Below, piece after piece: positions 1 through 64,000 of a stretch of DNA of 64,000 bases. Where the stretch lies: NCBI GenBank assembly GCA_043817155.1, contig JBDRHE010000059.1, positions 97 through 64,096 of the forward strand. The letters run 5' to 3'. The DNA comes from Candidatus Omnitrophota bacterium. Lineage in GTDB: Bacteria > Omnitrophota > Gorgyraeia > JABMRN01 > RBG-13-46-9. Position numbers and translations under genes: made by a program. Every line of letters begins with the position of its first letter. Position 1 is the first letter of the stretch. The notes beneath the pieces were generated by a model. It ran no database searches, was not told the origin of the DNA, and was given only the letters and a program-made list of their open reading frames with translations.

Positions 1-56
1 AGAAGAATATGAGCCTGCGCCGAAGCCCCTCACCTCTGGCTTACACGCTCTAATGA

Positions 57-238
57 TGCTCGTGTGGGGCAATTCTGTAGCGACTCTCCAAATTTCATAT
101 ACAATCGATCCATAAAGAGTTATGACATCTTAGGACAATCTTTTGTCCTTTTATGACAATATGAAATTTGGATGAGAGCTCTCTAAGATGATCGCTCATC
201 TTAGAGAGCGGCAAGCGGAAGAATTGCCCCACACGAGC
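57..238. repeat. 18-bp perfect inverted repeats (57-74 GCTCGTGTGGGGCAATTC / 221-238 GAATTGCCCCACACGAGC) enclosing a 14-bp-stem hairpin (178-209), a small hairpin (138-155) and a TTATGACA direct repeat; MITE-like or regulatory palindromic element
   Basis: Read directly from sequence; arms are exact reverse complements; internal palindrome CTCTCTAAGATGA-TCGC-TCATCTTAGAGAG. Confidence 0.5.
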
Positions 239-399
239 AATAATTAACTAGCCCGGTAATTCTAACCAGGTTAGAAATGCGTTTAATATTGTAAACGCTT
301 ACATGAAAGAGGTGTAGAGAAGAAGAACAGAATTCATTCCCCGGAAAATGTTTACCTCAACCGTCTATAAGGTAACGCCTTTTATTGAGATAAGAAGAG

Positions 400-461
400 G
401 GGATGCCGCAACTCACCCCACACCAAAGGTGTGGGGTTCAAACATAGCGGCATCCTTTTTG
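400..461 (+). terminator. Nested hairpin followed by a T tract. Outer 9-bp stem GGATGCCGC/GCGGCATCC; inner 10-bp stem ACCCCACACC-AAA-GGTGTGGGGT; then TTTTT. Plus-strand intrinsic-terminator-like structure.
   Basis: Perfect complementarity seen in sequence; U tract only on plus strand; lies inside the weak ORF 348..566, which is therefore probably spurious. Confidence 0.45.
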
Positions 462-691
462 TATGAAAATATCCGCCTTCGCCAAAACTCCGGAGGACAG
501 ATTCTTACTAATGAAACCTCTTCTAATCTCAATAAAAGGCTAACATTTTCCAATGGGCCCCTTTGAATTCTGTTCTTCTTCTCTTCATTCAGCAGACATG
601 TGCAATTTCAATATCCCGTACGCTACAAACCCTTGCTATAAATGCCGTAATGGAGGCGAATTTAAAATTTCTCCCATTCATGCCTTTCGAG

Positions 692-775
692 CGTGGTTTT
701 AGGGCTTACGGTGAGCAAATCACGTATATCTTGGCTTACGACAGAAGATTTGCGAACCGTAAGTCTAAAACCACG
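692..775. repeat. Long imperfect inverted repeat (CGTGGTTTTAGGGCTTACGGT ... ACCGTAAGTCTAAAACCACG) with an inner 7-bp stem. Candidate terminator or structured RNA about 45 nt downstream of the last gene of the minus-strand array.
   Basis: About 19 of 21 positions complementary, seen in sequence; no clean U tract on either side. Confidence 0.35.
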
Positions 776-819
776 GGAGAAATTTTATGAGCCGGAATTA
801 CGGCATTTGTAACAAGGTT

Positions 820-1737
820 TTAATGCGGGAAGATTGAAAGGATAAAGCCTGATATGTTTCCCCTGGCTCTAAGGAGATAATTCCTATCTCTTAGAAATAT
901 ACCCTTAACAAGGTTATTCAGGAATAGACCGAAACAGGCCCAAAGGCATAGCGATGAGGAGAGTTCGGCGTTCTTCTTCACAAAGTACAACCTGTTTAAT
1001 ACCTGCATCCTTCCGAGAGTAACACTTGCCCCGGTAACGCTTTCAGAGTTCGATAAGTGCCTTACCCTGGCATCGGCAACGACAAATAACTTAAAACCCT
1101 TGCCGACTCTATAGCTGAAGTCAAGGTCTTCGCAGTGCGCATAGCCTGTGAATTTCTCATCGAAACGGAATTTTTCGAAGACCTGCCTCCGGTATACCAT
1201 TGCGCATCCGCTCAACCATCCGACTGGGATAGTCTCGGCAACTTGGCACTGCTTGCTTTGGAAGCCGGAACGCATAACCATTCCGGGTCTCTCAGTATTC
1301 ACCAGAAATAGCTTTTCGAGGATTGAAGGTCTTCTGAGTCTATCACTCACGTTATTGAATGATGCCCCGCCCGTATCAGGGCTTGCGCTCTCCCAGAATT
1401 TCATCATATTTAAGAGCGAATCCTTCTCTATGACTATATCGTCATCGAAGAAGGCAATAAGGGTTGCCGTATCTCCCAAAGCCTTTACTCCGATGTTCCT
1501 CTGCATCGGCAGCGAAGCGGGCCTCTTCTCAACATATCTTATATTCAGATCCTTAAATCGATCTCTCTTCGAAAGACCTTTAAGAGGAGTCTCTCCCCCA
1601 TCTATAATTAACGTCTCTCCGGGCTTAAAAGCCCCCTGATCGATGCTCTCCAGAAGACGTATAAGCTCATTAGGTCTATCCTTCGTAGCAATAATTATGG
1701 TCAGTTCTTCTTTAGATAGCATTCTTAAACAGCGCAT
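820..1737 (-). CDS. Glycosyltransferase family 2
   Basis: N-terminal TIIIATKDRPNEL...DGGETP motif typical of the GT2 GT-A fold; DxD-like region FFDDD. Confidence 0.75.
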   Translation of the reverse strand: MRCLRMLSKEELTIIIATKDRPNELIRLLESIDQGAFKPGETLIIDGGETPLKGLSKRDRFKDLNIRYVEKRPASLPMQRNIGVKALGDTATLIAFFDDDIVIEKDSLLNMMKFWESASPDTGGASFNNVSDRLRRPSILEKLFLVNTERPGMVMRSGFQSKQCQVAETIPVGWLSGCAMVYRRQVFEKFRFDEKFTGYAHCEDLDFSYRVGKGFKLFVVADARVRHLSNSESVTGASVTLGRMQVLNRLYFVKKNAELSSSLCLWACFGLFLNNLVKGIFLRDRNYLLRARGNISGFILSIFPH

Positions 1738-2815
1738 ATCGCAATCTTGTCAAAATATCCTCGATCACAAGCTTCGGCATACATCGAATGTTATATGGAT
1801 AACCGCAAGAGCAACCGGCGCATCTCTTATAAAACATATTCTTCTTTGCCGCCCTATACCTCGTTTCCTTTCTTAAATCCGCTAAAGGCCGGTCTTTAAG
1901 ATTTCCAAAGGCCCCCATCGCATAACATCCTCCCAGAAGATTACCGTAAGGATCTATATTTATCCTGTCCTGGGAGCTTACGCATGGTATTTTTCCCTGA
2001 CGCGGATCATCGAAATAGCGCTCAATATATCCAATAGCCGGAAAGCTCAGCAATAGAGACTTTGGCTTTTTGCGCTTCGCGGCTTTGAGTATCTCCAGAA
2101 ATCTGTCGAATTCTTTGTTCTTTCGTATCCAGAACGTCTCCCTGTTCTCATCCACTTGGAAGATAGAAGAATTCTTATCCAGGAGACACACAGAAACGGG
2201 TAGAGAAAGGCTATCGGCTAGATCTTTGACATCTTCAAAGTGCCGTATCGTATCTTTCATAAGCGTAAAATTTACCGACGCGTCTATCCCCTTCCTCTTT
2301 TTCATATTTGAAATCAATATAGCGGACTCTTCCACCTTTGCGAAAGAACCGGATATCCCCCGAATTTTTGCGTACTCGTCTCCGAGCGCATCTATTGAGA
2401 CAACTACGGACCGCAAACCCGCTTTTATGAGGCCATCTAGCCTTCCTTCATCCAGAAGCATTCCATTTGTGGTTAGCCCTACGGTGAGACCATTTCGCCG
2501 GCTGAACGAAATAAGATCTTCGAGGTCTCCCCTTAAGAGAGGCTCCCCGCCGCTAAAGTGCACATTCTTAATTCCATTCTTCTTAAAGTCTTGGATGATC
2601 TTCTTCCATTCATCGGCTGACAACTCTCTTCCGGAAGGCTGCCTCCATTGCCGGCACATAACACATCTCAGATTACATCTATTTGTTATCAAGATGTTGC
2701 ACGAGCTGGCTTTGATCTCGAAAAGCCGATACGTCCCCGGCATTCCGGTTAAAAGACCGGTCTTTATTATTGTCGGAATATAATTTGCAACTATCTTTCG
2801 TATCCGTTTATACAT
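1712..2815 (-). CDS. Radical SAM protein with C-terminal SPASM-like Cys cluster
   Basis: CNLRCVMC (CxxxCxxC); glycine-rich SAM motif FSGGEP; C-terminal CAGCSCGYPYNIRC; TAATG stop/start overlap with the upstream gene at 2815. Confidence 0.8.
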   Translation of the reverse strand: MYKRIRKIVANYIPTIIKTGLLTGMPGTYRLFEIKASSCNILITNRCNLRCVMCRQWRQPSGRELSADEWKKIIQDFKKNGIKNVHFSGGEPLLRGDLEDLISFSRRNGLTVGLTTNGMLLDEGRLDGLIKAGLRSVVVSIDALGDEYAKIRGISGSFAKVEESAILISNMKKRKGIDASVNFTLMKDTIRHFEDVKDLADSLSLPVSVCLLDKNSSIFQVDENRETFWIRKNKEFDRFLEILKAAKRKKPKSLLLSFPAIGYIERYFDDPRQGKIPCVSSQDRINIDPYGNLLGGCYAMGAFGNLKDRPLADLRKETRYRAAKKNMFYKRCAGCSCGYPYNIRCMPKLVIEDILTRLRYALFKNAI

Positions 2816-4740
2816 TAATATTCGATCCTGTAAATAACAAAACGGGCGCCGGGTTTTTTATGGAAACGGCCGGGGGTATTTTTAAAAGCTTTGACTAATG
2901 TTACGTTCTTTTGCGGCAATAGTCTCTCGATAGACGGCATCGCCTCTTCGTCACTGGTATTGGGGCCCTGATTATAATAGATAAGCTCCGGCTGATATTC
3001 GATGGCGAGCTTGCGGAGACTCTCGGCGCGATCCTCCTCTTTTGTAGCTGCGGTTTTAATATTCTTATAGCCGGAGGGGATATAAACGCGCGTATAGTGG
3101 TCAGCTACGATCGTTGTATCAGCAGGAATATTATTAGCCCACCATTCTCTTACATCATAGATAACATCCTCATACCTGCGAAGCTGGAGCAATCTTAACG
3201 ATGTCGTTTCAATTGCATTCATTAATATCTGCGCAAAAAATAATATGCCGAGAAAAATAAGAACCAACTTTTTGAGCAATACTTTGCCGTTAAGTAAAGT
3301 CCCCAGCATACAAAACCCCTGCATGCTTAAAATGGACATAGCAATAAAAAATGGGAGTATATTATGGTCTTCCAGCCTTATCATGGAAAACATAACGACA
3401 AAGGATGGCACGATAAATATAAGCAAAATGAGTCTTTTGTATAATTGCAATAAACTATTTTTTTCAATACCGGGCTGACCGGCTTTGACCTGAAGTGAAG
3501 ATATATCCCGCTTATGTTTCTGATAGAGCTCAACGCCTAAATAAACTATAAATAAAGCAAAGATGATCGGGACGAATGCCGTGATGATGTGGACTATATT
3601 TTGCAACAAGATATATGCTATTCCTTTTTCAGACAACATATTGGTAGCCCTGCTTGTAGTGGCAACAGGACCTAACTGCGCGTATATAGTGATAAAATGC
3701 TGCGGGGTAATAATCCATCTAAAACCAAAAAAGAGAAGAAAACCCGTAAACATTGCGCATGCGCGCAATGAATGTGAATTCAGCTCATTAACGAACGATA
3801 TGATCTTCTTCAGTAAGGGATTCCTGGTTTTATCCAAGACAAGGATTGCCAGCGATAAAAGAATAAGACAAAATCCGGCCAAAGACATAGCGAGCATAAG
3901 CCTATTTTCTAATAAACTTCCCAAAAAACCAAACTGTTCATACCATGTAAAGCCGGAAGACTTACGCACGTAAAAACGGATAAAAATGAGAGGAAGTATG
4001 CCTACAATTAAGCCGATCGATGACGGGAAGACCCATGATAACTTAAGTTCGCGGAAAACCTCTTTACCGGAAATACTATTTTGGTAACGCTTTGCGAAAA
4101 ACATAGAGGCGATTACGGCTGCCACCAAAAAGATGCCGGCAAATTTAACCAAAAAACCGATTGCCGCGCAGGCGACCGCTATATATAGATTCCTCCTTCT
4201 AAAGGGATTCTCGCAAGCACGCAGAGCGTAATCCAATCCTATTATCATGATCAGTAAAACTAGAGGTTCGGGCTTTGCGTTGGTGAAGAAATAGGCCACA
4301 GCCGGCCTAACCGCTAAGAGCGCAACAGCCAATGCCGGTTGCCAACCATCCCCAAAATGGTATTTTACCAGGCGCCATAGGAAAAAAAACGCCAGGATCC
4401 ATGAAAGGAGGTGCATCCAGCGTAATATCATAATAAATGTTCCCGGTGTAAAATGGATCAAATTGGATGGAATGAGTCGAGCAAAATCCGCCAAATAACG
4501 CATTTCGAGTCCGTAATCAAAATCCCATTGAAAGCTCGCCCTCTTTTCACCGGTAAAATAGAACCAGGTAAGATCCATCATCCCGCCTTCATCGCCATTA
4601 AAATAAACGATCATATTCGGGTCGTTTATATTGTCGTTCATGCTGGGTGCTATTAATAGGAAAGTAGCGGCGCATATGACTGCCATAAATGCCCCGGCCG
4701 CCATTTGTTTATAAAAGATTCTTCTATTTATTTCGGACAT
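2815..4740 (-). CDS. Polytopic membrane protein, putative GT-C-fold glycosyltransferase (ArnT/PMT-like) or glycan polymerase/ligase
   Basis: More than 10 predicted hydrophobic helices plus a C-terminal soluble domain; start placed at an internal Met to avoid overlap with the upstream ORF; family assignment tentative. Confidence 0.4.
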   Translation of the reverse strand: MSEINRRIFYKQMAAGAFMAVICAATFLLIAPSMNDNINDPNMIVYFNGDEGGMMDLTWFYFTGEKRASFQWDFDYGLEMRYLADFARLIPSNLIHFTPGTFIMILRWMHLLSWILAFFFLWRLVKYHFGDGWQPALAVALLAVRPAVAYFFTNAKPEPLVLLIMIIGLDYALRACENPFRRRNLYIAVACAAIGFLVKFAGIFLVAAVIASMFFAKRYQNSISGKEVFRELKLSWVFPSSIGLIVGILPLIFIRFYVRKSSGFTWYEQFGFLGSLLENRLMLAMSLAGFCLILLSLAILVLDKTRNPLLKKIISFVNELNSHSLRACAMFTGFLLFFGFRWIITPQHFITIYAQLGPVATTSRATNMLSEKGIAYILLQNIVHIITAFVPIIFALFIVYLGVELYQKHKRDISSLQVKAGQPGIEKNSLLQLYKRLILLIFIVPSFVVMFSMIRLEDHNILPFFIAMSILSMQGFCMLGTLLNGKVLLKKLVLIFLGILFFAQILMNAIETTSLRLLQLRRYEDVIYDVREWWANNIPADTTIVADHYTRVYIPSGYKNIKTAATKEEDRAESLRKLAIEYQPELIYYNQGPNTSDEEAMPSIERLLPQKNVTLVKAFKNTPGRFHKKPGARFVIYRIEY

Positions 4741-4766
4741 TATATCTGCTTTTCCTTCATCATTTT

Positions 4767-5192
4767 TTAATCTTCCCAGTAATAGCCGCATTTTATATAC
4801 CGGCATTCATCTTTTTTGTCAAATGGGTACACCTTGCATATAAAAGGAAGAGCGTCAAAACCTTTCTCCTTCCATAATAGGCATATCTCTGTCTTATAAT
4901 CCCAATATCTGCAAACGAACTGAAACCTTCCGATTCTGTGAGAAGGGGCATAGCCGCAACACCCGCATTTTTTGCACTGGCCCTTCCTTGTTTTGAGGCT
5001 ATTTTTTATATATCCCTTGCGAAAGATCATATAAAAATGTCTTCTTAATTGGCACTTAATACACGATGGAGATAATAAGCTCTTCTTGTGGTTCAGCATT
5101 GCTCTTTGTTTATCCGAGACTTTAAGATCGCCGTTCACTGCCGAATCTTTATGACATGCGTTTACCTGCGAATTATTTGAAATCGAACACAT
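4767..5192 (-). CDS. YkgJ/UPF0153-family Cys-rich (CxxCxxCC) putative Fe-S/Zn-binding protein
   Basis: CKKCGCCGYAPS resembles the YkgJ CGACCTAPS signature; further conserved Cys (CRYW, CKVYPF, CGYYW). Confidence 0.55.
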   Translation of the reverse strand: MCSISNNSQVNACHKDSAVNGDLKVSDKQRAMLNHKKSLLSPSCIKCQLRRHFYMIFRKGYIKNSLKTRKGQCKKCGCCGYAPSHRIGRFQFVCRYWDYKTEICLLWKEKGFDALPFICKVYPFDKKDECRYIKCGYYWED

Positions 5193-5261
5193 CTAAACTT
5201 GCTCCTTTCATCTTTATCAGCATGAGCTTTTAAAAAGTAGCTGAACAAAGTTACTATGCGC

Positions 5262-6788
5262 CTACCCCTTCATTATATTAGTGCGTTCTGCCTTCTTCCT
5301 TGTTATGCTAAGAATTAAAACCTTAAGAGATATTGTGAGAGCTCTTTTAAATATTATAAGGAAAAATTTTGTGAAGGCTAACAAGACATCCGGCTTAAAA
5401 TACCACCTCTTCGGTAGCGATAGCACGCCTCCGCCGGATAGGGGTGATTTAAAGAGCATCTTATATAAGATTCGCGGTCTAAAATAGAACGTTAAGTTAG
5501 CCACGATCGTATCGAATATAAGGACCGGTGGATGTGTATCTTTAGGAACATACGACAAATCATCACCCTGCATATAGTGTTGGTTGCTGAAATTGGTCCA
5601 ATTCTCATGAATATGGAGCCCATTCTCCTCTTTGCCTATCCTAAAAAGCTCTGTGCCCGGATAGGGTATCGCGATGTTGAATCTGGCGCCATCAAGAGGC
5701 AGCTTGCACATCAATTTTAGCGTATCGTAGCGGTCTTTCCGTGTTTCCGACGGTAAGCCAAATATTAAAGATGCATCCGCTAAAATACCGACTTCATTAC
5801 ACATCTTTATGGCTCTCAGGTTATCTTCTACCAGCTCTTTTTTGTTAATAATTTTCATAAGACGCTCTGATCCGGTTTCAACGCCAAATGCCAAAGATAC
5901 AAAATTACAATCTTTAAGCCTTTCAAGCATCTCATAATCAACCTCTTTGCCCCTCGATGTGCCGATAAAGGCGACTTTCTTGTGGTATCCGCTGGCTATT
6001 ATCGCGTCCAATAATTCATACAGTCTTCTTTTGTTTATTGTAATACTGTCATCTATAAACCATATCTTCTTCTGGCCGTATCTATCAACAAGTTTTTTTA
6101 TATCCTCTACTATGCGCGTAGCGGAATAAAATCTATATGCCTTTCCGGATATTGCCCTTTGAGAGCAGAAGATACAATCGAATGGACATCCCCTTGAGCT
6201 TATGATCGTCCCAAAATCTCCATAGCTCTCACTGTCTTTTTCAAACAATTCATAATAAAACGGAGGAAGATCGTCGAGATTCTTTATCAGCTCTCTATCT
6301 GAATTATGAAAAACCTTAGAATCTGTTTTATATGATATGCCTTTAATATCTTTATAATCTTTTCCATTTTTGAGACATTCATAGAGTTCGCCGAGTGTCA
6401 GCTCCCCTTCCTTTCTTACGGCTACATCAGCTCCGGATTTAATAAGTATATCTTCGGGCAGAACACTCGGGTGTATCCCCCCTAAGACAACAGTCACTTT
6501 CGGATCGATAGATTTTACCATCCCTGTAAGCTCGATAACCCTCTTTGTCGTAATAGTGAGATTCGGGATTCCCACAATTCTGGGATGTTTTAATTTTGCA
6601 AGCTCGCCTTCCAGTCTATCCTGTGTCAACTCAACGATCTGCTCATCGATGACACCCACCTCATCTTTATTCTTCTCACGAAGATATGCCCCGAGAAAAC
6701 CGATGGATGTCGGAAAACAGGCGTATGTAAATTTCTTAACAACTGTTGGCTGCGATATTTTATCTACGGCGGGATTAATGAATAACAT
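5262..6788 (-). CDS. Cobalamin-binding radical SAM enzyme (class B-like)
   Basis: N-terminal B12-binding-like Rossmann region (VVLGGIHPSVLPED) followed by SSRGCPFDCIFCSQ; GGAGG-like RBS upstream. Confidence 0.8.
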   Translation of the reverse strand: MLFINPAVDKISQPTVVKKFTYACFPTSIGFLGAYLREKNKDEVGVIDEQIVELTQDRLEGELAKLKHPRIVGIPNLTITTKRVIELTGMVKSIDPKVTVVLGGIHPSVLPEDILIKSGADVAVRKEGELTLGELYECLKNGKDYKDIKGISYKTDSKVFHNSDRELIKNLDDLPPFYYELFEKDSESYGDFGTIISSRGCPFDCIFCSQRAISGKAYRFYSATRIVEDIKKLVDRYGQKKIWFIDDSITINKRRLYELLDAIIASGYHKKVAFIGTSRGKEVDYEMLERLKDCNFVSLAFGVETGSERLMKIINKKELVEDNLRAIKMCNEVGILADASLIFGLPSETRKDRYDTLKLMCKLPLDGARFNIAIPYPGTELFRIGKEENGLHIHENWTNFSNQHYMQGDDLSYVPKDTHPPVLIFDTIVANLTFYFRPRILYKMLFKSPLSGGGVLSLPKRWYFKPDVLLAFTKFFLIIFKRALTISLKVLILSITRKKAERTNIMKG

Positions 6789-6806
6789 TATCCTCTACCT
6801 TTCTAT

Positions 6807-7553
6807 CTAATGTTTCTTTCCTACACATATGAGACCAACGCCAAACGGAAAATTTATAAACTTGAGCATCTTTGACTCAATTCTCAATATGCGATATAGA
6901 ATCTTATTTAGAAGCCGCGGCACATAAAAAACATCGAGTAAAAATCTATCTTCTTTCGGTGCGCAAAAATAGCCGTATCTCTGCATTATCCTTATTGCCG
7001 CTATACCCGGGAACAGAAATGAATTCACATAACTCAGCTTCTTTATACTGAAATCGCTCTCTTGCATAATTTGTTTTAAGCTTCGACTCGTATATCTCCT
7101 CTTGTGATGAGCAAGATCGTCGTGGCGGCTCCATAAAAACTGGAAAGCGGAAGTCAATATAACGAGATGTCCGTCCTTCTTAAGGATCCTGTGCATCTCC
7201 TTAAGGAACGCCTCCTCTTTCGCGATATGTTCGATCAGACAAAAAGCTATAATGGTAGAAAATGAGTTGCGTTTAAAACCGGCATTCTCGGCTGATGTCC
7301 TTACCAGGCCGCGTATACCCCTTTTTTTGCAGAAGGCAACGGCTTCCTCTGAAATATCCGCCCCGTATACATTCCCGAAATGTCCCAGCGTCCTGGTAAG
7401 CCCTCCTGTCCCGCATCCGATGTCCAGAATCGCTACATCTTTCTGACTCGTGCAGAACCTATTGAGCATATCACCGCACATCCGCCTCATGCCCATGGTC
7501 CACCAGTGATCCTTTTCGAATTCGTACCACTGTTTATATATATCGGATTCCAT
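6807..7553 (-). CDS. Class I SAM-dependent methyltransferase
   Basis: Motif I VAILDIGCGTGGLT; post-I acidic GADISEEA; N-terminal HWW typical of this MTase subfamily. Confidence 0.8.
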   Translation of the reverse strand: MESDIYKQWYEFEKDHWWTMGMRRMCGDMLNRFCTSQKDVAILDIGCGTGGLTRTLGHFGNVYGADISEEAVAFCKKRGIRGLVRTSAENAGFKRNSFSTIIAFCLIEHIAKEEAFLKEMHRILKKDGHLVILTSAFQFLWSRHDDLAHHKRRYTSRSLKQIMQESDFSIKKLSYVNSFLFPGIAAIRIMQRYGYFCAPKEDRFLLDVFYVPRLLNKILYRILRIESKMLKFINFPFGVGLICVGKKH

Positions 7554-7571
7554 GCATGCACCTTAAGAAGA

Positions 7572-8420
7572 TTACAGATCTGAGTAATTTATCAGCACAA
7601 TGTTATTAAGGCCGACTATCTCTTTCATTTCTTCGCTCATAAGAAGATCGTATTCCCGCACCCAATCGCAAGCCCACCCGTGTAAGTCCTTCAAAAACCC
7701 GTATCTTTTGCTGATCTCAAGGTTGTCGCTACCTGGATGAAAACCTATTTCCGTAACCCCTGGTCCGATGCGCGGTAAAACACGCCTCATATAAGAAGCA
7801 TCCATATTCCCGCTTCTAAAAAACCCGAGGAATCGGTCGGGACTCCGGTATCTTGTCTTGCGCAATACATTAACATATCTCGTAAAAAATGCAAATCCTA
7901 TCTTCACAAGATCGATTTCGCGATATTCATACCACGGAATATTAAGCGCCCTTATCCTTTGGACGCCATATTTTTTCAACAATGGGCTTAATATCTTAAA
8001 AATCGGCGGAAAAAAGTGAATGTGCTGATGACTGTCCAGATGCGTGGGCACGAGTCCTGAATCGATAAATCTGGCTATCTGAGTTTCGCATTCCACTTTG
8101 ATATGCTCCGGATTGATCTTTCGCTTAAATATCTTTGCGCATAGCTTAGAATAGTCTCCGGGTAACCTGCCGTTATCCTCGACTATCGACGGTATCTTTT
8201 CAGCCGGAGCAAGAGGCCTCTCTCCGGTCAATATAAGGTGAACTCCCACACCAAGATCTTTGTTTCTTTTTGCTATAGCTACGGCATCTTCGAATTCCTC
8301 GCCGTTGACTGCCAGTGATGCGCTCGTCAACATGCCCTCTCTATGCGCTTTTTCAACAGAAGTATTGATAGACACGTGCAATCCGAAATCATCCGCGTTT
8401 AAAATTAGACGTTTCTCCAT
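7572..8420 (-). CDS. ChbG/YdjC-family carbohydrate deacetylase (HpnK-like)
   Basis: LILNADDFGLH ... HLDSHQHIH motifs characteristic of the YdjC family; start set at MEKRLIL immediately after the upstream stop. Confidence 0.7.
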   Translation of the reverse strand: MEKRLILNADDFGLHVSINTSVEKAHREGMLTSASLAVNGEEFEDAVAIAKRNKDLGVGVHLILTGERPLAPAEKIPSIVEDNGRLPGDYSKLCAKIFKRKINPEHIKVECETQIARFIDSGLVPTHLDSHQHIHFFPPIFKILSPLLKKYGVQRIRALNIPWYEYREIDLVKIGFAFFTRYVNVLRKTRYRSPDRFLGFFRSGNMDASYMRRVLPRIGPGVTEIGFHPGSDNLEISKRYGFLKDLHGWACDWVREYDLLMSEEMKEIVGLNNIVLINYSDL

Positions 8421-8422
8421 CC

Positions 8423-9244
8423 TTATTTCCTTCTGCAAATTACGACCTGAAGTATCCCATCTTTGCACAATGTGGATAAAAAGAATATTATGCGAACAGC
8501 CGCCATATATAAAAACTTTGTAACGATACCGGACACCGGGTAATCAACGGCACGCGCGGGATGATTGTGATTGCGATGATCAACAATATCGAGGTCGTTC
8601 ATTATCATGAGCGTTCTGAGCGAGTTATTCGAAAAACATTGAAGGTGGTGCAGGTCATATAATCTTTTATATGCTGCGCTGATCCCTGCCCTTTTCAGGA
8701 CTCGCGCGATCCTGTATATCATGCTATCGTCATTATCTGTGACTGTAAACATGATACCGTCCGGCCTCAATAGATTTTTCATTCTTTTTACAAAGGAATG
8801 CGGCGAATCGAGATGTTCGACAACCGTAATATTGCAGATGACGTCAAAAGTATCTTCAATCTCGCTATTCATAATGTCGCCCTTAATATAATGTATACCC
8901 GGATCGTCGTTATCCGTTAGATCGATTCCATGGAGTTCGAACGCGGAATGCCTCTCTTTTAGATACTTCAGGAAATCTCCTCTGCCGCATCCGACATCGA
9001 GGATTCGAAGAGGCCCCTCGCCTTTAAGCCCTATTATCTTCTTACGAATAAGTTCAAACAGTTTGAAATCCGGGTTGCTAAACCAGTTCTTGTGGGAATC
9101 TGAAAAATAATCATCCCCGTATTTTTCCTGCTTTTCTTTAGGCATATCTTTAAAGATATGGCCACACGAAGCGCACCTATGAAGACTTAGGTCTTTGTCC
9201 TCCGGCGTTATCGAATTATGATTATGACAAATGCTACACTGCAC
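8423..9244 (-). CDS. Class I SAM-dependent methyltransferase with N-terminal Zn-ribbon
   Basis: CSICHN...CASCGH zinc ribbon; ILDVGCGRGDFLKYL motif I; VCNITVVEHL motif. Confidence 0.75.
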   Translation of the reverse strand: MQCSICHNHNSITPEDKDLSLHRCASCGHIFKDMPKEKQEKYGDDYFSDSHKNWFSNPDFKLFELIRKKIIGLKGEGPLRILDVGCGRGDFLKYLKERHSAFELHGIDLTDNDDPGIHYIKGDIMNSEIEDTFDVICNITVVEHLDSPHSFVKRMKNLLRPDGIMFTVTDNDDSMIYRIARVLKRAGISAAYKRLYDLHHLQCFSNNSLRTLMIMNDLDIVDHRNHNHPARAVDYPVSGIVTKFLYMAAVRIIFFLSTLCKDGILQVVICRRK

Positions 9245-9249
9245 TTTTG

Positions 9250-10233
9250 CTATCCACCGTATTTAAGCTCATCCTTTTTCGCGGGTCTTTGAGTCTCTTT
9301 TGCTATAAAGACCGGGCGATTCTTCGTCTGATCGAATATCCTGCCTACGTATTCGCTCAAAATTCCGATTGTCATAAGCTGTATACTTCCCAGAAAGACA
9401 ACAGCCATCGCCAGAGTCGTCCATCCCGGCGGCATCGGCACAGGAAATATATTGAATATCTTTAGAATCCATATAAGAAGAACTAAAAATATATAAATAA
9501 CTGACGCGCTGAATATGATGAGGCTAAGCAGCATAATAAGATGCAGCGGGTATTTGCCGAACGAAAATATGCCGTCAAGCGCGAGATTGTAGAGCGCCTT
9601 GTAAGAGTATTTGGGTTTGCCGCTGTATCTTTTTTCAACGGTATAAGGAATGCCTATTTGCTTAAAGCCTACCCACCTCACTTGTCCGCGCAAAAACTTA
9701 TGGTATTCCGGCATCTTCAATATTACATTCAGTACCTCCCTGTCAATGAGCCTGAAATCAGACTGTCCAAAATGTAATTCCAGACCCGATATCTTCGATA
9801 TAAACCAATATGCTGTTTTGATGATCCTGTATTTAATAAATGGCAGGTTGGCATTCTTCTTTGTCGTATACACAACTTCGGTCCCTTTCCTCCATAAATC
9901 TATCATTTGAGGGACAATAGACGGCGGATGCTGCAGATCTGCGTCCATGGTAATCACAGCATCGCCCGTGCAATGCATCATGCCGGCAAAGATGGCGTTT
10001 TGGTGGCCAAAGTTTCGTGAAAGTGAAACGTACCCTACTTTCACGTCGCCTCTCTTCAACCTCTTAATTATTTCAATCGAATTGTCTGTACTGCCGTCAT
10101 CCACAAAGATCATTTCGTAGTCAACGTTGGACTGCGAGCATGCCTGCTTAACCTGCGCATAAAGAACCTCTATATTGTCTTCCTCATTAAACACGGGAAC
10201 GACAACTGAGACTTTAGATATGATATTCTTCAT
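9250..10233 (-). CDS. GT2 polyprenyl-phosphate glycosyltransferase (Dpm1/ArnC/GtrB-like) with C-terminal TM helices
   Basis: VVVPVFNEEDNI...MIFVDDGSTDNS...DADLQHPP motifs; two C-terminal hydrophobic helices. Confidence 0.8.
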   Translation of the reverse strand: MKNIISKVSVVVPVFNEEDNIEVLYAQVKQACSQSNVDYEMIFVDDGSTDNSIEIIKRLKRGDVKVGYVSLSRNFGHQNAIFAGMMHCTGDAVITMDADLQHPPSIVPQMIDLWRKGTEVVYTTKKNANLPFIKYRIIKTAYWFISKISGLELHFGQSDFRLIDREVLNVILKMPEYHKFLRGQVRWVGFKQIGIPYTVEKRYSGKPKYSYKALYNLALDGIFSFGKYPLHLIMLLSLIIFSASVIYIFLVLLIWILKIFNIFPVPMPPGWTTLAMAVVFLGSIQLMTIGILSEYVGRIFDQTKNRPVFIAKETQRPAKKDELKYGG

Positions 10234-10264
10234 ATTTCGCGCTCCTTATCGTTTGTTTTATAGA

Positions 10265-11794
10265 TTACAGTTCAAATGCTTTTTCGATATTCTCTTCGGT
10301 AGCCTCACAAAAAAACATACTCTTATATTTGTCGGCAACAGCGCGTATCTTCTCGGGCTCATTTTCCAATAAATATTCGATTTTTTCTATTTGCCTTCTC
10401 AGTTCTTCGGGGCTTTTTACTTCTTCCCATATGATACCTTTTCCATACTCCGAAAGCGGGTTGCTGTAATCAAATTGCTTGGTTCCCTTAACCGATATGG
10501 AAGGTATGCCGATACTGGCAGCCTCCACAAGTACGCTGCTGGCGGCGCTTACGACAGCTTTCGCGGTTTTAAAAAGCTTGTAGGTATCTTCGTTCGTCAC
10601 CGTCACGTACGGGGGTATGCGAGACATGAATTTTTCTACCGGTAAAGCCGGATGAGCCTTAAGGAGAATGTTTTGCGAACGGAGGTCCGCGTCAGAAAGC
10701 ATTTGCAGTATATTGTCGGCCTCTTCCTTGAAGCATGGCAGTAACACGACGATGTTCTTCTGGTCTTCTTTCTTCACTACGACATCAAATACTTTCGCGG
10801 ACCGTAAAGACGGTCCAAGCGCGTAATTTAATCTGGTTCCCTCCGGAATATAACTTGGGCCATTGGCGATGATCTTATCGGGTATCACTCCGAAAACCTG
10901 TTCATCCTCATCGGGCAGAATGTACAGATAATCCCTCGGATGTAAGAATAGCTGCGCCCCGTAGATACTGGCCTTCCCCGGTTTTGTCCTAAGGCCCATG
11001 TACAAATTTTTGTGTATGGGTTGATTCTCATACCAGCTTATCAGCTTGATCTTCTCGTAAGGCAGCGTAAGGAGCCTTTTGCCTAAAAGATAGCGTGAAA
11101 AACTGTAAAACGTTACCTGTCCCAGTGTCTCTATTAGTTCGTGCCTGATCAACCTCTCTTTATAGGAGCCTCGTTCCAGTGTTTTTGAAAATCTTAATAC
11201 GCGAAAAGGATACGCAAGCATAAAAATTAAAAGGCTCCGAAGATCGCCAAGCGATAGCATCTGGAATTCGGTTACGATAGGCACCTTCTCCTTCTTTAGT
11301 ATACGGAGGGCATCGTATAACTCGAAGGGTCTTTTATAATAAGAGGCGCTGTAAAAAAACGGGATATAAGCAAAATGCTTATTTTTTTTCTTGAGGACCG
11401 CCTCGAGGCCCGGAAAATAAAAATCATGAAAGCCTTGTGATATTTTAATGCTTTCGATTATAAAACAGATATCAATGGCGATAAGCTCCTCCTTACCGCC
11501 GTCAGGATAAAAACGCAGGCCGGATAAGTAATATTCCAAAAACTTTAAAAGATACATAGCCAAATGCAGGAAGCTTTTAGCGTAATACGTGAAAAGTTTA
11601 CAGGTGACTACCCACCACGGTACATTCGGAAAATCTTTTTTATTCAAAAAGTTACTGATGAAATCATTATTTACGGGGTTTTTGCTTAAAACCTGGTTTG
11701 ATATTAAAAAGATGTCTTTGTATGCCTCCTTATTAATCGAAGATATCGCTTCGTAGGCGGCTTTTATTTCATCTGGCATATTGTTTGTGTCCAT
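10265..11794 (-). CDS. Hypothetical protein, possible CDP-alcohol/CMP-sugar-dependent GT-B-like transferase (TagF or KpsC/S-like)
   Basis: No diagnostic motif recognised with certainty; alpha/beta C-terminal region; context only. Confidence 0.3.
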   Translation of the reverse strand: MDTNNMPDEIKAAYEAISSINKEAYKDIFLISNQVLSKNPVNNDFISNFLNKKDFPNVPWWVVTCKLFTYYAKSFLHLAMYLLKFLEYYLSGLRFYPDGGKEELIAIDICFIIESIKISQGFHDFYFPGLEAVLKKKNKHFAYIPFFYSASYYKRPFELYDALRILKKEKVPIVTEFQMLSLGDLRSLLIFMLAYPFRVLRFSKTLERGSYKERLIRHELIETLGQVTFYSFSRYLLGKRLLTLPYEKIKLISWYENQPIHKNLYMGLRTKPGKASIYGAQLFLHPRDYLYILPDEDEQVFGVIPDKIIANGPSYIPEGTRLNYALGPSLRSAKVFDVVVKKEDQKNIVVLLPCFKEEADNILQMLSDADLRSQNILLKAHPALPVEKFMSRIPPYVTVTNEDTYKLFKTAKAVVSAASSVLVEAASIGIPSISVKGTKQFDYSNPLSEYGKGIIWEEVKSPEELRRQIEKIEYLLENEPEKIRAVADKYKSMFFCEATEENIEKAFEL

Positions 11795-11801
11795 GTGCGT
11801 T

Positions 11802-12443
11802 CTATGTCTCTAATATCTGTTTCAAATTTTTCAAATCCTTGACTTTGACACAATCTATACCGGCGAAAATGGAGCCGTTATCGTTGATCTTCGCGATAAA
11901 ACGCGCGGCGTTTTCCTGCGCGGCTCTATAATCGCTTATAGCGTCTCCGATATATACGGCCCTGGCAGGCTCGATTCCTTCTTTCTTGATGATCGATCTG
12001 ACCATATCGGTTTTTTCATCCGGAGCGCCATAGACACCTTGAAAAAAGCCGTTCAATTTTCGCCTCCGGACAATTTCTCGTATTTCATCTTTTGGCGTTG
12101 CCGATAGCACAAAGCACTTATATTTTTCAGAATACTGTTCCAAAAATTCTCTCGCGCCTTTTACATACGGGCATAAGACCACGTCTTCCATAACAAGATC
12201 GGAGAATTTCCTCGAAAGATCCCGAAACGTATCCTCGTCTAACGGTCGCTTAAGCATCTCTTTGTATATATATATAAATTTTTCATACCGCGATACACCC
12301 TCATGAGCCAGATGGTAATCAACCACTTCCTTCACGATTCTTTCGCCCTCATCTTCAAAGAGCCTGGCAAATGCATCGCGCTTGATATTAAGTGATTCCA
12401 CTATGACACCATCGAAATCAAAAAATATTACCTCTGTATTCAT
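11802..12443 (-). CDS. HAD-superfamily hydrolase (HAD-IA phosphatase)
   Basis: FFDFDGVIV motif I (DxD); YIGDAISD motif; start at the internal Met that abuts the upstream stop. Confidence 0.75.
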   Translation of the reverse strand: MNTEVIFFDFDGVIVESLNIKRDAFARLFEDEGERIVKEVVDYHLAHEGVSRYEKFIYIYKEMLKRPLDEDTFRDLSRKFSDLVMEDVVLCPYVKGAREFLEQYSEKYKCFVLSATPKDEIREIVRRRKLNGFFQGVYGAPDEKTDMVRSIIKKEGIEPARAVYIGDAISDYRAAQENAARFIAKINDNGSIFAGIDCVKVKDLKNLKQILET

Positions 12444-12444
12444 A

Positions 12445-13365
12445 TCACGCCTCGACCGGCCCTTCTTTAACAACGAGCCCATCATGCGTAGAATGCTTAT
12501 TAAGTTCCTCATAAACACTCTGAATGCATTTCAGGATTCCCTGCCCTAGATCAAAATATGATTTACTGACAATCCTTTTCGCCATCTTGGGGGCAAAGAC
12601 ATAGGGCGTTATCTCGTAGTGGTCCGTTTTTCTGGGCGGTCTATATTCGATCTCGATCTTGTTACCCAACATCTCCTTTATCATAAGGAGGAGATCCTTT
12701 ACTTTCATCTGCTGGTTGCCGGTGATAATGGCGTATTGATTGCGATATTCGTCATCAAGTATATCGACGCTTGCCTTTGCCGCATCGTGCACATGAATAT
12801 ATTCGCGTATCTCTTCGCCGTCACCCAGTCTCACAACCTTATTTTCCTGAAGGGCTTCCTTTATCTTCGTGTAGATAAAGTTCCTTTCATCAGCCCGCGG
12901 TCCGTAAAGCGACCCGTAACGAAGTATGGTATACGGAATTCCAAAAATTTCGTTGTAGTCTTCCGCGATAGATTCGCATGCAAGCTTTGTGCTCCTATAA
13001 AACGAGCCTGCCTTGCTGTAAACATAGAGCGAACTCGCGAACACAAAACGCTTGACACCGGATTTGCGGCATGCTTCCAGGATAATGGAATTTCCCAGAA
13101 TATTTGATTTTATGCTGTCCAGAGGCCGTACGCTCGCTTCTCCTATATCGGATATGCCCGCAAAATTATATACAACATCGCACCCTTCGATTGTGTTATG
13201 CACTTTTTTTTCGTCAAGTACATCGCCAAGCACCATTCCCTGAGACTTCTGCAGATATGGCGAGGCCTTAAGGTCGTATATTACAACCCCGTGCCCGGCT
13301 TCCGACAAGACATCAGCAACATGGCTCCCCAGAAAGCCGGAACCTCCAAAAACTGCTATCTTCAT
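12445..13365 (-). CDS. NAD-dependent epimerase/dehydratase (extended SDR)
   Basis: MKIAVFGGSGFLGSHV Rossmann motif; YxxxK region YRSTK. Confidence 0.8.
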   Translation of the reverse strand: MKIAVFGGSGFLGSHVADVLSEAGHGVVIYDLKASPYLQKSQGMVLGDVLDEKKVHNTIEGCDVVYNFAGISDIGEASVRPLDSIKSNILGNSIILEACRKSGVKRFVFASSLYVYSKAGSFYRSTKLACESIAEDYNEIFGIPYTILRYGSLYGPRADERNFIYTKIKEALQENKVVRLGDGEEIREYIHVHDAAKASVDILDDEYRNQYAIITGNQQMKVKDLLLMIKEMLGNKIEIEYRPPRKTDHYEITPYVFAPKMAKRIVSKSYFDLGQGILKCIQSVYEELNKHSTHDGLVVKEGPVEA

Positions 13366-13369
13366 ACTA

Positions 13370-14293
13370 TCATCCTCCTTTAACTTTAATCCCCATCCCC
13401 CTCAAGAGGTTAGAAACACATTCCCTCTCCATCTCAATCCTTGCTTCTATTGCATAAGATCCGACGTGAGGTGTCAATATCACATTCTTAAGCTTTTTAA
13501 GCGGCCCTTTATATGGCTCGTTTCTGAAAACATCAAGCGCTGCGCCCATAAGCCTCCCGTTTCTGAGCGCCCGATATAAGGCTTCCTCGTCGATAATCTC
13601 TCCCCGTGATGTATTTATAAGCCACGCGCCTTTTTTTACAATGCGAAGCTCATCCGCGCCAAAAATTTTCTTTTTTCCCGAAACATGAAATGAAATAATG
13701 TCTGCCCAGGCAAGTAATCTTTTAAACGGAAGATACCTCGTGCCGTTTATTTTTCCTTTTACCGCATTATCCGTATATGCTATTTGGCAGCCAAAGGGTT
13801 TTAGAAGTTCAGCAACGTTTCTGCCGATTCTTCCGAAACCCACGATTCCCATCTTCTTCCCGAATAGAAGATGCCCCATTATCTTTTCCCATCTTTCATC
13901 CAAAATAGAGCCATGCATTGCAGGGATCTCTCTTAGGGCATTCAAGATCAATCCTACCGTAAGCTCTGAAACAGCGCGCGTGGGCGCATCAGGGGTATTA
14001 AATATCATTATTCCTTTTTTCTTAGCGGCATTTCTGTCAACATTGTCAAGGCCGCTGCCACACCGGGAAATAACCTTTAGTTCGGACAGCTTGCCTATAA
14101 CCTCAGCGTCTAATGATTCCGTTCCCGCGATAATGCCCTCGGCATCCCCGCAAAGCTCGAGAATCTCTTTTTTCTTCAATTTCCTTTTATGCGGATTTAA
14201 CACTACCTTAAAGCCGTTAGCTTTTAAAAGCTCTAAAGGTCCCTTGTCGTACCGAGCAAAGCTCGTTGTTGTAATAGTAATTTTACTCATCAT
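13370..14293 (-). CDS. D-isomer-specific 2-hydroxyacid dehydrogenase (phosphoglycerate dehydrogenase-like)
   Basis: GIVGFGRIGRNVAELL NAD-binding motif; catalytic region LINTSRGEIIDEEAL; start set at MMSKIT, overlapping the upstream stop. Confidence 0.75.
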   Translation of the reverse strand: MMSKITITTTSFARYDKGPLELLKANGFKVVLNPHKRKLKKKEILELCGDAEGIIAGTESLDAEVIGKLSELKVISRCGSGLDNVDRNAAKKKGIMIFNTPDAPTRAVSELTVGLILNALREIPAMHGSILDERWEKIMGHLLFGKKMGIVGFGRIGRNVAELLKPFGCQIAYTDNAVKGKINGTRYLPFKRLLAWADIISFHVSGKKKIFGADELRIVKKGAWLINTSRGEIIDEEALYRALRNGRLMGAALDVFRNEPYKGPLKKLKNVILTPHVGSYAIEARIEMERECVSNLLRGMGIKVKGG

Positions 14294-15155
14294 GCCCCTT
14301 TCGCCAATCCGAATATTTGGATGACCAGGTGTTGTCTTTTTTGAGAACCATTCCATAAAATCCCTCAAAATCAAATTTTTTCCAAAGGGGCTTTGTAACC
14401 CACAGAAGCCCCCTTTTCGGATATTGCAGATAAACACTTTCATCAACGATCTTCCATCCGGCATGCTTTACAATAAGCTTCCAGTCTTCGGGGCAAAGTT
14501 CGAAAATATGCGTGTTTTCGGCGTTTATCACGTCCTTATGATGTCCTCTTATATGATGCAATCCCACACGGCTTTTTCTAAGATACGGAACGGTGATTAT
14601 AAGCCTCTTTGCGTCTGTTTTTGATGAGAGCTTGTGAAGAAACCCGGCTGGATCCGCAAGGTGCTCTAGTATCTCGAAACATAAAAATAGGTCCGCATTG
14701 ATATTGTGGTCGTTTATATCCTCAGCCCTGGCGTTAATTGCCGTAAGCCCTCTGGCTTTGATCCTTTCGACTGCCTCCGGATCCATATTAACGCTTAAGA
14801 CGTTTATATCTTTCTCTTTTGAATAAAGCCCCATGATGTATTGTAGATGCGTCCCGGCAGAATCACCGATGTCGACTATTGAAGCTTTTTGAAATTCTCT
14901 CATGACTTTGTCTACAAGTGATATTTGAAATGCGTGTGTATTTCGTGCCTTGATCCTTAAAAACTCTGTGTCGAGCGTAAACATCGTATACTGGTTGGTT
15001 ATGTCGGGAACGATCTCTTTCAGCTTCGCGGCTAAAGAAGAGAGCCCCTGCTCCCCGGCGGCCTTTTCAAGCGAATTCCTGCCTATAAAAAATACGACTT
15101 TCTTAATGCAGCTTTTCATCTTTTTCATCTTATTTACCATATTTCTATAACGCAA
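14283..15155 (-). CDS. Class I SAM-dependent methyltransferase
   Basis: IVDIGDSAGTHLQY motif I; LCFEILEHLADP motif. Confidence 0.65.
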   Translation of the reverse strand: MRYRNMVNKMKKMKSCIKKVVFFIGRNSLEKAAGEQGLSSLAAKLKEIVPDITNQYTMFTLDTEFLRIKARNTHAFQISLVDKVMREFQKASIVDIGDSAGTHLQYIMGLYSKEKDINVLSVNMDPEAVERIKARGLTAINARAEDINDHNINADLFLCFEILEHLADPAGFLHKLSSKTDAKRLIITVPYLRKSRVGLHHIRGHHKDVINAENTHIFELCPEDWKLIVKHAGWKIVDESVYLQYPKRGLLWVTKPLWKKFDFEGFYGMVLKKDNTWSSKYSDWRKGHDE

Positions 15156-15179
15156 GCCTTTCAGTTCTTTATCAAAGAT

Positions 15180-15938
15180 TTATTCGCCGCCCGACACGGT
15201 CACAGTCTCATTGGTTATAAAATTGTTTTTTTCGCTCCCCAGATAATAGGCCATGTCTGCGATATCTTTGGGGCTACCCATCTTTTGCAAGGGTATCATA
15301 GCAACCCTTTTTTTCATGTCCTTAGGAAATTTCTTATGAAACCGGGTATCTATCACACCCGGCCGTATTGTATTTACTAAAATGTTGTGCCTGGCGCCTT
15401 CTTTCGCAAGTGTTTTTGTTACCCCTTCCAGCGCCAGCTTAGAACAACCGTAATGCATAGAACGGCTCGATCCCCCGTACTTGGCGGCAATGGAACTTAT
15501 GTTGACGATCCGCCCAAATCGCCTGTTTTTCATATGCTTAAATATATGCGCGCACAGCATCATAGGAGCAAAAGCATTGACCATGAATGTACCCGTGATG
15601 TCCCTCAACGTCAGCTTATTAAAATGTTTGTTCACTGTATAGGTTCCGGCATTGTTGATAGCGCTGTCGATGCCGGATTTACCGAGCCTTTTAACCAGGC
15701 CCATAAGTTGATTTTTGGACGCGAGGTCCGCCCTGATCAACCCGCAATCAACGCCTAGGCGCTCTATCGTCTTCTTTAGCTCCTTCGCTTTTTTTTCCGA
15801 CGAAAAATAGTGACATAACACATTCCAGCCTTCCTCTGCAAAGCGGATACACGTCTCTTTTCCTATGTCACTGGTCGCACCGGTTACAAAAACGGTTTTA
15901 CGTGATCTTGCGCGGTTTTTTAGGTTTTCCATAATCAT
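15180..15938 (-). CDS. Short-chain dehydrogenase/reductase (SDR)
   Basis: VFVTGATSDIGKE; NNAG; YGCSK (YxxxK) catalytic motif. Confidence 0.85.
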   Translation of the reverse strand: MIMENLKNRARSRKTVFVTGATSDIGKETCIRFAEEGWNVLCHYFSSEKKAKELKKTIERLGVDCGLIRADLASKNQLMGLVKRLGKSGIDSAINNAGTYTVNKHFNKLTLRDITGTFMVNAFAPMMLCAHIFKHMKNRRFGRIVNISSIAAKYGGSSRSMHYGCSKLALEGVTKTLAKEGARHNILVNTIRPGVIDTRFHKKFPKDMKKRVAMIPLQKMGSPKDIADMAYYLGSEKNNFITNETVTVSGGE

Positions 15939-15950
15939 TTACTCCTCAAA

Positions 15951-16694
15951 TTATTGTCCGTGTCTTTTAAGCCAATATTCTACCAGCGGCATCTGCCATT
16001 CATAATCTACGTCGAACCCGCCCCATTGTTTTAGCGGATATATTTTTTGCCCCATCCACTTCTGCGGAAGGAGACCTGCCTGGAGATTTTCGAGGCATCG
16101 TGGCCTCACGATAGAGGCCCCCATATCGGCAAACCAGACATCACCCTGCGAGTCTCTGTCGCAATTCAGTGTTTTTGGATCGCCGAAAGCTTCAAATGGC
16201 ACAAACGGCTTTAACAATCCGTCTTCCGCGATCCTTCTTGCTCTCAGCGGACTCCACATGTTATACCGCGATACGGTAACGGCAGAATCGTACTGCGGCT
16301 TGTCTTTCAGAACATTTATCCCTTGAGATAATGTTTCCGACGTAATCGTTGGGGCATTACACATGAGCAAAACTATAAGCTCTATTTGCTCACCCTTGTT
16401 CCTTTCTTTTGCGACTTCGTAGGCGTGAACATAAACATCCTCCCCAAGGGCGCTATCCGCGCATAACCGTGGAGGCCTTTCGATTACTTCCACACCGTTA
16501 GACTTCGCAAGTACCGCAAGGCGGTCATCATCAGTAGAAAGATATATTTTATCCACTAGAGCGCAACCCCTGGCGGCTTTCATCGGGTAACTGGCAAGCG
16601 GCTCTCCTAATACTTTTTTCAAATTCTTTCCGGGAAATCCCTGGCTCATCTTTCTCCCCATAAGTAAAGCAACTATCATTGTCTTACACCTCAC
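15951..16694 (-). CDS. Acylneuraminate/ulosonic-acid cytidylyltransferase family (CMP-sugar synthetase)
   Basis: N-terminal ALLMGRKMSQGFPGKNLKKVLGEPL matches the CTP_transf_3 P-loop region; adjacent SDR mirrors the ptmB-ptmA arrangement. Confidence 0.7.
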   Translation of the reverse strand: MRCKTMIVALLMGRKMSQGFPGKNLKKVLGEPLASYPMKAARGCALVDKIYLSTDDDRLAVLAKSNGVEVIERPPRLCADSALGEDVYVHAYEVAKERNKGEQIELIVLLMCNAPTITSETLSQGINVLKDKPQYDSAVTVSRYNMWSPLRARRIAEDGLLKPFVPFEAFGDPKTLNCDRDSQGDVWFADMGASIVRPRCLENLQAGLLPQKWMGQKIYPLKQWGGFDVDYEWQMPLVEYWLKRHGQ

Positions 16695-18184
16695 TTAAAA
16701 TATTTACTAAAATAAATATCCCTTAACTCGCCGAGCATCCGGTCTCCTTCATGCGTTAACCGTTCGGCTACCTTGATGTTATCGAAATAGGTCTTGGGCA
16801 TCTTGACATATAGTGGAAACGTCCTGACGAGCCCCTTTATTTGATCTGGCGGAAACTGCGGCATATTCAGAATGGAGCTCCTCATAAGGTTGGCTGTTTT
16901 TGCCTCTGGATCGAGATACCCCTTATCGATGCAATACTTTCGTAGCGGTATGCCCCTGTAAGGCACAAAGAAATAGGCATTTATGCTATCCGCTTTTATT
17001 TGCCTGTTTAAATTTATCGTATCGAAGACAAGGTCTCTTGTCTCATCGGGAAAGCCGATTATATTATTCACGGTAACAGGGATTCTACTTGTTTCAAGAA
17101 TCGTGAAGGCATCTATGACTTGCTTATTGGTAAAGTTCTTTCTTAAAACGTCTTTTCTGAATTTCTCGTTGCCCTGTTCTATGCCGATCGAGATCCTGTC
17201 GCAGTTCATATCTTCGAGCATCTTTATCTTTTTTTCGGTTATGGTTTCGATCCGCGTCTGGCACCAGAACGGCAACCCTATTTCTCTTATATATTCTTTC
17301 GCGAATTTATCGAGGTCTTCTTCTTCTCTCGCAAAAAATGTTTCGCTGTTGAAATAGATGTAATCGGCTTTATGTTTCTCGATCTGGAATTTCAACTCCT
17401 CGATTATTCTCGGTATCCGCTTTACCCGAAAATACTGGTTTTGACCCGCATCCAGGTACATCTTTCTTTTTAAGGGCGCCGCGCAGAATGAACAATTAAA
17501 CGGGCAACCCCTGTCCACGGAAATAGGTATCATCCGGAATACCTTACCCTGCATCGGCCTGAATAAGCGCTTTTCCTCAAACGCGCTAAAATCTTCATAA
17601 GGAAGATTATCCAAATTCGCGAGTTCTCCGAAAGTATTTTTGTAAATCTTTCCATCTTTTTTTATCCAGAGATTATTTATTGAGGTTATATCCTTATTGT
17701 CCCTTATTTTTACGCAGAGCTCAACCAGGGCTTTTTCTCCCTCGCCTATGCATATGGAATCGACATTTTCATTCTTTATGACCTCTTCCGGAGAGAATGT
17801 CGGACGGACGCCGCCAACTATAACATGCGCACCCTTATCTTTTACGCATGAAACTAAATCTATCCCGAGATCATAGGTATCATCGGTAGAAGAGACCCCT
17901 ATTATATCGGGCGCGTACTCGCAAACGGTCTTCTTGAAATCATCAAATACATCAGCGTCTTTATAGCTGACGCCCTTCTCTTCAAGGTTAAAGGGCCGAA
18001 GCTGCATATGTTCTACCCTTATTTCATCAACACTTTTTTCGGCCGTTCGGTAAAGAGTTGTATCAAATAGCTCTACTTCCATGCCGGCTTCTTTAAGACA
18101 GGCTGATAGTAAAGCTATATTAGTAGGCAAGAGATTCACCATCTGGAGGTTGGGATAGACCAGGAGTACTTTAAATTTACCCAT
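16691..18184 (-). CDS. Cobalamin-binding radical SAM enzyme
   Basis: B12-domain-like N-terminus (IIGVSSTDDTYD...VIVGGVRPTFSPEE); DRGCPFNCSFCAAP; start set at MGKFKVLL just after the upstream stop. Confidence 0.8.
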   Translation of the reverse strand: MGKFKVLLVYPNLQMVNLLPTNIALLSACLKEAGMEVELFDTTLYRTAEKSVDEIRVEHMQLRPFNLEEKGVSYKDADVFDDFKKTVCEYAPDIIGVSSTDDTYDLGIDLVSCVKDKGAHVIVGGVRPTFSPEEVIKNENVDSICIGEGEKALVELCVKIRDNKDITSINNLWIKKDGKIYKNTFGELANLDNLPYEDFSAFEEKRLFRPMQGKVFRMIPISVDRGCPFNCSFCAAPLKRKMYLDAGQNQYFRVKRIPRIIEELKFQIEKHKADYIYFNSETFFAREEEDLDKFAKEYIREIGLPFWCQTRIETITEKKIKMLEDMNCDRISIGIEQGNEKFRKDVLRKNFTNKQVIDAFTILETSRIPVTVNNIIGFPDETRDLVFDTINLNRQIKADSINAYFFVPYRGIPLRKYCIDKGYLDPEAKTANLMRSSILNMPQFPPDQIKGLVRTFPLYVKMPKTYFDNIKVAERLTHEGDRMLGELRDIYFSKYFK

Positions 18185-19211
18185 TTGCGCCTTCCCTCTC
18201 CTGTAGTTTAAGTATTTCGCTGTCCCTGAGGTAACAGCCATCGCACGAGGGAACTTCGTGAGCCAGGCCACTCTTATGGGCATCTCGCAGCTCCTTAAGT
18301 TTTGCGCATTTCCATGCATGCTTAAGTGTCGTCTTATTTATCTTGCCAAGCTCAAGAAGGCCGTCATCATCATGATTGCAGGGCAAGATGGTGCCGTCCC
18401 ACCAAACGGCCATTCGCTGCCATATTTGAGGACATGCCCACTTAAACGGCACTCCTCTTTTCTTCTCTTTCATCTCTTTATAATCAAGAAGCGCGACTTC
18501 GTTGGCGCGACTTTGCCAGAACTCTTTATAGGTTCCAAAATCCGATTCGATCTCTGGAAGCATCACCGTTTGGATCCTCACCTTGGGATGCTCCACATTC
18601 ATGCTCCTTTTTAGACTGTTTAGCTTCTCGATGTTTGCAAGCACGGTCTCGTATGTCGCGCCCGCCCTGTATCTCTCATACACATCCTTTGTATAGCCTT
18701 CGAAAGATATCGAGATCCTGTCAAGCCCGGCATCGATCAGTTTTCGCGAAATACCTTCGGTAAGGAGCATGGCGTTGGTATTGAAATATACGTCTATGAG
18801 GCCATGTTTTTTCGCGTAGCGCACGAACTCGGCAATGCGGGGATGAAGAAGCGGCTCTCCCCTTATGTTGAACTTAACACCGTATAAATTGTTGTCGGCG
18901 CCTTCATCGATAACGCTTTTCACCGTATCATATGAGATAAGTCCCTTCCTTATCGTCTTACCCCTGAAAGTTGTCGCGCAAAAAGAACATTTCAGATTGC
19001 AGGCGCTTGTTGCCTCAATGTCTATAAAAAGCGGGAAGTCTCCGGCATAAAACCGGAGAGGCCACGTCTGCCATTTTTCGCGATATTCAGCGAATCTCCT
19101 GTCCTTATTCTTCAGTATCTCTTCGCCTGCCACATGGCGGAAATTGGAATTCACCTCGATTGTGGCAAGACCTTTTACACTATATTGCTTATTCATCGCT
19201 CTATCGTCCAC
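18177..19211 (-). CDS. Radical SAM / SPASM-domain enzyme
   Basis: ACNLKCSFCATT; C-terminal CPQIW...CNHDDDG...CDGC auxiliary-cluster motifs. Confidence 0.8.
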   Translation of the reverse strand: MDDRAMNKQYSVKGLATIEVNSNFRHVAGEEILKNKDRRFAEYREKWQTWPLRFYAGDFPLFIDIEATSACNLKCSFCATTFRGKTIRKGLISYDTVKSVIDEGADNNLYGVKFNIRGEPLLHPRIAEFVRYAKKHGLIDVYFNTNAMLLTEGISRKLIDAGLDRISISFEGYTKDVYERYRAGATYETVLANIEKLNSLKRSMNVEHPKVRIQTVMLPEIESDFGTYKEFWQSRANEVALLDYKEMKEKKRGVPFKWACPQIWQRMAVWWDGTILPCNHDDDGLLELGKINKTTLKHAWKCAKLKELRDAHKSGLAHEVPSCDGCYLRDSEILKLQEREGANG

Positions 19212-20326
19212 CTTTTAGCTTTTGAACTAAATCTTGCGAATTCCTTGCCCATAAATCTTCTCTGGCAGTAAAGACAGCTGCCCTGAATATCGCCTTTTAT
19301 AACCACTTCCCGGAAACTCACCATCTTCGGTGTATTGAAATCATAATCTTTATGTATGTTACCTATGTTTCCCCCGTGGCTAAGATGGCAGCAGTATGAA
19401 ACATCGCCATCCGAATTAAAGCAGAAGTAATACCAGGGCTGGACGCATTTCGCCTCCCGAAATGAAGGTGATTCGGGATCAAAGATGTGCGGCAGGCGAA
19501 CGTCAAACGGAAAATTACGCCTCTCAAGCATCTTCGCGAGGAAAATTCGTGTATTTTCATCCTGGAGCGTAAGCGGCGTGTAGCCTTTTGATCCGTGAGG
19601 ATTTATATTATGAAAAACCACGAAACGAGGTTTTATTCTCTCTGATAGTTCCAGCATTTTATCTATAGCCGCGATATTCCCGGTCGAAAGCAGGTATGAC
19701 ACCGAAAAGTTCATATCTCTTTCCCTTAACATGCCAAGCCCCTCCATTATCGAATCAAATCCCGCTTGAGCGCCTCCTCTGGCTTTCTCATATGATTCGT
19801 AATCGTAGGCGTCCATACTAACGTTGATATAGTCCACCCGCGAAAGTCGGGAGATCTTATTTTTTATAAGGACGCCGTTGGTGGATATCTTGACGGTCAA
19901 ACCATGGTCCTTGCATATGCTAACAAGGTCTTCGATCTCGGGATGCAAAAGCGGTTCGCCTCCTGTCAGAAAAACAGTCTCAGCCATCTTAGGGGCTTTG
20001 TATTTCTCAAGCGCAGCGCGAAATTTCTCCGCGGTTATGTAGCTGGGAGTGAACTTATCAGGATCCCTGAGAAGATACAGGCACGTCGGACACCTCAAGT
20101 TACAATTGTCAGTGATTGTGGCCACAAATATCGGTGGAATAAAATCAATTTTTGATCTTCGCAGCACGCTTCTATCATATCGCAACCTGTTTAGATGCTT
20201 TTTGATGCTCCCGGGTTTTCTAATTGTTTTGTAAGGCATTCTCAAAAGCCCCATGTACCTATCCGGTAGTTTAGGCCTGAGATTGCGTTTTACCTGTTTT
20301 TTGCTATACGCTAAATTGTGCATCAT
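19193..20326 (-). CDS. Radical SAM / SPASM-domain enzyme
   Basis: DNCNLRCPTCLY; C-terminal CVQPWYYFCFNSDGDVSYCCHL...CLYC. Confidence 0.8.
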   Translation of the reverse strand: MMHNLAYSKKQVKRNLRPKLPDRYMGLLRMPYKTIRKPGSIKKHLNRLRYDRSVLRRSKIDFIPPIFVATITDNCNLRCPTCLYLLRDPDKFTPSYITAEKFRAALEKYKAPKMAETVFLTGGEPLLHPEIEDLVSICKDHGLTVKISTNGVLIKNKISRLSRVDYINVSMDAYDYESYEKARGGAQAGFDSIMEGLGMLRERDMNFSVSYLLSTGNIAAIDKMLELSERIKPRFVVFHNINPHGSKGYTPLTLQDENTRIFLAKMLERRNFPFDVRLPHIFDPESPSFREAKCVQPWYYFCFNSDGDVSYCCHLSHGGNIGNIHKDYDFNTPKMVSFREVVIKGDIQGSCLYCQRRFMGKEFARFSSKAKRWTIER

Positions 20327-22088
20327 ACAACCTTTTGTACAATCCGTCTTTTTCTAAGAGATCCGCGTGACTGCCTTCCTCGGAAATGCCGCCTTCGCTC
20401 AAAACGATAATATTGTCGGCGTGCAAAATTGTCGAAAGCCGGTGAGCGATAGCTATGACCGTGCGATCCTTTGTCAGTTTATCTATTGATTCTGTTATCA
20501 AACGTTCTGTTTCCGTATCCAGGGAGCTGGTTGCCTCATCTAACACCAATATTTCAGGATTATGCATTATGGCCCTCGCGATGGAAAGCCTCTGCTTTTG
20601 GCCTCCCGAAAGCTTCACACCCCTCTCGCCAAGCACCGTATCGTAACCGCGCGGGAGGGCCGCTATAAAACTGTGCGCGTTTGCAGCCTTTGCGGCTCTG
20701 ACAAGTTCCTCCTGCGAAATATCCGAATGCCCGTACGCGATATTCGCTTTTACGCTCACGTTAAAGATAAAAGCATCCTGGGAAACAAACCCTATCTTTC
20801 TCCTCCACTCCTTTAGCGAAAGGTCCTTTATATCTATCCCGTCCACCAGTAAGACGCCTGATTTCAGATCATAAAATCGCAATATCAGATTCACGATAGT
20901 ACTCTTGCCGGCACCCGAGGCTCCGACAAGAGCGGTTATCTTACCATTGGGTATAACGATACTTACGTCTTTCAAAACCTCGCGGTCTTGCATATAGGAG
21001 AAGCTGGCATGTTTAAACTCAAGTGAGTGAGAGAATCTGTCGATCATCTTTTTTCCGCTCTTTAACGTCCTCTTGTCGCTCTCTTCACACATTCTCTCGT
21101 AGTTGGTAAAAGCCGCCAGATTGCTCATTGCCTCCGCGCGTCCGCTATTCAGGGTATTTAGCTGGGTGAGCGTCTTCCCGAGCACAAGCAGGTAGGTGGC
21201 GATTAATGGAAACGTGCCGGCAATGTTTATTTTAGATACGTTTATAGCCACCAAAAAACAGATGACGACGATAGTGAATATCAAAACTTCACATAAGGGC
21301 ATAATGAGATATATATATTTGTTATTCTTGAATTGAAAATGCCACAGATTTTTAACAACGGCTTTAAAATTTCTCTTTTCCAGGTCCTCGGTACTGCACT
21401 GCTTTATAAGTCTTATTCCGCCCAGGATCTCCGTAAGTTTATAATTGAAGTCGGCCAATGCGGCTGACAGATTTATCCCGATTTTCTCCAACTTCTTCAT
21501 GATAAATTCAAGCGGTAGAATAACCATCGCTATCAACGCAAACACAACGATGCTCAGCTTCCAAGAAATCAAAAATAGAAGTAACATATAGGCGCACACC
21601 CTTCCTGAAAGAGCTATAAACTGCAATACCGCCAACGCAAAATTGCCGATACGCTCCACTTCATAACTGATATTACTGATAATGTGGCCGATCTTCGCGC
21701 CGTCAAAGAAGGATGTATCGTATTCCAGTAACTTATTCATGAGCCTGAGGCGCAGATCTCTTACGAGATTAAACCTCAATCGGGCTATCAGAAGATTGGA
21801 AAAATATATAAATACATTTTTAAATATCACTAAAAAAAGCAGCAGTATGAAGATGGCGGATATTATGGTCCCCTGGTTAACTGCTTTAACTGAAAGATCT
21901 AAATTTTCTATAAAAGGTATCTTCTCGATTAGACCCGTAGCATCGGTCGTCATCGCCTTTATAAGAGGTATAAGCATCGCGAAACTCGCGCCTTCAAAAA
22001 GCGACGCAACTACAATTAAAAATACGACCGAAACAGAAAGAATCGGGTATCGCTTCAGATAATTATAGGCAATCGCTACGAGTGTCAT
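20304..22088 (-). CDS. ABC transporter, fused permease/ATPase (MsbA-like exporter)
   Basis: Six TM helices N-terminal; Walker A GASGAGKST; signature LSGGQKQRLSIARA; Walker B ILVLDEATSSLD. Confidence 0.9.
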   Translation of the reverse strand: MTLVAIAYNYLKRYPILSVSVVFLIVVASLFEGASFAMLIPLIKAMTTDATGLIEKIPFIENLDLSVKAVNQGTIISAIFILLLFLVIFKNVFIYFSNLLIARLRFNLVRDLRLRLMNKLLEYDTSFFDGAKIGHIISNISYEVERIGNFALAVLQFIALSGRVCAYMLLLFLISWKLSIVVFALIAMVILPLEFIMKKLEKIGINLSAALADFNYKLTEILGGIRLIKQCSTEDLEKRNFKAVVKNLWHFQFKNNKYIYLIMPLCEVLIFTIVVICFLVAINVSKINIAGTFPLIATYLLVLGKTLTQLNTLNSGRAEAMSNLAAFTNYERMCEESDKRTLKSGKKMIDRFSHSLEFKHASFSYMQDREVLKDVSIVIPNGKITALVGASGAGKSTIVNLILRFYDLKSGVLLVDGIDIKDLSLKEWRRKIGFVSQDAFIFNVSVKANIAYGHSDISQEELVRAAKAANAHSFIAALPRGYDTVLGERGVKLSGGQKQRLSIARAIMHNPEILVLDEATSSLDTETERLITESIDKLTKDRTVIAIAHRLSTILHADNIIVLSEGGISEEGSHADLLEKDGLYKRLYDAQFSV

Positions 22089-24046
22089 TTATAGACCTTT
22101 CTTTTGTCAAATTCTGTCTTTAATAATTCATCAAGCGGGGTACGGATGTTTTCCGGATAGATGTACGGCTCAAAAAGACGTCTCTCATTTACTTGACCCT
22201 TTTTCAAGTCAAATATGCCCCGTATAACATATTCCAGATCTTTCGTCTCTCTTGCGTGATATACGGCCGAGGGCTCTATCTTTCCGTTTTTTCCCGCATC
22301 GCAAGCCGATACGTGACGATAACGTCCATTTCCGCCATACAGCAATACCGGTATCCTATTCTGAAGCGCTTCTTCAATTGTTGTAGAAGAAAAACTCACA
22401 AGCAGTCCGGACATGCCAAGCACATCCCTAAAAGGCTCGTCGATACTCAATACCACTTTTTCCGAAAAAGGTATAAGTCGCTTAAGTGCCTCTGTGTTTA
22501 TTTCGGCGGTAGGACGGAATCTTATTACTAGGACCGTATCGGCCATCGCCGAAACGACACGCGCTAGATCGGAAATAGATCTGATATACTCATCCGGTGT
22601 TTCATATATGTGGAATCTTAAGATATTGCTTGATTTAGGCGTCCCTGCGTGTAAAACTACCTTTATATCTTCAAAATTATGTTTTCCGCCAAACATACTC
22701 TCGAACAATAACTCACTCTTCTCGAGGTTCACAGGGGTTCCCCATATTAAGGGACCGGTCTTAACAAGACGCGCGCGGGAAGGAAATTGTTCCAGATACC
22801 CTTCCGCGAGAGGAGATTGAAGCGCGTAAAGCGGGAACGGACCCCTTAAAAATAGCCTGCCGTGCTCTCCCCACTCGATCCGTTCATAGTCATCCTTTGG
22901 CTTAACGAACGAGCCGTGACTGATAAAAACGGAAGGTATCTCTCGCTTCCGGCACAATTCTGCAAGAATGAGGTCGTCTACCCTGTTTCCGTTTGTGACA
23001 ATGGCACTCGGCTGCAAACGGTCTATAAATTGATCGAGCGTTGCCGTCCATAAGAATTGCCCTACCGTATAGTGGGCGATGTTATCCCGCACTTTCCGGG
23101 ATATGACCCATCCAAACGGAATTCCCTTGTGCGAAAACATCTCTTCTTCTTCACGCATTGCCCGGTCCAGATTTGCGAAGACATTTTTCTGAGTCCCTAT
23201 AGTTTGCGACCGTCTCTTCCATAAAAGATTGAAAAGCAAGTCCGGGACATTAAAAGCGGGCACATATGGTCCTCCGAGATAATAGAATGATGCATTTGGC
23301 ATCTTGGCTTTAAGATCTCTTGCGAGGCTATCCATTCCGTACATCTTTGTGGTAAAAAGAATCACTTCTCTCTTATTGCCAAAAGCTTTTTTCACTAATG
23401 TCATTTTTTCTGACATTTTAAATTTTGCAAATCTCAAAAGGAATTTGGCCGCATCGCCTGCATGAAGTTTCATTGAAATAAGCAATGAATTCCCCCCGGG
23501 GATCTCTTTTTTTAAGAAATCCTCATAATTGAGATTCTGCGCTTGTGCAACTGACCTGGTAAAATATCCGAGATATCTCTCCTCCGGTTCTATGTAGACG
23601 CTCGACGTAGTTTTTCTCCCGAGGGAGGAGGCGTATAACGTCCCGGGTCTATGCATTTCCGTGGCGCTTGTTATAATCTCAATTATCCACAGACAGTAGT
23701 TAATGGAAAAACGTATTAGAAACAGAAACCAGTCTTTATAGGCCTCCCCGACACCCAGGTCCGGATCAGAGAAATTGACCCTCTTCTCTATCCATTCCAT
23801 AAGAATTTTAGATTTCTCAAACGCAGCGATACGCGAACCATCTCCGAAATAAGGCAATGTGCTTTCCGCTGAAATCCCATTTTTCGCCAGGTCGGACCGG
23901 ACTACCGGACTGGTAGCTATAGAAAGAGAATCTTCCGGCATAAGCGTCCCATGACCGGGGTTCTCTTTTACGAATTTCTCGATATCCAAAACAGTATCGA
24001 AGAAAAATATCTTTTTTAGTTTTTTTGGCATTTCGAACAAAACCAC
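22085..24046 (-). CDS. Large hypothetical protein (653 aa), candidate surface-carbohydrate biosynthesis transferase
   Basis: No confident family motif; alpha/beta repeats; context. Confidence 0.3.
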   Translation of the reverse strand: MVLFEMPKKLKKIFFFDTVLDIEKFVKENPGHGTLMPEDSLSIATSPVVRSDLAKNGISAESTLPYFGDGSRIAAFEKSKILMEWIEKRVNFSDPDLGVGEAYKDWFLFLIRFSINYCLWIIEIITSATEMHRPGTLYASSLGRKTTSSVYIEPEERYLGYFTRSVAQAQNLNYEDFLKKEIPGGNSLLISMKLHAGDAAKFLLRFAKFKMSEKMTLVKKAFGNKREVILFTTKMYGMDSLARDLKAKMPNASFYYLGGPYVPAFNVPDLLFNLLWKRRSQTIGTQKNVFANLDRAMREEEEMFSHKGIPFGWVISRKVRDNIAHYTVGQFLWTATLDQFIDRLQPSAIVTNGNRVDDLILAELCRKREIPSVFISHGSFVKPKDDYERIEWGEHGRLFLRGPFPLYALQSPLAEGYLEQFPSRARLVKTGPLIWGTPVNLEKSELLFESMFGGKHNFEDIKVVLHAGTPKSSNILRFHIYETPDEYIRSISDLARVVSAMADTVLVIRFRPTAEINTEALKRLIPFSEKVVLSIDEPFRDVLGMSGLLVSFSSTTIEEALQNRIPVLLYGGNGRYRHVSACDAGKNGKIEPSAVYHARETKDLEYVIRGIFDLKKGQVNERRLFEPYIYPENIRTPLDELLKTEFDKRKVYK

Positions 24047-25383
24047 TTTCCGATCAGCGAAGAAGCCATCTCAACATCTTCTTCGGTTCTTACCTCTATG
24101 TGTGAATACGGATCGCTGACTTCAAAAATACCTATTCTCTGTCCCATGAGATTCCCTTCACGCAGGAATTCCGGATGCGTTACACACCCTATGCCTTTCA
24201 GCCCGATGAAGCTCGGTTCCTTGAATTTGCGGGGAACGATACCTTCGTCAAGCTGAACAATTTTGCTCGCGTTCTCCTTCCATATGGCTTTGTTCTCCCT
24301 CTTTACTGCGACTACGCTGTCAAATCCTTCCTGGGCAAGGTGCAAAATCATTTTATCCAGAAGTCCTTTTGGCCGGAACGGAAAGGTTGCCTCAAGGGAG
24401 ACTACGATATCGGGAAATATGCCTCTCTCTTCGATCTTCCCAAGAGAATATTGAAGCACCTTGGCTAAGTCGACATGATCATCGGATAGGGCCGAATCCC
24501 TTATAAACGGCGCTTCAGCGCCGAGCTCAATAGCCACTCGCGCGGTCTCTTCGGTGTCCGTAGATACAATGACTCTCTTTATGTACTCTGACTCGGTTGC
24601 CCTCTTTATCGTATAGTAGAGGAGCGGTCTGCCTGCAAGATCTTTTGTGTTCCCACGTACCGGCACAATAGCTACAACATCCAGTTTATTCATATCTATA
24701 TGCTTGTATTTATAATCCGCATTGAGGTCCTCCAATATTCTCACTACATTGGCGCACCGTTCTACATTGCCGTTCTGGTGAATACCATGGTAGTGATAGA
24801 CGCTGGCTTCCGGTTCATATACGATCTTGTAACCGTCTTGTATAGCCCTGTGCGCCCATACCCGATCCTCTATATTTGTTACCGTTTCGTCAAAAGGCAT
24901 CTTCTCCCACAGATCCCGGCGTATCATGCTGTTGGCATTGTGAAAAAAGCTGTCCTTCTTCTGAATCTTGCGGTCCAGACCAAAGATCAAAGCCAGATCT
25001 CTCTTATCCGAATCCGATGTGAAGCTCATTGCCTCCTGTCTACCGTAAACACCGGCTACACCATGATCAACAAAGTTGCTGACGAGCTTCCCGAGCCAGG
25101 AAGAACTTACCGGTATGCAATGTCCGGAAAGAAATGCGATATAAGTGCCCTCCGATTCTTTTATACCCATGTTGAGAGCCTTGCCGGGCAGATAATCCCT
25201 GCAGGTTATGATCTTGCTCACACCGAACTGTCTGACCTTCTCGAGCGTCTTATCGGCGCTCTCGTTGTCTACAACGATAATCTCGAAATCCTTATGGTCC
25301 TGGTGTGAAAGCGCATCCAGAACCTGGGTGATCCAACGCTCCTCGTTCTTTGTTCTTATAATAATGGAGATCGCCTTCTTCAT
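24016..25383 (-). CDS. Bifunctional GT2 glycosyltransferase (N-terminal) / cytidylyltransferase (C-terminal) fusion
   Basis: N-terminal ISIIIRTKNEERWI...FEIIVVDNESADKT (GT2); C-terminal VVAIVPVRGNTKDLAGRPLLYYTIKRA...RVIVSTDTEE (acylneuraminate cytidylyltransferase-like). Confidence 0.7.
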   Translation of the reverse strand: MKKAISIIIRTKNEERWITQVLDALSHQDHKDFEIIVVDNESADKTLEKVRQFGVSKIITCRDYLPGKALNMGIKESEGTYIAFLSGHCIPVSSSWLGKLVSNFVDHGVAGVYGRQEAMSFTSDSDKRDLALIFGLDRKIQKKDSFFHNANSMIRRDLWEKMPFDETVTNIEDRVWAHRAIQDGYKIVYEPEASVYHYHGIHQNGNVERCANVVRILEDLNADYKYKHIDMNKLDVVAIVPVRGNTKDLAGRPLLYYTIKRATESEYIKRVIVSTDTEETARVAIELGAEAPFIRDSALSDDHVDLAKVLQYSLGKIEERGIFPDIVVSLEATFPFRPKGLLDKMILHLAQEGFDSVVAVKRENKAIWKENASKIVQLDEGIVPRKFKEPSFIGLKGIGCVTHPEFLREGNLMGQRIGIFEVSDPYSHIEVRTEEDVEMASSLIGKWFCSKCQKN

Positions 25384-25389
25384 GATCTC

Positions 25390-26133
25390 TTACGCCCTAT
25401 TCTTGCTTAGTATCCGGTCATATCTAACCGATAGACCCGCGCCTCTTTTAAGGCCCTTGATCAGAGACTGTACCATCATAAGATCAGTCCGGCTCTTAAC
25501 GATCACAGCCGAGAGCTTGCTGACCGGATAGGTCCCAAACCTCCCACAGAAGAACGCATGCCCATTCCTTTCGAAGGTCTTCATAAAAAGATCTCTTCGC
25601 CATATCATTATCGAATATACAAAAGGTTGTACCGGTACAAGGTCCTGTGTTCTTGAGAAGATTGTGTCGATCTTAAAATTGATCGGTCTGCCCTTATGCA
25701 AACAGTGCACCTGCTCATTCTTGACTGTAATAAGTGAATCTAACCCGGACTTTACGAAATAAGTTACTACGTCCCTTATCTCCTTTGCCCCCTGCAAGGG
25801 TGAAGTCGGATTGACCCATGCAATGATATCGCAAGGATTCTCTTTTAAGAAGTCATAAACCACGCGGTCGGATTTGGCCTTGGATGTTGCCCATCGCTTC
25901 GGCCGTTTATAAAACTCTGCGCCATAGCGTTTGGCTATCTTCTGAAACAACGTATCCTCCGAATTAACGACTATACGGGTGAAAACACCGGACTCCTTTG
26001 CTGCCTGGATAGGATAATATATAAGCGGTTTCCCTGAAATAAGGGCCATGTTCTTCATCGCAAGTCTTGTACTACCCATGCGCGCCGGGATCATGGCGAC
26101 TATATTCTTTCCCTTAAACTTAAATCTTTGCAT
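25390..26133 (-). CDS. Acylneuraminate cytidylyltransferase family
   Basis: IVAMIPARMGSTRLAMKNMALISGKPLIYY P-loop region. Confidence 0.7.
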   Translation of the reverse strand: MQRFKFKGKNIVAMIPARMGSTRLAMKNMALISGKPLIYYPIQAAKESGVFTRIVVNSEDTLFQKIAKRYGAEFYKRPKRWATSKAKSDRVVYDFLKENPCDIIAWVNPTSPLQGAKEIRDVVTYFVKSGLDSLITVKNEQVHCLHKGRPINFKIDTIFSRTQDLVPVQPFVYSIMIWRRDLFMKTFERNGHAFFCGRFGTYPVSKLSAVIVKSRTDLMMVQSLIKGLKRGAGLSVRYDRILSKNRA

Positions 26134-27229
26134 TCTTCTCCTCTGTTTTAACGATCGATTGGTAATAATACCTGAAGTATAAGCTTTGCGCCTTATTAAA
26201 TATCCTGATTACAGGATCACCGCCAGAGTCTTTACGCAATAGCTCCTGTAGATTCTTCTTTTTAAAATTCATGCCGGCAAGGACGCTCTTCATTATCAAG
26301 GCCCCTATCTTTTCAGCGGATACAATGACTCGGCTGGCCCCGGAAGGTTCGTAAGCCAGGTTCGGCGTGCATAGAACACGGGAATATTCGTCCGCATAGA
26401 TTATCTTAAACCTGTGCTTCCGAAGTAGCCCGGTGATGCTCCTTAGATCAAAATTGTAATTATGCTCGATATCGAAGTACCTTAATGTATCTACCAGGCC
26501 ATGGACCTTTATTCCCGGAACCTCTATAAATAGGTACCCGTCCGGTTGCAATATATCATGAAGTCTGGCCAAAACCGCGTTTACATCGCTCACATGCTCA
26601 AGCATGTGTGAAAGGATAATAAGGCCGGGCCTTCTCTTCTGAAAGGTATAATTCATGAAATCCCCATGTACCAAATTAATTCCTTTCTCCTGTCCAAATT
26701 TTATCATCTTTGGATCGAGTTCTATGCCGAGAACGGCAAAACCTTTTCGAAGCCAGGGAAAAAGATTAGCCCCGTCGCTACATCCAAATTCGGCAATCAG
26801 ATCCTCCCGGGGTAACAGTTTGATAAAGTGTGATATAAAACGGAATCTTTCATAAGCAAAGCTATTCACCCTCTCTAAGAAAAGGTCTTCCATTGCCTTA
26901 TGTGAGGTATCCTTTCCTCTCAATGCATAAGAAAGATTCTCATATAGATACCTACTCCCTTCGGGATTTAGTATAGTAGATTTGAAACACCCATCACAAA
27001 AGTCACATATAACTACATCGGACGGAAGCCCCCTTCTGTTGGTTTCGGAAATCTTTGTAAAATCCTTTGTGCCGCAATACGGGCATATATCTATCTGGAT
27101 ATACCTACCCTTATAGTGTATCTCTTCCAGAAAGAGGCGCCTGGCTTCTTTCTGGAACTCAGTTAACCGGTAAGGCATATAATCGGTTCTAAAACTATGT
27201 TCCTTATTTAATAGCTTATCTGTTATCAT
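26120..27229 (-). CDS. Class I SAM-dependent methyltransferase with N-terminal Zn-ribbon
   Basis: CPYCGTKDF...CDFCDGCF; MTase core LIAEFGCSDGANL...GIELDPKM. Confidence 0.7.
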   Translation of the reverse strand: MITDKLLNKEHSFRTDYMPYRLTEFQKEARRLFLEEIHYKGRYIQIDICPYCGTKDFTKISETNRRGLPSDVVICDFCDGCFKSTILNPEGSRYLYENLSYALRGKDTSHKAMEDLFLERVNSFAYERFRFISHFIKLLPREDLIAEFGCSDGANLFPWLRKGFAVLGIELDPKMIKFGQEKGINLVHGDFMNYTFQKRRPGLIILSHMLEHVSDVNAVLARLHDILQPDGYLFIEVPGIKVHGLVDTLRYFDIEHNYNFDLRSITGLLRKHRFKIIYADEYSRVLCTPNLAYEPSGASRVIVSAEKIGALIMKSVLAGMNFKKKNLQELLRKDSGGDPVIRIFNKAQSLYFRYYYQSIVKTEEKNAKI

Positions 27230-27302
27230 CTCTTCTCACTCGTATCCAAATGAGCGGTTTTATATCGTCGAAAATAAGGATTTGAGATTCAAATCCGTGT
27301 CA

Positions 27303-27322
27303 TCCCCGCGAAAGCGGGGATC
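27303..27322. terminator. Strong GNRA-tetraloop hairpin ATCCCCGC-GAAA-GCGGGGAT in the 197-bp spacer between two sub-operons. Candidate terminator, processing or regulatory site. A second interrupted hairpin lies at 27365-27402.
   Basis: 8-bp perfect stem (6 GC) seen in sequence; only weak U tracts flank it. Confidence 0.35.
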
Positions 27323-27426
27323 CAGAAGTATATCTTTCTAATGCATTTGTTATTTACGCCTGGATTCCCGCTGGAGTTTAGACCGCAGCAGCGGTCCGGG
27401 AATGACAAACATTCTTATTTGGACCG

Positions 27427-29097
27427 CTATGATCTCTTCTCTTCGATTAGTCTCCTGTTTATCTTTTTGAGCGAAATACCCTGGTCTCCTCCTGAGCAGG
27501 TACCTCTCAACATGCTATCAATACTCTTATCCTTTCTGAATTGCCGATCTATCCTACCGGTGCCAGGCATCCTTCCTGGCTTAAGGGGCGAACGCATAAA
27601 ATAGCTGGCCCTCTTTTTTAGCCTTGTCAAGAGCGTTCCTTTCCTGTAATTGAGCCGCACCAGCATAATGAAATGCGCAAATCTAGCCGGGAGTCGATTC
27701 TTCTTCTTGCGGTTCCTGTCAAGATAATCCATATCGAGAGAATTTTTCAATCGGCCGGCCCAACCTGCTACAACCCTATCCGGAAGATCTGTGAGATTTA
27801 CACTGAAATTACCGTCTCCCGCGTCACCCGCAAGCGATGAAAGATACTTATCTTCATCCTTTATTATGCCGATAAGCTTAGCATACTTATAGAGCTGGGA
27901 GCCAGGGATGGGAATCGCGTACTTCCACTGGTATTGCTTGAAATTAAAATTCAGCGACTTCAGGAACTCGATCGTCTCTTCTATCGATTCATCCGTCTCT
28001 CCCGGCATACCTAGAACAAGCGCCGGTGATGTATATATCCCCGCCTCCTTGGTCCAAAGCGCCGCATCTACATTCTGTTTAACCGTGACGCGCTTATTTA
28101 TGATATTCAACATCCTCTGGCTACCTGATTCGAAACCATATTCTATCATCCAGCAACCTATCTCTTTAAAGCCATGCAGTATGTCACGATCCACGGTATC
28201 TACCCGCATACCGAGTATCCTGAATATTATGTCGAGCTTCCTTCTCTTATACTCCTCTATAAACTCCCAATTACGCTTCTTACTCGGCGCAAAACATTCA
28301 TCGCCAAAGGTGAAGAACCCTACATTAAATTTCTCTATACAGTATTCGATAAAATCGAAGATATACTTTATCGAATGTACCCTAAGTCCTTTGTAGGCCC
28401 TAAAACAGAAGCTACATTCGTTGAAGCACCCTCTGCTTGTTGGAATAGTGATCATTCTCTTTTTTCTTGAGGGGCTATAAATACGTTCATCCGAAATATC
28501 CATACCGAATTTCCTGATAAGTCCTACCCCATCCGGAAGATACTTATCCATATTTACCAGGTCGAACGCCGGGTAAGGTAGTTTATCCAGGTTTATTATA
28601 AGTTGCCTTTTATCCGTAAATACGGGTTTAGAGTCCTTCCTATAGCATATGCCGGCAATGCTCTTTAGATCCCCCTTCCCTTCCAGGCACTTTATCAGTT
28701 CGACAATGGTTACATCCCCCTCACCGCAAACAACAATGTCTATATCTGAATTGTTGAGCACAACAAGAGCAGCGCTTGACAGGCCGCCGCCCAGAATCTG
28801 GGTCTTATGTGGGAACGCCCTTCTGATCTCCCGGCTTAACTCCTTAACATATATATATGAGGTCGCTATTATTCCGCTTATTCCTATATATTTTGGGTCG
28901 ATCTCCTTTATCCTCTCTATAATCTCTTTGATCGTGATCCGTTCGGTATCGATATCCAATATCTCAGGCACATATCCGCTATCCCTAAGCGCGCTGGCTA
29001 TATACATTGAACCGTACGGCGGATACACGGTATTCTTCATGCCAAGCGGCGGAATGACGATCAAAAGATCCGTATTCCTGTCAGAATTCGATACCAT
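27427..29097 (-). CDS. Cobalamin-binding radical SAM enzyme with C-terminal extension
   Basis: B12-like N-terminus (IGISGIIATSYIY...ILGGGLSSAALV); SRGCFNECSFCFRA. Confidence 0.8.
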   Translation of the reverse strand: MVSNSDRNTDLLIVIPPLGMKNTVYPPYGSMYIASALRDSGYVPEILDIDTERITIKEIIERIKEIDPKYIGISGIIATSYIYVKELSREIRRAFPHKTQILGGGLSSAALVVLNNSDIDIVVCGEGDVTIVELIKCLEGKGDLKSIAGICYRKDSKPVFTDKRQLIINLDKLPYPAFDLVNMDKYLPDGVGLIRKFGMDISDERIYSPSRKKRMITIPTSRGCFNECSFCFRAYKGLRVHSIKYIFDFIEYCIEKFNVGFFTFGDECFAPSKKRNWEFIEEYKRRKLDIIFRILGMRVDTVDRDILHGFKEIGCWMIEYGFESGSQRMLNIINKRVTVKQNVDAALWTKEAGIYTSPALVLGMPGETDESIEETIEFLKSLNFNFKQYQWKYAIPIPGSQLYKYAKLIGIIKDEDKYLSSLAGDAGDGNFSVNLTDLPDRVVAGWAGRLKNSLDMDYLDRNRKKKNRLPARFAHFIMLVRLNYRKGTLLTRLKKRASYFMRSPLKPGRMPGTGRIDRQFRKDKSIDSMLRGTCSGGDQGISLKKINRRLIEEKRS

Positions 29098-30118
29098 ACT
29101 CTACACCAATCTTTCTGAATGCTTCATGTTCGATCGGTTTCAGCTCTATTCCAATCTTCCGTCTTCGTTCATATTCTTTTTTCTCCGGATCGCCCGCAAC
29201 CTGTACCGGTGTCCTATCATCAACAGCAGGTTCTCTTCTCAATTCATTCATCATCAGCGATAAGCGCTCCTTAAAAGCTTCTTTATCCTGAAAGCAGTCG
29301 ATCCTTATCGCGGAGATAAAATGACCGAGAAATCGCTTTTCACTCATGGGGGCCTCAAACATCATTGGAATATGTGGACCATGCGGCATACCGGTAAGCA
29401 AACTACACAGTATCTCAACCATCATACTGAGGCCATATCCCTTATAGCCGCCCATCGGCAAAAGCATGGTTATATCGTTCGGGTTCGTAGTCTCATTACC
29501 GTCCTTGTCCGCGCCTACACCTTCAGGTGCGACCTTCTTCTCATCCCTCAATTGCCTTATCTTGTTAAAAGTTACAACGCTTGTAGCCATATCCAAGCAG
29601 AATGGTTCTTCGCCCTTGCACGGAGCGGCAAAACATATTGGATTATTCCCAAGGAACGGCCTCTTGCCGTCATATGTCTTGATAAGAGCATCTGTATTAG
29701 TAAAACTCATGCCTATCATATCATGTTTTGCTATTTCTAACGCATAATACGACGCGGCTCCAAAATGACTGGAATTATAAATTGCGACATGCCCTGTTCC
29801 CGCCTTTGCAGCTAGTTCCACGGCTCTCTTTGCCGCTTCCATGCCTGCTGCATGACCGAATGTATGGTCGGCATCAAATGTTCCCGTGGACGCGGAAGTT
29901 TTTCTGAATCTGTATTGTGGATCCGGGTTAATGCGCCCGCCTTTAACTCCTTTAAGATAATGCGGCAAAAGCCTGACCCCGTGGGAGTCTACGCCTCTTA
30001 AGGAAGTCTGGGTAAGCCCCTCTGCGACATACAAAGCCACATCATCGCGAACACCGGCCTTCAATAGAACGCTTTTGATAAAATCTTTGAGATTGCCAGC
30101 CTGTATAGTGGCGCTCAT
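29081..30118 (-). CDS. Ldh_2 family (malate/L-lactate/sulfolactate dehydrogenase family 2) oxidoreductase
   Basis: GVDSHGVRLLPHY; AIYNSSHFGAASYYA; GNNPICFAAP, characteristic of the Ldh_2 family. Confidence 0.75.
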   Translation of the reverse strand: MSATIQAGNLKDFIKSVLLKAGVRDDVALYVAEGLTQTSLRGVDSHGVRLLPHYLKGVKGGRINPDPQYRFRKTSASTGTFDADHTFGHAAGMEAAKRAVELAAKAGTGHVAIYNSSHFGAASYYALEIAKHDMIGMSFTNTDALIKTYDGKRPFLGNNPICFAAPCKGEEPFCLDMATSVVTFNKIRQLRDEKKVAPEGVGADKDGNETTNPNDITMLLPMGGYKGYGLSMMVEILCSLLTGMPHGPHIPMMFEAPMSEKRFLGHFISAIRIDCFQDKEAFKERLSLMMNELRREPAVDDRTPVQVAGDPEKKEYERRRKIGIELKPIEHEAFRKIGVEYGIEF

Positions 30119-30127
30119 ATTAATCTC

Positions 30128-31336
30128 CTACATGTGGACATTTACAGCCGGCAAATCCGCCTCTACCGAACTGACAGGTATCCACGCTCCTTCACTTTCA
30201 AGACTTTTGTTTACTGCTTCGAGAACAGCTGTCGGCACAAGAGACTCTTTAAACGTCGGTCTTTTACCTTCCAGCTCTTTGATCTTCAATATACCTTCTC
30301 CGATTGCCGCTACGTCACTTAGGAATTGATGAAAACTTTCGATTCCATAACCACGATAAGCAACACTGCCTTTTGCCCCGTATGGTGCGCAGAAATACGG
30401 GTTGGGATTTTCCACGCCCTTTTCATCAGTTACAATTGTAATGCCCCGGTTCTTCTGATCTGACTTAAAGCTACCTTTCGTTCCCACGGCGTCTATTTTC
30501 TGGTAGGACATGGCGGTTGTCTTTTCCGGATCTACCCAATTGGTTAGAATATATGATATGAACTTTTTGCCTGAAGGAACCTCCCACTCTATCGCGGCCT
30601 GAATAGAATCATGCGCATCTATTCCTTTCGAAAGAAGCCAACCTTTCTGGCCTGTTGCCATCGCACGTTTCGGACGGGCGCCTGTTACGAAATAAATAAT
30701 ATCCACATAATGTATTCCCAGATACTGAAAAATGTTTGTCGAGGTAACCCAGTTTTTAAATAGTTTGGATGGTACGCTCTTCCTCTGACTATATTCTACT
30801 ACGAAACGCAGCAGATCACCGAGCGATCCTTCTCTTATAACGTCCTTCAATTTTTGATTGGCGAGATCAAGACGTTTGTGAAATTCGACTGCGCAATAAA
30901 CCTTATTCTTCTTCTGAACATTGATAAGCTCCCTAACCTCCTTCAAGGTAGGCGCAAGGGGTTTTACTACAAGTGTATGCAAACCGTTTTCTATGGCATA
31001 ACGCGCTATCTCAGTATGTAAGTTATCCGGCACAACCACTATCGCGCAAGCCGGCTTTGGTATTTCACGAATAGCCTCTTTGTAGGATTCCTTGTTTTTT
31101 TTACCATTATGCGGAAAATACTTAATGGTCGCTTCGACACCCATATCGCGTTTCAGCTTACTGATCTTTTTTCTGCCCTCTTTGATACCTTCGGGATCTG
31201 TTCCGGCAATATACACATTTCCAAGCGTATTATTCTTTTCCCATTCGCAAATAGCCGGCATAACTGTTCCGAATCCATCCGTTCCTCTGCCTGTAACATA
31301 CGCTCCCGTTCCGATCACCACAATATTTAAAGACAT
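30128..31336 (-). CDS. Gfo/Idh/MocA-family NAD(P)-dependent oxidoreductase
   Basis: N-terminal Rossmann IVVIGTGAY; VVKPLA (EKP-like motif); start set at MSLNIVV. Confidence 0.55.
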   Translation of the reverse strand: MSLNIVVIGTGAYVTGRGTDGFGTVMPAICEWEKNNTLGNVYIAGTDPEGIKEGRKKISKLKRDMGVEATIKYFPHNGKKNKESYKEAIREIPKPACAIVVVPDNLHTEIARYAIENGLHTLVVKPLAPTLKEVRELINVQKKNKVYCAVEFHKRLDLANQKLKDVIREGSLGDLLRFVVEYSQRKSVPSKLFKNWVTSTNIFQYLGIHYVDIIYFVTGARPKRAMATGQKGWLLSKGIDAHDSIQAAIEWEVPSGKKFISYILTNWVDPEKTTAMSYQKIDAVGTKGSFKSDQKNRGITIVTDEKGVENPNPYFCAPYGAKGSVAYRGYGIESFHQFLSDVAAIGEGILKIKELEGKRPTFKESLVPTAVLEAVNKSLESEGAWIPVSSVEADLPAVNVHM

Positions 31337-31353
31337 CGGTCCTCCCTTACATT

Positions 31354-32865
31354 TTAATCCGGCTTTAATACCCTGCGTAGCAGTTTGCATGCTCCGGAAT
31401 ACGTAAATCTTCTATAAAGTCGATGCACGTGATAGTTTGACCTGAATCTTGAGATCATCATCTTGGTCAATATTTTATATAAGGGTCTATGGCCTTTGTA
31501 AACATTATAATCGAACCACACAAAACCCTTTTGTATATCTTTTTTCGAGAACCCCGGAAGATCCAAAACAGCATGGCACCTTTCCAGCTTAGGATCGGGC
31601 TCTTTTTTTAATAGGCCTCTTTTGCGGCATATCGAATGCAGCTCGGTCCCGGGATACGGAAAGAAGATCGATGTAAAGATCTTATCCGGCAAACAATCCC
31701 TGCTGACCTTCAATGTCTCTTTAAAATCTGCCAGGGTCTCCCCGGGAATCCCTATCAGGGTATAAAAATTGATCTTGAGCCCGCACTTCCTTGCCAGCTT
31801 AGTCGCTCGCACGACATCCTGGTTCGAGTAGTCTCTTTTCAGGACCTGGCGGCGCACTCTTTCGCTTCCCGATTCAAGCCCGATATTCACGAACGTAAAA
31901 TTGGCTCTTTTAAATGCCCTAAAAAGGCTTTCCAGATCCATGTTTGGTGTAATTCTTAGGTTCACACCGAATGAAAGCGGCTCCTCCAGCGTCGCATTTA
32001 GCTTTTCGATTTTCGTGCATAGTTCGAGCGCCCATGCGTTACTGGTCCCGATCGTTTCAACTTCGAGATATATGTTTTTTTTATTCGGGAATCTGCCCGC
32101 AAAGTCCTTTAATTCCATGATAATCGCATCAGGGTTTCTAAATCTAACATAGCGCCCCTCTGTCAGTCTTCGCAGCGCGTGATTGCAGCAATATGGGCAA
32201 TCGAATGGGCACCCGCGACCAAGAAGCATCGGGTATCGCGCGCCTTTCTCTTCCTCTATCCACTCGGTCCACATTCCCCTGTCTGGAAAAGGCAGTTTGT
32301 CAATATCCTGAAAAAAAAGACGCGGTTGGTTTTTTTCCACCTGGTTCCCGTTCTTGATCCATAGATTCGGAATACCTGAAGGCGTGTTATTCTTTTCGAG
32401 CTGCGAAACCAGTTCAAGGGTCGGCTCTTCACCCTCCCCCACACATAACGCGTCAAAACTACCCGATAATACATTTTCGGGGTTAAGCGAAACGTGGTGA
32501 CCCCCTATTAAAAGGTAGATACGCGGGTACTTCGCCTTTGTATTATCGGCTATACGCGCGACAAAATCATATTCGGTACTGACGGCTGTAAAACATATTA
32601 AGCCCGGTCGAAATTCTTCTATACGTTTATCCAGAATAACCTCATTTCTTTTACCAAGGATCCTGCTTAAAACCACAAGCTGCGTTTCGTGACTATTTTT
32701 TTTAAGAACCGAAGATATATAGGAAATACCGAATTGCATCTGTTCGGGTGTCCTAAGCGGTCTTCCGGGAGAAAATATATCATCTACCGAGTAAACAAAC
32801 AGAATCTTCACGTCCGCCGTCCTCCGAATGATAAGGACCCTTCGATAATGGTATCGATGCCCCAC
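31354..32865 (-). CDS. Cobalamin-binding radical SAM enzyme
   Basis: B12-like N-terminus (LIGGHHVSLNPEN); GRGCPFDCPYCCNH. Confidence 0.8.
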   Translation of the reverse strand: MGHRYHYRRVLIIRRTADVKILFVYSVDDIFSPGRPLRTPEQMQFGISYISSVLKKNSHETQLVVLSRILGKRNEVILDKRIEEFRPGLICFTAVSTEYDFVARIADNTKAKYPRIYLLIGGHHVSLNPENVLSGSFDALCVGEGEEPTLELVSQLEKNNTPSGIPNLWIKNGNQVEKNQPRLFFQDIDKLPFPDRGMWTEWIEEEKGARYPMLLGRGCPFDCPYCCNHALRRLTEGRYVRFRNPDAIIMELKDFAGRFPNKKNIYLEVETIGTSNAWALELCTKIEKLNATLEEPLSFGVNLRITPNMDLESLFRAFKRANFTFVNIGLESGSERVRRQVLKRDYSNQDVVRATKLARKCGLKINFYTLIGIPGETLADFKETLKVSRDCLPDKIFTSIFFPYPGTELHSICRKRGLLKKEPDPKLERCHAVLDLPGFSKKDIQKGFVWFDYNVYKGHRPLYKILTKMMISRFRSNYHVHRLYRRFTYSGACKLLRRVLKPD

Positions 32866-34841
32866 CCTTTTTCATACTGTTCGTTCGCATAACGTACAGC
32901 CTCAAAATTCGATGAACCATCGTTAAACATCTTCAAAAGATCTCCTATATATCCCCGCATTCTCCCGGTAGTATTTCCGTCGGCAAACGGGTCAATATTA
33001 GAACCTGAAATCGGCTTCAACTCATCGGAATATCCTTTTCTGCGACTCTCCTCGATCGCGTTCTTTACACCCTCGCGTATCTCGGCTGACTTGGAGATAA
33101 CATTCATATTGCAAAGCCCAAGAGAATAATTCTTGGAGGTACCGTGTATATCATAGTAAACAAAAAACCTTCCCAGGATGGCGGCTAAAGAAGGTATCGT
33201 CATCGAGGCGCTAAAGACCGTATCTGCGGCCAGACAGGGATATAGGGCCGATTTTTCATAAAGAACAAGGGCGCGTTTTCGCTCGCAGAAATCTCTAACC
33301 CTCTCCTTGATAATGAGTTGACTGTTTATGCTCTCCGGTCGTTTTGCCTTTATGACAAGAAAATTCGAAGAATCGCTCTCCAGCCATTTAAATAACTCTT
33401 GATAAATATCCCGAAGGTTGCCGGGCGCAATATCCGAGTCTTCCGCGGCCACATTGTCAACGAAAGCAAGAATATTCTTTTTCGGATCATCATTCAATAT
33501 GGAAGAGCGCAGCTTCTTCGCTCTTTCGAATTCCCGGGCAAACGATATATCTGCCGGAAAGCCGGTTACGACAAAAAATATACACTGGTCATGGTTATCC
33601 ATTCGCATACGCGTCAGCCTTTCACCCCAGGTAAAGAAGATATCGTGTTGGTTCTGCTGGATATCCCATTCGGGCAGGTTGCTTTGCGACCATGAAGTAC
33701 CTAGACTTACGCCCCCTGACCGGTTAAGGGCAATGGTCGCAAACTGTGTCTTTGCGTCATCGGCATTCATCGTCCAGAGCACTTTTGTCCCCTTGATCCG
33801 AAAGAGGGCTTCGAAAAAGCTCACATAGCTTAAGATGTTCATTAAATACTTTGACATCCAGCGATGGATCCCCCCGGGCCTCATCAGCCCACGATAAATC
33901 CATACATTCCTCGCAAAGTAGTTTATGAAATACGCCCAGGCCAGCATGATCTCCCGGCACTTACTGCCGTAAAAAGGGTTGAAACTGTACTCCAGGGCGC
34001 AGTCTGAACGTTCCGCGTAAAAAACCTTAGCCGCCTTAGGTAAACTGGGAAGATAAAGCGAAAGGGTCTGGTCCCTTAAGTAGCACGCTTCTTTAGCGCC
34101 CCATGGAAGACAATTGCATAATTCTGTCGCATAGCGGTTAAAGACCAATGCGCATATCCTTTGTCTCTTCACCGTTTTCCCCGCGCGTAAGAAGAAGGAG
34201 GCTATCTTGCATATAATCGAATTAAGAATAAGCATGGTAATCCTGGCTAATTCACGTATATGTGAACATTTCTCTCTCAACATCGCCTTATCCGCATAGA
34301 AGTTCTTGCGAGGCAAGAGCCTTCCCTTTCCAAATGACCTATAAAAAAACGGCTTCAGACTACGTTCCTTATAAAGATCCAGGACGATATCCCGGAACAA
34401 CGTATTTTTTAATAAAACGGCTTCTATTTCGCCTACGTGTAAAAAAGTAGACGTAATTGCTGTGGCAAACTGTATTGGAAAGTAGAGCTCCCTACCTCCA
34501 TATTTACCAAAGATCGCGGATAATCTTGCGCGTTCATACCCTGTAACACCGTGGAAGGTCCTTAATATATTAGAAAAAAAACTATCCCTGATACGCTTAA
34601 TACCGTTCATCATCAATTTCTGAAATTCCGCGTAAGACTGGACCCTGTCCCCAAAAGAACGCCTGTATTCGATCTGCTCAAAGGACCAGCCCAGCATGTT
34701 CAGTAATTTCATAACGAAACGAATTAAAAATGCTCTGTTTTCATGAAAGTAATATATTCTGCGAACGGGGCGAAACTTTGTAAGCGCCGCAATAAGGCTA
34801 AACATGTTGATCGCGTCAATTATTAGTACGGGCCCGGTCAT
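32808..34841 (-). CDS. Large hypothetical protein (677 aa), candidate novel transferase
   Basis: No recognised motif; possibly distantly related to the 22085..24046 product. Confidence 0.3.
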   Translation of the reverse strand: MTGPVLIIDAINMFSLIAALTKFRPVRRIYYFHENRAFLIRFVMKLLNMLGWSFEQIEYRRSFGDRVQSYAEFQKLMMNGIKRIRDSFFSNILRTFHGVTGYERARLSAIFGKYGGRELYFPIQFATAITSTFLHVGEIEAVLLKNTLFRDIVLDLYKERSLKPFFYRSFGKGRLLPRKNFYADKAMLREKCSHIRELARITMLILNSIICKIASFFLRAGKTVKRQRICALVFNRYATELCNCLPWGAKEACYLRDQTLSLYLPSLPKAAKVFYAERSDCALEYSFNPFYGSKCREIMLAWAYFINYFARNVWIYRGLMRPGGIHRWMSKYLMNILSYVSFFEALFRIKGTKVLWTMNADDAKTQFATIALNRSGGVSLGTSWSQSNLPEWDIQQNQHDIFFTWGERLTRMRMDNHDQCIFFVVTGFPADISFAREFERAKKLRSSILNDDPKKNILAFVDNVAAEDSDIAPGNLRDIYQELFKWLESDSSNFLVIKAKRPESINSQLIIKERVRDFCERKRALVLYEKSALYPCLAADTVFSASMTIPSLAAILGRFFVYYDIHGTSKNYSLGLCNMNVISKSAEIREGVKNAIEESRRKGYSDELKPISGSNIDPFADGNTTGRMRGYIGDLLKMFNDGSSNFEAVRYANEQYEKGWGIDTIIEGSLSFGGRRT

Positions 34842-34853
34842 TCTCTTACCCTT

Positions 34854-35852
34854 TTATGATAGTCTGTGATTCGCGGTACAGGTGTTACATATTAAATCGG
34901 AAAAATCCAGCTTCTTATGCCTCGCTCTCAGAAGGCTCAGTTTCTCGCAGTGCCACAATTCCATAAGGCTACTGTCGTATACGTTTCCTATTTTTAGCGA
35001 ACCGTTATAATCGTTACAGCAGACCGTTACCTCCCCGTTCCAAAAGACAGACAGCCTTTGCCACATCTCGGAGCACGGCTTCTTTGGGAAAGAGCTGTAA
35101 TCGACCATAGATTCGGCCAGGATCTTCCTGTCACCGCTGGCGGCATTTACGTTAGTCACTGAAATAAAATCTACTTTATCTTTAAATCTATTGACAAAAG
35201 CCGGGATATATTTTGAGTTACTCTTCATCATCATAAACTGCAAAGTGAGAAGCGGTTTATGCCCTATGGGCTTAAGGGCAATAAAATCTTCCACGCTCTT
35301 CATGGTCGCCTCGAATTCTGCGCCCTTTCGCGTACGCTCATATGCCTCCCTCATGCCGCCTTCTATGGAAAAGGTGATTCTATCGAGCCCCGATGTAAGC
35401 AGCCTTTGGGCATTTCTACCCGTTAAAAGGGTTGCATTGGAATTAAACTGTGTATAGATATTCTGTCGTTTCGCGTAATCCACCATTTTGAATAAATCCC
35501 TGTGCAAAAAAGATTCGCCCCAGAGATTCAGTTTAACGGAACATACGCCAAGCTCGGCGCACTGGTCTATTATCCTTTTAAAAAGCGCATAGTCCATAAA
35601 ACCCACGCTGCGTGTCATCATGTTACGTTCGCACATGGGGCACTTAAGATTACAGGCATTTGTAAGTTCGATGTCAACCTGAAGAGGGGCATTGCTTTCG
35701 CAAAGGGAACTGCCGTAGTCTTCCCAGTCCTTCCTGAATCGCTTATAACGTTCGTCCTCCGGGAAAGCGTTTGCGCAGATCACCTGGAAACATCTATTAT
35801 ACTTTTTTCCGTCCGCCATATGCTTCTTTCCCTGTGTTCCCATTCTTGACAA
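34854..35852 (-). CDS. Radical SAM / SPASM-domain enzyme
   Basis: NACNLKCPMCERN; C-terminal CSEMWQRLSVFWNGEVTVCCNDYNG...CNTC; true start may be the internal MADGKK. Confidence 0.8.
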   Translation of the reverse strand: MSRMGTQGKKHMADGKKYNRCFQVICANAFPEDERYKRFRKDWEDYGSSLCESNAPLQVDIELTNACNLKCPMCERNMMTRSVGFMDYALFKRIIDQCAELGVCSVKLNLWGESFLHRDLFKMVDYAKRQNIYTQFNSNATLLTGRNAQRLLTSGLDRITFSIEGGMREAYERTRKGAEFEATMKSVEDFIALKPIGHKPLLTLQFMMMKSNSKYIPAFVNRFKDKVDFISVTNVNAASGDRKILAESMVDYSSFPKKPCSEMWQRLSVFWNGEVTVCCNDYNGSLKIGNVYDSSLMELWHCEKLSLLRARHKKLDFSDLICNTCTANHRLS

Positions 35853-37668
35853 TCAAATTGTCGTTCAAAATAAGTCCGTCCAGATCTGTTTTGAGAAATA
35901 CTCCCGTAGCATCCTCGGCCGTACGCACAATCGGGTATCCGTGAAGATTAAAACTCGTATTTACGAGCGCGTAGACACCGGTAATTTTTCCAAATTCAAA
36001 TATGAGATCATAATAGAGCGGGTTCTCCCGGCGTGACAATATCTGAGGCCGTACCGTATTGTCGTAAGGATGCTTGGCGGCCTGCAAAGCTCTCATGCCA
36101 AGAGCGCTTGTAGGGAACGCAACCGTCATATAAGGAGAAGGGATGATCTTATTGGACTTTTCTATATATCGGCCCTCATATCCCTTCAATATCACAGGCG
36201 CAAAAGGCATCCAGAAATCCCTGAACTTGATCTTGTCGTTGATCTTCTTTACGTTGTTAAAACACGCCGGATTCGCCAGGATAGACCTGTTGCCGAGAGC
36301 TCTGGATCCGAACTCCATCCCGTAAGTAGCCCGGGCTATAACCATATCTTTTTTCAAAAATGACGCTATTCTCTTAGCGGAGACTTTTGGATAGACAGTG
36401 TAACGACGCGGATCCCGGAAGTGCCTGCTTATCGCATCCTGACACTCTCTCTCGGTAATCTCATATCCCAGATATATCGTGGGGAAGATATCTTTTTTCC
36501 TATCGAAACGACCGTCGTATCTCGAAGCTGTGTGCAAACAGGCGCCTATGCTTGTGGATTCGTCCCCCGGCGAAGGCGAGACGTAGAAATTTTTCACTTC
36601 CTCGGTCCTTCCTATCTCCATATTTGTCTTAACATTCATTGCCGCTCCCCCGCCATAGAAAAGAGAATCCCTCCCGTATTTTCGCAAGATACGCTTTACC
36701 ATAGTGGTAACAAAGGATTCAAAATATAGCTGTATACCGGCCGCTACCTCATCAAATCTGTATCTTTCGAGGATGTCCCTGAAATGAAAATAGCAGTCCC
36801 TCGGCCTGGAATTCGATCTCAATTTCAGATTACGGTCTATCCACAGGGCCTCTTTATATACTTTAAAGACCTCTTCTTTGGCCTTGTCATTTTTGCAGTA
36901 AGGCGCAAGTCCCATAACCTTATACTCGTGTTCCAGCGGCTTCATCCCCAAAAGAAGCGTACAGTATTTATAAAAACGCGCAATATTCAACGAAGAATAA
37001 TGACGCAGGCACTTTATATCATTGCCGGTCCCTATTTCACCGATCATGCAATTCCTGCCGTCACCAAAGGCATCCAGCGTAAGAATAAGATTTTTACTGC
37101 CGCGGTTTCGTATACGCGCAGGCGCCGCCCAGTACGCGTACGCCGCGTGCGCCATATGATGATCGCAGAAAAGGATATTTGCGTGGTATCCAAAATGCGT
37201 ACAGAACTGTTCTTTACGCAACGATTGGTAGAAAGGAACCACATTCCTGTTTCCCCGGGAAGAATCTCTGGCATTTGCGATCTTATAATGTTTTTTACTG
37301 TATCTTTTCAAAATTTTGTCGGTCAAATTTTTTTCTATGCGCTTGGCGAAAAAGTTGCTTTTCCTTCCACCGTACAACACGGGACGCCAATACTTATACT
37401 GCTCCTCTATGTAATCATTCACGGTAAACCTGTGGGTGAAGGAATTGATCCAGAACGGATCGTGATTCACGGTAGAAAAAACGACGTAATCCAGATCTCT
37501 GACTTTTATATCCATACTTTGAAGACAATGCTCTATCGCCCTTTTCGGAAACCCCGACTGGTTTTTCTCTCTGGTAAACCTTTCCTCCTGCGCGGCATAG
37601 ACTATGCGGGAATCCCTGTAAAGGCAGCAGGAGGCATTGTGGTCATCGTATATACCGAGAATTATCAT
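35797..37668 (-). CDS. Carbamoyltransferase, NodU/CmcH family
   Basis: N-terminal ILGIYDDHNASCCLYRDSRIVYAAQEERFTREK matches the NodU/CmcH signature; ~620 aa two-domain size. Confidence 0.8.
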   Translation of the reverse strand: MIILGIYDDHNASCCLYRDSRIVYAAQEERFTREKNQSGFPKRAIEHCLQSMDIKVRDLDYVVFSTVNHDPFWINSFTHRFTVNDYIEEQYKYWRPVLYGGRKSNFFAKRIEKNLTDKILKRYSKKHYKIANARDSSRGNRNVVPFYQSLRKEQFCTHFGYHANILFCDHHMAHAAYAYWAAPARIRNRGSKNLILTLDAFGDGRNCMIGEIGTGNDIKCLRHYSSLNIARFYKYCTLLLGMKPLEHEYKVMGLAPYCKNDKAKEEVFKVYKEALWIDRNLKLRSNSRPRDCYFHFRDILERYRFDEVAAGIQLYFESFVTTMVKRILRKYGRDSLFYGGGAAMNVKTNMEIGRTEEVKNFYVSPSPGDESTSIGACLHTASRYDGRFDRKKDIFPTIYLGYEITERECQDAISRHFRDPRRYTVYPKVSAKRIASFLKKDMVIARATYGMEFGSRALGNRSILANPACFNNVKKINDKIKFRDFWMPFAPVILKGYEGRYIEKSNKIIPSPYMTVAFPTSALGMRALQAAKHPYDNTVRPQILSRRENPLYYDLIFEFGKITGVYALVNTSFNLHGYPIVRTAEDATGVFLKTDLDGLILNDNLIVKNGNTGKEAYGGRKKV

Positions 37669-38303
37669 CTCTTAACCGCGCCCCTTTCAGTCCTTAAGTT
37701 TTTACGCCTTACCATTTTGGCTTTTTTGAAATCTGACGCTGTGTCGATGTCCACAGAAACTTCGTTATCCATAGCGTAATACGCGATCTTTTTCAGGTTA
37801 AATGTTTTTTTCTCTAGCAACTTATCCGATTTTATGATATAGATGGCGCCGTTCGGAGCGTAAGCAAGGCGCCTGTCGGACTTTGCAACACTTATTAAAG
37901 AGTCCACCTTCTTCTTAAAAAAAAGTTTTAGGGCGCGGTCGATATCCGTTGCCGCTCTGAGAGGCGAAGTAGGCTGTAAGAGAATAACTGCGTCGAAATT
38001 CTGCATCTTTTTCCTGAAACGATCTGCCACGTACGCCGCGACCTCTGTGGCGCTTACCGAATCGCCGCAGAGTCTCTTAGGTCGCATAAAAGGCACTGAA
38101 GCCCCGTATCTTTTCGCGATAGCAGAAATTCTCTTACAATCCGTACTAACTACCACTCTATCGAGAAATTTACTCTTTTTCGCCTCCAGGATAGTCCATA
38201 TTACAAGCGGTTTCCCGAAAAAAAGTTTTAGATTCTTTTTCGGCAAGCGCCTGCTTCTACCCTTAGCGGGAATAACGCCCAGTATTGAATTGTTTTTATA
38301 CAC
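37665..38303 (-). CDS. Acylneuraminate cytidylyltransferase family
   Basis: ILGVIPAKGRSRRLPKKNLKLFFGKPLVIWTI P-loop region. Confidence 0.7.
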   Translation of the reverse strand: MYKNNSILGVIPAKGRSRRLPKKNLKLFFGKPLVIWTILEAKKSKFLDRVVVSTDCKRISAIAKRYGASVPFMRPKRLCGDSVSATEVAAYVADRFRKKMQNFDAVILLQPTSPLRAATDIDRALKLFFKKKVDSLISVAKSDRRLAYAPNGAIYIIKSDKLLEKKTFNLKKIAYYAMDNEVSVDIDTASDFKKAKMVRRKNLRTERGAVKR

Positions 38304-38334
38304 CTTTTACACCCTATAATATTGAGCCGGGTAA

Positions 38335-39399
38335 TTACATCAGCTTCTCTGTATGCTTCTTATATTCTTCCCATTGCCCTATATCGGAATAAGACTTCTG
38401 TGTCACGGGATAAACGCCGACATTCTCCTTCTCTGCCAGTAGAAGCTGTATTAATTCCGTCATGTCAAAATGTCTATCTTCCGGTATATACGAGAGAACT
38501 TCCCTGGACACCAAATACACACCTGTGTTGACGGTAAAGTCCAATTCCGGTTTTTCACGTATCTCCAGCATCCTGCCGTCTTTTTCAAAATTGACAATGC
38601 CATATGGAATTCTGTGGTGCTGAAGCGAGCCGACAACGGTCAGCATATTGCGCCTCTGGTGATGAAAGCGTAAAAGATCAACGTAATCTGCCTCAACAAT
38701 GATATCGCAATTGGAAACAATGAACGTATCTCCCACGGAAGCCGGTAATAGCCTGAGGCTTCCGGCGGTCCCCAGGAACTTCTTTTCCCAAATGTAGTGA
38801 ATTTTATAATTCTTTTCGATGCTATTGAAGTAGGTCTTTATCATCTCGCCTTTATAGTTCAGGGTGACATAAAAGTCCTTTATACCAAACCTGCCGAACC
38901 TATCCATTATCACCTCTATTACCGGCGTCTCCCCTATGGGTATGAGGGGTTTGGGAAGTATCCTTGTAAACGGACCAAGCCTCTCACCGATTCCGCCGGC
39001 CATTATGACAACGGGTACTTCTACATCTCCGTAAGCCATATTTTTGTCCCTGAATACGTCACTCCAGCACAAAATGTCCACAACCTTTCTTTCGCTCCCG
39101 GTAACTACCGGAACCACCTCAACCATATTTTCCGCCATTAGTTTTTTCACACCGAAGATACTGTATTTTTTTTGGGTGACGAAAACCGGCTTCCTGTTGA
39201 AACAATCGGTGATCCGGTCTTCGAAAGCTGCATTCTTTAACAACTTTCTTCTTATGTCCCCGTCCGAAAGGGATCCTATTAATGAACCGCCTTTGTTGCA
39301 TACAAAAAGAACTTTAAGCCCTGCTTCGTCGATTTTCTTCAGAGCCTCTTTTATGGTCGCTTTAGATGAGATCGATATCTTACTTATTATTTTTTTCAT
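38335..39399 (-). CDS. CBS-domain pair + sugar-1-phosphate nucleotidyltransferase (PtmE-like architecture)
   Basis: N-terminal CBS-like region; VVIMAGGIGERLGPFTRILPKPLIPIG nucleotidyltransferase motif. Confidence 0.7.
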   Translation of the reverse strand: MKKIISKISISSKATIKEALKKIDEAGLKVLFVCNKGGSLIGSLSDGDIRRKLLKNAAFEDRITDCFNRKPVFVTQKKYSIFGVKKLMAENMVEVVPVVTGSERKVVDILCWSDVFRDKNMAYGDVEVPVVIMAGGIGERLGPFTRILPKPLIPIGETPVIEVIMDRFGRFGIKDFYVTLNYKGEMIKTYFNSIEKNYKIHYIWEKKFLGTAGSLRLLPASVGDTFIVSNCDIIVEADYVDLLRFHHQRRNMLTVVGSLQHHRIPYGIVNFEKDGRMLEIREKPELDFTVNTGVYLVSREVLSYIPEDRHFDMTELIQLLLAEKENVGVYPVTQKSYSDIGQWEEYKKHTEKLM

Positions 39400-40594
39400 A
39401 GATCGCTCTCTTTCTGGGAGTGCTTTCTGATATTATAGTTTGATCGCATGGGCTTATTACCATGTTCCCCCATTTCATTTTGTAGGTATCTCCGGCATAC
39501 CGAATGGCCTGGTCTCTTTCTTTGCTATTATCAAACCCCTCCAGCAAACAATTTATAAAGTTGCCCATCCTCTCTCCTCCTCTGCCATCTCGGTAAGAGT
39601 CCAATTTGTCGGCATACGAAGACCAATCACCCAGGCGCGGATGATTGTTTGAATTCTCTTTATAGCTTTTTAACGTATTCATGAGCTCGCCTAAATCGTT
39701 AAAAATGAGCCTTCCGTATCCCCATTTATAGTATTTATGACCATTGAAGTTTGCGGGATCATAATGAACCCCTCTCTGCCCGGCAATTGCTACCTCTGCG
39801 ATAGCCGAAGCAATACCTATTCCCACAGTCATATCCGTACCGAACGAAACGCCGGAAGGCAAATAACCGACCATATCCTCGATCTTTTTGCACCTTCCGG
39901 TTCCGAGTGCCCTCTCAAGCAGGGGAAGAACGGAAGACAGGCTGTCCAGGATAAGATTGTTCTTAGATTTTATTATTAACCCAATGTCATCGTCTTGAAA
40001 TAACCACTCAAAAAATGCTTTATACAGCATCTCCACCGCGCCCTTGGCGATAGGGGTATGTGAGCTACATGCGTTATCAAAGAGGCTTATTATAAAATTC
40101 GCGCCTTTGTCTCTTAAAGCCTTGGAAATTTGCAATGACGATTCTACATTCTCTTCGGAGAATATGTCGATTGGATACCCGCATATAACGAATTTTTCAA
40201 TTCTGTCATGATTTACCTTGAAATAATCGAAATAATCTTTGTTCCAAATAAACATTATATGTTTTGGATGAAAACCGATATCAAAAAGATGGATTGGCGA
40301 TAGCTCCGATCGTTGTTTTCCTACAAGGACACCATTTTTATCCATGTCAAACGCTATGGCCTGGGCTATGTTTTCCGGTGACCCCTCTTCGGTTATATAA
40401 TGAACGCTGATATTAAAATGGTCGTAAAAAGAACGCCAGTAATAAACGCGTTCCGATAGAATATCACCCATTTTTACTATCCACTTTTCTGTAGGCCTTT
40501 CTGTTTTGTCTGCTTTTAAGGTCATGGCCTTCAAAATTTTAGGTGCTTGCCAGTAATGGCAATCTGTGCCGTTTTCAATGATACCTTGCTCCAA
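39380..40594 (-). CDS. Hypothetical protein (404 aa)
   Basis: No recognised motif. Confidence 0.3.
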   Translation of the reverse strand: MEQGIIENGTDCHYWQAPKILKAMTLKADKTERPTEKWIVKMGDILSERVYYWRSFYDHFNISVHYITEEGSPENIAQAIAFDMDKNGVLVGKQRSELSPIHLFDIGFHPKHIMFIWNKDYFDYFKVNHDRIEKFVICGYPIDIFSEENVESSLQISKALRDKGANFIISLFDNACSSHTPIAKGAVEMLYKAFFEWLFQDDDIGLIIKSKNNLILDSLSSVLPLLERALGTGRCKKIEDMVGYLPSGVSFGTDMTVGIGIASAIAEVAIAGQRGVHYDPANFNGHKYYKWGYGRLIFNDLGELMNTLKSYKENSNNHPRLGDWSSYADKLDSYRDGRGGERMGNFINCLLEGFDNSKERDQAIRYAGDTYKMKWGNMVISPCDQTIISESTPRKRAIYEKNNK

Positions 40595-40647
40595 AACTAC
40601 CCATCTAAAACCTTTGTCCTCTATGTCACGTATGACTTCTTTGCGTA

Positions 40648-41334
40648 TTACGAGGACCTTTCTTCCCCTATCAGCGTCATCGGCCGTATAACCCCTTTGG
40701 TAACATACGGAGTATTGTAACGCTTATCGAAATAAATCAGAACTTTTTCGGGTTTTATACCACTTTTTGCGTACCAGCACAGGTCGTTCCGTCTTGACGC
40801 GTCTAGACCCTCGGCGTAATGACAAGCAATAGCGTTCCGCGGTCTATCCTCCGCGGGCAGACAGTAATTCTTCTTGGTATCAAACAACCTGCGCTTAATA
40901 AGAACGACAAATTTCCTTAAGTGGTCACGGACTTTTTTTTTCAATAAATGGGCATGAGCTACATAATAAACCGCCCGGTTGTGCATAACTAATGGCACAT
41001 CTTCGAAAGACCAGCAGTTTTCTAACTCCGGCAATATACCTTCTCTCGGTATTGATACTGACTGCTCCCTCAAAGGTATATGCTTACCGGCGCGCCTATA
41101 CCATTGTATAACACATGCCTGGCGCACAAACGGAAATATCTCCTTTTTTATGGAGTATTGAAAATACAGCATGACCCTTTGGCTGGGCATCTTTTCAGCC
41201 ACTTCTTTATACGCATGCGAAGATGTAATGATATCCGATATGCGCAGTACATAGTCGAATGTTATGCGCTCGACTTCGTATCGAAGCGCAACACCTTCTT
41301 TGCATTTCATTTCTCCAAGATCATACTTTAACAT
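40648..41334 (-). CDS. Hypothetical protein (228 aa)
   Basis: No recognised motif. Confidence 0.3.
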   Translation of the reverse strand: MLKYDLGEMKCKEGVALRYEVERITFDYVLRISDIITSSHAYKEVAEKMPSQRVMLYFQYSIKKEIFPFVRQACVIQWYRRAGKHIPLREQSVSIPREGILPELENCWSFEDVPLVMHNRAVYYVAHAHLLKKKVRDHLRKFVVLIKRRLFDTKKNYCLPAEDRPRNAIACHYAEGLDASRRNDLCWYAKSGIKPEKVLIYFDKRYNTPYVTKGVIRPMTLIGEERSS

Positions 41335-42349
41335 TCAAGCTTTCCTTTTTTATTCCGGTCAGAGACGGGTAGGCTTCGACCCCTTCACCCGTTTTTTGCC
41401 AGTGATCATATCGCTCCTTTAACAACCCGTTCTCGAGGAGGATCTCATCCAGCCTTTCCCGGAAGGACCTTCTTATCTTAATCCCCGATAACTCATATCC
41501 AAAATGTTGCATAACTTTGTTGTTAACCAATTCGGCAAAGAATATTTCAAAAGGGTCTGCGCTCTTCTTCCATCTTCCGGCAGGGGCGCTGGATACAGTG
41601 TTCATTTTTTTATTAAAAGACGAGTCGCCGGTCCACCGGCGCCCCTGTCTATCCTTAAACTGCTTTACATCCAGCATAGCAGGCTCAAACTTTATCCTTA
41701 AAAATTTACAGAGTCTTTTTGCCTCGGTAAGTGGATTGTCGACAAAATTCTCATATTTCAGGATGTAATAGTTGTCTGGGTCAAGTGTCTCTCTGTACTC
41801 AACAGCCTTTTGGAATGAATGCTGTGAACAAAATACTGAATCAAGATAAGAATATCCTGGTTCGTACGTCATTTCTCTATAGCTACACAACACATCTCGC
41901 GGGTCCCTGAGAACATGAATCACTTTTCCCGAAGGAAACATCTGTAAAAAATTCGGGATCTGCCCCCAGCAAACATTCGTTTTTTCTCCCCATCCGGTTA
42001 CTATCTTCGCACAATCAGATGCCAGGGCTTTCATCACAATATCATAGATGTGCTTGTATTCGATTTTTTTGAGCTTCCGTATTTCGCTTATGGCTTTATC
42101 GAGATTAAATTCCATTTTCCATCTTTTTAATATGCGATCGTGGATTTCTTGTACAAGTCTCATAGCTTGATCGGCATCCCTTATCGGCTCGTATTTGCCG
42201 TAAGAAAACCTCATAAAATGGACGGAATCATATGTGACCCAAAGCTTAGAATGATTGTTAAGCATGCGACTGACAAGGGTTGTGCCGGAACGATATATGC
42301 CGGTAATAAATATTCTTGTTTCAAAACCAGAGATCATCTGTCGCCTCAT
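41321..42349 (-). CDS. Sulfotransferase (PAPS-dependent)
   Basis: 5'-PSB-like IFITGIYRSGTTLVSRML and 3'-PB-like VIHVLRDPRDVLCSY motifs. Confidence 0.75.
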   Translation of the reverse strand: MRRQMISGFETRIFITGIYRSGTTLVSRMLNNHSKLWVTYDSVHFMRFSYGKYEPIRDADQAMRLVQEIHDRILKRWKMEFNLDKAISEIRKLKKIEYKHIYDIVMKALASDCAKIVTGWGEKTNVCWGQIPNFLQMFPSGKVIHVLRDPRDVLCSYREMTYEPGYSYLDSVFCSQHSFQKAVEYRETLDPDNYYILKYENFVDNPLTEAKRLCKFLRIKFEPAMLDVKQFKDRQGRRWTGDSSFNKKMNTVSSAPAGRWKKSADPFEIFFAELVNNKVMQHFGYELSGIKIRRSFRERLDEILLENGLLKERYDHWQKTGEGVEAYPSLTGIKKESLNVKV

Positions 42350-43686
42350 TTTTTCGGTTTCACAATTTTAACGAATAGACTACCGTACCTGTCATTTGCA
42401 GCCACACCGATTGTGTCAATATCATCGGCATGTATCGAGTCATAATCAAAGGTGTATGACCATTTATCCAAAGAAGTGTCAAAATCAAAATTGTCGTGAA
42501 TAAAGCGACCCGTCTTCGTTTTTACAGAGAGGAAAGGTTGTGGGCCAAAAACTTTTCCCTCTACCGTTTCTACTTCCAGAAATGCCCTTTCGGCACTATC
42601 TTTAAAAGATACTTTAAGCTCAAGGGGTTCAAAGCTATTTCCGTCGCAATAAATCGCGGATCTAAACGCATCTACTGCTTCGCAAAATTTGAATTTGACA
42701 TCGGGATATCTTTTGCTTACATGACTGATTATATCTCTTGCAAAATCAACTTCATACGCCATATTGCGAAAATCATGGTTGGCGATACCCATGATCGTCG
42801 GTTTTCCGTCGCGGGCTCTTAAGAAGGCTTTTTCGACTTCATCAGGCGTAAGCTCCCTGCCCCTGGTTTTTATATCGAGGCATCTGCATATCCACCGCCT
42901 GCAGTTACCGGGAATTTGATAATTATCGTGGTTTGGTTGGTAAATAGACCAGTCATCCGGCGCCAACCTCCAGTCGCCGGACCGGCCGCCGGCTATGTCA
43001 ATTTGGTTCTCATGAACATCGTTCTCTTCCCGATATGCCCAGTTACTTGCGTCAAAGGGTACCCACTGTTCCAGGAATAGATGGCTGTCCGGCCGCTCTG
43101 TTTGAAAGCCTGCTCGAAACGCAACCGGAAACCAATTTCGTTCAATAATTCTTCTGCAAAGAATTTCATAAAGATACGGCGAATTCACATAACTTGTAGC
43201 GCAGCGATGAGCCTCTTTATACACGGACATTGGGTGAAAATGCCAATGTATTCCGTCTTGACTCGATCCGGTTCTTTCTTTCATCTGTTTGTAGTGGTCG
43301 AATATTTTATGGAAGCCCATATCGCGCCGCCTCGGATTGTGCGCGTAATTAACGTGGTCCACACAATACCAATTATATACCCATCCGTTCCCGAATGAAT
43401 CGAGCGCCTTATTTCTGAACTCCGGACTCATGACTTTTATAAGCATTGAGTCGATCTTCCCCCACGTATCGTTATAACATAAATTTCGGCTGCTAAAAAT
43501 GCTTGCGATAACGTCCGTATTTTTTCCGAAATCGATACATTTATCCTGAATGCGTTTTAAGTTTTCCCTTGTTGGCTCCAACGTTATGCCGAACATTTCA
43601 TGCAATCGTTGAAATGTTGCCTCTAAAGACTCATATAAAGGGCCTTCCGCATCTACACAGTGAATGATATAAACGATCTTTTCCAT
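42346..43686 (-). CDS. Hypothetical protein (446 aa), possible carbohydrate-active enzyme
   Basis: No confident motif; His/Asp-rich segments (DHVNYAHNP, WHFHP). Confidence 0.3.
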   Translation of the reverse strand: MEKIVYIIHCVDAEGPLYESLEATFQRLHEMFGITLEPTRENLKRIQDKCIDFGKNTDVIASIFSSRNLCYNDTWGKIDSMLIKVMSPEFRNKALDSFGNGWVYNWYCVDHVNYAHNPRRRDMGFHKIFDHYKQMKERTGSSQDGIHWHFHPMSVYKEAHRCATSYVNSPYLYEILCRRIIERNWFPVAFRAGFQTERPDSHLFLEQWVPFDASNWAYREENDVHENQIDIAGGRSGDWRLAPDDWSIYQPNHDNYQIPGNCRRWICRCLDIKTRGRELTPDEVEKAFLRARDGKPTIMGIANHDFRNMAYEVDFARDIISHVSKRYPDVKFKFCEAVDAFRSAIYCDGNSFEPLELKVSFKDSAERAFLEVETVEGKVFGPQPFLSVKTKTGRFIHDNFDFDTSLDKWSYTFDYDSIHADDIDTIGVAANDRYGSLFVKIVKPKK

Positions 43687-43802
43687 AGCTACTTAAGAGA
43701 TCTTGTGTTAATAAACGTGTCGAATGTTCGCTTGTGACATCCTCCTCACAAAATCAGCTTCTCTCTTTCTTTGCTGTATTTTCGGCTCTTCAAACGTTAC
43801 TT

Positions 43803-45032
43803 TTACCGTGCCATATCTTCATAAACTGTTCTTCTCAATTTCCATTTGCCGTCTTTGTTTTCCCATAAATGGGGCGATCGAAATTTTTCACAAAGTTCCA
43901 AAAATTCCTCTTTCTCCATGCCGATATACTCCATTACTTCGTCAAAATACTTTATAGGAAATTCTCCGTCGAACCTCCGGACAAGGGCCTTTCCTTCCTC
44001 CCTTGTAAGGTGCTTGTTGCGGATCTCCTGGGAAGCATCATAGGTAGCCCGGCCGATACCGAACTTTATATAGGTTGCGTAATACTGCAATCCGTCTATG
44101 CGATCGTCCAGACTGTTATATTTACTGTAAGTCCCTTCTGTCCTTTCCGGGTTTGCCGCGAAACCGGTATGCTCAACGGCGTAATAATAGGACTCCTGGG
44201 GCGTCCATTTTAAGTAATAACCGAGATAGTTCACCTTGATTTCGGATCGTTCCAACTGCTTATAGTCAGCCGGCAGATAGGTCTGTATATCATTCGCTGT
44301 TAAGCCGTGCTTTTCCATTAACTCTTTAACGCTTGCGCCGGCAATGTAGATTTCATCTAAATGCCGCATTGTATAATACGATTTGCCCCTGAGAGACGTA
44401 TTGGTATCGGCAATGGGATTGCCGTATTCGGCTTCATTTTCGCCGTAAAAAACAAGCAGAATGCCGAGCCTGGTCGCGAGTTTCGGCGCCAGATTTTTTT
44501 GGCCCAGAATAAACGGTTGAAAAGGGTGTAACAGATTTCTGATAGCTAACCTGGTTAACAGAGCGTGAACCCTGCCGTTGTAATTAAAGGATATATTGTC
44601 AAAGCCGCCTACGTCGATCCAGTTTCTAAAATTCTTCCATCCGATCTCTGTGTAAATGATAGGCGGCCAGGTTACTGTAAGCGGGTGCATGCCATATTTA
44701 TATTTTAGAATATGCGCCGCGTATGCGCTGTCTTTTCCTCCGCTTCCGGGCACGATACAATCATAATTACCGTCTTTCCTTCTATATTTTTCGAGAAGTC
44801 TTAAAAGCTCTTCTTCGCGGGTTTTCCAATCAATCTCTTTCTTGCGTTCGGCAAAGCGACACGCGTCGCATACGCCTTCTTTATCAATAAAAAGTGTCGG
44901 CTTCTTCTGAGTTACCGTGTGCTTAAATTCAGGCACTGACGAGGGCCTTTGGTTCGACATAACACAGCGCTTACAAAACTTTACAACTTTCGGTAAGCCG
45001 TATTTTGCCTCGAGTTTTTGCGTTTCTGCCAT
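43803..45032 (-). CDS. N-acetyl sugar amidotransferase (WbuX/PseA/AglX-like, PP-loop ATPase)
   Basis: N-terminal Zn-ribbon CKRCVMSNQRP...CDAC; PP-loop CIVPGSGGKDS. Confidence 0.8.
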   Translation of the reverse strand: MAETQKLEAKYGLPKVVKFCKRCVMSNQRPSSVPEFKHTVTQKKPTLFIDKEGVCDACRFAERKKEIDWKTREEELLRLLEKYRRKDGNYDCIVPGSGGKDSAYAAHILKYKYGMHPLTVTWPPIIYTEIGWKNFRNWIDVGGFDNISFNYNGRVHALLTRLAIRNLLHPFQPFILGQKNLAPKLATRLGILLVFYGENEAEYGNPIADTNTSLRGKSYYTMRHLDEIYIAGASVKELMEKHGLTANDIQTYLPADYKQLERSEIKVNYLGYYLKWTPQESYYYAVEHTGFAANPERTEGTYSKYNSLDDRIDGLQYYATYIKFGIGRATYDASQEIRNKHLTREEGKALVRRFDGEFPIKYFDEVMEYIGMEKEEFLELCEKFRSPHLWENKDGKWKLRRTVYEDMAR

Positions 45033-45034
45033 CT

Positions 45035-45718
45035 CTATCTATTCTCCTTTTTTCTGATCAATTCAGCCCAATTTTGGTATATCTTAAGGCCCTGCCCGGC
45101 GCTTCTTTCCGGATGAAACTGACAGGCAAAAATATTATCACGCTCAAGACTTGAGCAATACCTGATGCCCTCATAGGATGTGTATGATAACACGCTATCA
45201 TGCGTATCCGGCGCCACAAAGTAGGAGTGCACAAAATACATGAATTCCCCATCCCGGATGCCCCTTAACAGCGAGTCCTCCCAATAATCACCCTTTTTAT
45301 CATCGGGCCTCTTTAACTTATTCCATCCCACCTGCGGCACCTTCATGCCTTTATTGGAATCCCTTCCGGAAGAAAAGTTGACAACGGAACCTTTTATTAT
45401 ATTCAGGCCCTCGTGAACACCGAACTCTTCACTTTTCGTAAGCAAAAGTTGCATCCCTAAACATATACCCATAAAAGGTCTCCCCGTACCGATAAAGTCT
45501 TTGATCGGGCCTGCCAGATCCAATTTTTTAATATTACGCATGGCAATTCCAAACGCTCCCACGCCCGGCAATATTGCCGAGTCGCTGTTTACTATACCGG
45601 CGCTATCTGAAGTAATAAAGGCGCTTAGCCCCGCGTGTTCACAGGCCCGCTTTATGCTGAACAGATTGCCCATACCGAAATCTATTATAGCAACGTTTGA
45701 CTTAGAATTTACCGGCAT
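45035..45718 (-). CDS. HisH-like class I glutamine amidotransferase (WbuY/AglY-like)
   Basis: VAIIDFGMGNLFS; GVGAFG; catalytic ICLGMQLL; FHPE. Confidence 0.85.
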   Translation of the reverse strand: MPVNSKSNVAIIDFGMGNLFSIKRACEHAGLSAFITSDSAGIVNSDSAILPGVGAFGIAMRNIKKLDLAGPIKDFIGTGRPFMGICLGMQLLLTKSEEFGVHEGLNIIKGSVVNFSSGRDSNKGMKVPQVGWNKLKRPDDKKGDYWEDSLLRGIRDGEFMYFVHSYFVAPDTHDSVLSYTSYEGIRYCSSLERDNIFACQFHPERSAGQGLKIYQNWAELIRKKENR

Positions 45719-46589
45719 AAACGTCTTTCCCCTTTAGCGCTTCCCTGCATGGTATCCCGTGTTCGGACAGGAAGAACTTTATCTCGCTTAAGTTTGTCGG
45801 TCTAATTTTAGAAAAGATACGTCCGCTCTTTGCATACTCGAGATTTCCTTCGAGAGTATAATCGCCTTCATTAATTTTTCTGCGTTTGATGAAATCGTAA
45901 TGCAGAATTGAGGCAAAGCTTACTGCGTCAGCCTTCCCGTCAATAATTACATCTTTAATGTGGCCGGTTTGGCCTGCGCCCCCACAGGCTATGACCGGGA
46001 TAGACACTGTCTCCGAGATTTTACGCGTTAACTCCAGGTCGTAACCGATCCCCGTTCCTTCGCGATCAACAGAGGTCAGCATGATCTCACCGGCGCCAAG
46101 TTCGGTAACCCGCAAGGCCCACTGGCATACATCCATTCCGGTATGCTCTCTGCCGTTGTCGGTAAAGGCCTGGTAGCTGCCATCCGGTTGCTTGATAGCC
46201 TCTATAGAAATAACGATGGTTGATGATCCGAATTCCCTTGAGGCTTCACGAATGATGTCCGGGTTATTGATAGCCGCGGTATTAAGACTTACCTTATCCG
46301 CGCCGGCACGCAAGACCTCTTTTATGTCCCGAAGAGTCCTTATCCCCCCGCCGACCGTCAGGGGTATAAAAATGTCCCTGGCTGTCTTCTCGATTATCCG
46401 ATTCAAACTGTTGCGCCCGTATAAGCTGGCGACAACATCCATATAGATAAGTTCGTCCGCTCCGGTTTCGTAATAATACTGCGCGAACTCTTCGGGTTTG
46501 CCCAGAACCCTCAGGCCTTCCAGGTGAATGCCCTTGACTAAATTGGGCCCTTTAATATCCAGACGCGGTATAATTCTTATGTATTTCAA
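45702..46589 (-). CDS. HisF-like cyclase subunit (WbuZ/AglZ-like)
   Basis: RIIPRLDIKG...DELIYMD...TVGGGIRTLRDIKEVLRAGADKVSLNTAA is the HisF (beta/alpha)8 signature. Confidence 0.85.
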   Translation of the reverse strand: MKYIRIIPRLDIKGPNLVKGIHLEGLRVLGKPEEFAQYYYETGADELIYMDVVASLYGRNSLNRIIEKTARDIFIPLTVGGGIRTLRDIKEVLRAGADKVSLNTAAINNPDIIREASREFGSSTIVISIEAIKQPDGSYQAFTDNGREHTGMDVCQWALRVTELGAGEIMLTSVDREGTGIGYDLELTRKISETVSIPVIACGGAGQTGHIKDVIIDGKADAVSFASILHYDFIKRRKINEGDYTLEGNLEYAKSGRIFSKIRPTNLSEIKFFLSEHGIPCREALKGKDVYAGKF

Positions 46590-47308
46590 AACCCGCTTTC
46601 CTTATTTAAACGTGAATCTATAACTGCTTTGGCTAACGTAAGATCTTTCCTGGTATCGATATCTACAACCGTTTCGTTTACAATCATCGCTTTAATCCTG
46701 TCGCCGTAAATCGAGTAAAGAAACCCCGCCTTATATGGAATTTCTTTTGTAAATTTTTTATAAAATTTCTGCGCTTCAAACACGAGTGTATGGCCGTCAT
46801 GAATCATAAGCTTAGGCAATGCCTGCCTTCTGTAATGCGCTTCCCTCTTCATGGGTAGTTCGCGGTCAGTAAATTCAAACATCCATTCCGGATGATACTT
46901 CTCGATTCTTTGCATACTGATGACGGCGTCATAACTCCGATTTTTTCTTAAAAAAACAATGGCATCATAAAATAATTGTGGATACCGCGTCGGAATATTT
47001 CCGTATACGAGACTGCAATATCGGTACCCGGCCCCCTCTCTCTCGATAGCATCTGCCAGTACGTCATCGATCCTGCTTGCGTCACCGCACAACTTGCTTG
47101 GCCTGCTGATGTATGGAATTTTCTTCCTTTTGCAATAACTTATTACCCGCTCAATATTTGTCGATACGACCGTTTTTACCTCCTTCCCCAGCGACAAAGA
47201 GTAATCGATAGCGTATTCGGCCGCCATTCTGCCCCTTATTCCTCTGGTGCACTTGTCTCTTAATCCCTTGCTGCCTTTTCTTGCGCACACAACTGACAAT
47301 GTTTTCAT
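46586..47308 (-). CDS. Acylneuraminate cytidylyltransferase family
   Basis: LSVVCARKGSKGLRDKCTRGIRGRMAAEYAI P-loop-like region; weaker than the other paralogs. Confidence 0.55.
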   Translation of the reverse strand: MKTLSVVCARKGSKGLRDKCTRGIRGRMAAEYAIDYSLSLGKEVKTVVSTNIERVISYCKRKKIPYISRPSKLCGDASRIDDVLADAIEREGAGYRYCSLVYGNIPTRYPQLFYDAIVFLRKNRSYDAVISMQRIEKYHPEWMFEFTDRELPMKREAHYRRQALPKLMIHDGHTLVFEAQKFYKKFTKEIPYKAGFLYSIYGDRIKAMIVNETVVDIDTRKDLTLAKAVIDSRLNKESGF

Positions 47309-47319
47309 AATAAATTCCC

Positions 47320-48780
47320 CTAAAAGATATCGATTCCGCCATGCTCGGCACGGTGCTTTAATAATGCTTCGTCCTTAAAATAATCATCAGCCATGTCTCC
47401 GAAAAGATTCGTCAACTTGGCCATGTAACTTTCCTCGGTCTCCGGTTTGATTCGCGAGCGTACCTCGGATATCATCTCTTCTCTTTTGGAAATAAGTTCG
47501 GTATCTGTAAACACATTGGTTAAATTAATAAGAAAATCTCTGGCGTCCCCCATGGACATCACAAAATCATGTATTCGGTCCTTTTTGATTCGGCCTGTTC
47601 TGAGAGCGTACTCAAAAAGTTGCGTTCCCGGGTACGGCACGGCAAACATAATGGATTTTAGTGGTATATTATTTCTTACGCAAAACTCTACGGTTTTGCG
47701 GCATGATTCAACGTCCTCTTCCGGCATCCCTATCATAAAGCTTATAGGTAACATCATCTTATATCGCCTGTTTAACACGACCGCGTTCTCCATCTGGGCT
47801 ATCGTCACGTTCTTCCCCATAGACGCGAGCATCCCTTGAGAGCCGGATTCAAATCCATAAGATATGGACACACATCCGGCGCTCTTCATCCTTCGCACAA
47901 TATCATCGTCAACAAGGTTAACGCGCCCGGTACAGGACCACAAAAGTCCCGGAACGTTTCTCTCGATCTTCTCACAGAACTCATATATGCGTTTCTTTCC
48001 CATCAAAAACTCGTCATCCTGAAAAGAGATAAAGTCCACTTTATATTGTTTCCTTAAATACACAAGCGCCTCGACTATAAAATCAGCCGAATGCGCCCTG
48101 AAATTTCTACCCCAGGGTTGATAACAAAATACGCAGTCGTATGGGCATCCCCGGCTTGAGATAAAATCTATATCCCTTCCAAGACCTACCACGGGATTGG
48201 AAAGGTAAATTTCCATCGGAAGTAAATCGTAAGCCGGCAGATCGCTTTCGATATCGAGGTCCTGCAGTAGCTCCTGTTTCCCGGAACATATTATTTCGCC
48301 GTCAATTTTAAAGTAAAACCCCTTTACATTCGTCAATTCGCTAAAGGCGCCTCCTCCGGCCAGTCCTTCGATAAGGTCAACCATAGCCTTTTCACCTTCA
48401 CCCGCGCAAACAATATCTACATTCGAATGACGCAGCAAGACCTCGGGTACCGACATTGCCACGCTGCCACCCGCGATCACTATTGCCTCCCGATTTATTG
48501 CTTTTATAATGCCGGCATACTCGACAATAACCCTGTAAACCGGTATTAGACCTCCCATAAGGACTATATCAAAAGGCATCGAATTCAAAATTGACTTTAG
48601 CTCCGTTTTTGTATAGCGATGCGCGTTAGCGTCTATAAACGTTGGAGTTATACCCGTCTTCTTTCGAATAACATTCGCCAGAATAGCCAGGCCATGAGGT
48701 ATGTGCCTCGGTTTATCGTTTAAACGTATCGGAGGATTAATAATTATTATTCTGGGTAATTTTTTATTCAGTTTTGTCAT
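47320..48780 (-). CDS. Cobalamin-binding radical SAM enzyme
   Basis: B12-like N-terminus (IVLMGGLIPVYR...VIAGGSVAMSVPE); SSRGCPYDCVFCYQPW. Confidence 0.8.
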   Translation of the reverse strand: MTKLNKKLPRIIIINPPIRLNDKPRHIPHGLAILANVIRKKTGITPTFIDANAHRYTKTELKSILNSMPFDIVLMGGLIPVYRVIVEYAGIIKAINREAIVIAGGSVAMSVPEVLLRHSNVDIVCAGEGEKAMVDLIEGLAGGGAFSELTNVKGFYFKIDGEIICSGKQELLQDLDIESDLPAYDLLPMEIYLSNPVVGLGRDIDFISSRGCPYDCVFCYQPWGRNFRAHSADFIVEALVYLRKQYKVDFISFQDDEFLMGKKRIYEFCEKIERNVPGLLWSCTGRVNLVDDDIVRRMKSAGCVSISYGFESGSQGMLASMGKNVTIAQMENAVVLNRRYKMMLPISFMIGMPEEDVESCRKTVEFCVRNNIPLKSIMFAVPYPGTQLFEYALRTGRIKKDRIHDFVMSMGDARDFLINLTNVFTDTELISKREEMISEVRSRIKPETEESYMAKLTNLFGDMADDYFKDEALLKHRAEHGGIDIF

Positions 48781-50546
48781 TTTGATTCCAACAGTTGCAA
48801 CCTTGCCATCTGGTTAAAATGGCCGCCTATCTCAATTAGCTCGGAATACGCCCCTTCTTCGACTACTTTTCCGTTTTTTAACACATATATATAGTCGGCA
48901 TTAGCGATCGTTGAAAGACGATGGGCTATTACTACAATGGTGGTCTCCTTGGCGATTCTCTCAACAGCCTGTTGAATTAACCGTTCGGATCGCGTATCCA
49001 GCGAACTTGTAGCCTCATCTAGAATCAGAAGAACCGGCTCCCTAAGAATGGCCCTGGCAAGCGCTATTCTCTGGCATTGGCCGCCTGAAAGACAAATACC
49101 GCGATCCCCAACCATTGTACCGTAGCCCTTGGGAAACTCGCTTATGAATTCATCCGCATTGGCTAAAACGCAAGCGCGTTTGATACCTTCGTTTGTTGCG
49201 TCCTCCTTAGCCCAGAGAAGATTATCTTTGATGCTCATATTAAAGAGAACGCTCTCTTGAGGTACATAACCTATCCTTTTGCGATAAGAATCGATATTGA
49301 AGTCCCGTAAATCAACGCCGTCAAACATGATTCGGCCTTCTCTTGGCTCATTAAACCCCATGATCATATCAATAAGTGTTGACTTCCCTGAGCCTGATTC
49401 GCCTACGATCGCTACCATTTTTCCTTTTGGAATTTTTATACTAATATCTCTCAAAGCCAAATCATGATCAGGATAGGCAAATGAAACATTCTCAATGTAT
49501 ATAATTTTCTCGAATTTTATAAAAGAACGTTCACCTGATCCTTGCTTCAAGATCTCAGCCTCCGTCTTGAGCTTTTTAATCTGTTCGTAACTGGGACAAA
49601 AATTTGCTAACGCATTATTTTGAGTAATTATGGTTGCCAACAGCGGAATAACATATCGCAATGCCAAGAAGATAACGCCTATGTCCGATAAGGGTACCAT
49701 CAATCTTTTAGAAACCAAGAAACCTATTACAATGACCAATACACCAACTGGTTCATAAATAAGCGGGATCGACTCTTTAAGGGTATTCGCCTTCAGTACA
49801 ATTTTGCGTAAGGTATAAAGAGAGCGAGCGGTCTTTTCTATATTTTTTTTCTGATTTCCGAAACCAATTATCAGTTTAGCCAAACTTAAGCTCTCCTGCA
49901 TAACATGTGTTAATTCATTGGAACTGTTAGTCGCTTCCTTGCCAAGATTGTATCCTATGCCACTTAAATAATAAATAGGTGCAGCGAATAACAAACTCAC
50001 CATTAAGCTAATGGAAGTTACCTGCCAAGAGAGGTAAAATGGTATACTGAGATAGAATATTATCTGCAGAAAACAAGAAAGAAGCATTACCGCCGATCTA
50101 AAACCCTGCCCTACCATCTCCGTTTCGCGTGTCAATGTGTTAAACAGTGTCCCTTGCCTGTTACTGCTGAAAAATAACCATCGTGCCGAAAATATCTTCT
50201 CGAGAGTTTCGACAAAAATAGTGCGCCACACAACATTCCAAGTCTTTAGCGCCGTCCATCGTGCCAAAAGATAAAATGCATTTCTCAGGATCTGGAAGAG
50301 TAGAAAAAAAACAAGATAAGTACCCAGCGTAAGTGGTAATCCGAGGCTCTTGAATAATGTTACGATTTTTTGCGTAAGAACACTGATGCCTTGAGCTCCA
50401 GGGGACACAAAATAGTCAATAATGGGCGCAATGGAACAAAAAGACAACACCCCAAAGACGCTTACCGCAAGCAAAACCAGAGTATTAAGAATGAACAAAA
50501 AAGGAAATTTTTTAAATAGTTCGTAAAAGAATATAAGTACCTTCAT
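48777..50546 (-). CDS. ABC transporter, fused permease/ATPase (second MsbA-like exporter)
   Basis: Walker A GESGSGKST; signature LSGGQCQRIALARA; Walker B LLILDEATSSLD. Confidence 0.9.
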   Translation of the reverse strand: MKVLIFFYELFKKFPFLFILNTLVLLAVSVFGVLSFCSIAPIIDYFVSPGAQGISVLTQKIVTLFKSLGLPLTLGTYLVFFLLFQILRNAFYLLARWTALKTWNVVWRTIFVETLEKIFSARWLFFSSNRQGTLFNTLTRETEMVGQGFRSAVMLLSCFLQIIFYLSIPFYLSWQVTSISLMVSLLFAAPIYYLSGIGYNLGKEATNSSNELTHVMQESLSLAKLIIGFGNQKKNIEKTARSLYTLRKIVLKANTLKESIPLIYEPVGVLVIVIGFLVSKRLMVPLSDIGVIFLALRYVIPLLATIITQNNALANFCPSYEQIKKLKTEAEILKQGSGERSFIKFEKIIYIENVSFAYPDHDLALRDISIKIPKGKMVAIVGESGSGKSTLIDMIMGFNEPREGRIMFDGVDLRDFNIDSYRKRIGYVPQESVLFNMSIKDNLLWAKEDATNEGIKRACVLANADEFISEFPKGYGTMVGDRGICLSGGQCQRIALARAILREPVLLILDEATSSLDTRSERLIQQAVERIAKETTIVVIAHRLSTIANADYIYVLKNGKVVEEGAYSELIEIGGHFNQMARLQLLESK

Positions 50547-50570
50547 CCCTTTATCTTTCTATCTTCAAAG

Positions 50571-51515
50571 TTAGTCGATATCCATAAGATCCGTATACAC
50601 TTCCTGAAGAAGTGACGCGTTCGGATAATAATCCAAGAAATCCTTTACTGTCGAACGGTAGTCATTTTTATTTGTATCGGAAAAATAGTTTTTCCAAATA
50701 CCGATTTTTCCTGTCCAGCCACGCGGATACTTGGTTGAATTACTGCTGTTGTTCTCGGTATGCTTTTTGGCACCTTTTACAATTACGTTACACTTCTTCG
50801 CGCAATCCTGACTCACTGGAAATCCAACCAAGAAATTAGACATCACATTCAACGTCTCCTCTGTTTTTAAGACAAAGTCCTCGTATTTCAGTATCAGTGA
50901 CCTTTCTGCATTCCTGAAACGCAACCAATCAACCATCCAGCTGAGTGTCGCATTTAGATATCCTTCCCGTATCAAACATTGGAGGGATTCATTTATATCA
51001 ACTCCGTTTCTAAAAACCCATCCAGGAACCGGATAGACATTAGTCTTTACCCATCCGTTCTTTTCGTGCTCCTCTGCCGAAATAAGATAATCGCAAATGT
51101 TGCAATATAATGCAACAATCTGATCTGCAGGATGCCTTAACAGTATAATGTACTTAACTCCCAACAACTCTAAAACCTTCAGATTCTTGCCTGTCGCGCG
51201 TGTGTGAAATTTTAATACCCCTCCTTTCGGAAAGTCTTTTACCAATTCGGGCCGTAAATCCGAATCCCTGTTGGCGAGCATATATTTCGCATAGGACCTT
51301 GATTTCTTACTGACCATAGACAGAATCTCGGCGACGCATGAACCGATAACCGAAGAGGCGGACTTTGGTATAGCCGCTATAATTGTGAGGCGATCTTTAA
51401 AATAATTCTCTTTTAATTTTTTATTAGCTTCTTTGTTGGCTAGCAGATCCCTAATGGCCGCAATAACAGAAAACGGCAGATGTCTCATCTCGGGGATCTG
51501 GTTAGATCTTTTCAT
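50571..51515 (-). CDS. Putative sulfotransferase-like protein
   Basis: Degenerate 5'-PSB-like IIAAIPKSASSVIGS and 3'-PB-like YIILLRHPADQIV; tentative. Confidence 0.35.
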   Translation of the reverse strand: MKRSNQIPEMRHLPFSVIAAIRDLLANKEANKKLKENYFKDRLTIIAAIPKSASSVIGSCVAEILSMVSKKSRSYAKYMLANRDSDLRPELVKDFPKGGVLKFHTRATGKNLKVLELLGVKYIILLRHPADQIVALYCNICDYLISAEEHEKNGWVKTNVYPVPGWVFRNGVDINESLQCLIREGYLNATLSWMVDWLRFRNAERSLILKYEDFVLKTEETLNVMSNFLVGFPVSQDCAKKCNVIVKGAKKHTENNSSNSTKYPRGWTGKIGIWKNYFSDTNKNDYRSTVKDFLDYYPNASLLQEVYTDLMDID

Positions 51516-52732
51516 CCCAATAACTCCTTATTCTGACGTAAAAATTCCGAGCCAATCCGCAAAAGAAAGAGTTTATTTAGGTAGCTGGGTTTAAATAGAG
51601 ACCAGAAGCTACGCTGGAGCTCCTCATCCTCTTCTGTGGTTCTCCATCTTCCGTTCAAACGATCATCCATCTCACGAACCATATCAGCGATCTCCTCCGG
51701 TGTATTGTCAACCACCTCTATCCCTTCCTCAGCAAAATGCTCGGTCATAATGAACCTGCCCACACCGGAATCTATGACCTCCCGGAATGTTAATAAACGG
51801 TCCTCGCCTTTCCTACGATACTTCTTGGCAATTAAGAGCCCCCTGGAATCCCATGTAGGAATATACTCAAGGGGAGCTAGGTTTGACCACGCTATCGGCT
51901 TTCGAAAAATCCATGGAACTGTAACAAGGCCCGAGGCAGAACTTATAAAGAATCTGCAATTGGCGCATAGATAGATATCCAGAAAATCGTCTCTACACTT
52001 TGTCGCATAATCTATAATTCTCGGGTTCTTAACTCTTAGTGGCGCATTAACAGCGGCGCCCATTCTCACAACAAAGTATCCACGCATGACCAACTCTTCG
52101 GCCGTCAAGATATAATTTTCTACATCCACATCCTTGTAATCCTGATAGCTTGAATCAAGCTTTGGATGAATTTTGTCAAGATAGGCCGAATCCCTTGCAT
52201 GAAAACAGACAAAGGGAACACCTTGTGGGATTCCCAACTCTCTCAACTTCTTCTCCCCAATCTCAGTCTCCTTTTTGGTAAAGAAGAGGTGGGGCGATCT
52301 CAAGCAGTAACCACTTATATCCCTATCCGTAGGCAATTCGATGGTGTGCAATTTTCCACCCGGCAAAAATCTGTTAACCTTATCTAGAACGTGTGCATAC
52401 TGAAATATATGTATGTGGCGGCCCAGCATCCTCTTAAGCTGTTGATTGCATACCTCATACATAGACTGTAAATAGAAGATGTCTATCGTTCTCTTGCCGT
52501 ACTCATCATCATCACGTTTGCAAAGATAATGTTCCGTTTGAGCGGCGAAGTGGCCGATTCTACTGCTTGCCAGAAATCCAAAACGCATAGTGATGATAGG
52601 GCGCAATAGCCGCACAATGATAACGATTAAGAATGCCGGAGGCATCGATAATAGGATAGCGCACTTTTGCCTAAAGACACGCAATCCACCATTGGTTATC
52701 ATTCTTATTTGGCGCTTAAAAAACTCTGTCAC
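51512..52732 (-). CDS. Hypothetical protein with N-terminal TM helix, possible GT-B-like glycosyltransferase
   Basis: Hydrophobic N-terminus; no firm motif. Confidence 0.3.
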   Translation of the reverse strand: MTEFFKRQIRMITNGGLRVFRQKCAILLSMPPAFLIVIIVRLLRPIITMRFGFLASSRIGHFAAQTEHYLCKRDDDEYGKRTIDIFYLQSMYEVCNQQLKRMLGRHIHIFQYAHVLDKVNRFLPGGKLHTIELPTDRDISGYCLRSPHLFFTKKETEIGEKKLRELGIPQGVPFVCFHARDSAYLDKIHPKLDSSYQDYKDVDVENYILTAEELVMRGYFVVRMGAAVNAPLRVKNPRIIDYATKCRDDFLDIYLCANCRFFISSASGLVTVPWIFRKPIAWSNLAPLEYIPTWDSRGLLIAKKYRRKGEDRLLTFREVIDSGVGRFIMTEHFAEEGIEVVDNTPEEIADMVREMDDRLNGRWRTTEEDEELQRSFWSLFKPSYLNKLFLLRIGSEFLRQNKELLG

Positions 52733-52748
52733 TATTCTCTCCGATCAA

Positions 52749-53957
52749 TCAAACATCCACTTTAAGATTTTCTCGATTCGACTTTCTTATAACGATATAG
52801 TGATACGGTGTTCCCCACAGATTGCTTACATACTCTGTCCCGTGGTATGCAGATATCAAGTCCTTCAGTTCTCTGCCTCTGAGAGCATCATACAACTCTT
52901 TCATCTCAGAATTAAAAGACCGCACTCGTTCATCTTTACACTTCATAAGGTATTCATCTAAAGCGACCGGATACGCTATGGGCTGGGCAGTAAGGTTGCC
53001 GTCCTTCGTCCGCCTTGAAATCTCCCTTATCAAAAGAGAGACCGAATTGATCACCTCGGTTGTAGCGGGTTCGATTTCCGCACGCGATGAATAGAATCCT
53101 GTAAGAAAGAATGGAAATACCGCTGACCAGTTAGCGAGAATTCTTTTGTTCAGACTGCCTGAATTGGGGATATTCTTGTACCAGGAGAAATGATCGAAGG
53201 TACTCCACTTGGGTGAAGATGAATAGAATTTCGCATCATATTCTTTCGCCAATGAAAGAAGTTCGGAATAACTCCATAGGTACCGATCGCAGTAGAATGG
53301 GTTCACAAGACCATCCTTCCACCAAATTTCGAAAGAACGTGTGGTATTCAGTCGTGAATAATCCTGGCCATACAGATCCCTGGCTAGCTTACAAGAAGCC
53401 TTGCTACGAACATTCTTAATTCCTGCCAACTTGCATGCCCGCCAAAGCATAAGACGCCTCGTAAATTCAAGAAGGCTTCCATAACGATCTATGAATGAGA
53501 TAACCGCCAGTCCCCCCGGCACCAACGTTCTCAAGATCTTATGAACCATTCGATCCCGATTATCGAGCGTAAAGAGAAACCCTTCGGCAAGAACAATATC
53601 GTACGACATTTTGGGTGCAAAGCTCGCGAGATCATTCTTCTCCAATGAAACGATTCTATCCTGAAAGCCGAAACTCTTAAAGAGCATCTTGAGTCTTGGC
53701 AGCACCTGCCCATTCGGTTCCACCAGCGTGAGATCCGCTCCTAAAGAGGCAAGAACAAGCGCATTCTCTCCTGAATTGCATCCTATCTCAAGAACTGAAC
53801 GCCCCTTTATTAGCGAAAGAGGGATGTTCAAATGGCGCTCATACAGGTTGCACCTTTTTTGGAAGTGAGCGTTCCACTCCTTCCGGTCTCTGAGTTCAAT
53901 CGGTACCGGATTAAAGTTGTTACTTTGATAGTATTTCAATAAAGATTCTCTTGGCAT
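52749..53957 (-). CDS. Class I SAM-dependent methyltransferase with long C-terminal extension
   Basis: VLEIGCNSGENALVLASLGADLTLVEP motif I and post-I. Confidence 0.65.
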   Translation of the reverse strand: MPRESLLKYYQSNNFNPVPIELRDRKEWNAHFQKRCNLYERHLNIPLSLIKGRSVLEIGCNSGENALVLASLGADLTLVEPNGQVLPRLKMLFKSFGFQDRIVSLEKNDLASFAPKMSYDIVLAEGFLFTLDNRDRMVHKILRTLVPGGLAVISFIDRYGSLLEFTRRLMLWRACKLAGIKNVRSKASCKLARDLYGQDYSRLNTTRSFEIWWKDGLVNPFYCDRYLWSYSELLSLAKEYDAKFYSSSPKWSTFDHFSWYKNIPNSGSLNKRILANWSAVFPFFLTGFYSSRAEIEPATTEVINSVSLLIREISRRTKDGNLTAQPIAYPVALDEYLMKCKDERVRSFNSEMKELYDALRGRELKDLISAYHGTEYVSNLWGTPYHYIVIRKSNRENLKVDV

Positions 53958-53990
53958 CGGTTTTCTTTCCGGTTAATATTTAGCCTGCTA

Positions 53991-54665
53991 TCATACCCCT
54001 TTACGCTTACCGCAACCAATGGCTATTAAGTAGTGCGCCATTGGCCTAAAACCTGTGTGGATCACTTCATCGTTTGCCCCAAAGATAAAGACATTTGAAA
54101 AATATTGTCTCATCCTATCTTCAATCCGATCACCAGAGAAAAGATTGACATGACCGGCTTTCGTTATATCTTTTGCAAAGACTTGTGAAGTTACATTTGG
54201 TGTCCCTATGATAGCGATCCCATCTGGGTTAAGACAGTCAACGCACTCTTTGAAGAATCTGGACTCATTCTCGGGCAATATATGTTCTATAACATCGAGA
54301 ATAACCAAAGCATCACATTGGTCCTGTTTTCTATTTAAAAAATCGGAACATTCGAATGACACCCTGGGATCCTTCCAGTTCTTATTGCCGATATCTATTG
54401 AATCTTTATCCATGTCTATACCCTTTGCCTGGCCGCACTCAGTAGCCAGAAGCCAGGTACCGAGCCCCTCACCGCACCCAACGTCAAGCACGCGCTTGCA
54501 TGTGCCGATCACCTTTGCGGCAAATTTATAATAGCTCATCGAATAGAGAATCCTTCTGGGGCTACTCTTAAATTGGTAAGATAGATATCTTCCGAGTATA
54601 ACCTTGTCGTCTCCCATCAGCTCTTTCACGGATTCCCACTTTGATCTTTTACCGCAATCGCTCAT
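53991..54665 (-). CDS. Class I SAM-dependent methyltransferase (tandem paralog 1)
   Basis: VLDVGCGEGLGTWLL; VILDVIEHI; C-terminal VIHTGFRPMAHYLIAIGCGKR shared with the neighbouring paralog. Confidence 0.75.
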   Translation of the reverse strand: MSDCGKRSKWESVKELMGDDKVILGRYLSYQFKSSPRRILYSMSYYKFAAKVIGTCKRVLDVGCGEGLGTWLLATECGQAKGIDMDKDSIDIGNKNWKDPRVSFECSDFLNRKQDQCDALVILDVIEHILPENESRFFKECVDCLNPDGIAIIGTPNVTSQVFAKDITKAGHVNLFSGDRIEDRMRQYFSNVFIFGANDEVIHTGFRPMAHYLIAIGCGKRKGV

Positions 54666-55348
54666 AGCGAATATTCCGATCTTTTGTTACAACCTATGCA
54701 TACTAGATAATGCGCCATCTCCGTATAACCTGTATGTACCACCTCGTCATTGATCCCGAAAAGAAATACGTTTCTGAATATTCCTTGCATGGAGGTTTTC
54801 AAACGGGATGAGTCGAACATGTTAAGATGGCCTTCCTTACTCGCGGGTGACGCATAGGCTCGAGCTCTTATGTTAGGTGTACCGACAATGCCTATACCGT
54901 CCTCTTTTAAGTTGCTATAAATAGTGTCAAAGAAACGCTGTTCGCTTGATAGCGCTATATGTTCAACGACGTCTAAGCTTACAACCGTATCAAATTGGCC
55001 ATAAACTCGTCCCAGGAAATCATCTTTCATGAATGATATACGGTCGTTTGACCAGTTTTGCGTTGCTACCTCTATCGCGCTTACATCGGAATCTACACCT
55101 CTGTAACTCTTGGCAAATTCTGTTAGTATCGGAACGCCCATTCCTTCGCTGCACCCCAGCTCCAGGATGCTTCTGTCCTTAGACCCCACCTTAGCGGCAA
55201 ACTTATATCTGGAAAGGACGAAAGCCAGACGTTTGGGATCGTTCTTAAGATTGTAGGACCAATGTCGTCCGAGCGTCATCTGGCGATCACCAAGCATGTC
55301 TTTAACCCTTCTCCATACCGCTTTCTCGTTAATACCCTTATTACTCAT
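54662..55348 (-). CDS. Class I SAM-dependent methyltransferase (tandem paralog 2)
   Basis: ILELGCSEGMGVPIL; VSLDVVEHI; VVHTGYTEMAHYLVCIGCNKR. Confidence 0.75.
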   Translation of the reverse strand: MSNKGINEKAVWRRVKDMLGDRQMTLGRHWSYNLKNDPKRLAFVLSRYKFAAKVGSKDRSILELGCSEGMGVPILTEFAKSYRGVDSDVSAIEVATQNWSNDRISFMKDDFLGRVYGQFDTVVSLDVVEHIALSSEQRFFDTIYSNLKEDGIGIVGTPNIRARAYASPASKEGHLNMFDSSRLKTSMQGIFRNVFLFGINDEVVHTGYTEMAHYLVCIGCNKRSEYSL

Positions 55349-56285
55349 TGCTTATGCCCTTCCAGTTTGCCGCGACACGTTCTATGCAATCTGAAATTGG
55401 CGTAAAACCTATATCAGTTTCTCGTACTAATCGCTCTGTGCGCATGCTGGTATTCTTGGGACGCATAGTATTGAATCCGATTTCGTCTAATGAAACTCGA
55501 GAGATCTTACGGGTATCGCATCCCAGCGCTCTTGCCATCTCTATTGCCAGATCATACCGCGACCACCTCTCGGGCGAGCATACATTTACTACCCCGCAAA
55601 TCCCCCTGCTTTGCAGATCTGCCACCACCCTGACCAGATCTGATCTAAGCGTGGGGCAGAATATCTGATCATGGGCAGCCCTGATAGTACCGCCGGACAT
55701 AAGGATCCCTGCCATCTCGTCAAGCAGCGTGCCATCGTTTCTATTTAGCGAAAAGATCTTGCTCAGACGGATAATCAGGTAGTTTCCTTCGGTAATTTCG
55801 TCTATCTTCTTTTCAACCTCGGCCTTATGCCTGCCATACTCTACTATGGGAGATCTATCTGATTTATCCCTATAACCGCCTGAATAGCCATCAAATACAC
55901 AATCGCTCGAAGTAAATATGGGTTTCATACCTGAAGCAGCAAGTTGTCTAATAAGCTCAAGGGTACCATCAACATTAACTTTTCTGCTAAACTCCTTATT
56001 CTTTTCGCATTCAGAAATATCCGTGATCCCGGCAAGTATGAGAGCGTCTTTATAGCCTCTCTCCTTAAGCTTGAGACGACTTGTGTTCACCTCGAGAAGA
56101 TCCAATCGAGAGTCGCTTTGCTCTTCCTTTCTGCGAACTGTGCCTACACAATCTCGATGACTGGTCCGATAAGCTTCGAAGAAAGCAGAACCTAAATACC
56201 CGGACCTGCCTATTATTACGGTCTTGGGCAGTTCCAGTGGCAACTGCAAGTCGCTTAGTTTCTTTGCACCCTCTTTTATAAACAC
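55341..56285 (-). CDS. RmlD-like NAD(P)-dependent sugar-nucleotide reductase (SDR fold)
   Basis: VIIGRSGYLGSAF Rossmann motif; YGRHK (YxxxK); overall RmlD_sub_bind-like organisation. Confidence 0.6.
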   Translation of the reverse strand: MFIKEGAKKLSDLQLPLELPKTVIIGRSGYLGSAFFEAYRTSHRDCVGTVRRKEEQSDSRLDLLEVNTSRLKLKERGYKDALILAGITDISECEKNKEFSRKVNVDGTLELIRQLAASGMKPIFTSSDCVFDGYSGGYRDKSDRSPIVEYGRHKAEVEKKIDEITEGNYLIIRLSKIFSLNRNDGTLLDEMAGILMSGGTIRAAHDQIFCPTLRSDLVRVVADLQSRGICGVVNVCSPERWSRYDLAIEMARALGCDTRKISRVSLDEIGFNTMRPKNTSMRTERLVRETDIGFTPISDCIERVAANWKGISNE

Positions 56286-56289
56286 GCTT

Positions 56290-57051
56290 CTACTCCTTTA
56301 TAACATACGCTGCCGGGGCATTGGTCCATGACAGTGTCTTAATCTTGAATCCCTGCTTTCCCCCGAAAAACTCATCAACGGCTCTCGTCTCTCCTTGCCA
56401 TTCCGGCATCGAATATTCATCAAATAGCATAAGGCCGCCTGGCGAAAGAATCGGCCAGAGAGATTGGAGGGCCACTTTTGTAGGTTTATAAAGATCGCAG
56501 TCAAAATGAATCAATGAAAATCGAACCCCGCTATTTTCATTGACGAAATTAGGAACGGTCTCTTCTATGTCGCCCCTTACGAGTTTTATACGGGATTTCC
56601 ACGGTATAAATCTGTCCTCGTCAAATATCGCGATCGCCTCCCGGAGCTCCTCATAGTATTTGTCCGGGCTGAATCCTCCTTCAAACTTTTCAACCTCATC
56701 GGCGCTCTTGCCATCCTCAGGAGCAAGTTCACCAAAACCTTTCCAGTTATCGAACCCATAAACGACCTTCGTGCGGTCACCGATACAATAGGCCTCCAGA
56801 AGATTGGCCCAGGTCATAAGACCTAGGCCCCTGAAAACTCCGAGTTCCGCGATATCTCCTGGAACCTCAAGGGTCTTCTTGAAGAGTTCCGCATGCGCCA
56901 GGAATCTCTTGAGCCATTGCCTGCGAGCCAAAACGGGAAATAGCTTAACTGCATTCAAGGGGTCAATATGAAATTTCCGGCAGAAGTCCTCTATTCTGTC
57001 CTCTATGCTGGAATCCACCCCAGTCTTCTTAAATCCGTCAAACTCTCTCAT
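56290..57051 (-). CDS. Class I SAM-dependent O-methyltransferase, TylF/MycF (macrocin-OMT) family-like
   Basis: IAELGVFRGLGLM motif I; acidic residues D...D typical of metal-dependent sugar O-MTs. Confidence 0.55.
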   Translation of the reverse strand: MREFDGFKKTGVDSSIEDRIEDFCRKFHIDPLNAVKLFPVLARRQWLKRFLAHAELFKKTLEVPGDIAELGVFRGLGLMTWANLLEAYCIGDRTKVVYGFDNWKGFGELAPEDGKSADEVEKFEGGFSPDKYYEELREAIAIFDEDRFIPWKSRIKLVRGDIEETVPNFVNENSGVRFSLIHFDCDLYKPTKVALQSLWPILSPGGLMLFDEYSMPEWQGETRAVDEFFGGKQGFKIKTLSWTNAPAAYVIKE

Positions 57052-58057
57052 ATTTAGCAGCCTCCTTCAAATTGAATATATTGTACGCGTCTAATGGTTT
57101 AGGCCTATCTACGTTAGGCATAATATACGTATCAATAAACTCCTTGCTCTCCCCGCACAAACAGGACGGGTATTCCCCGTTAAACCAGGCGCTGCTTAAT
57201 AAACTTTCGCGCATCTCGCCAAGTGTTTTGTCGCGAATATTTCCAAGTGTAAACTGCATAAAATTGCAGGGAAGAAAGTGTCCGTCTGCAGATAACGCCA
57301 TAAATTCAGTGCCCGCAGGACAGTGGTCTTTCTCTCCGGAGTATATATCCCTATTCACCATTCTCTGCCCGTTCTTTAGCACCGGGGAATCTATCTGGAG
57401 TTGCTTAATATATCTGGAGTCTTCGGGGTTTACAAGGAGCTCTCTTCTGCCATCCCACTTGCCCCACGGCTCCGCTATCTGTACCTCCAGTCGTATACCT
57501 TTGGACTTAGCGTATTCATATGCTTTCTTAAAGCCGGTGTTATATAGCGATTTGTGCGTTACAACAATAGAGATTGAAACCAATAGCCCTTCTGACAACA
57601 CATAATCTATAGATTCAAGCACCCTCTTATAAGAGCCGGTCCTCCTGTTTGCATCATGTTCCTCCTCTATACCGGAATCGAGACTGAAAGCGATCTTATC
57701 AACCTTGAGACTCTTAAGCCAACGAATCTTATCCAGAGACATATTCCATCCGTTTGTAACGACGTTCAGATAGGTCTCGTCCGGATAACAAGAACGCAGT
57801 ATCGTTTCAAGGCGTTCAGGATCTTCAATCGGCTCGCCTCCCTGAAATACATAGTGGAATACTCCCAGGTTATATGCTTCGTCCAAAGTACTCTTCAATA
57901 TGTTCATTTCTACAGGCTTTACATGTGCAAAGGTTTCGGCGTAACAGTGAGTACACCTCATATTGCAGCGGGGAGTAACGTCAAGCGCAATAGTCCTTAA
58001 GGCCCCATTCTTATGTTCGTATTGCTTTTTATGTAACCTATTTTTTTCAGAATACAT
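57038..58057 (-). CDS. Radical SAM / SPASM-domain enzyme
   Basis: TPRCNMRCTHCYAE; C-terminal CPAGTEFMALSADGHFLPCNFMQF...CLCGE. Confidence 0.8.
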   Translation of the reverse strand: MYSEKNRLHKKQYEHKNGALRTIALDVTPRCNMRCTHCYAETFAHVKPVEMNILKSTLDEAYNLGVFHYVFQGGEPIEDPERLETILRSCYPDETYLNVVTNGWNMSLDKIRWLKSLKVDKIAFSLDSGIEEEHDANRRTGSYKRVLESIDYVLSEGLLVSISIVVTHKSLYNTGFKKAYEYAKSKGIRLEVQIAEPWGKWDGRRELLVNPEDSRYIKQLQIDSPVLKNGQRMVNRDIYSGEKDHCPAGTEFMALSADGHFLPCNFMQFTLGNIRDKTLGEMRESLLSSAWFNGEYPSCLCGESKEFIDTYIMPNVDRPKPLDAYNIFNLKEAAKYERV

Positions 58058-58070
58058 GCCTTACTTCCTC

Positions 58071-59180
58071 TTAAACAAATTCCAGGTGTTCTCTATCCTG
58101 TTCTAAATATTCTAAAACAAGCTTGTTCTTTACATTCGCCACACAGTGATGGTTGCATGCCGCTCGGGGATCAATTTTAAAGAATTTGCTTTTATCCAAA
58201 AACCAGAAATCCTTAAACCTTCTCTCTTTTATAGATCCGATCAAGCCGTCTTTCAGGTTATATGCTTTGTCCTGGCACGGATATATATTCAGGTCTGCGC
58301 CGATGACAGGGAGAATCTGAAGATACGGACACCATGAATACTCTTTGTTGAATCTCTCTTCAAGGGTATGGTATGAATCGTTTATCTCAAAACCATCATC
58401 GGCAAAGTCATTCACCATTCTCCCGATCGCTTCTTTAACCGTATCAAATATGGAACTGTGATAAAGATTGTTCTCTGCGCCGTCATTGCTGACAATACAG
58501 GGTGAGATCTTCACATTATCTATTCCAATATCCTTAAGTCTTTTGACAAATTGGTATATATGAGCAGCGTTAACCCTATCGACTATTATGCTGACGCCCA
58601 GAATGCATTTGCCGCCCAATTTTTTGAAGCGCTCTATATTACTCATTACCTTTGCAAATTCCCGCCTATCCACACCCCTGTATCCGGAGTAGCTCTCTTC
58701 ATCCCACCCATCCATTGAGACACGAAGCCATGTTCCGTAACGCGCAAAGATCGCAGCCAAATCGCCATCCAACAGTGATCCGTTCGTCAATGCTGCAAAT
58801 TTGACCGAGCTCGATCGCAACCTGTTAATAGCTTCCGTAAGGTGAGGGTAGCAGAGGGGTTCCCCCCCTCCGCTAAAGGTAACGGACTTAACCCCCATCT
58901 CTACTATGTCATCCAATATCTCCATCACTTTCTCCCTGGGAATCTGGTCTCTCCTATTCATATCCTTCCCGAGTTGCAGCCCGTCCACCCTGTATGCACA
59001 ATATCTACAATTGTGATTACATATGTTTGTTGGCTTTATCCTTATATGGATGGGGTTCATCACCCTGTCTACAGAGGGCGAGAGAGAGTCTATCTTATCC
59101 ATATAATGGAATATCTTAAGATTCGAGTATATAACCTTCTTATGACAATTCCTGTTCCTAGTCGAAGTATATGAACTCAT
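58071..59180 (-). CDS. Radical SAM enzyme with C-terminal Cys-rich (SPASM/twitch-like) region
   Basis: TNICNHNCRYCAY; C-terminal CPYLQ...YPCQD...CNHHC; start uncertain, one candidate Met follows an AAGGTGAT RBS-like sequence. Confidence 0.7.
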   Translation of the reverse strand: MSSYTSTRNRNCHKKVIYSNLKIFHYMDKIDSLSPSVDRVMNPIHIRIKPTNICNHNCRYCAYRVDGLQLGKDMNRRDQIPREKVMEILDDIVEMGVKSVTFSGGGEPLCYPHLTEAINRLRSSSVKFAALTNGSLLDGDLAAIFARYGTWLRVSMDGWDEESYSGYRGVDRREFAKVMSNIERFKKLGGKCILGVSIIVDRVNAAHIYQFVKRLKDIGIDNVKISPCIVSNDGAENNLYHSSIFDTVKEAIGRMVNDFADDGFEINDSYHTLEERFNKEYSWCPYLQILPVIGADLNIYPCQDKAYNLKDGLIGSIKERRFKDFWFLDKSKFFKIDPRAACNHHCVANVKNKLVLEYLEQDREHLEFV

Positions 59181-59820
59181 AATCACCTTTATATCCAAAC
59201 TCATTAAACAACCATATCCACTCTTCGGGTCTAAAGAATCCCTCGCAAGTAAGCGCCCAGCACTGGAGGTTCGTAAGCTCCTCCTCGGTTCTATAGCTCT
59301 CAACTGCTATGTATTTATATTTACCGACCCTCTCGATCTCCTTCAAAGATGACTTTAGGTCGTTTATAAGAAGATTGTGCAGGGTTGTTATGGATATTAC
59401 AAGATCAAACTCTCCGTCCTTAAATGGGAATTTATCCTCGGCCCTATATACAAAGAGAGACTCCCTTATCTCCTCCTTTGCATTCTCTATGGCATATTTT
59501 GAAACATCGAAACCCATAACGCTTGACAGCGGAAGTAGCTTTTTAAACTCATAAAGCAGAAAGCCCTTTCCGCAACCCACATCCAGGATCCTGGCCTTTT
59601 GGGGAAGACCATACAACTCTTTAAGTCTCTCCGCGACAACGCTCCAGCGCCCGTCGTATCTGTACCCGCCGTAGCCATACCTTCTCTCCCCATCCCAGTA
59701 TTCTTTCCCATATTCCCTGGCGGTCTTCATACATCCGGCTTTACTGTTTGCCATTCTACCTGTATAGTCTCTTTTTGTCTTCTTATGCAACGGGTTTATT
59801 GCGCTAATCAATCTTCCCAT
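59158..59820 (-). CDS. Class I SAM-dependent methyltransferase
   Basis: ILDVGCGKGFLLYEF; MGFDVSKYAIE; start uncertain (several in-frame Met between 59754 and 59847). Confidence 0.7.
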   Translation of the reverse strand: MGRLISAINPLHKKTKRDYTGRMANSKAGCMKTAREYGKEYWDGERRYGYGGYRYDGRWSVVAERLKELYGLPQKARILDVGCGKGFLLYEFKKLLPLSSVMGFDVSKYAIENAKEEIRESLFVYRAEDKFPFKDGEFDLVISITTLHNLLINDLKSSLKEIERVGKYKYIAVESYRTEEELTNLQCWALTCEGFFRPEEWIWLFNEFGYKGDYEFIYFD

Positions 59821-59857
59821 AAGGCCCTCTCTTCTCTTTAAAACCATTATCCTTTTG

Positions 59858-60907
59858 CTAAACAACCTTATCGCCTTGAGAGCGGGGCATATTCTGGACA
59901 TAACCACCCCCGTGGGTTGTAACCGCAAACTTTCCAAGGCACAAATTAACGAGCTCCTCAAAAGATGATTCACAATCCTTTATCTTTTGATATGCTCTCG
60001 GGATCCCATGTAGATCTACTCTATTACGGGCACGCAATCGGCCGACTTCGGCAAATCCTATTTTTGGCAATAACTTGTCATAATTAATGGAATGGCGAAG
60101 TGGTTTCAGCTTGGAGCTATCTCTTATGTAGAGATATCCTCCTTTACGCAGTACCCTGGATGTTTGAGACATGAGCCATAGAATGCCTGCAGAATTTATT
60201 TCGTTAAGTACCCATGTCGCGGTAATAAGATCTATAGAGCCACTCTCAACGATACCAAAATGCCATGACGGAATATGCTTAAGTCTATATTCAGGATGTT
60301 TGTTTACAAGCGCTTTGATGGAACTCTCGCTTAAGTTAAAATTCTCACATTCAACGACATCCAGATATATCGCTTCACCTCCTGACAAGAACCTGAAGAA
60401 GTCGCGTTGGATCGAATAGCTGTGCGGACTTGCTTCAAGGGCGTAAAAGTTAGAATCGAATCCTTTCCGACTATAAACGGCATGCGTGCCAAGACCCGGA
60501 CCAATGTCCAGATGGTTTATAGGAGAGCTTATTCCCCCACAAAAACTGCGCAATGCGCAATAATCCTGTGCCCTCACTACAGCATTGCACGTAACGCTCT
60601 TCTTGAAATCGTCTTCCATATCGCTTGGGAACGGAACGAAATGACGATATGCTTTAGATAGACACTCTTCGATGGTCCTTAGCATTTCATCATAGTCATC
60701 TGTCCTTATTCTCTCGGGTGTGGGGTACTGCTCAAAGAACATTGTAAGATACTGCAGGAATGCCTGCGGGCCATGAACAACCTCCACTTTTGACAGCTGA
60801 TCAGCATCAACCCAGGAGAACGGATTACCTATGCGATGTAGCTTCTCGCCATACGCCCAGCCCTGGCTTATAAAGGCCCTATTCAACGAACGAATAATAT
60901 CTTCCAT
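59858..60907 (-). CDS. Class I SAM-dependent methyltransferase
   Basis: HLDIGPGLGTHA motif I; LRKGGYLYIRD motif. Confidence 0.65.
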   Translation of the reverse strand: MEDIIRSLNRAFISQGWAYGEKLHRIGNPFSWVDADQLSKVEVVHGPQAFLQYLTMFFEQYPTPERIRTDDYDEMLRTIEECLSKAYRHFVPFPSDMEDDFKKSVTCNAVVRAQDYCALRSFCGGISSPINHLDIGPGLGTHAVYSRKGFDSNFYALEASPHSYSIQRDFFRFLSGGEAIYLDVVECENFNLSESSIKALVNKHPEYRLKHIPSWHFGIVESGSIDLITATWVLNEINSAGILWLMSQTSRVLRKGGYLYIRDSSKLKPLRHSINYDKLLPKIGFAEVGRLRARNRVDLHGIPRAYQKIKDCESSFEELVNLCLGKFAVTTHGGGYVQNMPRSQGDKVV

Positions 60908-60920
60908 ATAACTCCTTTGA

Positions 60921-62681
60921 TTACTGTATGCATCTTACCTTCTCTGACCCATCTACAGCCAGAGCCGAGAGAAAATGCCTGAAGACCAGACCGCTTAAAC
61001 TGACACCTGAATCATTAATTCTATTCAAGAATCGATCATATAATTTACTATAGAGCAACCTATAACGCCCATAGGTACTATCGAAAAAGCTACTTGCTTC
61101 CTCTCTCAATCTCTCATCCGTACAATCATCCGATATGAGATCTATTATGTTGTTGAAGTACTCATATTGCCGCTTGCCCACTTCTTTATTTAGTTGTTCG
61201 TAGTTATTCTTAAACTGCAGATACTCATCTTGCAACATTTCAAAAACCTTTCGATTCATCCTGTTAGTCATCCTTGCGATCAGGTTGCCTATATTTGTCT
61301 GTAATGAGTGTACTTCCCTGGTATTGGGAAAACGCACCAAGAGACTCTCCCAATGACCGGTAACGCGCGCCGCCAGTGGATCCCTTATCTTATACTTTGG
61401 CAATTCCCAGTGCCTGCCTGTTTCAATTACCCTCCCTTCTCTTTTAAGCCGATCATAGATCTCGGAATCCCGGATAAGCATTAAAACATTCGAAACAAAA
61501 TTTATATTGTCCGTAAAATCATATTTATGTAAAAATTCAATATTCTCTCTAAGCGTCTCCTCCGTAGAGTTTGGCCCAAACATAATGAAACCTGTTAATA
61601 CATAAAAGAGGTCGAGATCCCTTAAGATCTTTGCGGTGCGATGATTGTCTTCAACTGTTGCCTTCTTTCCGTAAAGCTTGATCTCACTATCGTTGGCAGC
61701 GTCAGATCCAATGATAACGACATCGACCCCTGCCTCCTTATATAGCTTTAAAAGCTCAATATCCTCTTCGCCCCTCCATGAATCACAGCGCAGATAGACC
61801 TTTGCGGAAAAGGGAACCCCGCGCCTTATAATGCCTTCGCAGATACGGCGCGATCGAACCTTCCCGAGTTTACCCGGATCCTCAAAGGAACTATCAGAAA
61901 AATTGAATACCCTGGCGCTGTAACGCTTGCTTAGGTACTCTACCTCATCGATTACCCTTTCCGGCGATCTTCCTCTCCACCTCTTACCCGCATGAACCTT
62001 GTGATAAAAGTTGACTGCGCAAAAACTGCAATTGCCTACACAGCCCCTGGAACTTATCATGCGCACACTCTCTATAAGACCGCCATCTACTAAATCCCTC
62101 TTTGCGTCTTCCAAAAGATCCCTTGCCGGAAAAGGTAATGTATCCAGGTCCTCTATAACGCATCTCTGCCTGTTTCTTATGATGTCGCCCGATTCATTTC
62201 GCCACACAAGCCCGTCTATCGAGTGGAGATCAGTTCTCTTGGCCCCTACTGCCTTTAATAGCTCCAGGGTCGTTACTTCACCTTCCCCCAAGATTATGAA
62301 ATCGTAAAGAGGTTCTTCTTTTAGTATCTCTTCCGACTTCGAGCACAGAAATGGGCCGCCAAAGATCGAGATCGACTCTGGTCTTACCGATTTGATCTTT
62401 GCGACTACCGTCCGAACCGGATGGTAATTTACCGTATTCAGCTGAAACCCATATATGTCCGCTGAGATCCCGGTTATCTCATTCTCATCGGTGATTAAGG
62501 CAAAAGTGTCACCCTCTCTTCTTACAAAGCATTGCTTGAATATTACATTATATTCCTGGTCTCTTAAGTACGCACCTACGCAAGCTATGCCGAGGGGAAT
62601 CTCCTGTTCATACTGGTAGTCGCCTTCTGTAACGACATTCATCATAGCAACTGTTAGATTGCGCGCACTCATACCTTGCAA
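60921..62681 (-). CDS. Cobalamin-binding radical SAM enzyme
   Basis: B12-like N-terminus (ISIFGGPFLCSKSEE); SSRGCVGNCSFCAV. Confidence 0.8.
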   Translation of the reverse strand: MQGMSARNLTVAMMNVVTEGDYQYEQEIPLGIACVGAYLRDQEYNVIFKQCFVRREGDTFALITDENEITGISADIYGFQLNTVNYHPVRTVVAKIKSVRPESISIFGGPFLCSKSEEILKEEPLYDFIILGEGEVTTLELLKAVGAKRTDLHSIDGLVWRNESGDIIRNRQRCVIEDLDTLPFPARDLLEDAKRDLVDGGLIESVRMISSRGCVGNCSFCAVNFYHKVHAGKRWRGRSPERVIDEVEYLSKRYSARVFNFSDSSFEDPGKLGKVRSRRICEGIIRRGVPFSAKVYLRCDSWRGEEDIELLKLYKEAGVDVVIIGSDAANDSEIKLYGKKATVEDNHRTAKILRDLDLFYVLTGFIMFGPNSTEETLRENIEFLHKYDFTDNINFVSNVLMLIRDSEIYDRLKREGRVIETGRHWELPKYKIRDPLAARVTGHWESLLVRFPNTREVHSLQTNIGNLIARMTNRMNRKVFEMLQDEYLQFKNNYEQLNKEVGKRQYEYFNNIIDLISDDCTDERLREEASSFFDSTYGRYRLLYSKLYDRFLNRINDSGVSLSGLVFRHFLSALAVDGSEKVRCIQ

Positions 62682-63613
62682 CCTTTGCGGTCGTATTTCA
62701 GTAAAGATACCGCAGCATCCATGATATGGCGTTTCGAAAGGCCGTTCAATTCTTTCATCTCCTGGTATGTTCCGTACCCCGAAGGGAATACACCTTTTAA
62801 CCCTAACCGTTTGAACCTGACAGGCATATTCCCCTCTTCGAGTATGACTTCGGCAACAGCGCTGCCTAAGCCACCGAAAATCGTATGCTCTTCAACAGTT
62901 ATAATGGTTCGGGTATCACGAGCCGCAGCCAATATGATCTCTTTATCTATCGGTTTTATAGTATGAATGTTTACCACCCTGGCGGAGATACCGGATTCCT
63001 CCAGCTCATATGCCGCCTCGAGAACATCCTTAAGTATACCGCCGGTGACTATAAACGTGATGTCCCGGCCTTCTTTCAAAGTTACGCCTTGTCCGGTTTT
63101 AAATTCATAATCTCTGCTATATATCTGTGGGCTCCCACCGGTTGCGAGCCTGATATAAACCGGGCCATCGATCTTTCGGGCCGCAAAGGTTATCTTTCTA
63201 GATTCCATCGGGTCGGCCGGGGAAAGAATTGTCATATTCGGCAAAGCCCTCATCAGGGCAATGTCCTCTACCGCATGATGCGTAGGACCTAAATCGCTGT
63301 ATACGAATCCTGCGCCTATGCCAACGAGTTTGACATTCATCTTCTGCATGCAAACATCATTTCTTATCTGTTCAAAGGCCCGCATGGTAAGAAAAGCGGA
63401 GATCGTATACGCAAAAGGGATCTTGCCGCATGAGGCAAGACCGGCCGCGACACTTACCATGTTCGCTTCGGAAATCCCGAAATTTAAGAATTGATCTGGA
63501 AACTCCTTGCGATATTTATCATACACAATAGCGCCGTTGTCCGCAACCAGGGCAAGGATCCTATTATCGTTCTTTGCCAGCCCATAGAGCGCCTCTATAT
63601 ATGCGTTTCTCAT
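62669..63613 (-). CDS. Transketolase, C-terminal (pyrimidine-binding) subunit of a split transketolase
   Basis: FLNFGISEANMVSVAAGLA...GPTHHAVEDIALMRALPNMTI is the transketolase Pyr-domain signature; ~314 aa matches the split-TK B subunit size. Confidence 0.85.
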   Translation of the reverse strand: MRNAYIEALYGLAKNDNRILALVADNGAIVYDKYRKEFPDQFLNFGISEANMVSVAAGLASCGKIPFAYTISAFLTMRAFEQIRNDVCMQKMNVKLVGIGAGFVYSDLGPTHHAVEDIALMRALPNMTILSPADPMESRKITFAARKIDGPVYIRLATGGSPQIYSRDYEFKTGQGVTLKEGRDITFIVTGGILKDVLEAAYELEESGISARVVNIHTIKPIDKEIILAAARDTRTIITVEEHTIFGGLGSAVAEVILEEGNMPVRFKRLGLKGVFPSGYGTYQEMKELNGLSKRHIMDAAVSLLKYDRKGCKV

Positions 63614-64000
63614 TATATCTTTTCCTCGAAATCGGCAATGTCCAGCTCTTTACACGCAATTTTCATCTCTTCGGCGTTTGGCAATCTGTAATGCCAGATA
63701 GGGGCATTTTCCATAAATGAGATCCCTTTGCCTTTAGTGGTATTGGCCACTACAAGGCCTGGTTTGCCCTTTCTGAAGGGAACATCTTTAAATACACCTA
63801 CCAGCTGTGAAACATCGTGACCGTCTACCTCTTCTACTTCCCACCCAAACGCCTTCCATTTATCGACCATCGGGTCCAGTGACACTATATTCTCGAGTCT
63901 GTCCATAGCTTGAAATCTGTTGTTGTCTATTATGACTACAAGGTTATCAAGCTTATGCTGCGGGGCAAATAGCGCAGCTTCCCATACCGAACCTTCCTGA
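63613..64000 (-). CDS. Transketolase N-terminal (ThDP-binding) subunit, 3' end only; gene continues beyond the window
   Basis: C-terminal part GKPGLVVANTTKGKGISFMEN...WHYRLP typical of the TK N-terminal subunit; reading frame open to the window edge. Confidence 0.7.
   Translation of the reverse strand, partial: QEGSVWEAALFAPQHKLDNLVVIIDNNRFQAMDRLENIVSLDPMVDKWKAFGWEVEEVDGHDVSQLVGVFKDVPFRKGKPGLVVANTTKGKGISFMENAPIWHYRLPNAEEMKIACKELDIADFEEKI

Follow-up and report, generated by a model that had tools for sequence, protein, structure and literature searches.

Nearly the whole window (the 64,000 nucleotides analysed, from a Candidatus Omnitrophota MAG) is probably one co-directional, tightly packed, modular super-locus for the synthesis, tailoring and export of one or more heavily modified acidic surface glycans, and it is best read as a multi-product surface-glycan super-locus. 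In the ORF listing (threshold, at least 100 aa), 56 complete minus-strand ORFs tile positions 820-63613 and, with one partial ORF, 820-63999, giving at least 57 genes in the window over more than 63 kb of one strand. The sequence-only reading had described about 58 consecutive minus-strand genes; the run stands, with the count corrected to 57. The partial ORF (63613-63999) is joined by TAATG to the next gene, and the run thus leaves the window upstream; downstream, beyond 820, the ORF scan found nothing above 75 aa. Together the ORF lengths amount to 1.007 times the span (coding density approximately 100%), and every plus-strand ORF is a shadow within minus-strand genes. The TAATG at 2815 and the 4-bp overlaps at 22085, 37665, 46586 (with a TTG start), 48777, 51512 and 54662 were confirmed, but the statement that most junctions overlap by 1-4 bp was overstated, as only 10-13 of 56 do so: with longest-ORF starts, -4 occurs in 8/56 and -1 in 2/56 junctions, and with the first start keeping the overlap at or below 4 nt, in 11/56 and 2/56. 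With the latter starts, at least 36 of the 56 junctions are 20 nt or shorter; with longest-ORF starts, gaps of more than 100 nt occur at just two places (27230-27426 and 43687-43802). A promoter scan gave 42 sites against 41.4 expected and is thus uninformative, and terminator-like elements were only mildly raised (27 against 18.2 +/- 4.1).

Annotation with Pfam and NCBIfam reproduced the earlier enzyme tallies exactly: 12 radical SAM proteins (six B12-binding, four SPASM), all with a CxxxCxxC motif; 10 class-I SAM methyltransferases, two of them weak calls (14283 and 59858); five CTP_transf_3 cytidylyltransferases; an amidotransferase triad of WbuX with HisH-like and HisF/WbuZ-like partners; two sulfotransferases; one carbamoyltransferase (Carbam_trans_N and Carbam_trans_C); one YdjC deacetylase; and two fused TMD-NBD ABC exporters of the MsbA type. 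Enzyme families and folds, like gene order, synteny and conservation, are direct observations, and they uphold the reading of the locus as one for surface-glycan biosynthesis, tailoring and export, with amidination, methylation, sulfation and carbamoylation all encoded. A sugar-related role could not be shown for u141, u446, u228 and, in part, u509. All 12 radical SAM proteins scored below every NCBIfam equivalog cut-off, and the five cytidylyltransferases reached 39-136 bits against the PseF equivalog, far below its cut-off of 205.7; consequently, no substrate is assigned to either group. Paralogues within the window are 22-33% identical, except MT6/MT7 (43%), which argues that the enzyme count reflects distinct activities rather than recent amplification.

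The locus is not a one-off but a member of a recurrent Omnitrophota family built around a cassette common to other phyla. This cassette (GFO, Ldh_2, B12-binding radical SAM, cytidylyltransferase, GT2::cytidylyltransferase fusion, 650-aa GT-B-fold protein and ABC exporter) is found in about 28 of the 48 compared loci at 43-77% identity, some of them outside Omnitrophota. In a relative, across the contiguous pair L049+L051, module order is the same as in the window over at least 42.5 kb. The cassette lies in module M3 (35852-20304):
34854-35852 (-), SPASMc, radical SAM with SPASM domain (Pfam)
32808-34841 (-), u677, GT-B-fold protein of a rare, mostly Omnitrophota family
31354-32865 (-), B12d, B12-binding radical SAM (Pfam)
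30128-31390 (-), GFO, Gfo/Idh/MocA oxidoreductase, cassette gene (Pfam; 44-67% identical in 27 loci)
29081-30118 (-), Ldh2, Ldh_2-family 2-hydroxy/2-oxo-acid dehydrogenase, cassette gene (Ldh_2 357 bits, under equivalog cut-offs; 43-77% identical in 28 loci)
27427-29097 (-), B12c, B12-binding radical SAM, cassette gene in Omnitrophota (Pfam; 52-61% identical in relatives)
26120-27229 (-), MT4, class-I SAM methyltransferase (Pfam; 38-52% identical in 8 loci)
25390-26133 (-), CTPb, CTP_transf_3 cytidylyltransferase, cassette gene (Pfam; 49-69% identical in 28 loci)
24016-25383 (-), GT2CTP, GT2::CTP_transf_3 fusion, cassette gene (Glycos_transf_2 residues 6-160, CTP_transf_3 residues 246-376)
22085-24046 (-), u653, GT-B-fold protein, cassette gene
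20304-22088 (-), ABC1, fused TMD-NBD ABC exporter, MsbA type (Pfam; 4-bp overlap with u653)

GT2CTP occurs in 29 loci, mostly at 50-70% identity and down to 36% in L041. Both u677 and u653 adopt the GT-B fold, and by Foldseek u653 is as similar to 2-epimerases as to transferases. Among solved chains, B12c is nearest, weakly, to 9ccb and to AprD4, a sugar-modifying radical SAM enzyme; CTPb matches NeuA CMP-Neu5Ac synthetases first (1e-14), with KdsB behind (5e-6); and the top PDB half-transporters for ABC1 are MsbA (7e-97) and Sav1866. Substrates, step order, acceptor and number of products are what we infer. M3 combines u677 with the widely conserved cassette, by which an acidic keto-sugar may be redox-edited, C-methylated and CMP-activated; a lipid-linked acceptor would then receive it on the cytoplasmic side, before flipping.

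Upstream of M3 lie modules M1 (63999-48777) and M2 (48780-35797). M1 comprises:
63613-63999 (-), TktN, partial transketolase N-terminal (ThDP-binding) half, running off the window upstream (Transketolase_N E=3e-11; 69% identical to TktN of L050)
62669-63613 (-), TktC, transketolase C-terminal half (Transket_pyr and Transketolase_C; 74% identical to L050)
60921-62681 (-), B12f, class B B12-binding radical SAM (B12-binding and Radical_SAM; motif CVGNCSFC; under all NCBIfam cut-offs)
59858-60907 (-), MT9, probable class-I SAM methyltransferase, weak (Methyltransf_23 26.8 bits, E=4.8e-6, slightly below the 27-bit cut-off)
59158-59973 (-), MT8, class-I SAM methyltransferase (Methyltransf_31/11/25; 70% identical to L049)
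58071-59303 (-), rSAM2, radical SAM (Radical_SAM 90 bits; CNHNCRYC motif; 60% identical to L049)
57038-58057 (-), SPASMd, radical SAM with SPASM domain (Radical_SAM and SPASM)
56290-57051 (-), TylF-like O-methyltransferase (TylF 54.4 bits; Methyltransf_24)
55341-56285 (-), RmlD-like NDP-4-keto-sugar reductase (RmlD_sub_bind 117.5 bits; rmlD NCBIfam 106.9 bits, cut-off 224)
54662-55348 (-), MT7, class-I SAM methyltransferase (Pfam; 43% identical to MT6)
53991-54665 (-), MT6, class-I SAM methyltransferase, tandem paralogue of MT7 (Pfam and paralogue comparison)
52749-53957 (-), MT5, class-I SAM methyltransferase, 402 aa (Methyltransf_23/11/12)
51512-52732 (-), GT4372, TIGR04372-family glycosyltransferase (NCBIfam TIGR04372 234 bits, cut-off 45; same name in the source annotation)
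50571-51515 (-), SulfT2, sulfotransferase (Sulfotransfer_1 31.7 bits)
48777-50546 (-), ABC2, fused TMD-NBD ABC exporter (ABC_membrane and ABC_tran; 48-52% identical to the exporter after GT4372 in L049 and L050)

The split transketolase probably supplies the route to a heptose-type sugar, as suggested by the HldE and GmhA-like (SIS) genes before transketolase in L050 and L052 and by the GT9 heptosyltransferase-family gene that precedes it in L049. This sugar would be tailored by the RmlD-like reductase, the TylF-like methyltransferase, five class-I methyltransferases, one B12-binding and two further radical SAM enzymes, then transferred by the TIGR04372 glycosyltransferase, sulfated by the sulfotransferase and exported by ABC2. 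M2 comprises:
47320-48780 (-), B12e, B12-binding radical SAM (Pfam; 64-69% identical to L001, L003)
46586-47308 (-), CTPd, CTP_transf_3 cytidylyltransferase, most divergent of the five (CTP_transf_3 28.2 bits; PseF 39 bits)
45702-46589 (-), HisF/WbuZ-like cyclase subunit of a sugar amidotransferase (His_biosynth 217.6 bits; WbuZ 274.8, cut-off 299.7)
45035-45718 (-), HisH/WbuY-like glutaminase subunit (GATase; TIGR01855 189.7 bits, cut-off 105.4)
43803-45032 (-), WbuX, N-acetyl sugar amidotransferase (TIGR03573 361.6 bits, cut-off 203.2)
42346-43686 (-), u446, protein without Pfam, NCBIfam or PDB match
41321-42349 (-), SulfT1, sulfotransferase (Sulfotransfer_3 95.1 bits)
40648-41334 (-), u228, N-terminal fragment of a split protein of the u677 type (37% identity with the N-terminal region of the L051 620-aa gene)
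39380-40594 (-), PFTS, C-terminal fragment of the split protein, akin to u677 and to PFTS-motif polysaccharide proteins (TIGR04417 E=7.8e-7, below cut-off)
38335-39399 (-), PtmE-like CBS-domain sugar-1-phosphate nucleotidyltransferase (CBS and NTP_transferase), which we take to resemble C. jejuni PtmE
37665-38303 (-), CTPc, CTP_transf_3 cytidylyltransferase (Pfam 81.7 bits; PseF 136.4 bits, highest of the five)
35797-37668 (-), CarbT, NodU/CmcH-type carbamoyltransferase (Carbam_trans_N 118 bits, Carbam_trans_C 175 bits)

In L041, a Leptospiraceae locus, a 55% identical homologue of u446 adjoins the cassette. The counterpart region of u228 in L051 is one undivided 620-aa gene, to which PFTS is 44% identical (27% to u677), and the reading frames of u228 and PFTS differ. 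M2 may activate and decorate a CMP-ulosonic acid with two cytidylyltransferases, a B12-binding radical SAM, a sulfotransferase, a carbamoyltransferase, the PtmE-like nucleotidyltransferase and the split GT-B-like protein, the WbuX/HisH/HisF amidotransferase making an acetamidino group.

The earlier proposal of an ulosonic-acid glycan is supported by family membership and synteny rather than by the window alone. Pfam, a signature scan and tblastn with relatives' genes found in the window neither an ulosonic-acid synthase (NeuB/PseI/LegI, KdsA) nor the 4,6-dehydratase/aminotransferase/N-acetyltransferase/2-epimerase core. CTP_transf_3 membership, the proximity of CTPb to NeuA, the PtmE-like nucleotidyltransferase and the WbuXYZ triad suggest such a sugar, as does NeuB at the matching position in three syntenic relatives. 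In these (L049, L050 and L052), NeuB, an aminotransferase and an acetyltransferase directly follow the GT4372-ABC pair, in a block that stands before CTP_transf_3 and HisF/HisH/WbuX and also holds epimerase/dehydratase-family genes and, in L050 and L052 only, a 2-epimerase.

In M4 (20326-10265), a further cytidylyltransferase stands among radical SAM enzymes and dehydrogenases, together with a phosphatase and a GT-B-like protein:
19193-20326 (-), SPASMb, radical SAM with SPASM domain (Pfam)
18177-19211 (-), SPASMa, radical SAM with SPASM domain (Pfam)
16691-18319 (-), B12b, B12-binding radical SAM (Pfam)
15951-16694 (-), CTPa, CTP_transf_3 cytidylyltransferase (Pfam; PseF 79.5 bits; 58% identical in L051)
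15180-15938 (-), SDR, short-chain dehydrogenase (adh_short and adh_short_C2)
14283-15155 (-), MT3, class-I SAM methyltransferase, weak call (Methyltransf_23 28.7 bits)
13370-14464 (-), 2HDH, D-2-hydroxyacid dehydrogenase, phosphoglycerate dehydrogenase-like (2-Hacid_dh_C 167.8 bits; PGDH model 211 bits, below the 454-bit cut-off)
12445-13365 (-), Epim, NAD-dependent sugar epimerase/dehydratase (Epimerase 149 bits; top NCBIfam match LegB 105.7 bits, cut-off 475)
11802-12518 (-), HAD, HAD-family phosphatase (HAD_2)
10265-11794 (-), u509, probable GT-B-like surface carbohydrate protein (weak TIGR04326, 1.9e-7, and NeuC, 1e-3; further weak matches to Glycos_transf_1 and Epimerase_2)

The solved chains nearest to SPASMa are the sugar-modifying radical SAM enzymes BlsE, DesII and BtrN, all weak (E 1.6e-8 or weaker). 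The longest ORF of 2HDH runs 182 nt into the upstream gene, so its true start is probably internal.

The run ends with M5 (10233-820):
9250-10233 (-), GT2b, polyprenyl-phosphate glycosyltransferase type, like ArnC/PgfS (Glycos_transf_2 107 bits)
8423-9244 (-), MT2, class-I SAM methyltransferase (Pfam)
7572-8468 (-), YdjC-family carbohydrate deacetylase (YdjC 207.8 bits; HpnK 187.6 bits, cut-off 232.6)
6807-7553 (-), MT1, class-I SAM methyltransferase (Pfam)
5262-6788 (-), B12a, B12-binding radical SAM (Pfam)
4767-5192 (-), u141, small protein with no match in any library
2815-4806 (-), GTC, GT-C-fold polytopic glycosyltransferase, ArnT-like (PMT_2 40.1 bits)
1712-2815 (-), rSAM1, radical SAM (Radical_SAM 103 bits; Fer4_12)
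820-1737 (-), GT2a, GT2 glycosyltransferase, final gene of the run (Glycos_transf_2 32.9 bits)

GT2b scored 270 bits against PgfS and 171 bits against ArnC, each under its cut-off, and has three TM-like segments at its C-terminus; GTC has 11 and is 50-54% identical in L010 and L018. The best NCBIfam matches of B12a (BchE, ApyD and HpnJ) are all under cut-offs, and in L026 B12a is 67% identical and adjoins GT2b and YdjC. GT2b would load an (N-acetyl)aminosugar onto polyprenyl phosphate and YdjC deacetylate it; the methyltransferases and B12a may modify the sugar, and the GT-C enzyme would transfer it in the periplasm. A single glycan, as first proposed, is not what the locus indicates: the two exporters and this separate polyprenyl-phosphate/GT-C branch speak for several products or assembly routes. 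An initiating phosphoglycosyltransferase, Wzy polymerase, WaaL ligase and Wzx are all absent from the Pfam matches of the window; a Wzx-type flippase is present in L001.

Literature searches found no characterised cluster matching the composition of this locus, in agreement with the sequence-only reading. The locus family recurs, yet is unstudied, and is unusually rich in radical-SAM enzymes. Strain-variable polysaccharide cassettes have been reported in Omnitrophota genomes (bioRxiv 10.64898/2026.06.07.730766), and in Tannerella all modification of nonulosonic acids is completed on the CMP-sugar, ahead of transfer (PMC5420450). The M5 branch, with GT2b, YdjC and GT-C, is Arn/Lgm-like.

Between positions 820 and 63613, the ORF listing of the window shows an unbroken minus-strand series of 56 complete ORFs (≥100 aa). 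A partial ORF at the window end (63613-63999, minus strand) encodes the C-terminal part of the Transketolase_N half and is joined to its neighbor by a TAATG junction; since the window ends inside this transketolase gene, the run extends past it. The ratio of summed ORF length to span is 1.007, GC content is uniform across the window (0.416-0.466), and GC skew is negative throughout. The sequence-only reading had described most junctions as 1-4 bp overlaps. Each junction that it singled out was confirmed on the sequence, and such overlaps do exist, but "most" was an overstatement: with longest-ORF starts, an exact 1- or 4-bp overlap occurs at 10 of the 56 junctions, rising to 13 of 56 when the first start keeping the overlap at ≤4 nt is used. 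Packing is nevertheless tight, with at least 36 of the 56 junctions at ≤20 nt under the latter rule. Only two gaps exceed 100 nt (longest-ORF starts): 27230-27426 (197 nt) and 43687-43802 (116 nt). Four genes (13370-14464, 16691-18319, 58071-59303, and 59158-59973) overlap the upstream gene by 116-182 nt when the longest ORF is taken; their true starts are probably internal and the proteins shorter than listed. ATG 18184, which has the stretch GGAGAGGGAAGG upstream, is an example of such a start in the gene at 16691-18319. Promoter-like sites (42 vs 41.4 expected) and terminator-like sites (27 vs 18.2 expected) in a scan of positions 1-20000 were uninformative.

Downstream of the last gene, below position 820, the ORF scan found no ORF longer than 75 aa, and no RNA genes were detected in the window (Rfam at the gathering threshold and tRNA scan). 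In positions 40-830, three long nested inverted repeats follow one another (about 57-239, 313-587, and 627-821); their outer arms measure 20-25 nt and are 88-100% complementary. Folded as RNA, the stretch forms three long hairpins at -352.9 kcal/mol, compared with -200.8 ± 5.4 kcal/mol for shuffles (z = -28). These hairpins gave no Rfam or tRNA match, and copies were found neither in the rest of the window nor in the 52 compared loci; they could be MITE-like palindromes, structured RNA, or a recombination site. The 197-nt gap, the largest intergenic one, lies between the B12-radical SAM gene B12c and the methyltransferase gene MT4. It contains a GC-rich hairpin, GGATCCCCGCTTTCGCGGGGATG, and appears strongly structured, with a raw folding energy of -69.5 kcal/mol. 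No copies of it were found in the other loci; candidate roles are transcript processing, termination or attenuation inside the cluster, and a small repeat element.

HMM annotation with Pfam and NCBIfam reproduced the family tallies of the sequence-only reading. The encoded proteins, all on the minus strand, are as follows.

Twelve Radical_SAM proteins: six have a B12-binding domain at the N terminus (B12a-f), four have SPASM (SPASMa-d), and two are plain; CxxxCxxC in all 12
Ten class-I SAM methyltransferases: two weak calls, one TylF-like
Five CTP_transf_3 cytidylyltransferases: CTPa-d and GT2CTP, the last fused to a GT2 domain
43803-46589, minus strand: contiguous genes for WbuX (361.6 bits vs cut-off 203.2), an adjoining HisH-like glutaminase (189.7 vs 105.4), and an adjacent HisF/WbuZ-like cyclase
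Two sulfotransferases, one NodU/CmcH-type carbamoyltransferase, and one YdjC deacetylase
20304-22088 (ABC1) and 48777-50546 (ABC2), minus strand: two ABC transporters, both fused TMD-NBD, with a predicted export role; ABC1 matches MsbA at 7e-97
Three GT2 genes (one of them GT2b) and a TIGR04372 glycosyltransferase (GT4372; 234 bits vs cut-off 45)
One GT-C protein (PMT_2; 11 TM-like segments)
A CBS-domain nucleotidyltransferase (NTP_transferase), an RmlD-like reductase, an epimerase, several dehydrogenases, and one phosphatase
22085-24046 (u653) and 32808-34841 (u677), minus strand: GT-B-fold proteins
39380-41334, minus strand: u228, a protein without a family call, and its neighbor PFTS
53991-55348, minus strand: the methyltransferases MT6 and MT7

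The features of class B (cobalamin-dependent) radical SAM enzymes, namely a B12-binding domain, a radical SAM core, and CxxxCxxC, are all present in six proteins; the class B members BchE, HpnJ, and AprD4 are not methylases. None of the radical SAM proteins or cytidylyltransferases reached an NCBIfam equivalog cut-off. Paralogs within the window are only 22-33% identical, with the exception of MT6/MT7; therefore, the number of enzymes does not derive from recent amplification, and recent tandem amplification was ruled out as its source. MT6 and MT7 are arranged in tandem with a 4-bp overlap, are 43% identical, and are the sole recent-looking duplicates in the locus.

Only about 20 homologs of u677 were found among 5.8 billion proteins. 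In a set of 1.84 billion proteins, the u653 family comprises 1181 clusters (50% identity). Profile-profile comparison revealed no relation between the two families (probability 2.6%); thus, they are not paralogs detectable by sequence. The match of u653 to the BFO_1060 family (Tannerella NulO transferase; E=0.0018, 17 bits) is a lead only, and we do not claim membership. Even with the threshold relaxed to E = 1, Pfam yielded no usable match for u141, u228, u446, PFTS, or u677, and neither u446 nor the GT-C protein has solved relatives by sequence. The u228 and PFTS genes are 53 nt apart in different reading frames, and their counterpart in the relative L051 is a single gene of 620 aa (1010-2872; 37% and 44% identity, respectively). 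The pair represents a GT-B-like protein of the u677 type that is interrupted by a frameshift, by gene splitting, or by an assembly error.

Proteins identical to window proteins are on record from a Candidatus Omnitrophota MAG. Relatives were collected as homolog neighborhoods and 43 genome loci searched with all 56 window proteins, and 48 loci entered the cassette count. A cassette of GFO, Ldh_2, a B12-radical SAM protein, CTPb, the GT2::cytidylyltransferase fusion, u653, and often ABC1 is present in about 27-29 of these 48 loci. Identities to the window proteins are 44-67% for GFO, 43-77% for Ldh_2, 49-69% for CTPb, mostly 50-70% for the fusion, and 25-47% for u653. The cassette-bearing MAGs include some labeled Latescibacterota, Saganbacteria, Desulfotomaculaceae, SAR324, Leptospiraceae, and CPR, and an Elusimicrobia locus has a u653 relative with the rest of the cassette missing. 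Three CPR-labeled contigs (L016, L022, and L040; Nomurabacteria, Uhrbacteria, and Vogelbacteria) carry the cassette, with identities that reach 69% among CTPb, GT2CTP, and u653, reflecting either horizontal transfer or mis-binned Omnitrophota contigs. Other window genes are mostly rare in the compared loci; the pattern is a conserved core within a variable tailoring shell.

In one relative, L049+L051, a single contig bears a co-directional locus, at least 42.5 kb long, with the module order of the window. It runs from the transketolase halves through methyltransferases and radical SAM genes, the RmlD-like reductase, GT4372, an ABC exporter, and a NulO (nonulosonic acid) block to a CTP_transf_3 gene, a B12-radical SAM gene, the u228+PFTS fusion, the cassette, and a second ABC exporter, and ends with radical SAM genes, a CTPa-like gene, and a B12b-like gene. 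In L052 (3919-5766; Omnitrophota MAG GCA_030649895.1), another syntenic relative, the transketolase C-half is cut to 164 aa and followed by an IS110-family transposase, which is an insertion inside the homologous locus.

The proposal of an ulosonic-acid-containing glycan stands in part. It is favored by CTP_transf_3 family membership, by CTPb, whose nearest solved structures are NeuA enzymes, and by the PtmE-like gene, the amidotransferase triad, and synteny; the pathway itself is not encoded in the window. The 64 kb contain no NeuB-family synthase (no PF03102 match, no signature match, and no tblastn match with NeuB of L049 or of the third syntenic relative, L050) and no homologs of NeuC, DegT, Hexapep/acetyltransferase, or Epimerase_2 (Pfam, signature scan, and tblastn). 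Nor is there a 4,6-dehydratase of the NulO core, the only epimerase being generic (LegB score 105.7 vs cut-off 475), and the five CTP_transf_3 proteins score 39-136 bits on the PseF model vs a cut-off of 205.7. In L049, L050, and L052, the exporter following GT4372 is succeeded by a NulO block of NeuB, DegT aminotransferase, acetyltransferase, and epimerase/dehydratase-family genes, with Epimerase_2 (2-epimerase) also present in L050 and L052; a MarR gene separates exporter and block in L049. A cytidylyltransferase gene comes after the block, with HisF-HisH-WbuX in addition in L050. At the corresponding place in the window, B12e alone separates ABC2 from CTPd-HisF-HisH-WbuX, with no NulO block. 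The NulO core genes are either elsewhere in the genome or lost.

Two other gene types that the window does not have recur beside the cassette in other genomes: HpcH/HpaI class-II aldolases in seven loci (L006, L008, L011, L027, L032, L039, and L043) and HMGL-like aldolase::MptE-like (Maf-type) fusions in six (L011, L012, L017, L018, L023, and L032). These are possible alternative keto-acid-sugar synthases or transferases.

The gene content points to a surface polysaccharide. Nucleotide-sugar genes (five CTP_transf_3, NTP_transferase, epimerase, and RmlD-like) are clustered with those for glycosyltransferases (three GT2, the TIGR04372 enzyme, GT-C, and two GT-B-fold proteins), and the two fused TMD-NBD transporters are predicted export or flipping machinery. 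No Pfam family of an initiating phosphoglycosyltransferase (WecA/WbaP type), Wzy, or WaaL was found among the 57 window genes; such genes may be located beyond its ends. GmhA isomerase, HldE kinase/adenylyltransferase, and heptosyltransferase are also absent from the window (tblastn). Upstream of transketolase, L050 and L052 have HldE-like and GmhA-like (SIS) genes and L049 a GT9 gene, suggesting that transketolase may provide sedoheptulose-7-phosphate for a modified heptose.

We propose that the cytoplasm is where the sugars are made and tailored, probably while nucleotide-linked, as NulO tailoring in Tannerella takes place at the CMP-sugar stage (CMP-Pse5Am7Gra; PMC5420450). The tailoring set would comprise the amidotransferase, N/O-methyltransferases, sulfotransferases, and carbamoyltransferase. 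The B12-radical SAM enzymes may contribute C-methylation or rearrangement. If they act like BtrN, DesII, and BlsE, the SPASM proteins may add oxidation, epimerization, deoxygenation, or decarboxylation. GT-A and GT-B enzymes would then put the sugars onto lipid carriers, and the MsbA-like half-transporters would flip the lipid-linked sugars. In a putative separate branch, GT2b, which has C-terminal TM segments and scores highest on the NCBIfam models PgfS and ArnC (270 and 171 bits, both below cut-off), would load an aminosugar onto polyprenyl phosphate; YdjC may remove its acetyl group, two methyltransferases and B12a may alter it further, and the GT-C enzyme would move it to an acceptor in the periplasm. 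No flippase for this branch was identified.

An arrangement of independent glycan loci placed head-to-tail on one strand (e.g., LPS O-antigen, capsule, and lipid A or protein modification), each with its own promoter and product instead of one pathway or operon, is plausible, though less likely than not. Each of the two ABC exporters directly follows its own glycosyltransferase-like gene, the putative polyprenyl-phosphate/GT-C branch stands apart, and the gaps of 197 and 116 nt could house promoters. Moreover, the cassette occurs in many loci without the other modules, and in L050 and L052 no cassette lies within 10 kb of the GT4372 module. However, L049+L051 repeats the module order contiguously, most junctions are too close for separate promoters, and this arrangement overlaps the preferred reading of a surface-glycan locus, which itself admits several products.

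For the GT2b/YdjC/B12a module alone, a membrane lipid head group as the substrate, instead of a polyprenyl-linked sugar, is unlikely. HpnI-HpnK-HpnJ make the bacteriohopanetetrol cyclitol ether, and the window triad of GT2, deacetylase, and B12-radical SAM parallels them and is found together again in L026. YdjC scores 187.6 bits on the HpnK model (cut-off 232.6), and the NCBIfam models that B12a matches best are BchE, ApyD, and, in third place, HpnJ (170 bits, far under its cut-off of 577.6). GT2b, in contrast, has only 18.8 bits on HpnI vs 270 on PgfS and 171 on ArnC, a GT-C transferase comes next, and the window has no squalene-hopene cyclase or HpnH/G.

A Campylobacter-like flagellin or pilin O-glycosylation island, in which CMP-Leg or CMP-Pse derivatives are put on the filament protein in the cytoplasm, is quite improbable. 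The C. jejuni island contains PtmE, CMP-NulO synthetase, PseA-type amidotransferase, and methyltransferases; the window has similar content, with a PtmE-like and a CMP-NulO synthetase-like enzyme, and the Maf-type fusions lie near the cassette in six related loci. Nevertheless, no MptE-like/Maf, flagellin, or pilin gene was found in the window (Pfam), and the two lipid-flippase-type exporters, the putative polyprenyl-phosphate glycosyltransferase, and GT-C argue for lipid-linked periplasmic assembly.

Abundant radical SAM and B12-radical SAM enzymes together with a NodU/CmcH-type carbamoyltransferase, as found here, are typical of natural-product clusters, and such enzymes act in the gentamicin, apramycin, and fosfomycin pathways. 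A diffusible aminoglycoside-, nucleoside-, or glycolipid-type metabolite with the ABC pumps serving self-resistance and export, for which AprD4, BlsE, DesII, and BtrN as weak nearest matches of the radical SAM proteins and the expression of predicted BGCs by Omnitrophota MAGs (PMC9902471) also speak, is nonetheless very unlikely: the window has no PKS, NRPS, 2-deoxy-scyllo-inosose synthase, or PEP mutase (Pfam) but does have a putative polyprenyl-phosphate glycosyltransferase, GT-C, MsbA-type flippases, the WbuXYZ triad, and five CMP-sugar synthetase homologs, the syntenic relatives have NeuB blocks with GT9, HldE, and GmhA-like (SIS) genes, L001 has a Polysacc_synt (Wzx) gene, and surface polysaccharide loci typically combine, as here, a conserved core and a variable shell.

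Returning to the surface-glycan reading, we tentatively suggest, as an idea with the odds against it, that the cassette, together with its methyltransferase, is an undescribed pathway for making, CMP-activating, transferring, and flipping a C-methylated ulosonic or related keto-acid sugar, in this genome perhaps even without a NeuB-type synthase. Across the locus, the six B12-radical SAM enzymes would decorate the sugars of surface glycans with C-methyl groups or alter them by other radical reactions. To our knowledge, such chemistry has so far been described for antibiotics and lipids but not for envelope glycans. Known glycan loci already include ones with NulO, acetamidino, and methyl tailoring. 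The Omnitrophota are widespread, mostly uncultured nanobacteria, many of them thought to be host-dependent or predatory. In the literature searched, we found no description of a locus family this dense in radical SAM enzymes, above all cobalamin-dependent ones, or of the GFO/Ldh_2/B12-radical SAM/cytidylyltransferase/GT2::cytidylyltransferase/GT-B/ABC cassette; strain-variable polysaccharide cassettes of Omnitrophota have been reported without radical SAM or cassette detail (bioRxiv 10.64898/2026.06.07.730766). A locus of >63 kb with a cassette common to other phyla suggests that exotic acidic surface sugars receive a large share of resources. Should the B12-radical SAM enzymes act on nucleotide- or lipid-linked sugars, radical C-methylation and rearrangement would reach envelope glycans, and new glycoengineering enzymes would become available. 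The u653 family, the u677 family, and the GT2::cytidylyltransferase fusion are concrete, testable candidates, and nonulosonic-acid transferases are a poorly known enzyme class (PMC5420450).

Among known systems, the C. jejuni flagellin island and the nab (Leg/Pse) clusters known from Vibrio, Legionella, Leptospira, and Tannerella have CMP-NulO synthetases, for which the window has candidate family members, and share with it a PtmE-like CBS-nucleotidyltransferase, a PseA/WbuX-type acetamidino amidotransferase, methyltransferases, and hypervariable content. CMP-sugar-stage tailoring, shown in Tannerella (PMC5420450), is expected in both. Unlike these clusters, the window lacks NeuB/LegI/PseI, the LegB/C/H/G core, and Maf, and its cytidylyltransferases fall under the PseF equivalog cut-off; beyond them, it adds 12 radical SAM proteins (six B12-dependent), sulfotransferases, a carbamoyltransferase, MsbA-type exporters, and the GT-C branch. 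E. coli O145 WbuX/Y/Z, PseA, and archaeal AglX/Y/Z are matched by a WbuX above cut-off with adjacent HisH- and HisF-like partners in the same order, the HisF-like subunit being just under the WbuZ cut-off (274.8 vs 299.7).

The putative polyprenyl-phosphate branch resembles ArnC/ArnD/ArnT, Bordetella LgmA/LgmC/LgmB, and Gtr in combining a GT2 enzyme with C-terminal TM helices, a deacylase (LgmC, which we take to be YdjC-like), and a polytopic GT-C. It differs in having two methyltransferases and a B12-radical SAM gene between the branch genes, in scores that are all below equivalog cut-offs, and in having no identified flippase. [quoted passage not shown] The domain architectures of AprD4, DesII, BtrN, BlsE, and HpnJ/HpnR (B12-binding plus radical SAM, and radical SAM plus SPASM/twitch) recur in the window with weak NCBIfam/PDB matches. 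GenK and GenD1 are likewise sugar-modifying radical SAM enzymes of antibiotic pathways. No window radical SAM protein, however, reaches a family cut-off, and the setting is an envelope-glycan locus, not an antibiotic or lipid cluster. Finally, the adjacent CTP_transf_3, GT-B-fold, and fused ABC half-transporter genes recall KdsB/WaaA/MsbA of the LPS inner core. CTPb is nearer to NeuA than to KdsB, and unlike WaaA, u653 has 650 aa and belongs to a family without a Pfam model and not to GT30; to this set the window adds the GT2::cytidylyltransferase fusion, GFO, Ldh_2, and a B12-radical SAM enzyme.

Follow-up and report, generated by a model that had tools for sequence, protein, structure and literature searches.

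We find that a single co-directional sugar-biosynthesis and probable surface-glycan locus of approximately 63 kb in the NCBI MAG of an uncultivated Omnitrophota bacterium carries six B12-type radical SAM genes, at least four of which belong, as judged by sequence comparison, to separate families. The orthologues of these families in other phyla are 44–74% identical, and each family has a conserved gene module of its own. Several of the radical SAM enzymes belong to uncharacterised families found inside sialic-acid-like sugar pathways of many anaerobic bacteria and archaea. The explanation we prefer, to which we give about an even chance of being correct, is a mosaic surface-glycan locus in which the B12-type enzymes C-methylate sugar intermediates.

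Gene content of the locus

The analysed stretch of DNA, called the window in the following, has a length of 64 kb and contains 55 genes. All of them are co-directional on the minus strand, with only three intergenic gaps of more than 60 nt; the single ORF within a gap encodes a 141-aa Cys-rich protein. Twelve of the genes encode radical SAM enzymes. The initial annotation had counted six, which holds for the B12-type genes (numbered #1 to #6 in the order of their window coordinates) but overlooked six more that lack a B12 domain. According to Pfam these are a gene with a Fer4_12 domain (1712–2815, Radical_SAM 103 bits) that adjoins a GT-C transferase and reached no curated NCBIfam family, two radical SAM/SPASM genes upstream of #2 (18177–19211 and 19193–20326), further radical SAM/SPASM genes at 34854–35852 and, in the #6 module, at 57038–58057, and a radical SAM gene at 58071–59303 in the same module.

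A sugar locus as the setting of these genes, as proposed in the initial annotation, is borne out by the remaining inventory. Pfam detected five CTP_transf_3 cytidylyltransferase domains: the partners of #2 (15951–16694) and #5 (46586–47308), a GT2-CTP_transf_3 fusion (24016–25383) and a separate gene (25390–26133) in the #3 module, and a PseF-like protein (37665–38303, Pfam/NCBIfam). An acetamidino set comprises the amidotransferase WbuX (43803–45032; TIGR03573, 361.6 bits at a cut-off of 203.2), a HisH-like protein (45035–45718, Pfam GATase) and a HisF-like protein (45702–46589, Pfam His_biosynth). A CBS-NTP_transferase (38335–39399) is called 'PtmE-like' from its domain pair. Pfam and NCBIfam additionally identified GT2, GT-C and one TIGR04372 glycosyltransferase, and the window holds two sulfotransferases, one carbamoyltransferase, about ten class I methyltransferases and two ABC exporters with fused membrane and ATPase domains (20304–22088 and 48777–50546; Pfam ABC_membrane and ABC_tran) that are 29% identical to each other. 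NeuB, NeuC and DegT genes were absent from the 64-kb window, past one or both ends of which the contig runs for 73 kb more in total. A cobalamin riboswitch was likewise absent from the window; both absences count against the preferred explanation.

Domain architecture of the B12-type enzymes

All six B12-type ORFs were found on the minus strand where the initial annotation had placed them: #1 (508 aa, 5262–6788), #2 (497 aa, 16691–18184), #3 (556 aa, 27427–29097), #4 (approximately 485 aa, 31354–32811, longest ORF to 32865), #5 (486 aa, 47320–48780) and #6 (583 aa, 60921–62672). Each contains both Pfam domains above cut-off, with 40.4–55.9 bits for B12-binding (PF02310, gathering cut-off 32.1) and 65.1–90.7 bits for Radical_SAM (PF04055, cut-off 29.5), which gives the class B architecture suggested earlier. 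A single CX3CX2C motif is located approximately 200–225 residues from the N-terminus of every protein. The fuller motif (S)RGC-x3-C-x-F-C applies to five of them; #4 has Y where the motif has F (GRGCPFDCPYC), and #2 begins with DRGC. Across the families, 37 sequences were compared, and neither the GG and GEGE motifs of the Rossmann domain nor the RGC...C..C motif varied.

Start codons were reconsidered for three genes. Gene #4 probably begins with the GTG at 32811 rather than at 32865, since a GGAGGA Shine-Dalgarno sequence is found there and homologue alignments begin at this position. For #6 the 583-aa NCBI protein places the start at the ATG at 62672 instead of 62681, and homologue lengths of 494–497 aa agree with the start of #2 at 18184. 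Protein #6 is extended by about 190 aa at its C-terminus. Protein #1 (B12-binding 49.4 bits, Radical_SAM 90.7 bits, CPFDCIFC at residue 201) carries a C-terminal hydrophobic helix with one TM-like segment at 468.

Proteins like #4 are rare: matches at E ≤ 1e-3 account for approximately 2 in every 100,000 cluster representatives of a library of 1.84 billion proteins. Yet the 55 adjacent, co-directional genes include six of the B12 type, which rules out chance as an explanation. Since their pairwise identity amounts to merely 18–31%, the six are not in-situ duplicates, and the term paralogs, used for them initially, fits in a loose sense. Diversification within the locus finds no support either in the 47–70% identity within each family across phyla, against 18–30% between the families, or in the conserved neighbours that every family has elsewhere.

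Conserved neighbourhoods

The locus is best described as a mosaic of five or more sugar-tailoring modules, each with a B12-type radical SAM enzyme of its own; four of the modules are also conserved separately in other phyla. Loci used for comparison are numbered with the prefix L.

Module A (10265–19211) consists of SPASM-rSAM, #2, cytidylyltransferase, SDR, 2-hydroxyacid dehydrogenase, epimerase and HAD genes. More than 2000 homologues of #2 were found, the best 120 at 55–74% identity, in Omnitrophota, Thermodesulfovibrionales, Parcubacteria and Methanoperedens. In L084–L086 a core of SPASM-rSAM, B12-rSAM, CTP_transf_3 and SDR is conserved. The 18177-type SPASM-rSAM is 70% identical in L084, where it adjoins the #2 orthologue, 47% in L085 and 43% in L086. 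The 15951-type cytidylyltransferase (64–72% identity) lies less than 50 bp from the #2 orthologue in all three loci. The core is also present in a Methanoperedenaceae archaeon, and positions 10265–31390 of the window share a thirteen-gene synteny at 45–72% identity with a Thermodesulfovibrionales contig.

Module B (20304–31390) contains GFO, Ldh_2, #3, methyltransferase and cytidylyltransferase genes, the GT2-cytidylyltransferase fusion and an ABC exporter. Orthologues of #3 (57–60% identity, from metagenomes) have an Ldh_2 gene on one side and a CTP_transf_3 or methyltransferase gene on the other, and the module also occurs without #3 in L084 and L030. The fusion and the 25390-type CTP_transf_3 are conserved at 56–69% identity in L084, L089 and L030; in L089 the latter begins 5 bp after the #3 orthologue.

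Module C (38335–48780), with #5, cytidylyltransferase, HisF/HisH/WbuX, sulfotransferase and CBS-NTP_transferase, would constitute a nonulosonic-acid branch of the legionaminic-acid type. From more than 800 homologues of #5 the best 120 show 60–71% identity. Legionaminic-acid-type operons with NeuB, NeuC, DegT, PglD and CBS-NTP_transferase genes enclose its orthologues (51–69%) in Omnitrophota, Scalindua, other Planctomycetota (Planctomycetales) and Bathyarchaeia. NeuB was not detected in the #5-orthologue operon of L004, and the NeuB- and DegT-like matches in a Nitrospinota locus were weak. In six of seven species the 46586-type cytidylyltransferase (42–59% identity) comes after the #5 orthologue at a distance of up to 300 bp. 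The CBS-NTP_transferase is 40–42% identical to that of the NeuB operons L001, L004, L005 and L007, and in L010, L011 and L089 homologues of the radical SAM/SPASM gene at 34854–35852 (26–41%) are found in the vicinity of B12-rSAM and NeuB genes. A B12-rSAM gene next to a cytidylyltransferase is thus seen for #2 and #5 as given above and for #3 in the one informative locus.

Module D (51512 to beyond 64000) combines a split transketolase, #6, methyltransferases, two rSAMs and an RmlD-like reductase. The C-terminal transketolase half (62669–63613; Pfam Transket_pyr and Transketolase_C, NCBIfam transketolase 244 bits) is followed by the end of the N-terminal half (63610–64000, from its translation), which leaves the window. 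Homologues of #6 at 44–59% identity occur in Omnitrophota, Clostridia, Nitrospirota, Magnetococcales (including Magnetofaba australis) and Brocadiaceae. Their conserved neighbours are the split transketolase, a 59158-type methyltransferase, the 58071-type rSAM and the RmlD-like reductase, besides other methyltransferases and rSAMs. In L087 and L088 the transketolase pair adjoins the #6 orthologues, and the 58071-type rSAM is 48% and 37% identical, respectively.

Gene #4 is positioned between modules B and C and adjoins a 677-aa gene (32808–34841). In L001 and L004 a homologue of the latter closes the nonulosonic-acid operon. The closest cluster representatives are 58, 51, 51 and 48% identical to #4, and their contexts are heterogeneous: the 58% relative has GT2 genes on both sides and adjoins Wzy_C, GT1 and UDP-glucose dehydrogenase genes, and two further relatives have mixed contexts.

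Module E (820–10233) comprises #1, an ArnC-like GT2 (9250–10233; best matches PgfS, 270 bits, and undecaprenyl-phosphate Ara4FN transferase, 171 bits), an HpnK-like YdjC deacetylase (7572–8468) and a GT-C transferase (PMT_2, 2815–4806, 11 hydrophobic segments). The surroundings of #1 (2815–10233) form a putative lipid-linked-sugar module, and the gene set suggests a polyprenyl-phosphate-linked amino sugar as product. No orthologue of #1 was found, the best plasmid match in tblastn having 29% and an annotated bchE 27% identity.

Alternative chemistries

To our knowledge no member of the six families has been characterised. None of the six reached a curated NCBIfam cut-off; their top partial scores were to BchE, HpnJ, ApyD and MJ_1487, and methylase models were not among the best. 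For #1 these scores were 179 (BchE), 176 (ApyD) and 170 bits (HpnJ), all well under the cut-offs.

BchE and HpnJ, which lead the partial scores in five of the six, describe non-methylating enzymes. Some or all of the six may accordingly depend on cobalamin and yet rearrange a sugar or contract its ring to a carbocycle or cyclitol, like HpnJ, which acts on hopanoid-linked glucosamine, or OxsB, which acts on a deoxynucleotide. We consider this unlikely. The case is strongest for #1, where an HpnK-like deacetylase two genes away favours an HpnJ-type contraction: HexNAc would be loaded onto a lipid carrier by the GT2, deacetylated by YdjC, rearranged by #1 and finally transferred by the GT-C enzyme. 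HpnK is the best match of YdjC over the full length (187.3 bits), the hydrophobic helix of #1 fits as well, and another Omnitrophota locus has the order GT2, B12-rSAM, YdjC, B12-rSAM, B12-rSAM. A precedent is the product series of HpnI (GlcNAc-BHT), HpnK (GlcN-BHT) and HpnJ (cyclitol ether) (PMC12324291). However, the HpnJ scores of the six (87–170 bits) are far from the cut-off of 577.6, HpnK also stays below its cut-off (232.6), and partial scores carry little weight with BchE and HpnJ, whose models are long and generic (COG1032-like). The window contains no hopanoid genes, and two class I methyltransferases (6807–7553 and 8423–9244) on either side of YdjC make the #1 module methylation-rich anyway.

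A Rossmann-like N-domain need not bind cobalamin, AprD4 and ArsL being look-alikes without cobalamin (review PMC12931638). The six could on this basis be AprD4-like radical dehydratases or oxidoreductases, which would deoxygenate or oxidise the diols of sugars while NAD(P)-dependent reductases encoded nearby finish the reaction; we regard this as rather improbable. AprD3 acts in this way as the reductase that completes the AprD4 step, and the 15180-type SDR is kept beside the #2/cytidylyltransferase pair in three of three loci. AprD4 is the best PDB sequence match of #2 and #5 and the second best of #1. In an AlphaFold2 model of #5 (pLDDT 90.2) the top fold matches were class B enzymes and AprD4, the B12 methylase MgmA/QCMT being tied as closest solved fold with this cobalamin-free sugar 1,2-diol dehydratase. 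The similarity of the #5 profile to AprD4 is nevertheless limited to the rSAM core (171–392), whereas alignments to the cobalamin binders QCMT (60–381), CysS (48–225), TokK (62–217) and OxsB (82–342) span the Rossmann domain. B12-binding scores above threshold in all six, the invariant GG and GEGE motifs, and AprD4 NCBIfam scores of 26–95 bits at a cut-off of 500 also argue against it.

It is very improbable that the locus or parts of it make a secreted small molecule of the aminoglycoside, nucleoside or phosphoglycolipid type with the radical SAMs as natural-product tailoring enzymes. The sugar-acting B12-rSAMs known so far do come from antibiotic pathways (PMC12931638), and the density of tailoring enzymes together with two ABC exporters resembles biosynthetic gene clusters. 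Pfam and NCBIfam detected no scaffold-forming enzymes of those classes in the window, though, which instead has the five CMP-sugar-type cytidylyltransferase domains, WbuX/HisH/HisF, ArnC-like GT2, GT-C, TIGR04372 and weak surface-carbohydrate matches (TIGR04326, PFTS); relatives have NeuB operons, Wzy_C and Polysacc_synt flippases. SPASM rSAMs with ABC exporters are typical of RiPP loci, and partial NCBIfam scores pointed to ApyD, RiPP C-methyltransferase and ladderane-type lipid rSAM models, but action on peptides (RiPP-type, as PoyB/PoyC in polytheonamide) or lipids (ladderane, tetraether, hopanoid type) beside coincidental sugar genes is hardly credible: these scores are well under the cut-offs, Pfam finds no peptidase domain in either exporter, the window has no precursor-like small ORF (the sole gap ORF being the Cys-rich one), and the conserved neighbours across phyla are all sugar or nucleotide-sugar enzymes.

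Discussion

C-methylation is the most likely, if putative, chemistry of the six. Characterised B12-rSAMs are mostly C-methyltransferases, including sugar methylases of the gentamicin pathway (review PMC12931638), and Fom3 methylates a CMP conjugate (PMC8158854), to which the usual position of #2, #3 and #5 beside a co-evolving cytidylyltransferase gene is comparable. The most likely substrate of these three would be an ulosonic acid, a nonulosonic acid or the corresponding CMP ester. In the literature we found no link between radical SAM enzymes and nonulosonic acids.

In the proposed C-methylation, SAM would be reductively cleaved at the [4Fe-4S] cluster of each B12-type enzyme, and the 5'-deoxyadenosyl radical would take a hydrogen from a sugar intermediate at an unactivated sp3 carbon. 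This would leave a substrate radical, which would receive a methyl group from methylcobalamin presumably bound in the N-terminal Rossmann domain, giving the C-methylated sugar. Class I methyltransferases, sulfotransferases, the carbamoyltransferase and WbuX/HisH/HisF may add further decoration, before GT2 and GT-C enzymes transfer the products for export. From the transferases and exporters we infer the cell surface as destination.

The initial annotation considered such chemistry very unusual for a cell-surface glycan. This applies to characterised biology but not to sequence space, in which environmental homologues number hundreds to thousands and other Omnitrophota loci likewise stack three or four B12-type radical SAM genes. 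The radical-SAM-rich sugar cluster and the conserved families point to a so-far-unknown radical chemistry on cell-surface sugars.

A single array of sugar genes with twelve radical SAM enzymes

All substantial open reading frames of the window, 55 genes, form a single array on the minus strand that extends from position 63613 down to 820 and is interrupted by only three intergenic gaps of more than 60 nt. The GC content is even throughout (0.42-0.47). The array runs on upstream past position 64000, where the last 390 bases are the end of the N-terminal half of a transketolase. Three of the encoded proteins appeared in the search listing at 100% identity as NCBI entries MFH1593914, MFH1593939 and MFH1593952, and the offsets between these gene numbers agree with the ORF count in the window. 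A search of the window with Rfam returned neither a cobalamin riboswitch nor any other RNA family. Two pairs of neighbouring longest ORFs overlap by 182 nt (13370-14464 and 14283-15155) and by 146 nt (58071-59303 and 59158-59973). Overlaps of this length suggest a start further downstream for 13370-14464 and for 58071-59303; the comparison loci L084 and L087 encode shorter homologues, of 302 aa and 354 aa.

Searches with Pfam and NCBIfam assigned to the window the WbuX/HisH/HisF set (WbuX with 361 bits, cut-off 203), a CBS-NTP_transferase, two sulfotransferases, a NodU-like carbamoyltransferase, about ten class I methyltransferases, transferases of the GT2, GT-C and TIGR04372 types and two ABC exporters, neither with a peptidase domain. 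Five CTP_transf_3 cytidylyltransferase domains are also present. They share 24-37% identity with one another, a divergence that points to several CMP-activated ulosonic-type sugars as predicted products of the locus. The combination of cytidylyltransferases, WbuX/HisH/HisF, CBS-NTP_transferase, sulfo-, carbamoyl-, methyl- and glycosyltransferases with exporters suggests that the product is a glycan with heavy decoration, either exported or on the cell surface.

Twelve genes of the locus encode radical SAM enzymes, six of them of the cobalamin (B12) type. The other six, absent from the initial annotation, have no B12 domain and comprise four SPASM and two Fer4_12 proteins by Pfam (minus strand; 1712-2815, 18177-20326, 34854-35852 and 57038-59303).

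The six B12-type enzymes belong to separate families

The initial annotation had described six B12-type radical SAM ORFs, which we number, with revised starts for enzymes 4 and 6, enzyme 1 (5262-6788), 2 (16691-18184), 3 (27427-29097), 4 (31354-32811), 5 (47320-48780) and 6 (60921-62672). All six exceed the Pfam gathering cut-offs for both domains. The cobalamin-binding signature PF02310 scored 40.4-55.9 bits (cut-off 32.1) and the radical SAM domain PF04055 scored 65-91 bits (cut-off 29.5). The motif CX3CX2C, of the type that binds a [4Fe-4S] cluster, occurs once in each protein, with Y in enzyme 4 at a position given as F in the initial annotation. Enzyme 4 probably starts at a GTG at 32811, which is preceded by GGAGGA, and enzyme 6 starts at the ATG at 62672. 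No variation across the families was seen in the GG and GEGE motifs of the B12-binding domain. The classical fingerprint of cobalamin binding, DxHxxG-SxL-GG, ends with this GG.

The idea of paralogy in situ did not hold for the six, while two other parts of the earlier interpretation, the B12 architecture and the setting in a sugar locus, were confirmed. Pairwise identities among the six are only 18-31%, which rules out a recent tandem duplication. In a joint alignment the mean identity was 47-70% inside a family and 18-30% from one family to another. This low identity between families, set against the high identity across phyla, argues against in-situ duplicates; by the same comparison the six are predicted to be old, separate subfamilies that were gathered into one locus. 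Homologues of enzymes 5, 2 and 6 from other phyla number hundreds to thousands each: 60-71% identity for enzyme 5 (best 120 of more than 800), 55-74% for enzyme 2 (best 120 of more than 2000) and 44-59% for enzyme 6. Archaeal proteins are among the relatives of enzyme 5 (56%) and enzyme 2 (54-56%). Orthologues of enzyme 3 share 57-60% and relatives of enzyme 4 48-58% identity. The names BchE or YgiQ that these proteins carry at JGI are misnomers.

Relatives of enzyme 4 were also seen as domains within very long proteins (P0365, P0379 and P0466 with 2088, 1400 and 2279 aa). They fit reports on Omnitrophota of giant multi-enzyme proteins that include radical SAM domains (bioRxiv 10.64898/2026.06.07.730766).

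Comparison with characterised families

The family placement was based on curated HMM scores and PDB matches, which stood in for a phylogeny with GenK, Fom3, PoyC and HpnJ. No curated NCBIfam cut-off was reached by any of the six. Partial scores were highest for BchE, HpnJ, ApyD and MJ_1487 and amounted to at most 41% of the cut-off. Among the methylase models, the scores were at most 125 of 600 for PhpK, 114 of 360 for QCMT (TIGR04014), 94 of 282 for the RiPP C-methyltransferase, 86 of 700 for KedN5, 98 of 650 for HpnR and 30 of 500 for TsrM. An assignment to BchE is rejected in view of the scores (TIGR02026, 83-179 bits, cut-off 481), of the 27% identity of enzyme 1 to an annotated bchE and of the fact that the window lacks genes for pigments or chlorophyll.

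In sequence searches of the PDB the best matches were AprD4, QCMT (9CCB, identified as such through PMC12931638), OxsB, TokK and CysS. For enzyme 5 a structural model with a pLDDT of 90.2 was obtained, whose closest neighbours were MgmA/QCMT (Foldseek E 8.6e-24) and AprD4 (1.4e-23), followed by TsrM, OxsB, CysS and TokK. MgmA/QCMT, the glutamine C-methyltransferase of methyl-coenzyme M reductase, aligns over both the Rossmann (GG...GEGE) and the radical SAM domain; its substrate is a protein, however, and the identity is about 22%. The family profile of enzyme 5 matched QCMT, CysS, TokK and OxsB through the Rossmann domain, whereas the match to AprD4 was confined to the radical SAM core. A Rossmann-like N-terminal domain can occur without cobalamin, as in AprD4 and ArsL (PMC12931638). 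The alignment of the enzyme 5 Rossmann domain to cobalamin binders, the invariant GG and GEGE and the fold neighbours of enzyme 5 favour the view that the six are probably real cobalamin enzymes.

Orthologues of enzyme 5 lie in operons of the nonulosonic-acid type

Orthologues of enzyme 5 with at least 51% identity were found in Omnitrophota, Scalindua, Nitrospinota, Planctomycetales and Bathyarchaeia, with one genome scanned per species. Most have NeuB, NeuC or DegT as neighbours; in Nitrospinota the matches were weak only. In six of seven species a cytidylyltransferase homologous to the window gene starting at 46586 follows within 300 bp. The operon of 'Ca. Wujingus californicus' (locus L001) contains, in this order, genes for a 4,6-dehydratase-type epimerase, DegT, PglD, NeuB, Epimerase_2, CBS-NTP_transferase, the radical SAM orthologue, CTP_transf_3, class III aminotransferase, SDR, sulfotransferase, a fused HisF-HisH, a WbuX-like protein and a 676-aa unknown protein. 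Its Pfam domains match the legionaminic-acid pathway, and the full set of that pathway (LegB/C/H/G/I/F plus PtmE) is recovered in enzyme 5 loci by Pfam domains and operon order. Of the genes expected for such a locus (NeuB-type synthase, the hydrolysing 2-epimerase NeuC/LegG, DegT, PglD and a CMP-synthetase), NeuB, NeuC and DegT were found in L001 and four further loci (L005, L007, L008 and L009).

The window has kept a block of enzyme 5, cytidylyltransferase, HisF, HisH and WbuX. NeuB, NeuC and DegT are absent from it, though the cytidylyltransferases, the CBS-NTP_transferase and the WbuX/HisH/HisF genes known from acetamidino formation are present. Unlike the window, the known legionaminic and acetamidino pathways contain no radical SAM enzymes, sulfotransferases or carbamoyltransferase.

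The sulfotransferase genes of the window lie at 41321-42349 and 50571-51515. Another one is part of the NeuB operon in 'Ca. Wujingus' (L001, 14335-15306), and an APS kinase is encoded in a locus of the enzyme 6 type (L088, 14862-15389). Sulfotransferases and APS kinase suggest that sulfated sugars may be made in these loci.

The modules of enzymes 2 and 3

Synteny with the window extends over 13 genes (45-72% identity) on a Thermodesulfovibrionales contig (L084). The shared order is GFO, Ldh_2, CTP_transf_3, GT2-CTP_transf_3, SPASM, enzyme 2, CTP_transf_3, SDR, a homologue of the window gene starting at 14283, 2-hydroxyacid dehydrogenase, epimerase, HAD and an unknown 509-aa protein. Its core of SPASM, enzyme 2, CTP_transf_3 and SDR was found again in an archaeon of the Methanoperedenaceae, with NeuB located 5 kb upstream of it. 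A third locus, on a metagenome contig, has the core in rearranged form. The SPASM protein, homologous to the window gene starting at 18177, is a conserved partner of enzyme 2 across phyla (43-70% identity). Enzyme 3 occupies a fixed slot in three metagenome contigs, between Ldh_2 and either CTP_transf_3 or a methyltransferase. Since its module occurs without it in Thermodesulfovibrionales and Scalindua, enzyme 3 is an optional addition.

The gene at 24016-25383 encodes a GT2 fused to CTP_transf_3 and is 62-69% identical in Thermodesulfovibrionales, Scalindua and one metagenome contig. The fusion gene is always preceded by a separate CTP_transf_3 gene. Activation and transfer of a sugar within one protein is unusual.

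The remaining modules and conserved proteins

Enzyme 6 is accompanied on a metagenome contig and in Magnetofaba australis by a split transketolase, a methyltransferase of the type encoded at 59158, a radical SAM protein of the type encoded at 58071 and an RmlD-like reductase. The split transketolase of the window (62669-64000) lies at the upstream edge and adjoins enzyme 6 orthologues elsewhere too. The related locus L088 also carries HldE-like and GmhB-like genes, a hint of a possible branch for heptose or another higher-carbon sugar.

The contexts of enzyme 4 were heterogeneous in the three cases checked: the closest relative lies among GT2, Wzy_C and GT1 genes, another near Bac_transf, and the third was uninformative. 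For enzyme 1 no orthologue was found by tblastn against plasmids (at most 29% identity) or in the fetched loci (at most 36%). Its neighbours encode an ArnC/PgfS-like GT2, a YdjC protein with HpnK as best model, two methyltransferases and an 11-helix GT-C. A putative gene for a 141-aa Cys-rich protein containing CKKCGCCGY (4767-5192) is located in the 455-nt gap between enzyme 1 and the GT-C; it had no Pfam match.

Compared with other genomes the window contains insertions, namely enzyme 3 with a methyltransferase, a block of unk653, ABC and SPASM genes, and enzyme 4 between a 677-aa unknown protein and GFO. These insertions argue for a modular assembly of the locus. Stacking of B12-type enzymes was also seen in other Omnitrophota: L060 (1650-7849) reads GT2, B12-type enzyme, YdjC and two further B12-type enzymes, and L070 has four B12-type-like genes within 21 kb together with NeuB, CTP_transf_3, an ABC exporter and a homologue of 10265-11794.

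Sequence searches of Pfam, NCBIfam and PDB gave no meaningful match for 32808-34841, 22085-24046 and 10265-11794. Two other large, conserved proteins, 39380-40594 and 42346-43686, likewise have no Pfam or PDB match. The protein from 32808-34841 is 44% identical to that of the final gene in the NeuB operons of L001 and L004 and has a paralogue in 39380-40594; an AlphaFold2 model from a two-sequence alignment reached a pLDDT of 32. The 10265-11794 protein is 45-46% identical in L084 and L070 and matches TIGR04326 weakly. These large conserved proteins are candidate transferases for modified sugars.

Predicted chemistry

Most characterised members of the B12-type class are C-methyltransferases (PMC12931638), which makes C-methylation of sugar intermediates, as proposed in the initial annotation, the favoured and a plausible chemistry that we infer for the six. 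GenK/GenD1 (gentamicin), Fms7 and MoeK5 are cobalamin-dependent radical SAM C-methyltransferases acting on sugars. They share with the six the N-terminal B12 Rossmann domain, the CX3CX2C radical SAM core and the sugar setting, and it is by this architecture and setting that GenK is placed beside them; for both an attack on an unactivated sp3 carbon is presumed. The GenK group serves antibiotic pseudo-oligosaccharides in actinomycetes, whereas the genes described here lie in nonulosonic-acid, CMP-sugar and lipid-linked-sugar modules of a putative surface-glycan locus in uncultivated anaerobes.

In the Fom3/Fom1 pair of fosfomycin biosynthesis the B12-type enzyme methylates a CMP conjugate (PMC8158854) from the cytidylyltransferase of the pathway. 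Enzymes 2, 3 and 5 usually lie beside a cytidylyltransferase gene of their own. This frequent placement and the parallel with Fom3 suggest that their substrates may be CMP-linked or about-to-be-activated ulosonic acids. Unlike in the Fom1 setting, the cytidylyltransferases here are of the CTP_transf_3 type (NeuA/KdsB/PseF). The substrate of Fom3 is a phosphonate; such a pathway is ruled out here, since PEP mutase is absent from the window, as are other phosphonate genes.

A live alternative, above all for enzyme 1, is a ring contraction of the HpnJ type. The trio of GT2, YdjC-family deacetylase and B12-type enzyme known from HpnI/HpnK/HpnJ (PMC12324291) recurs around enzyme 1, whose YdjC neighbour is HpnK-like. 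The cut-offs were missed, however, both by the six for HpnJ (TIGR03471, 87-170 bits, cut-off 577.6) and by YdjC for HpnK (TIGR03473, 187.3 bits, cut-off 232.6), and hopanoid genes are absent, with neither squalene-hopene cyclase nor HpnH seen in the window. The GT2 also differs from the Hpn system in being ArnC/PgfS-like, which implies a polyprenyl-phosphate acceptor, and a GT-C transferase follows, as in the Arn pathway.

Another alternative is a dehydration with a partner reductase, as carried out by AprD4/AprD3 in the C3' deoxygenation of apramycin. In the PDB, AprD4 is one of the closest matches by sequence as well as by fold, and its substrate is an amino sugar; it works without cobalamin, however, and the six scored 26-95 bits on its model NF033070 (cut-off 500). 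Readings as RiPP, lipid, phosphonate or antibiotic pathways have little support; a RiPP cluster is rejected for want of a precursor and a peptidase-type ABC exporter, the conserved neighbours all being sugar enzymes.

Beyond the favoured C-methylation, we tentatively propose that the conserved pairs of B12-type enzyme and cytidylyltransferase might make C-alkylated or radically rearranged nonulosonic or ulosonic acids in uncultivated anaerobes of several phyla and in some archaea. This reading, which would span Omnitrophota, anammox and other Planctomycetota, Nitrospirota/Thermodesulfovibrionales, Bathyarchaeia and Methanoperedens, is possible but rather doubtful. If true, it would constitute a branch of sialic-acid-like sugars without characterised precedent, with several such branches stacked in the Omnitrophota locus to give a surface glycan that bears multiple radical-derived sugar modifications.

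Implications

To our knowledge, every characterised B12-type radical SAM enzyme that acts on sugars belongs to an antibiotic or a hopanoid pathway, and we know of none in the biosynthesis of nonulosonic acids or other cell-surface glycans. Our literature search found no link between radical SAM and nonulosonic acids; the few papers that join radical SAM with legionaminic acid, pseudaminic acid or O-antigen looked irrelevant as judged by their titles and abstracts. The superfamily is known, but neither these families nor their setting among nonulosonic-acid and CMP-sugar genes nor their conservation across domains has been characterised.

With orthologues of 44-74% identity overall in other phyla, embedded in defined operons, these large families offer a concrete and testable entry to radical chemistry and sugar structures that are new. 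A specific substrate is implied for enzyme 5 by the legionaminic-type operons, and for enzyme 6 there is a species-named carrier, Magnetofaba australis. The finding bears on how the cell envelope is constructed in Omnitrophota, anammox bacteria and methane-oxidising archaea.

Follow-up and report, generated by a model that had tools for sequence, protein, structure and literature searches.

The DNA analysed here, a stretch of 64,000 nucleotides (the window) from a Candidatus Omnitrophota MAG, carries a minus-strand array of about 55 genes, seven of whose ORFs, T1 to T7, had been singled out by a sequence-only reading as large proteins without a placeable motif. All seven lie on the minus strand at exactly the coordinates that this reading had given (Table 1), no Pfam-A family is matched above its gathering threshold by any of them, and all are real genes because homologues exist elsewhere for each. 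They are not seven separate genes, as had been assumed: since T5 and T4 are the halves of one frameshifted gene, six of the ORFs make up five genes, and the set comprises six genes of two kinds, namely five GT-B-type transferase candidates and T6.

Table 1. Features of the window discussed in the text
Feature	Position	Strand	Basis
GT-C-like PMT_2 protein	2815-4806		Pfam
T1, 509 aa, candidate GT-B-type transferase	10265..11794	-	weak C-domain matches
CTP_transf_3 cytidylyltransferase nearest T1	15951..16694	-	Pfam 1.2e-14
MsbA-like fused ABC exporter, adjoining T2 on the downstream side	20304..22088	-	Pfam ABC_membrane + ABC_tran
T2, 653 aa, GT-B-like, from a large family (~640 aa) without a name	22085..24046	-	family profile matches
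GT2-CTP_transf_3 fusion directly upstream of T2	24016-25383 (within 24016..26133)	-	Pfam
CTP_transf_3, upstream of T2 beside the GT2-CTP fusion	25390-26133	-	Pfam
Ldh_2 and GFO/IDH/MocA oxidoreductases, conserved neighbours of T2- and T3-family genes	29081..31390	-	Pfam
T3, 677 aa, predicted GT-B fold protein, PFTS_polysacc superfamily	32808..34841	-	structure prediction, Foldseek
CTP_transf_3 cytidylyltransferase, downstream of T4	37665-38303	-	Pfam
CBS-NTP_transferase (PtmE-like), directly downstream of T4 (block 37665..39399)	38335-39399	-	Pfam
T4, 404 aa, C-terminal two-thirds of frameshifted PFTS-type GT-B gene	39380..40594	-	homology
T5, 228 aa, N-terminal third of frameshifted T5+T4 gene	40648..41334	-	homology
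Sulfotransferase between T6 and T5/T4	41321..42349	-	Pfam Sulfotransfer_3 9e-27
T6, 446 aa, soluble, unannotated, nonulosonic-acid loci	42346..43686	-	model and gene context
409-aa PP-loop protein, then HisH-like and HisF-like genes, directly upstream of T6	43803..46589	-	Pfam (HisH, HisF)
409-aa PP-loop ORF of the preceding row	43803-45032
CTP_transf_3 cytidylyltransferase nearest T7	46586..47308	-	Pfam 2e-6
Second MsbA-like ABC exporter copy	48777-50546		Pfam ABC_membrane + ABC_tran
T7, 406 aa, TIGR04372-family glycosyltransferase	51512..52732	-	NCBIfam

Pfam confirms five CTP_transf_3 domains in the window, to which the earlier reading had ascribed the activation of at least five CMP-sugars. 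Enzymes of this (KdsB/NeuA) type produce CMP-ulosonic acids, while those of the TagD or IspD type produce CDP-alcohols; all cytidylyltransferases found by Pfam in the locus are of the former type and none is of the latter. A Pfam scan of the window detected no NeuB, no KdsA-type synthase, no NeuC and no Epimerase_2 gene. As for the three glycosyltransferases that had been considered the only recognisable ones, two GT2 genes and one GT2-CTP fusion are indeed present, and the GT-C-like PMT_2 protein comes in addition. The five GT-B-like genes face the five CTP_transf_3 domains, each pair lying no more than about 4 kb apart. Other loci, too, have ABC genes similar to the two MsbA-like exporters in the vicinity of T6, of T2-family or of PFTS-like genes. 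The 409-aa ORF upstream of T6, absent from the earlier list, has no Pfam match but displays an SGGKDS PP-loop motif in its translation, and together with the HisH-like and HisF-like genes it presumably forms an N-acetyl-sugar amidotransferase trio.

By its profile match, T7 is clearly a TIGR04372-family glycosyltransferase (NCBIfam 'family glycosyltransferase', E = 1.1e-69; 234 bits, cut-off 45), so that for this ORF a motif can be placed after all. It has a hydrophobic N-terminal membrane anchor (residues 25-43) and is 39% identical to a PGAP-annotated TIGR04372 protein from plasmid pDCAR1 of Solidesulfovibrio carbinolicus, whose gene stands in a pseB/pseC/Maf locus and shares with the T7 locus a neighbourhood of transketolase, methyltransferase, radical SAM and RmlD-like genes. 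T1 is the weakest case among the candidates. Its C-terminal Rossmann-like domain, with K379-A-H-P and VVSAASSVLVEAASIGIP motifs, matches TIGR04326 over residues 343-466 (1.9e-7; 29.9 bits, cut-off 250), and there are further weak matches to NeuC (9.6e-4), PseG (0.056) and heptosyltransferase II in NCBIfam and to Glycos_transf_1 (0.012) in Pfam; all five of these GT-B family matches fall within residues 341-479 and score far under every curated cut-off. The sole homologue of T1, encoded in locus L011 directly downstream of a CTP_transf_3-like ORF, is 50% identical and keeps the KAHP motif. A sequence search found no PDB relative of T1, and the searches linked neither T1 nor T7 with any solved structure or with the T2 or T3 family.

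T2 belongs to a much-sampled family, encompassing 814 cluster representatives at 50% identity (E<=1e-3). Among 63 members, 35 match DUF6716 ('putative glycosyltransferase') and 34 match NF046086 BFO_1060 (best 4.6e-8), with Pfam adding Epimerase_2 in eight, Glyco_transf_4 in four and Glyphos_transf in two; the C-domains of the T2 and T3 families are linked by hhalign (E = 5e-5, probability 67%). The namesake of NF046086, BFO_1060, is the orthologue of Tanf_01245/TFUB4_00887, deletion of which leads to loss of the terminal Pse or Leg derivative, and the nonulosonic-acid (NulO) transferases of Tannerella forsythia have been described with a TagB-like domain (PMC5420450). These weak hits suggest that the C-domain of the T2 family is remotely related to the Pse/Leg transferases of T. 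forsythia, which, like the T2 family, are soluble, two-domain GT-B/TagB-like proteins of nonulosonic-acid loci (PMC5420450). T2 itself, however, reaches only 17 bits against the NF046086 cut-off of 200 and is a non-member, is about 200 aa longer with an unrelated N-terminal region, and is partnered by GFO, Ldh_2 and CTP_transf_3 genes, not by the canonical Pse or Leg set. This gene set, including the GT2-CTP fusion, recurs elsewhere: the fusion and CTP_transf_3 pair adjoins T2-family genes also in L005 and L094, Ldh_2 and GFO orthologues (44-73% identity) adjoin T2- or T3-family genes in L005 and L093, and in L094 the neighbours of such genes include members of these two Pfam families.

The family of T3 is a rare one: it numbers about 20 clusters, most of which come from Omnitrophota. 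The AF2 model of T3 (pLDDT 85, pTM 0.88) confidently predicts a GT-B fold: Foldseek returned 144 PDB matches at E<1e-3, with probability 1.00 to GT-B enzymes and E down to 4e-8, the top matches being GT20 trehalose-6-P synthases, UDP-GlcNAc 2-epimerases including NeuC, TagF and the Cps3 capsule polymerase. T4 is a paralogue of T3 (27% identity over T3 residues 377-661, E = 1e-18), and jackhmmer leads from each of the two to a PF27878-annotated protein. Both resemble the PFTS_polysacc family (TIGR04417/PF27878, 'polysaccharide biosynthesis PFTS motif protein') in size (630-700 aa) and polysaccharide-locus context, but T4 matches TIGR04417 (NCBIfam) at 7.8e-7 with 28 bits, below the cut-off of 100, and T3 has no direct match; the family, whose function is uncharacterised, supplies a name for T3 and T4 and not an explanation. 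A 628-aa protein in locus L001 aligns over residues 2-222 with T5 (E = 2e-13) and over residues 242-620 with T4 (32% identity, E = 3e-59), homology in the T4 frame continues upstream of its TTG start to about 40648, and the switch from the T5 to the T4 frame falls between about 40648 and 40690. Judged from these alignments, T5+T4 is one T3 paralogue of ~630 aa split by a frameshift, whose product may be non-functional. Pseudogenes had been listed beforehand among the outcomes that would speak against a transferase role, and this pair is a single disrupted gene.

The GT-B architecture of T3 is also that of the TagF/TagB CDP-glycerol glycerophosphotransferases and the TagF-like capsule polymerases, and the GT-B-like proteins, especially T2 and the PFTS-type T3 and T5+T4, could be TagF-like phosphotransferases or polymerases that transfer a phospho-unit from a CDP donor with release of CMP. 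The top Foldseek matches of T3 include TagF (3l7j and related, E about 5e-7) and the TagF-like Cps3 polymerase (8qoy, 5e-8), two T2-family members match Glyphos_transf, and T1 and T2 share a K-x-H-P-like strand and, after it, an S-S-x-x-x-E motif, which we take to be comparable to the TagF motifs. We nevertheless regard this reading as unlikely: there is no significant sequence match to TagF/TagB, T3 and T4 have K-x-K where the His motif would be, the locus is devoid of a CDP-alcohol-forming cytidylyltransferase, and the sole experimentally anchored relatives, themselves described with a TagB-like domain, transfer Pse or Leg (PMC5420450). Distinctly less probable is that some of the GT-B-like proteins, above all T1 and T3, are NeuC/PseG-like hydrolases or 2-epimerases supplying a step for which the window, lacking Epimerase_2, has no recognisable gene. 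The best TM-scores of the T3 model are to UDP-GlcNAc 2-epimerases including NeuC (0.6-0.65, target-normalised), as canonical GT-B folds in general would be expected to score, and the NeuC and PseG matches of T1 and the eight Epimerase_2 matches in the T2 family all lie far under the family cut-offs; moreover, the candidates are 130-300 aa longer than NeuC, with extra domains, and L005, the syntenic locus of a T3 orthologue, has a normal Epimerase_2 gene as well.

Families GT99 (WbbB), GT107 (KpsC), GT118 (KpsS1 Pse transferase) and GT140 (KrkA) use CMP-ulosonic-acid donors and have GT-B-derived folds with negligible mutual sequence similarity (PMC12887879). None of them appears in the best 50 of the 144 Foldseek matches of T3, whose model resembles a canonical GT-B and not their reduced, modified form. 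The proposal that the seven ORFs might be KpsC/S-like or sialyltransferase-like finds no support in Pfam, where no target matches Capsule_synth or any other of those families, even at E<=0.1.

T6 is of a different kind. All of its 1843 relatives are 'hypothetical' and without a Pfam domain, and T6 itself has no match in Pfam even at E<5, nor any in NCBIfam or the PDB. Its AF2 model (pLDDT 91, pTM 0.91) combines a beta/alpha domain (residues 1-345), predicted to be catalytic, with a beta-sandwich (356-446); the protein has no membrane segment. The structural comparison that had been proposed as a check, and which connected T3 with GT-B enzymes, gave no GT-A- or GT-B-like match for T6: against the PDB, Foldseek found 0 matches to the model at E<1e-3, the Ig-like C-domain alone being matched. 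Across all genomic contexts 66 columns are near-invariant (>=97%), including H9, D12, E14, H149, H151, H304 and D305, and this His/Asp/Glu cluster suggests a metal site.

Operons for the biosynthesis of sialic-acid-like sugars, among them legionaminic-acid (Leg) types, harbour T6 in many bacterial phyla, and its carriers include the cultured Roseospirillum parvum 930I and Cohnella xylanilytica DSM 25239. In 80 genomes, NeuB (50), CTP_transf_3 (50), PglD (48), PtmE-like (48) and DegT (39) genes lie within 10 kb of it, as do the amidotransferase-like trio in about 27 loci, NeuC in only 25 and a sulfotransferase in 22, directly adjoining T6 in 12. T6, the sulfotransferase and a PFTS-type GT-B form a recurring module, in the same order in L001, L002 and L004, while L008 and L020 have the sulfotransferase immediately before T6, with the PFTS-like gene coming after a DegT gene. 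Forty-five loci extend 8 kb or more to either side of T6; NeuB is present in 33 of them, and 18 of these 33 have neither NeuC nor PseG; a complete Leg gene set without NeuC is found in 13 of the NeuB-bearing loci, typically in the order CTP, GT-A-like ORF, NeuB, PglD, T6, PtmE, LegB, LegC. In at least 13 NeuC-less Leg-type operons T6 fills the position of LegG/NeuC (hydrolysing NDP-sugar 2-epimerase) or PseG (UDP-sugar hydrolase), although its fold is entirely different and not GT-B-like, and although it coexists with NeuC in 25 of the 80 loci. A new-fold glycosyltransferase, one of the earlier suggestions, is a very improbable identity for T6, even if neither its family nor its fold can be assigned to a known one, some loci place it beside a sulfotransferase and a GT-B-like gene, and new ulosonic-acid transferase families such as GT118 and GT140 are still emerging (PMC12887879), because T6 is soluble, is embedded among NeuB, PglD and PtmE in compact operons, is conserved above those enzymes across phyla (median pairwise identity in shared loci 47.8%, against 40.2% for NeuB) where transferase candidates diverge fast, and has a His/Asp/Glu cluster that appears closer to a metal-dependent hydrolase or isomerase site than to a known glycosyltransferase site. 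Model and gene context indicate that T6 is probably a soluble enzyme of the nonulosonic-acid pathway, not a transferase. From its context alone, it would most likely hydrolyse or otherwise process a nucleotide-linked or N-acetylated 2,4-diamino-hexose precursor, and in many genomes it may take the place of the missing LegG/NeuC step.

The view that the seven ORFs are the missing transferases is thus partly supported, at the level of fold and context for T1, T2, T3, T5+T4 and T7 and not for T6, and we favour, with moderate confidence, five GT-B-type transferase candidates acting on CMP-sugars alongside T6 as a non-transferase pathway enzyme. We infer the use of CMP-sugar donors from gene context: the C-terminal Rossmann domain of each candidate would bind a cytidine-nucleotide-activated acidic sugar, putatively a derivative of a CMP-ulosonic or CMP-nonulosonic acid that one of the five CTP_transf_3 enzymes nearby produces, with the pairing of each transferase and a particular cytidylyltransferase suggested by proximity. 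Numerous radical SAM enzymes, methyltransferases and sulfotransferases, together with the carbamoyltransferase, may then modify the sugar, and the candidate would pass it to its presumed acceptor, a growing glycan at the cytoplasmic membrane face, which the two MsbA-like ABC transporters would export. The five candidates span four barely or un-characterised families, a TIGR04326 relative, a BFO_1060/DUF6716 relative, PFTS_polysacc (two genes) and TIGR04372, and GT99, GT107, GT118 and GT140 provide the precedent for CMP-ulosonic-acid transferases that elude sequence annotation.

The window carries about 55 ORFs in a single, unbroken minus-strand array, with a GC content of 42-46% and a GC skew that is negative throughout. 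From its Pfam inventory, the premise of the sequence-only reading, that at least five CMP-sugars are activated in a locus with few recognisable glycosyltransferases, is therefore essentially right: there are five CTP_transf_3 domains, two GT2 genes and one fusion of GT2 with CTP_transf_3, to which a GT-C-like PMT_2 protein has to be added (see the table). No NeuB, KdsA or NeuC gene was found in the Pfam scan of the window's ORFs. Pfam further assigns seven B12-binding radical SAM enzymes and six others (four of these with a SPASM domain), about a dozen class I methyltransferases, two sulfotransferases, one carbamoyltransferase, a HisH/HisF pair and two MsbA-like ABC exporters. Such a density of radical SAM enzymes and methyltransferases is unusual for one co-directional glycan locus (positions 1-64000) and implies that the activated sugars are extensively C- and O-methylated or otherwise tailored. 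Directly before the HisH-like and HisF-like genes we also observe a 409-aa ORF that the sequence-only reading did not list, which has no Pfam match and carries the PP-loop motif SGGKDS; it is presumably an N-acetyl-sugar amidotransferase forming acetamidino groups, and about 27 of 80 genomes have the trio in the vicinity of T6.

Coordinates of the features discussed, in the window or, where a locus is named, in related loci of other genomes, metagenomes and plasmids
Feature	Location	Strand	Assignment
GT2 gene	820-1737	-	Pfam
PMT_2 protein, GT-C-like	2815-4806	-	Pfam
GT2 gene	9250-10233	-	Pfam
T1 (509 aa)	10265-11794	-	near TIGR04326
CTP_transf_3 cytidylyltransferase	15951-16694	-	Pfam
T2 (653 aa)	22085-24046	-	distant relative of NF046086
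T2 module	22085-31390		
CTP_transf_3 fused to GT2	24016-25383	-	Pfam
CTP_transf_3	25390-26133	-	Pfam
T3 (677 aa)	32808-34841	-	PFTS_polysacc superfamily (predicted)
CTP_transf_3	37665-38303	-	Pfam
CBS-NTP_transferase (PtmE-like)	38335-39399	-	Pfam
T4 (404 aa)	39380-40594	-	PFTS_polysacc superfamily (predicted)
T5/T4 frameshift	40640-40700	-	
T5 (228 aa)	40648-41334	-	PFTS_polysacc superfamily (predicted)
T6 (446 aa)	42346-43686	-	
PP-loop ORF (409 aa)	43803-45032	-	
CTP_transf_3	46586-47308	-	Pfam
T7 (406 aa)	51512-52732	-	TIGR04372
Module shared with L012	51512-63613		
Shared genes of that module other than T7	52749-63613		
Same module in L012 (pDCAR1 record)	101452-109831		
u310	L091:4102-5043		
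u310 homologue	L067:7332-8249		
u310 homologue	L092:7930-8883		
DUF4910/DUF2172/HTH_47 protein	L091:8938-10260		
DUF4910/DUF2172/HTH_47 protein	L092:12867-14177		
PAPS-supply genes	L009/L010:18840-21332		
PAPS-supply genes	L093:1-1107		

All seven ORFs that had been singled out as motif-free (T1 to T7) are present at the positions given, and all have homologues in other genomes, so that none of them is a chance ORF; T3 and T6 are 100% identical to ABID09_04450 and ABID09_04490, respectively, of a Candidatus Omnitrophota MAG, on a contig of 137 kb. Their description as lacking any motif holds for Pfam, where none reaches the gathering score, but not for NCBIfam, which is the more informative of the two and provides weak matches for T1, T2 and T4 and one clear family, TIGR04372, for T7 (234.1 bits for a cut-off of 45, E 1.1e-69, covering positions 2-207 of the 207-position profile).

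T3 is predicted to adopt a GT-B fold, that is, two Rossmann-like domains with an interdomain cleft, as judged by structural likeness to solved GT-B enzymes. It has only 20 relatives, most of them from Omnitrophota, and the AlphaFold2 model built on their alignment (pLDDT 85, pTM 0.88) produced 144 Foldseek matches in the PDB at E<1e-3 (probability 1.00). The 50 listed are all GT-B proteins and include TagF, the capsule polymerase Cps3, which is TagF-like, GT20 trehalose-6-phosphate synthases and UDP-GlcNAc 2-epimerases, NeuC among them, with a target TM of up to 0.65; the PDB gave no match to T3 when searched by sequence and profile. Residues 377-661 of T3 align with residues 88-376 of T4 (27% identity, E 1e-18), and by paralogy to T3 both T4 and T5 would inherit the GT-B fold. 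The three can be placed in the PFTS_polysacc superfamily, to which jackhmmer shows a link. T4 scores 28.4 bits against TIGR04417/PF27878 (PFTS_polysacc), under the curated cut-off of 100, and is not a member of that family; T3 has no match to TIGR04417 in NCBIfam, and 1 of the 20 T3-family members does (3.7e-5).

T5 and T4 themselves are two pieces of a single, frameshift-broken gene of the PFTS type, as they align in different frames to two parts of the same protein. In another genome (locus L001), the gene after a T6 homologue encodes a sulfotransferase and the next one a 628-aa protein without a Pfam domain, whose residues 2-222 align with T5 and 242-620 with T4. By tblastn the frame switches between window positions ~40690 and ~40648, and T4-frame homology extends 5' of the nominal TTG start, where the frame is open, with an overlap of about 40 nt between the frames. 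The frameshift reflects either a genuine pseudogene or an error in the assembly. A short imperfect repeat near the junction was considered as its cause and dropped, with only ~17 nt similar by eye.

An exhaustive search for relatives of T2 gathered 814 cluster representatives (306 at E<=1e-30), typically 630-650 aa long, with none in the PDB by sequence or profile and only a partial match by tblastn against plasmids. Among 63 diverse members, 34 match NF046086, the BFO_1060 family (best 4.6e-8), 35 the 'putative glycosyltransferase' DUF6716, 8 Epimerase_2, 4 Glyco_transf_4 and 2 the TagF family. T2 itself reaches 17.4 bits against NF046086 (E 0.0018, profile positions 211-279 only; cut-off 200 bits) and is not a member, and the T2-family profile aligns with that of the T3 family over 193 C-domain columns (hhalign, E 5e-5, probability 67%). 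BFO_1060 corresponds, as the orthologue in strain 92A2, to Tanf_01245 and TFUB4_00887, whose deletion yields a T. forsythia O-glycan without its terminal pseudaminic (Pse) or legionaminic (Leg) acid derivative and for which the authors predicted a GT-B/TagB-like fold (PMC5420450). Because of the NF046086 and DUF6716 matches and the alignment with the T3 family, T2 is thus a distant relative, though not a family member, of these T. forsythia transferases, which alone among such enzymes are anchored by genetics and are its closest experimentally anchored relatives. T2 also lies in a recurrent module, composed of a T2-family protein, GFO/IDH/MocA, Ldh_2, CTP_transf_3 and the GT2-CTP_transf_3 fusion, with counterparts in L005, L093 and L094, where the L093 version adds 2-hydroxyacid dehydrogenases, a KARI-like protein, an SDR, PMT_2 and GH57. 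NeuB is missing from the neighbourhood, and the module suggests a CMP-activated acidic sugar.

T1 has five weak matches to GT-B families in NCBIfam and Pfam, all within residues 341-479, those in NCBIfam being to TIGR04326 (1.9e-7), NeuC, heptosyltransferase II and PseG. It lies near TIGR04326 (surface carbohydrate biosynthesis protein, LIC13510 type) and is not a member, with 29.9 bits for a cut-off of 250 over profile positions 446-571 of 602 only. Its single detectable homologue, 50% identical and encoded directly after a CTP_transf_3-like ORF, keeps the K-A-H-P strand and the S-S-x-x-x-E-A motif; a scan of metagenomes for related loci found one, and tblastn against plasmids found nothing. 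T7, the only one of the seven with a clear membrane anchor (residues 25-43), is 39% identical to a PGAP-annotated TIGR04372 protein that sits in a pseB/pseC/Maf locus on plasmid pDCAR1 of Solidesulfovibrio carbinolicus (L012), and a scan of genome and viral collections for related loci found none. The window and L012 have a module in common, comprising a transketolase C-terminal subunit, class I methyltransferases, an RmlD-like protein and TIGR04372, along with a radical SAM enzyme (60% identical). No PDB relative of T1 or T7 emerged by sequence or profile, single-sequence hhalign to the T2 and T3 families gave no significant alignment, and jackhmmer did not join them to the other families, so their fold assignment rests on family names and weak matches. 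We found nothing relevant in the literature on TIGR04372, the 'PFTS motif' or Omnitrophota glycosylation.

The KpsC/S-like or sialyltransferase-like identity once proposed for the seven ORFs does not hold for any of them at the profile level. Neither they nor the 63 T2-family members match KpsC/KpsS (Capsule_synth; GT107) at E<=0.1, there is no Pfam match to Maf or to the GT29, GT38, GT42, GT52 and GT80 sialyltransferases for T1-T7 (E<=0.1) or the T2 family, and an MptE-like domain is absent from the 55 window ORFs scanned. The T. forsythia enzymes aside, the families nearest to T1-T5 and T7 are named but uncharacterised. The ulosonic-acid transferases of GT99, GT107, GT118 and GT140 show negligible mutual sequence similarity (PMC12887879), which makes the presence of several more unassigned families in a locus of this kind plausible, not surprising.

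In all, five GT-B-like genes (one broken) accompany the five CTP_transf_3 domains; each of these genes lies within about 4 kb of a cytidylyltransferase gene, and T2 and T4 directly abut one. From this adjacency and the remote kinship to proven nonulosonic acid (NulO) transferases, we consider T1, T2, T3, T5+T4 and T7 candidate CMP-sugar-dependent transferases. Each cytidylyltransferase would activate a differently tailored ulosonic or nonulosonic acid, which a dedicated GT-B enzyme would attach, on the cytoplasmic side, to an acceptor linked to a lipid or a protein. Outward transport of the product would fall to the ABC exporters, and once it has been exported the PMT_2-type GT-C may act on it. 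This scheme has two principal rivals. Phosphotransfer of the TagF kind, with CDP-activated donors, would agree with the presence of TagF among the structural matches of T3, but the cytidylyltransferases of the locus are of the KdsB/NeuA type. NeuC/PseG-like hydrolases or epimerases would be in line with the TM-scores of T3 to epimerases and with a window devoid of NeuC, yet the size of the proteins argues against this role, as does the normal Epimerase_2 gene that coexists with T3 orthologues in L005. The sequence-only observation is thus confirmed in part, and its interpretation has partial support: the transferase reading is backed by fold and context for five candidates, T5 and T4 collapse into one disrupted gene, and T6 is something else.

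With a structure that has no glycosyltransferase match, high conservation and a setting in biosynthetic operons, T6 is probably a different object from a transferase. Its AlphaFold model (pLDDT 91, pTM 0.91) comprises an alternating β/α domain (residues 1-345) and a β-sandwich (356-446), and it has no hydrophobic segment. Foldseek against the PDB matched only the Ig-like C-domain, with nothing at E<1e-3; searched with the whole model, BFVD gave one significant match, the uncharacterised Catovirus CTV1 protein A0A1V0SB23 (E 1.5e-6, TM 0.36-0.40), and sequence and profile searches of the PDB gave nothing. An assignment to the CE4, GH57, GH38 or YdjC β/α-barrel hydrolases and deacetylases was rejected for want of a sequence or structural match to a member, hhalign against GH57 and YdjC included.

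The family comprises 1843 protein clusters, every named one a 'hypothetical protein' and none with a Pfam domain; no meaningful Pfam match appears even at E<5, and tblastn against plasmids found nothing. The best 120 of these 1843 relatives are at least 53% identical to T6, their sources being Omnitrophota, Bacteroidota, Deltaproteobacteria and Nitrospirae. At least 334 species-level genomes in more than 10 phyla carry T6, as counted by a pattern scan of species genomes; these carriers include Acidobacteriota, Verrucomicrobiota, Nitrospinota, Pelagibacteraceae, Rhodospirillales, Trueperaceae, CPR lineages and Firmicutes. The median pairwise identity is 47.8%, compared with 40.2% for NeuB and 33.9% for the cytidylyltransferase, and 66 columns are at least 97% invariant in all contexts, among them H9, D12, E14, H149, H151, H304, D305 and many Arg and Trp residues. 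Three loci (L027, L064 and L089, from Nitrospinaceae, Methyloversatilis and a gammaproteobacterium) each have a pair of T6 paralogues, separated by 5-9 kb.

Within 10 kb of T6 in 80 fetched loci, we found NeuB and CTP_transf_3 (50 each), PglD-like and PtmE-like (CBS-NTP_transferase) proteins (48 each), DegT (39), amidotransferase/HisH/HisF (about 27), NeuC (25) and sulfotransferases (22, 12 of them directly adjacent). NeuB occurs in 33 of the 45 loci with at least 8 kb on either side, 18 of these 33 being without NeuC and PseG, and 13 T6 loci have a complete Leg gene set and no NeuC. The usual order in such NeuC-less, Leg-type operons is CTP (LegF), u310, NeuB, PglD (LegH), T6, PtmE, LegB, LegC. 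Here, u310 is a conserved ORF of ~310 aa, absent from the window and with homologues in about 24 loci, which has no Pfam match and shows a GT-A-like signature (a DSDD motif after the N-terminal β-strand); it could be the NulO transferase of these operons. In the two Leg-type operons checked, the gene right after PtmE encodes a DUF4910/DUF2172/HTH_47 protein. PAPS-supply genes (APS kinase, CysN/CysD-like, ATP sulfurylase) adjoin T6/sulfotransferase loci (L009/L010, L013, L018, L019, L024 and L026) and a T2-family locus (L093), consistent with sulfated nonulosonic-acid glycans; our literature search found no relevant paper on clusters combining nonulosonic acid and sulfotransferase genes.

Such features agree with a biosynthetic enzyme that works on a shared small-molecule intermediate, and not with a glycosyltransferase whose acceptor varies. 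Most economically, T6 would be a hydrolase, or hydrolase/epimerase, on the nucleotide-linked diamino-hexose at the LegG position; alternatively, T6 may be a de-N-acetylase acting before sulfation or carbamoylation. More broadly, and tentatively, as we consider it somewhat doubtful, T6 may have founded an undescribed family, with no assignment in Pfam, NCBIfam, the PDB or the literature, that carries out a core step in legionaminic-acid-type NulO synthesis with a fold that has no recognisable kinship to solved structures. It could do so as a non-orthologous substitute for the LegG/NeuC nucleotide-sugar hydrolase/2-epimerase, or else by a new precursor-processing reaction that would open a route to N-/O-sulfated and carbamoylated nonulosonic acids.

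Within the pathways of bacterial sialic-acid-like sugars, least is known about the transferases, and the few characterised families (Maf, the T. forsythia enzymes, GT118 and GT99/107/140) have almost no sequence similarity to one another. With five candidates from four uncharacterised GT-B-like families (TIGR04372, PFTS_polysacc, TIGR04326-like and BFO_1060/DUF6716-like) beside five CMP-sugar synthetases, the locus is therefore a compact test bed for donor assignment. These candidates belong to known but uncharacterised kinds, and it is the T6 family that could be new. As a widespread, strongly conserved and entirely unannotated enzyme of legionaminic-acid-type operons, T6 is arguably the more interesting object, and it may explain how the pathway is completed without LegG in many bacteria, including SAR11, Acidobacteriota and Verrucomicrobiota, or how sulfated variants arise.
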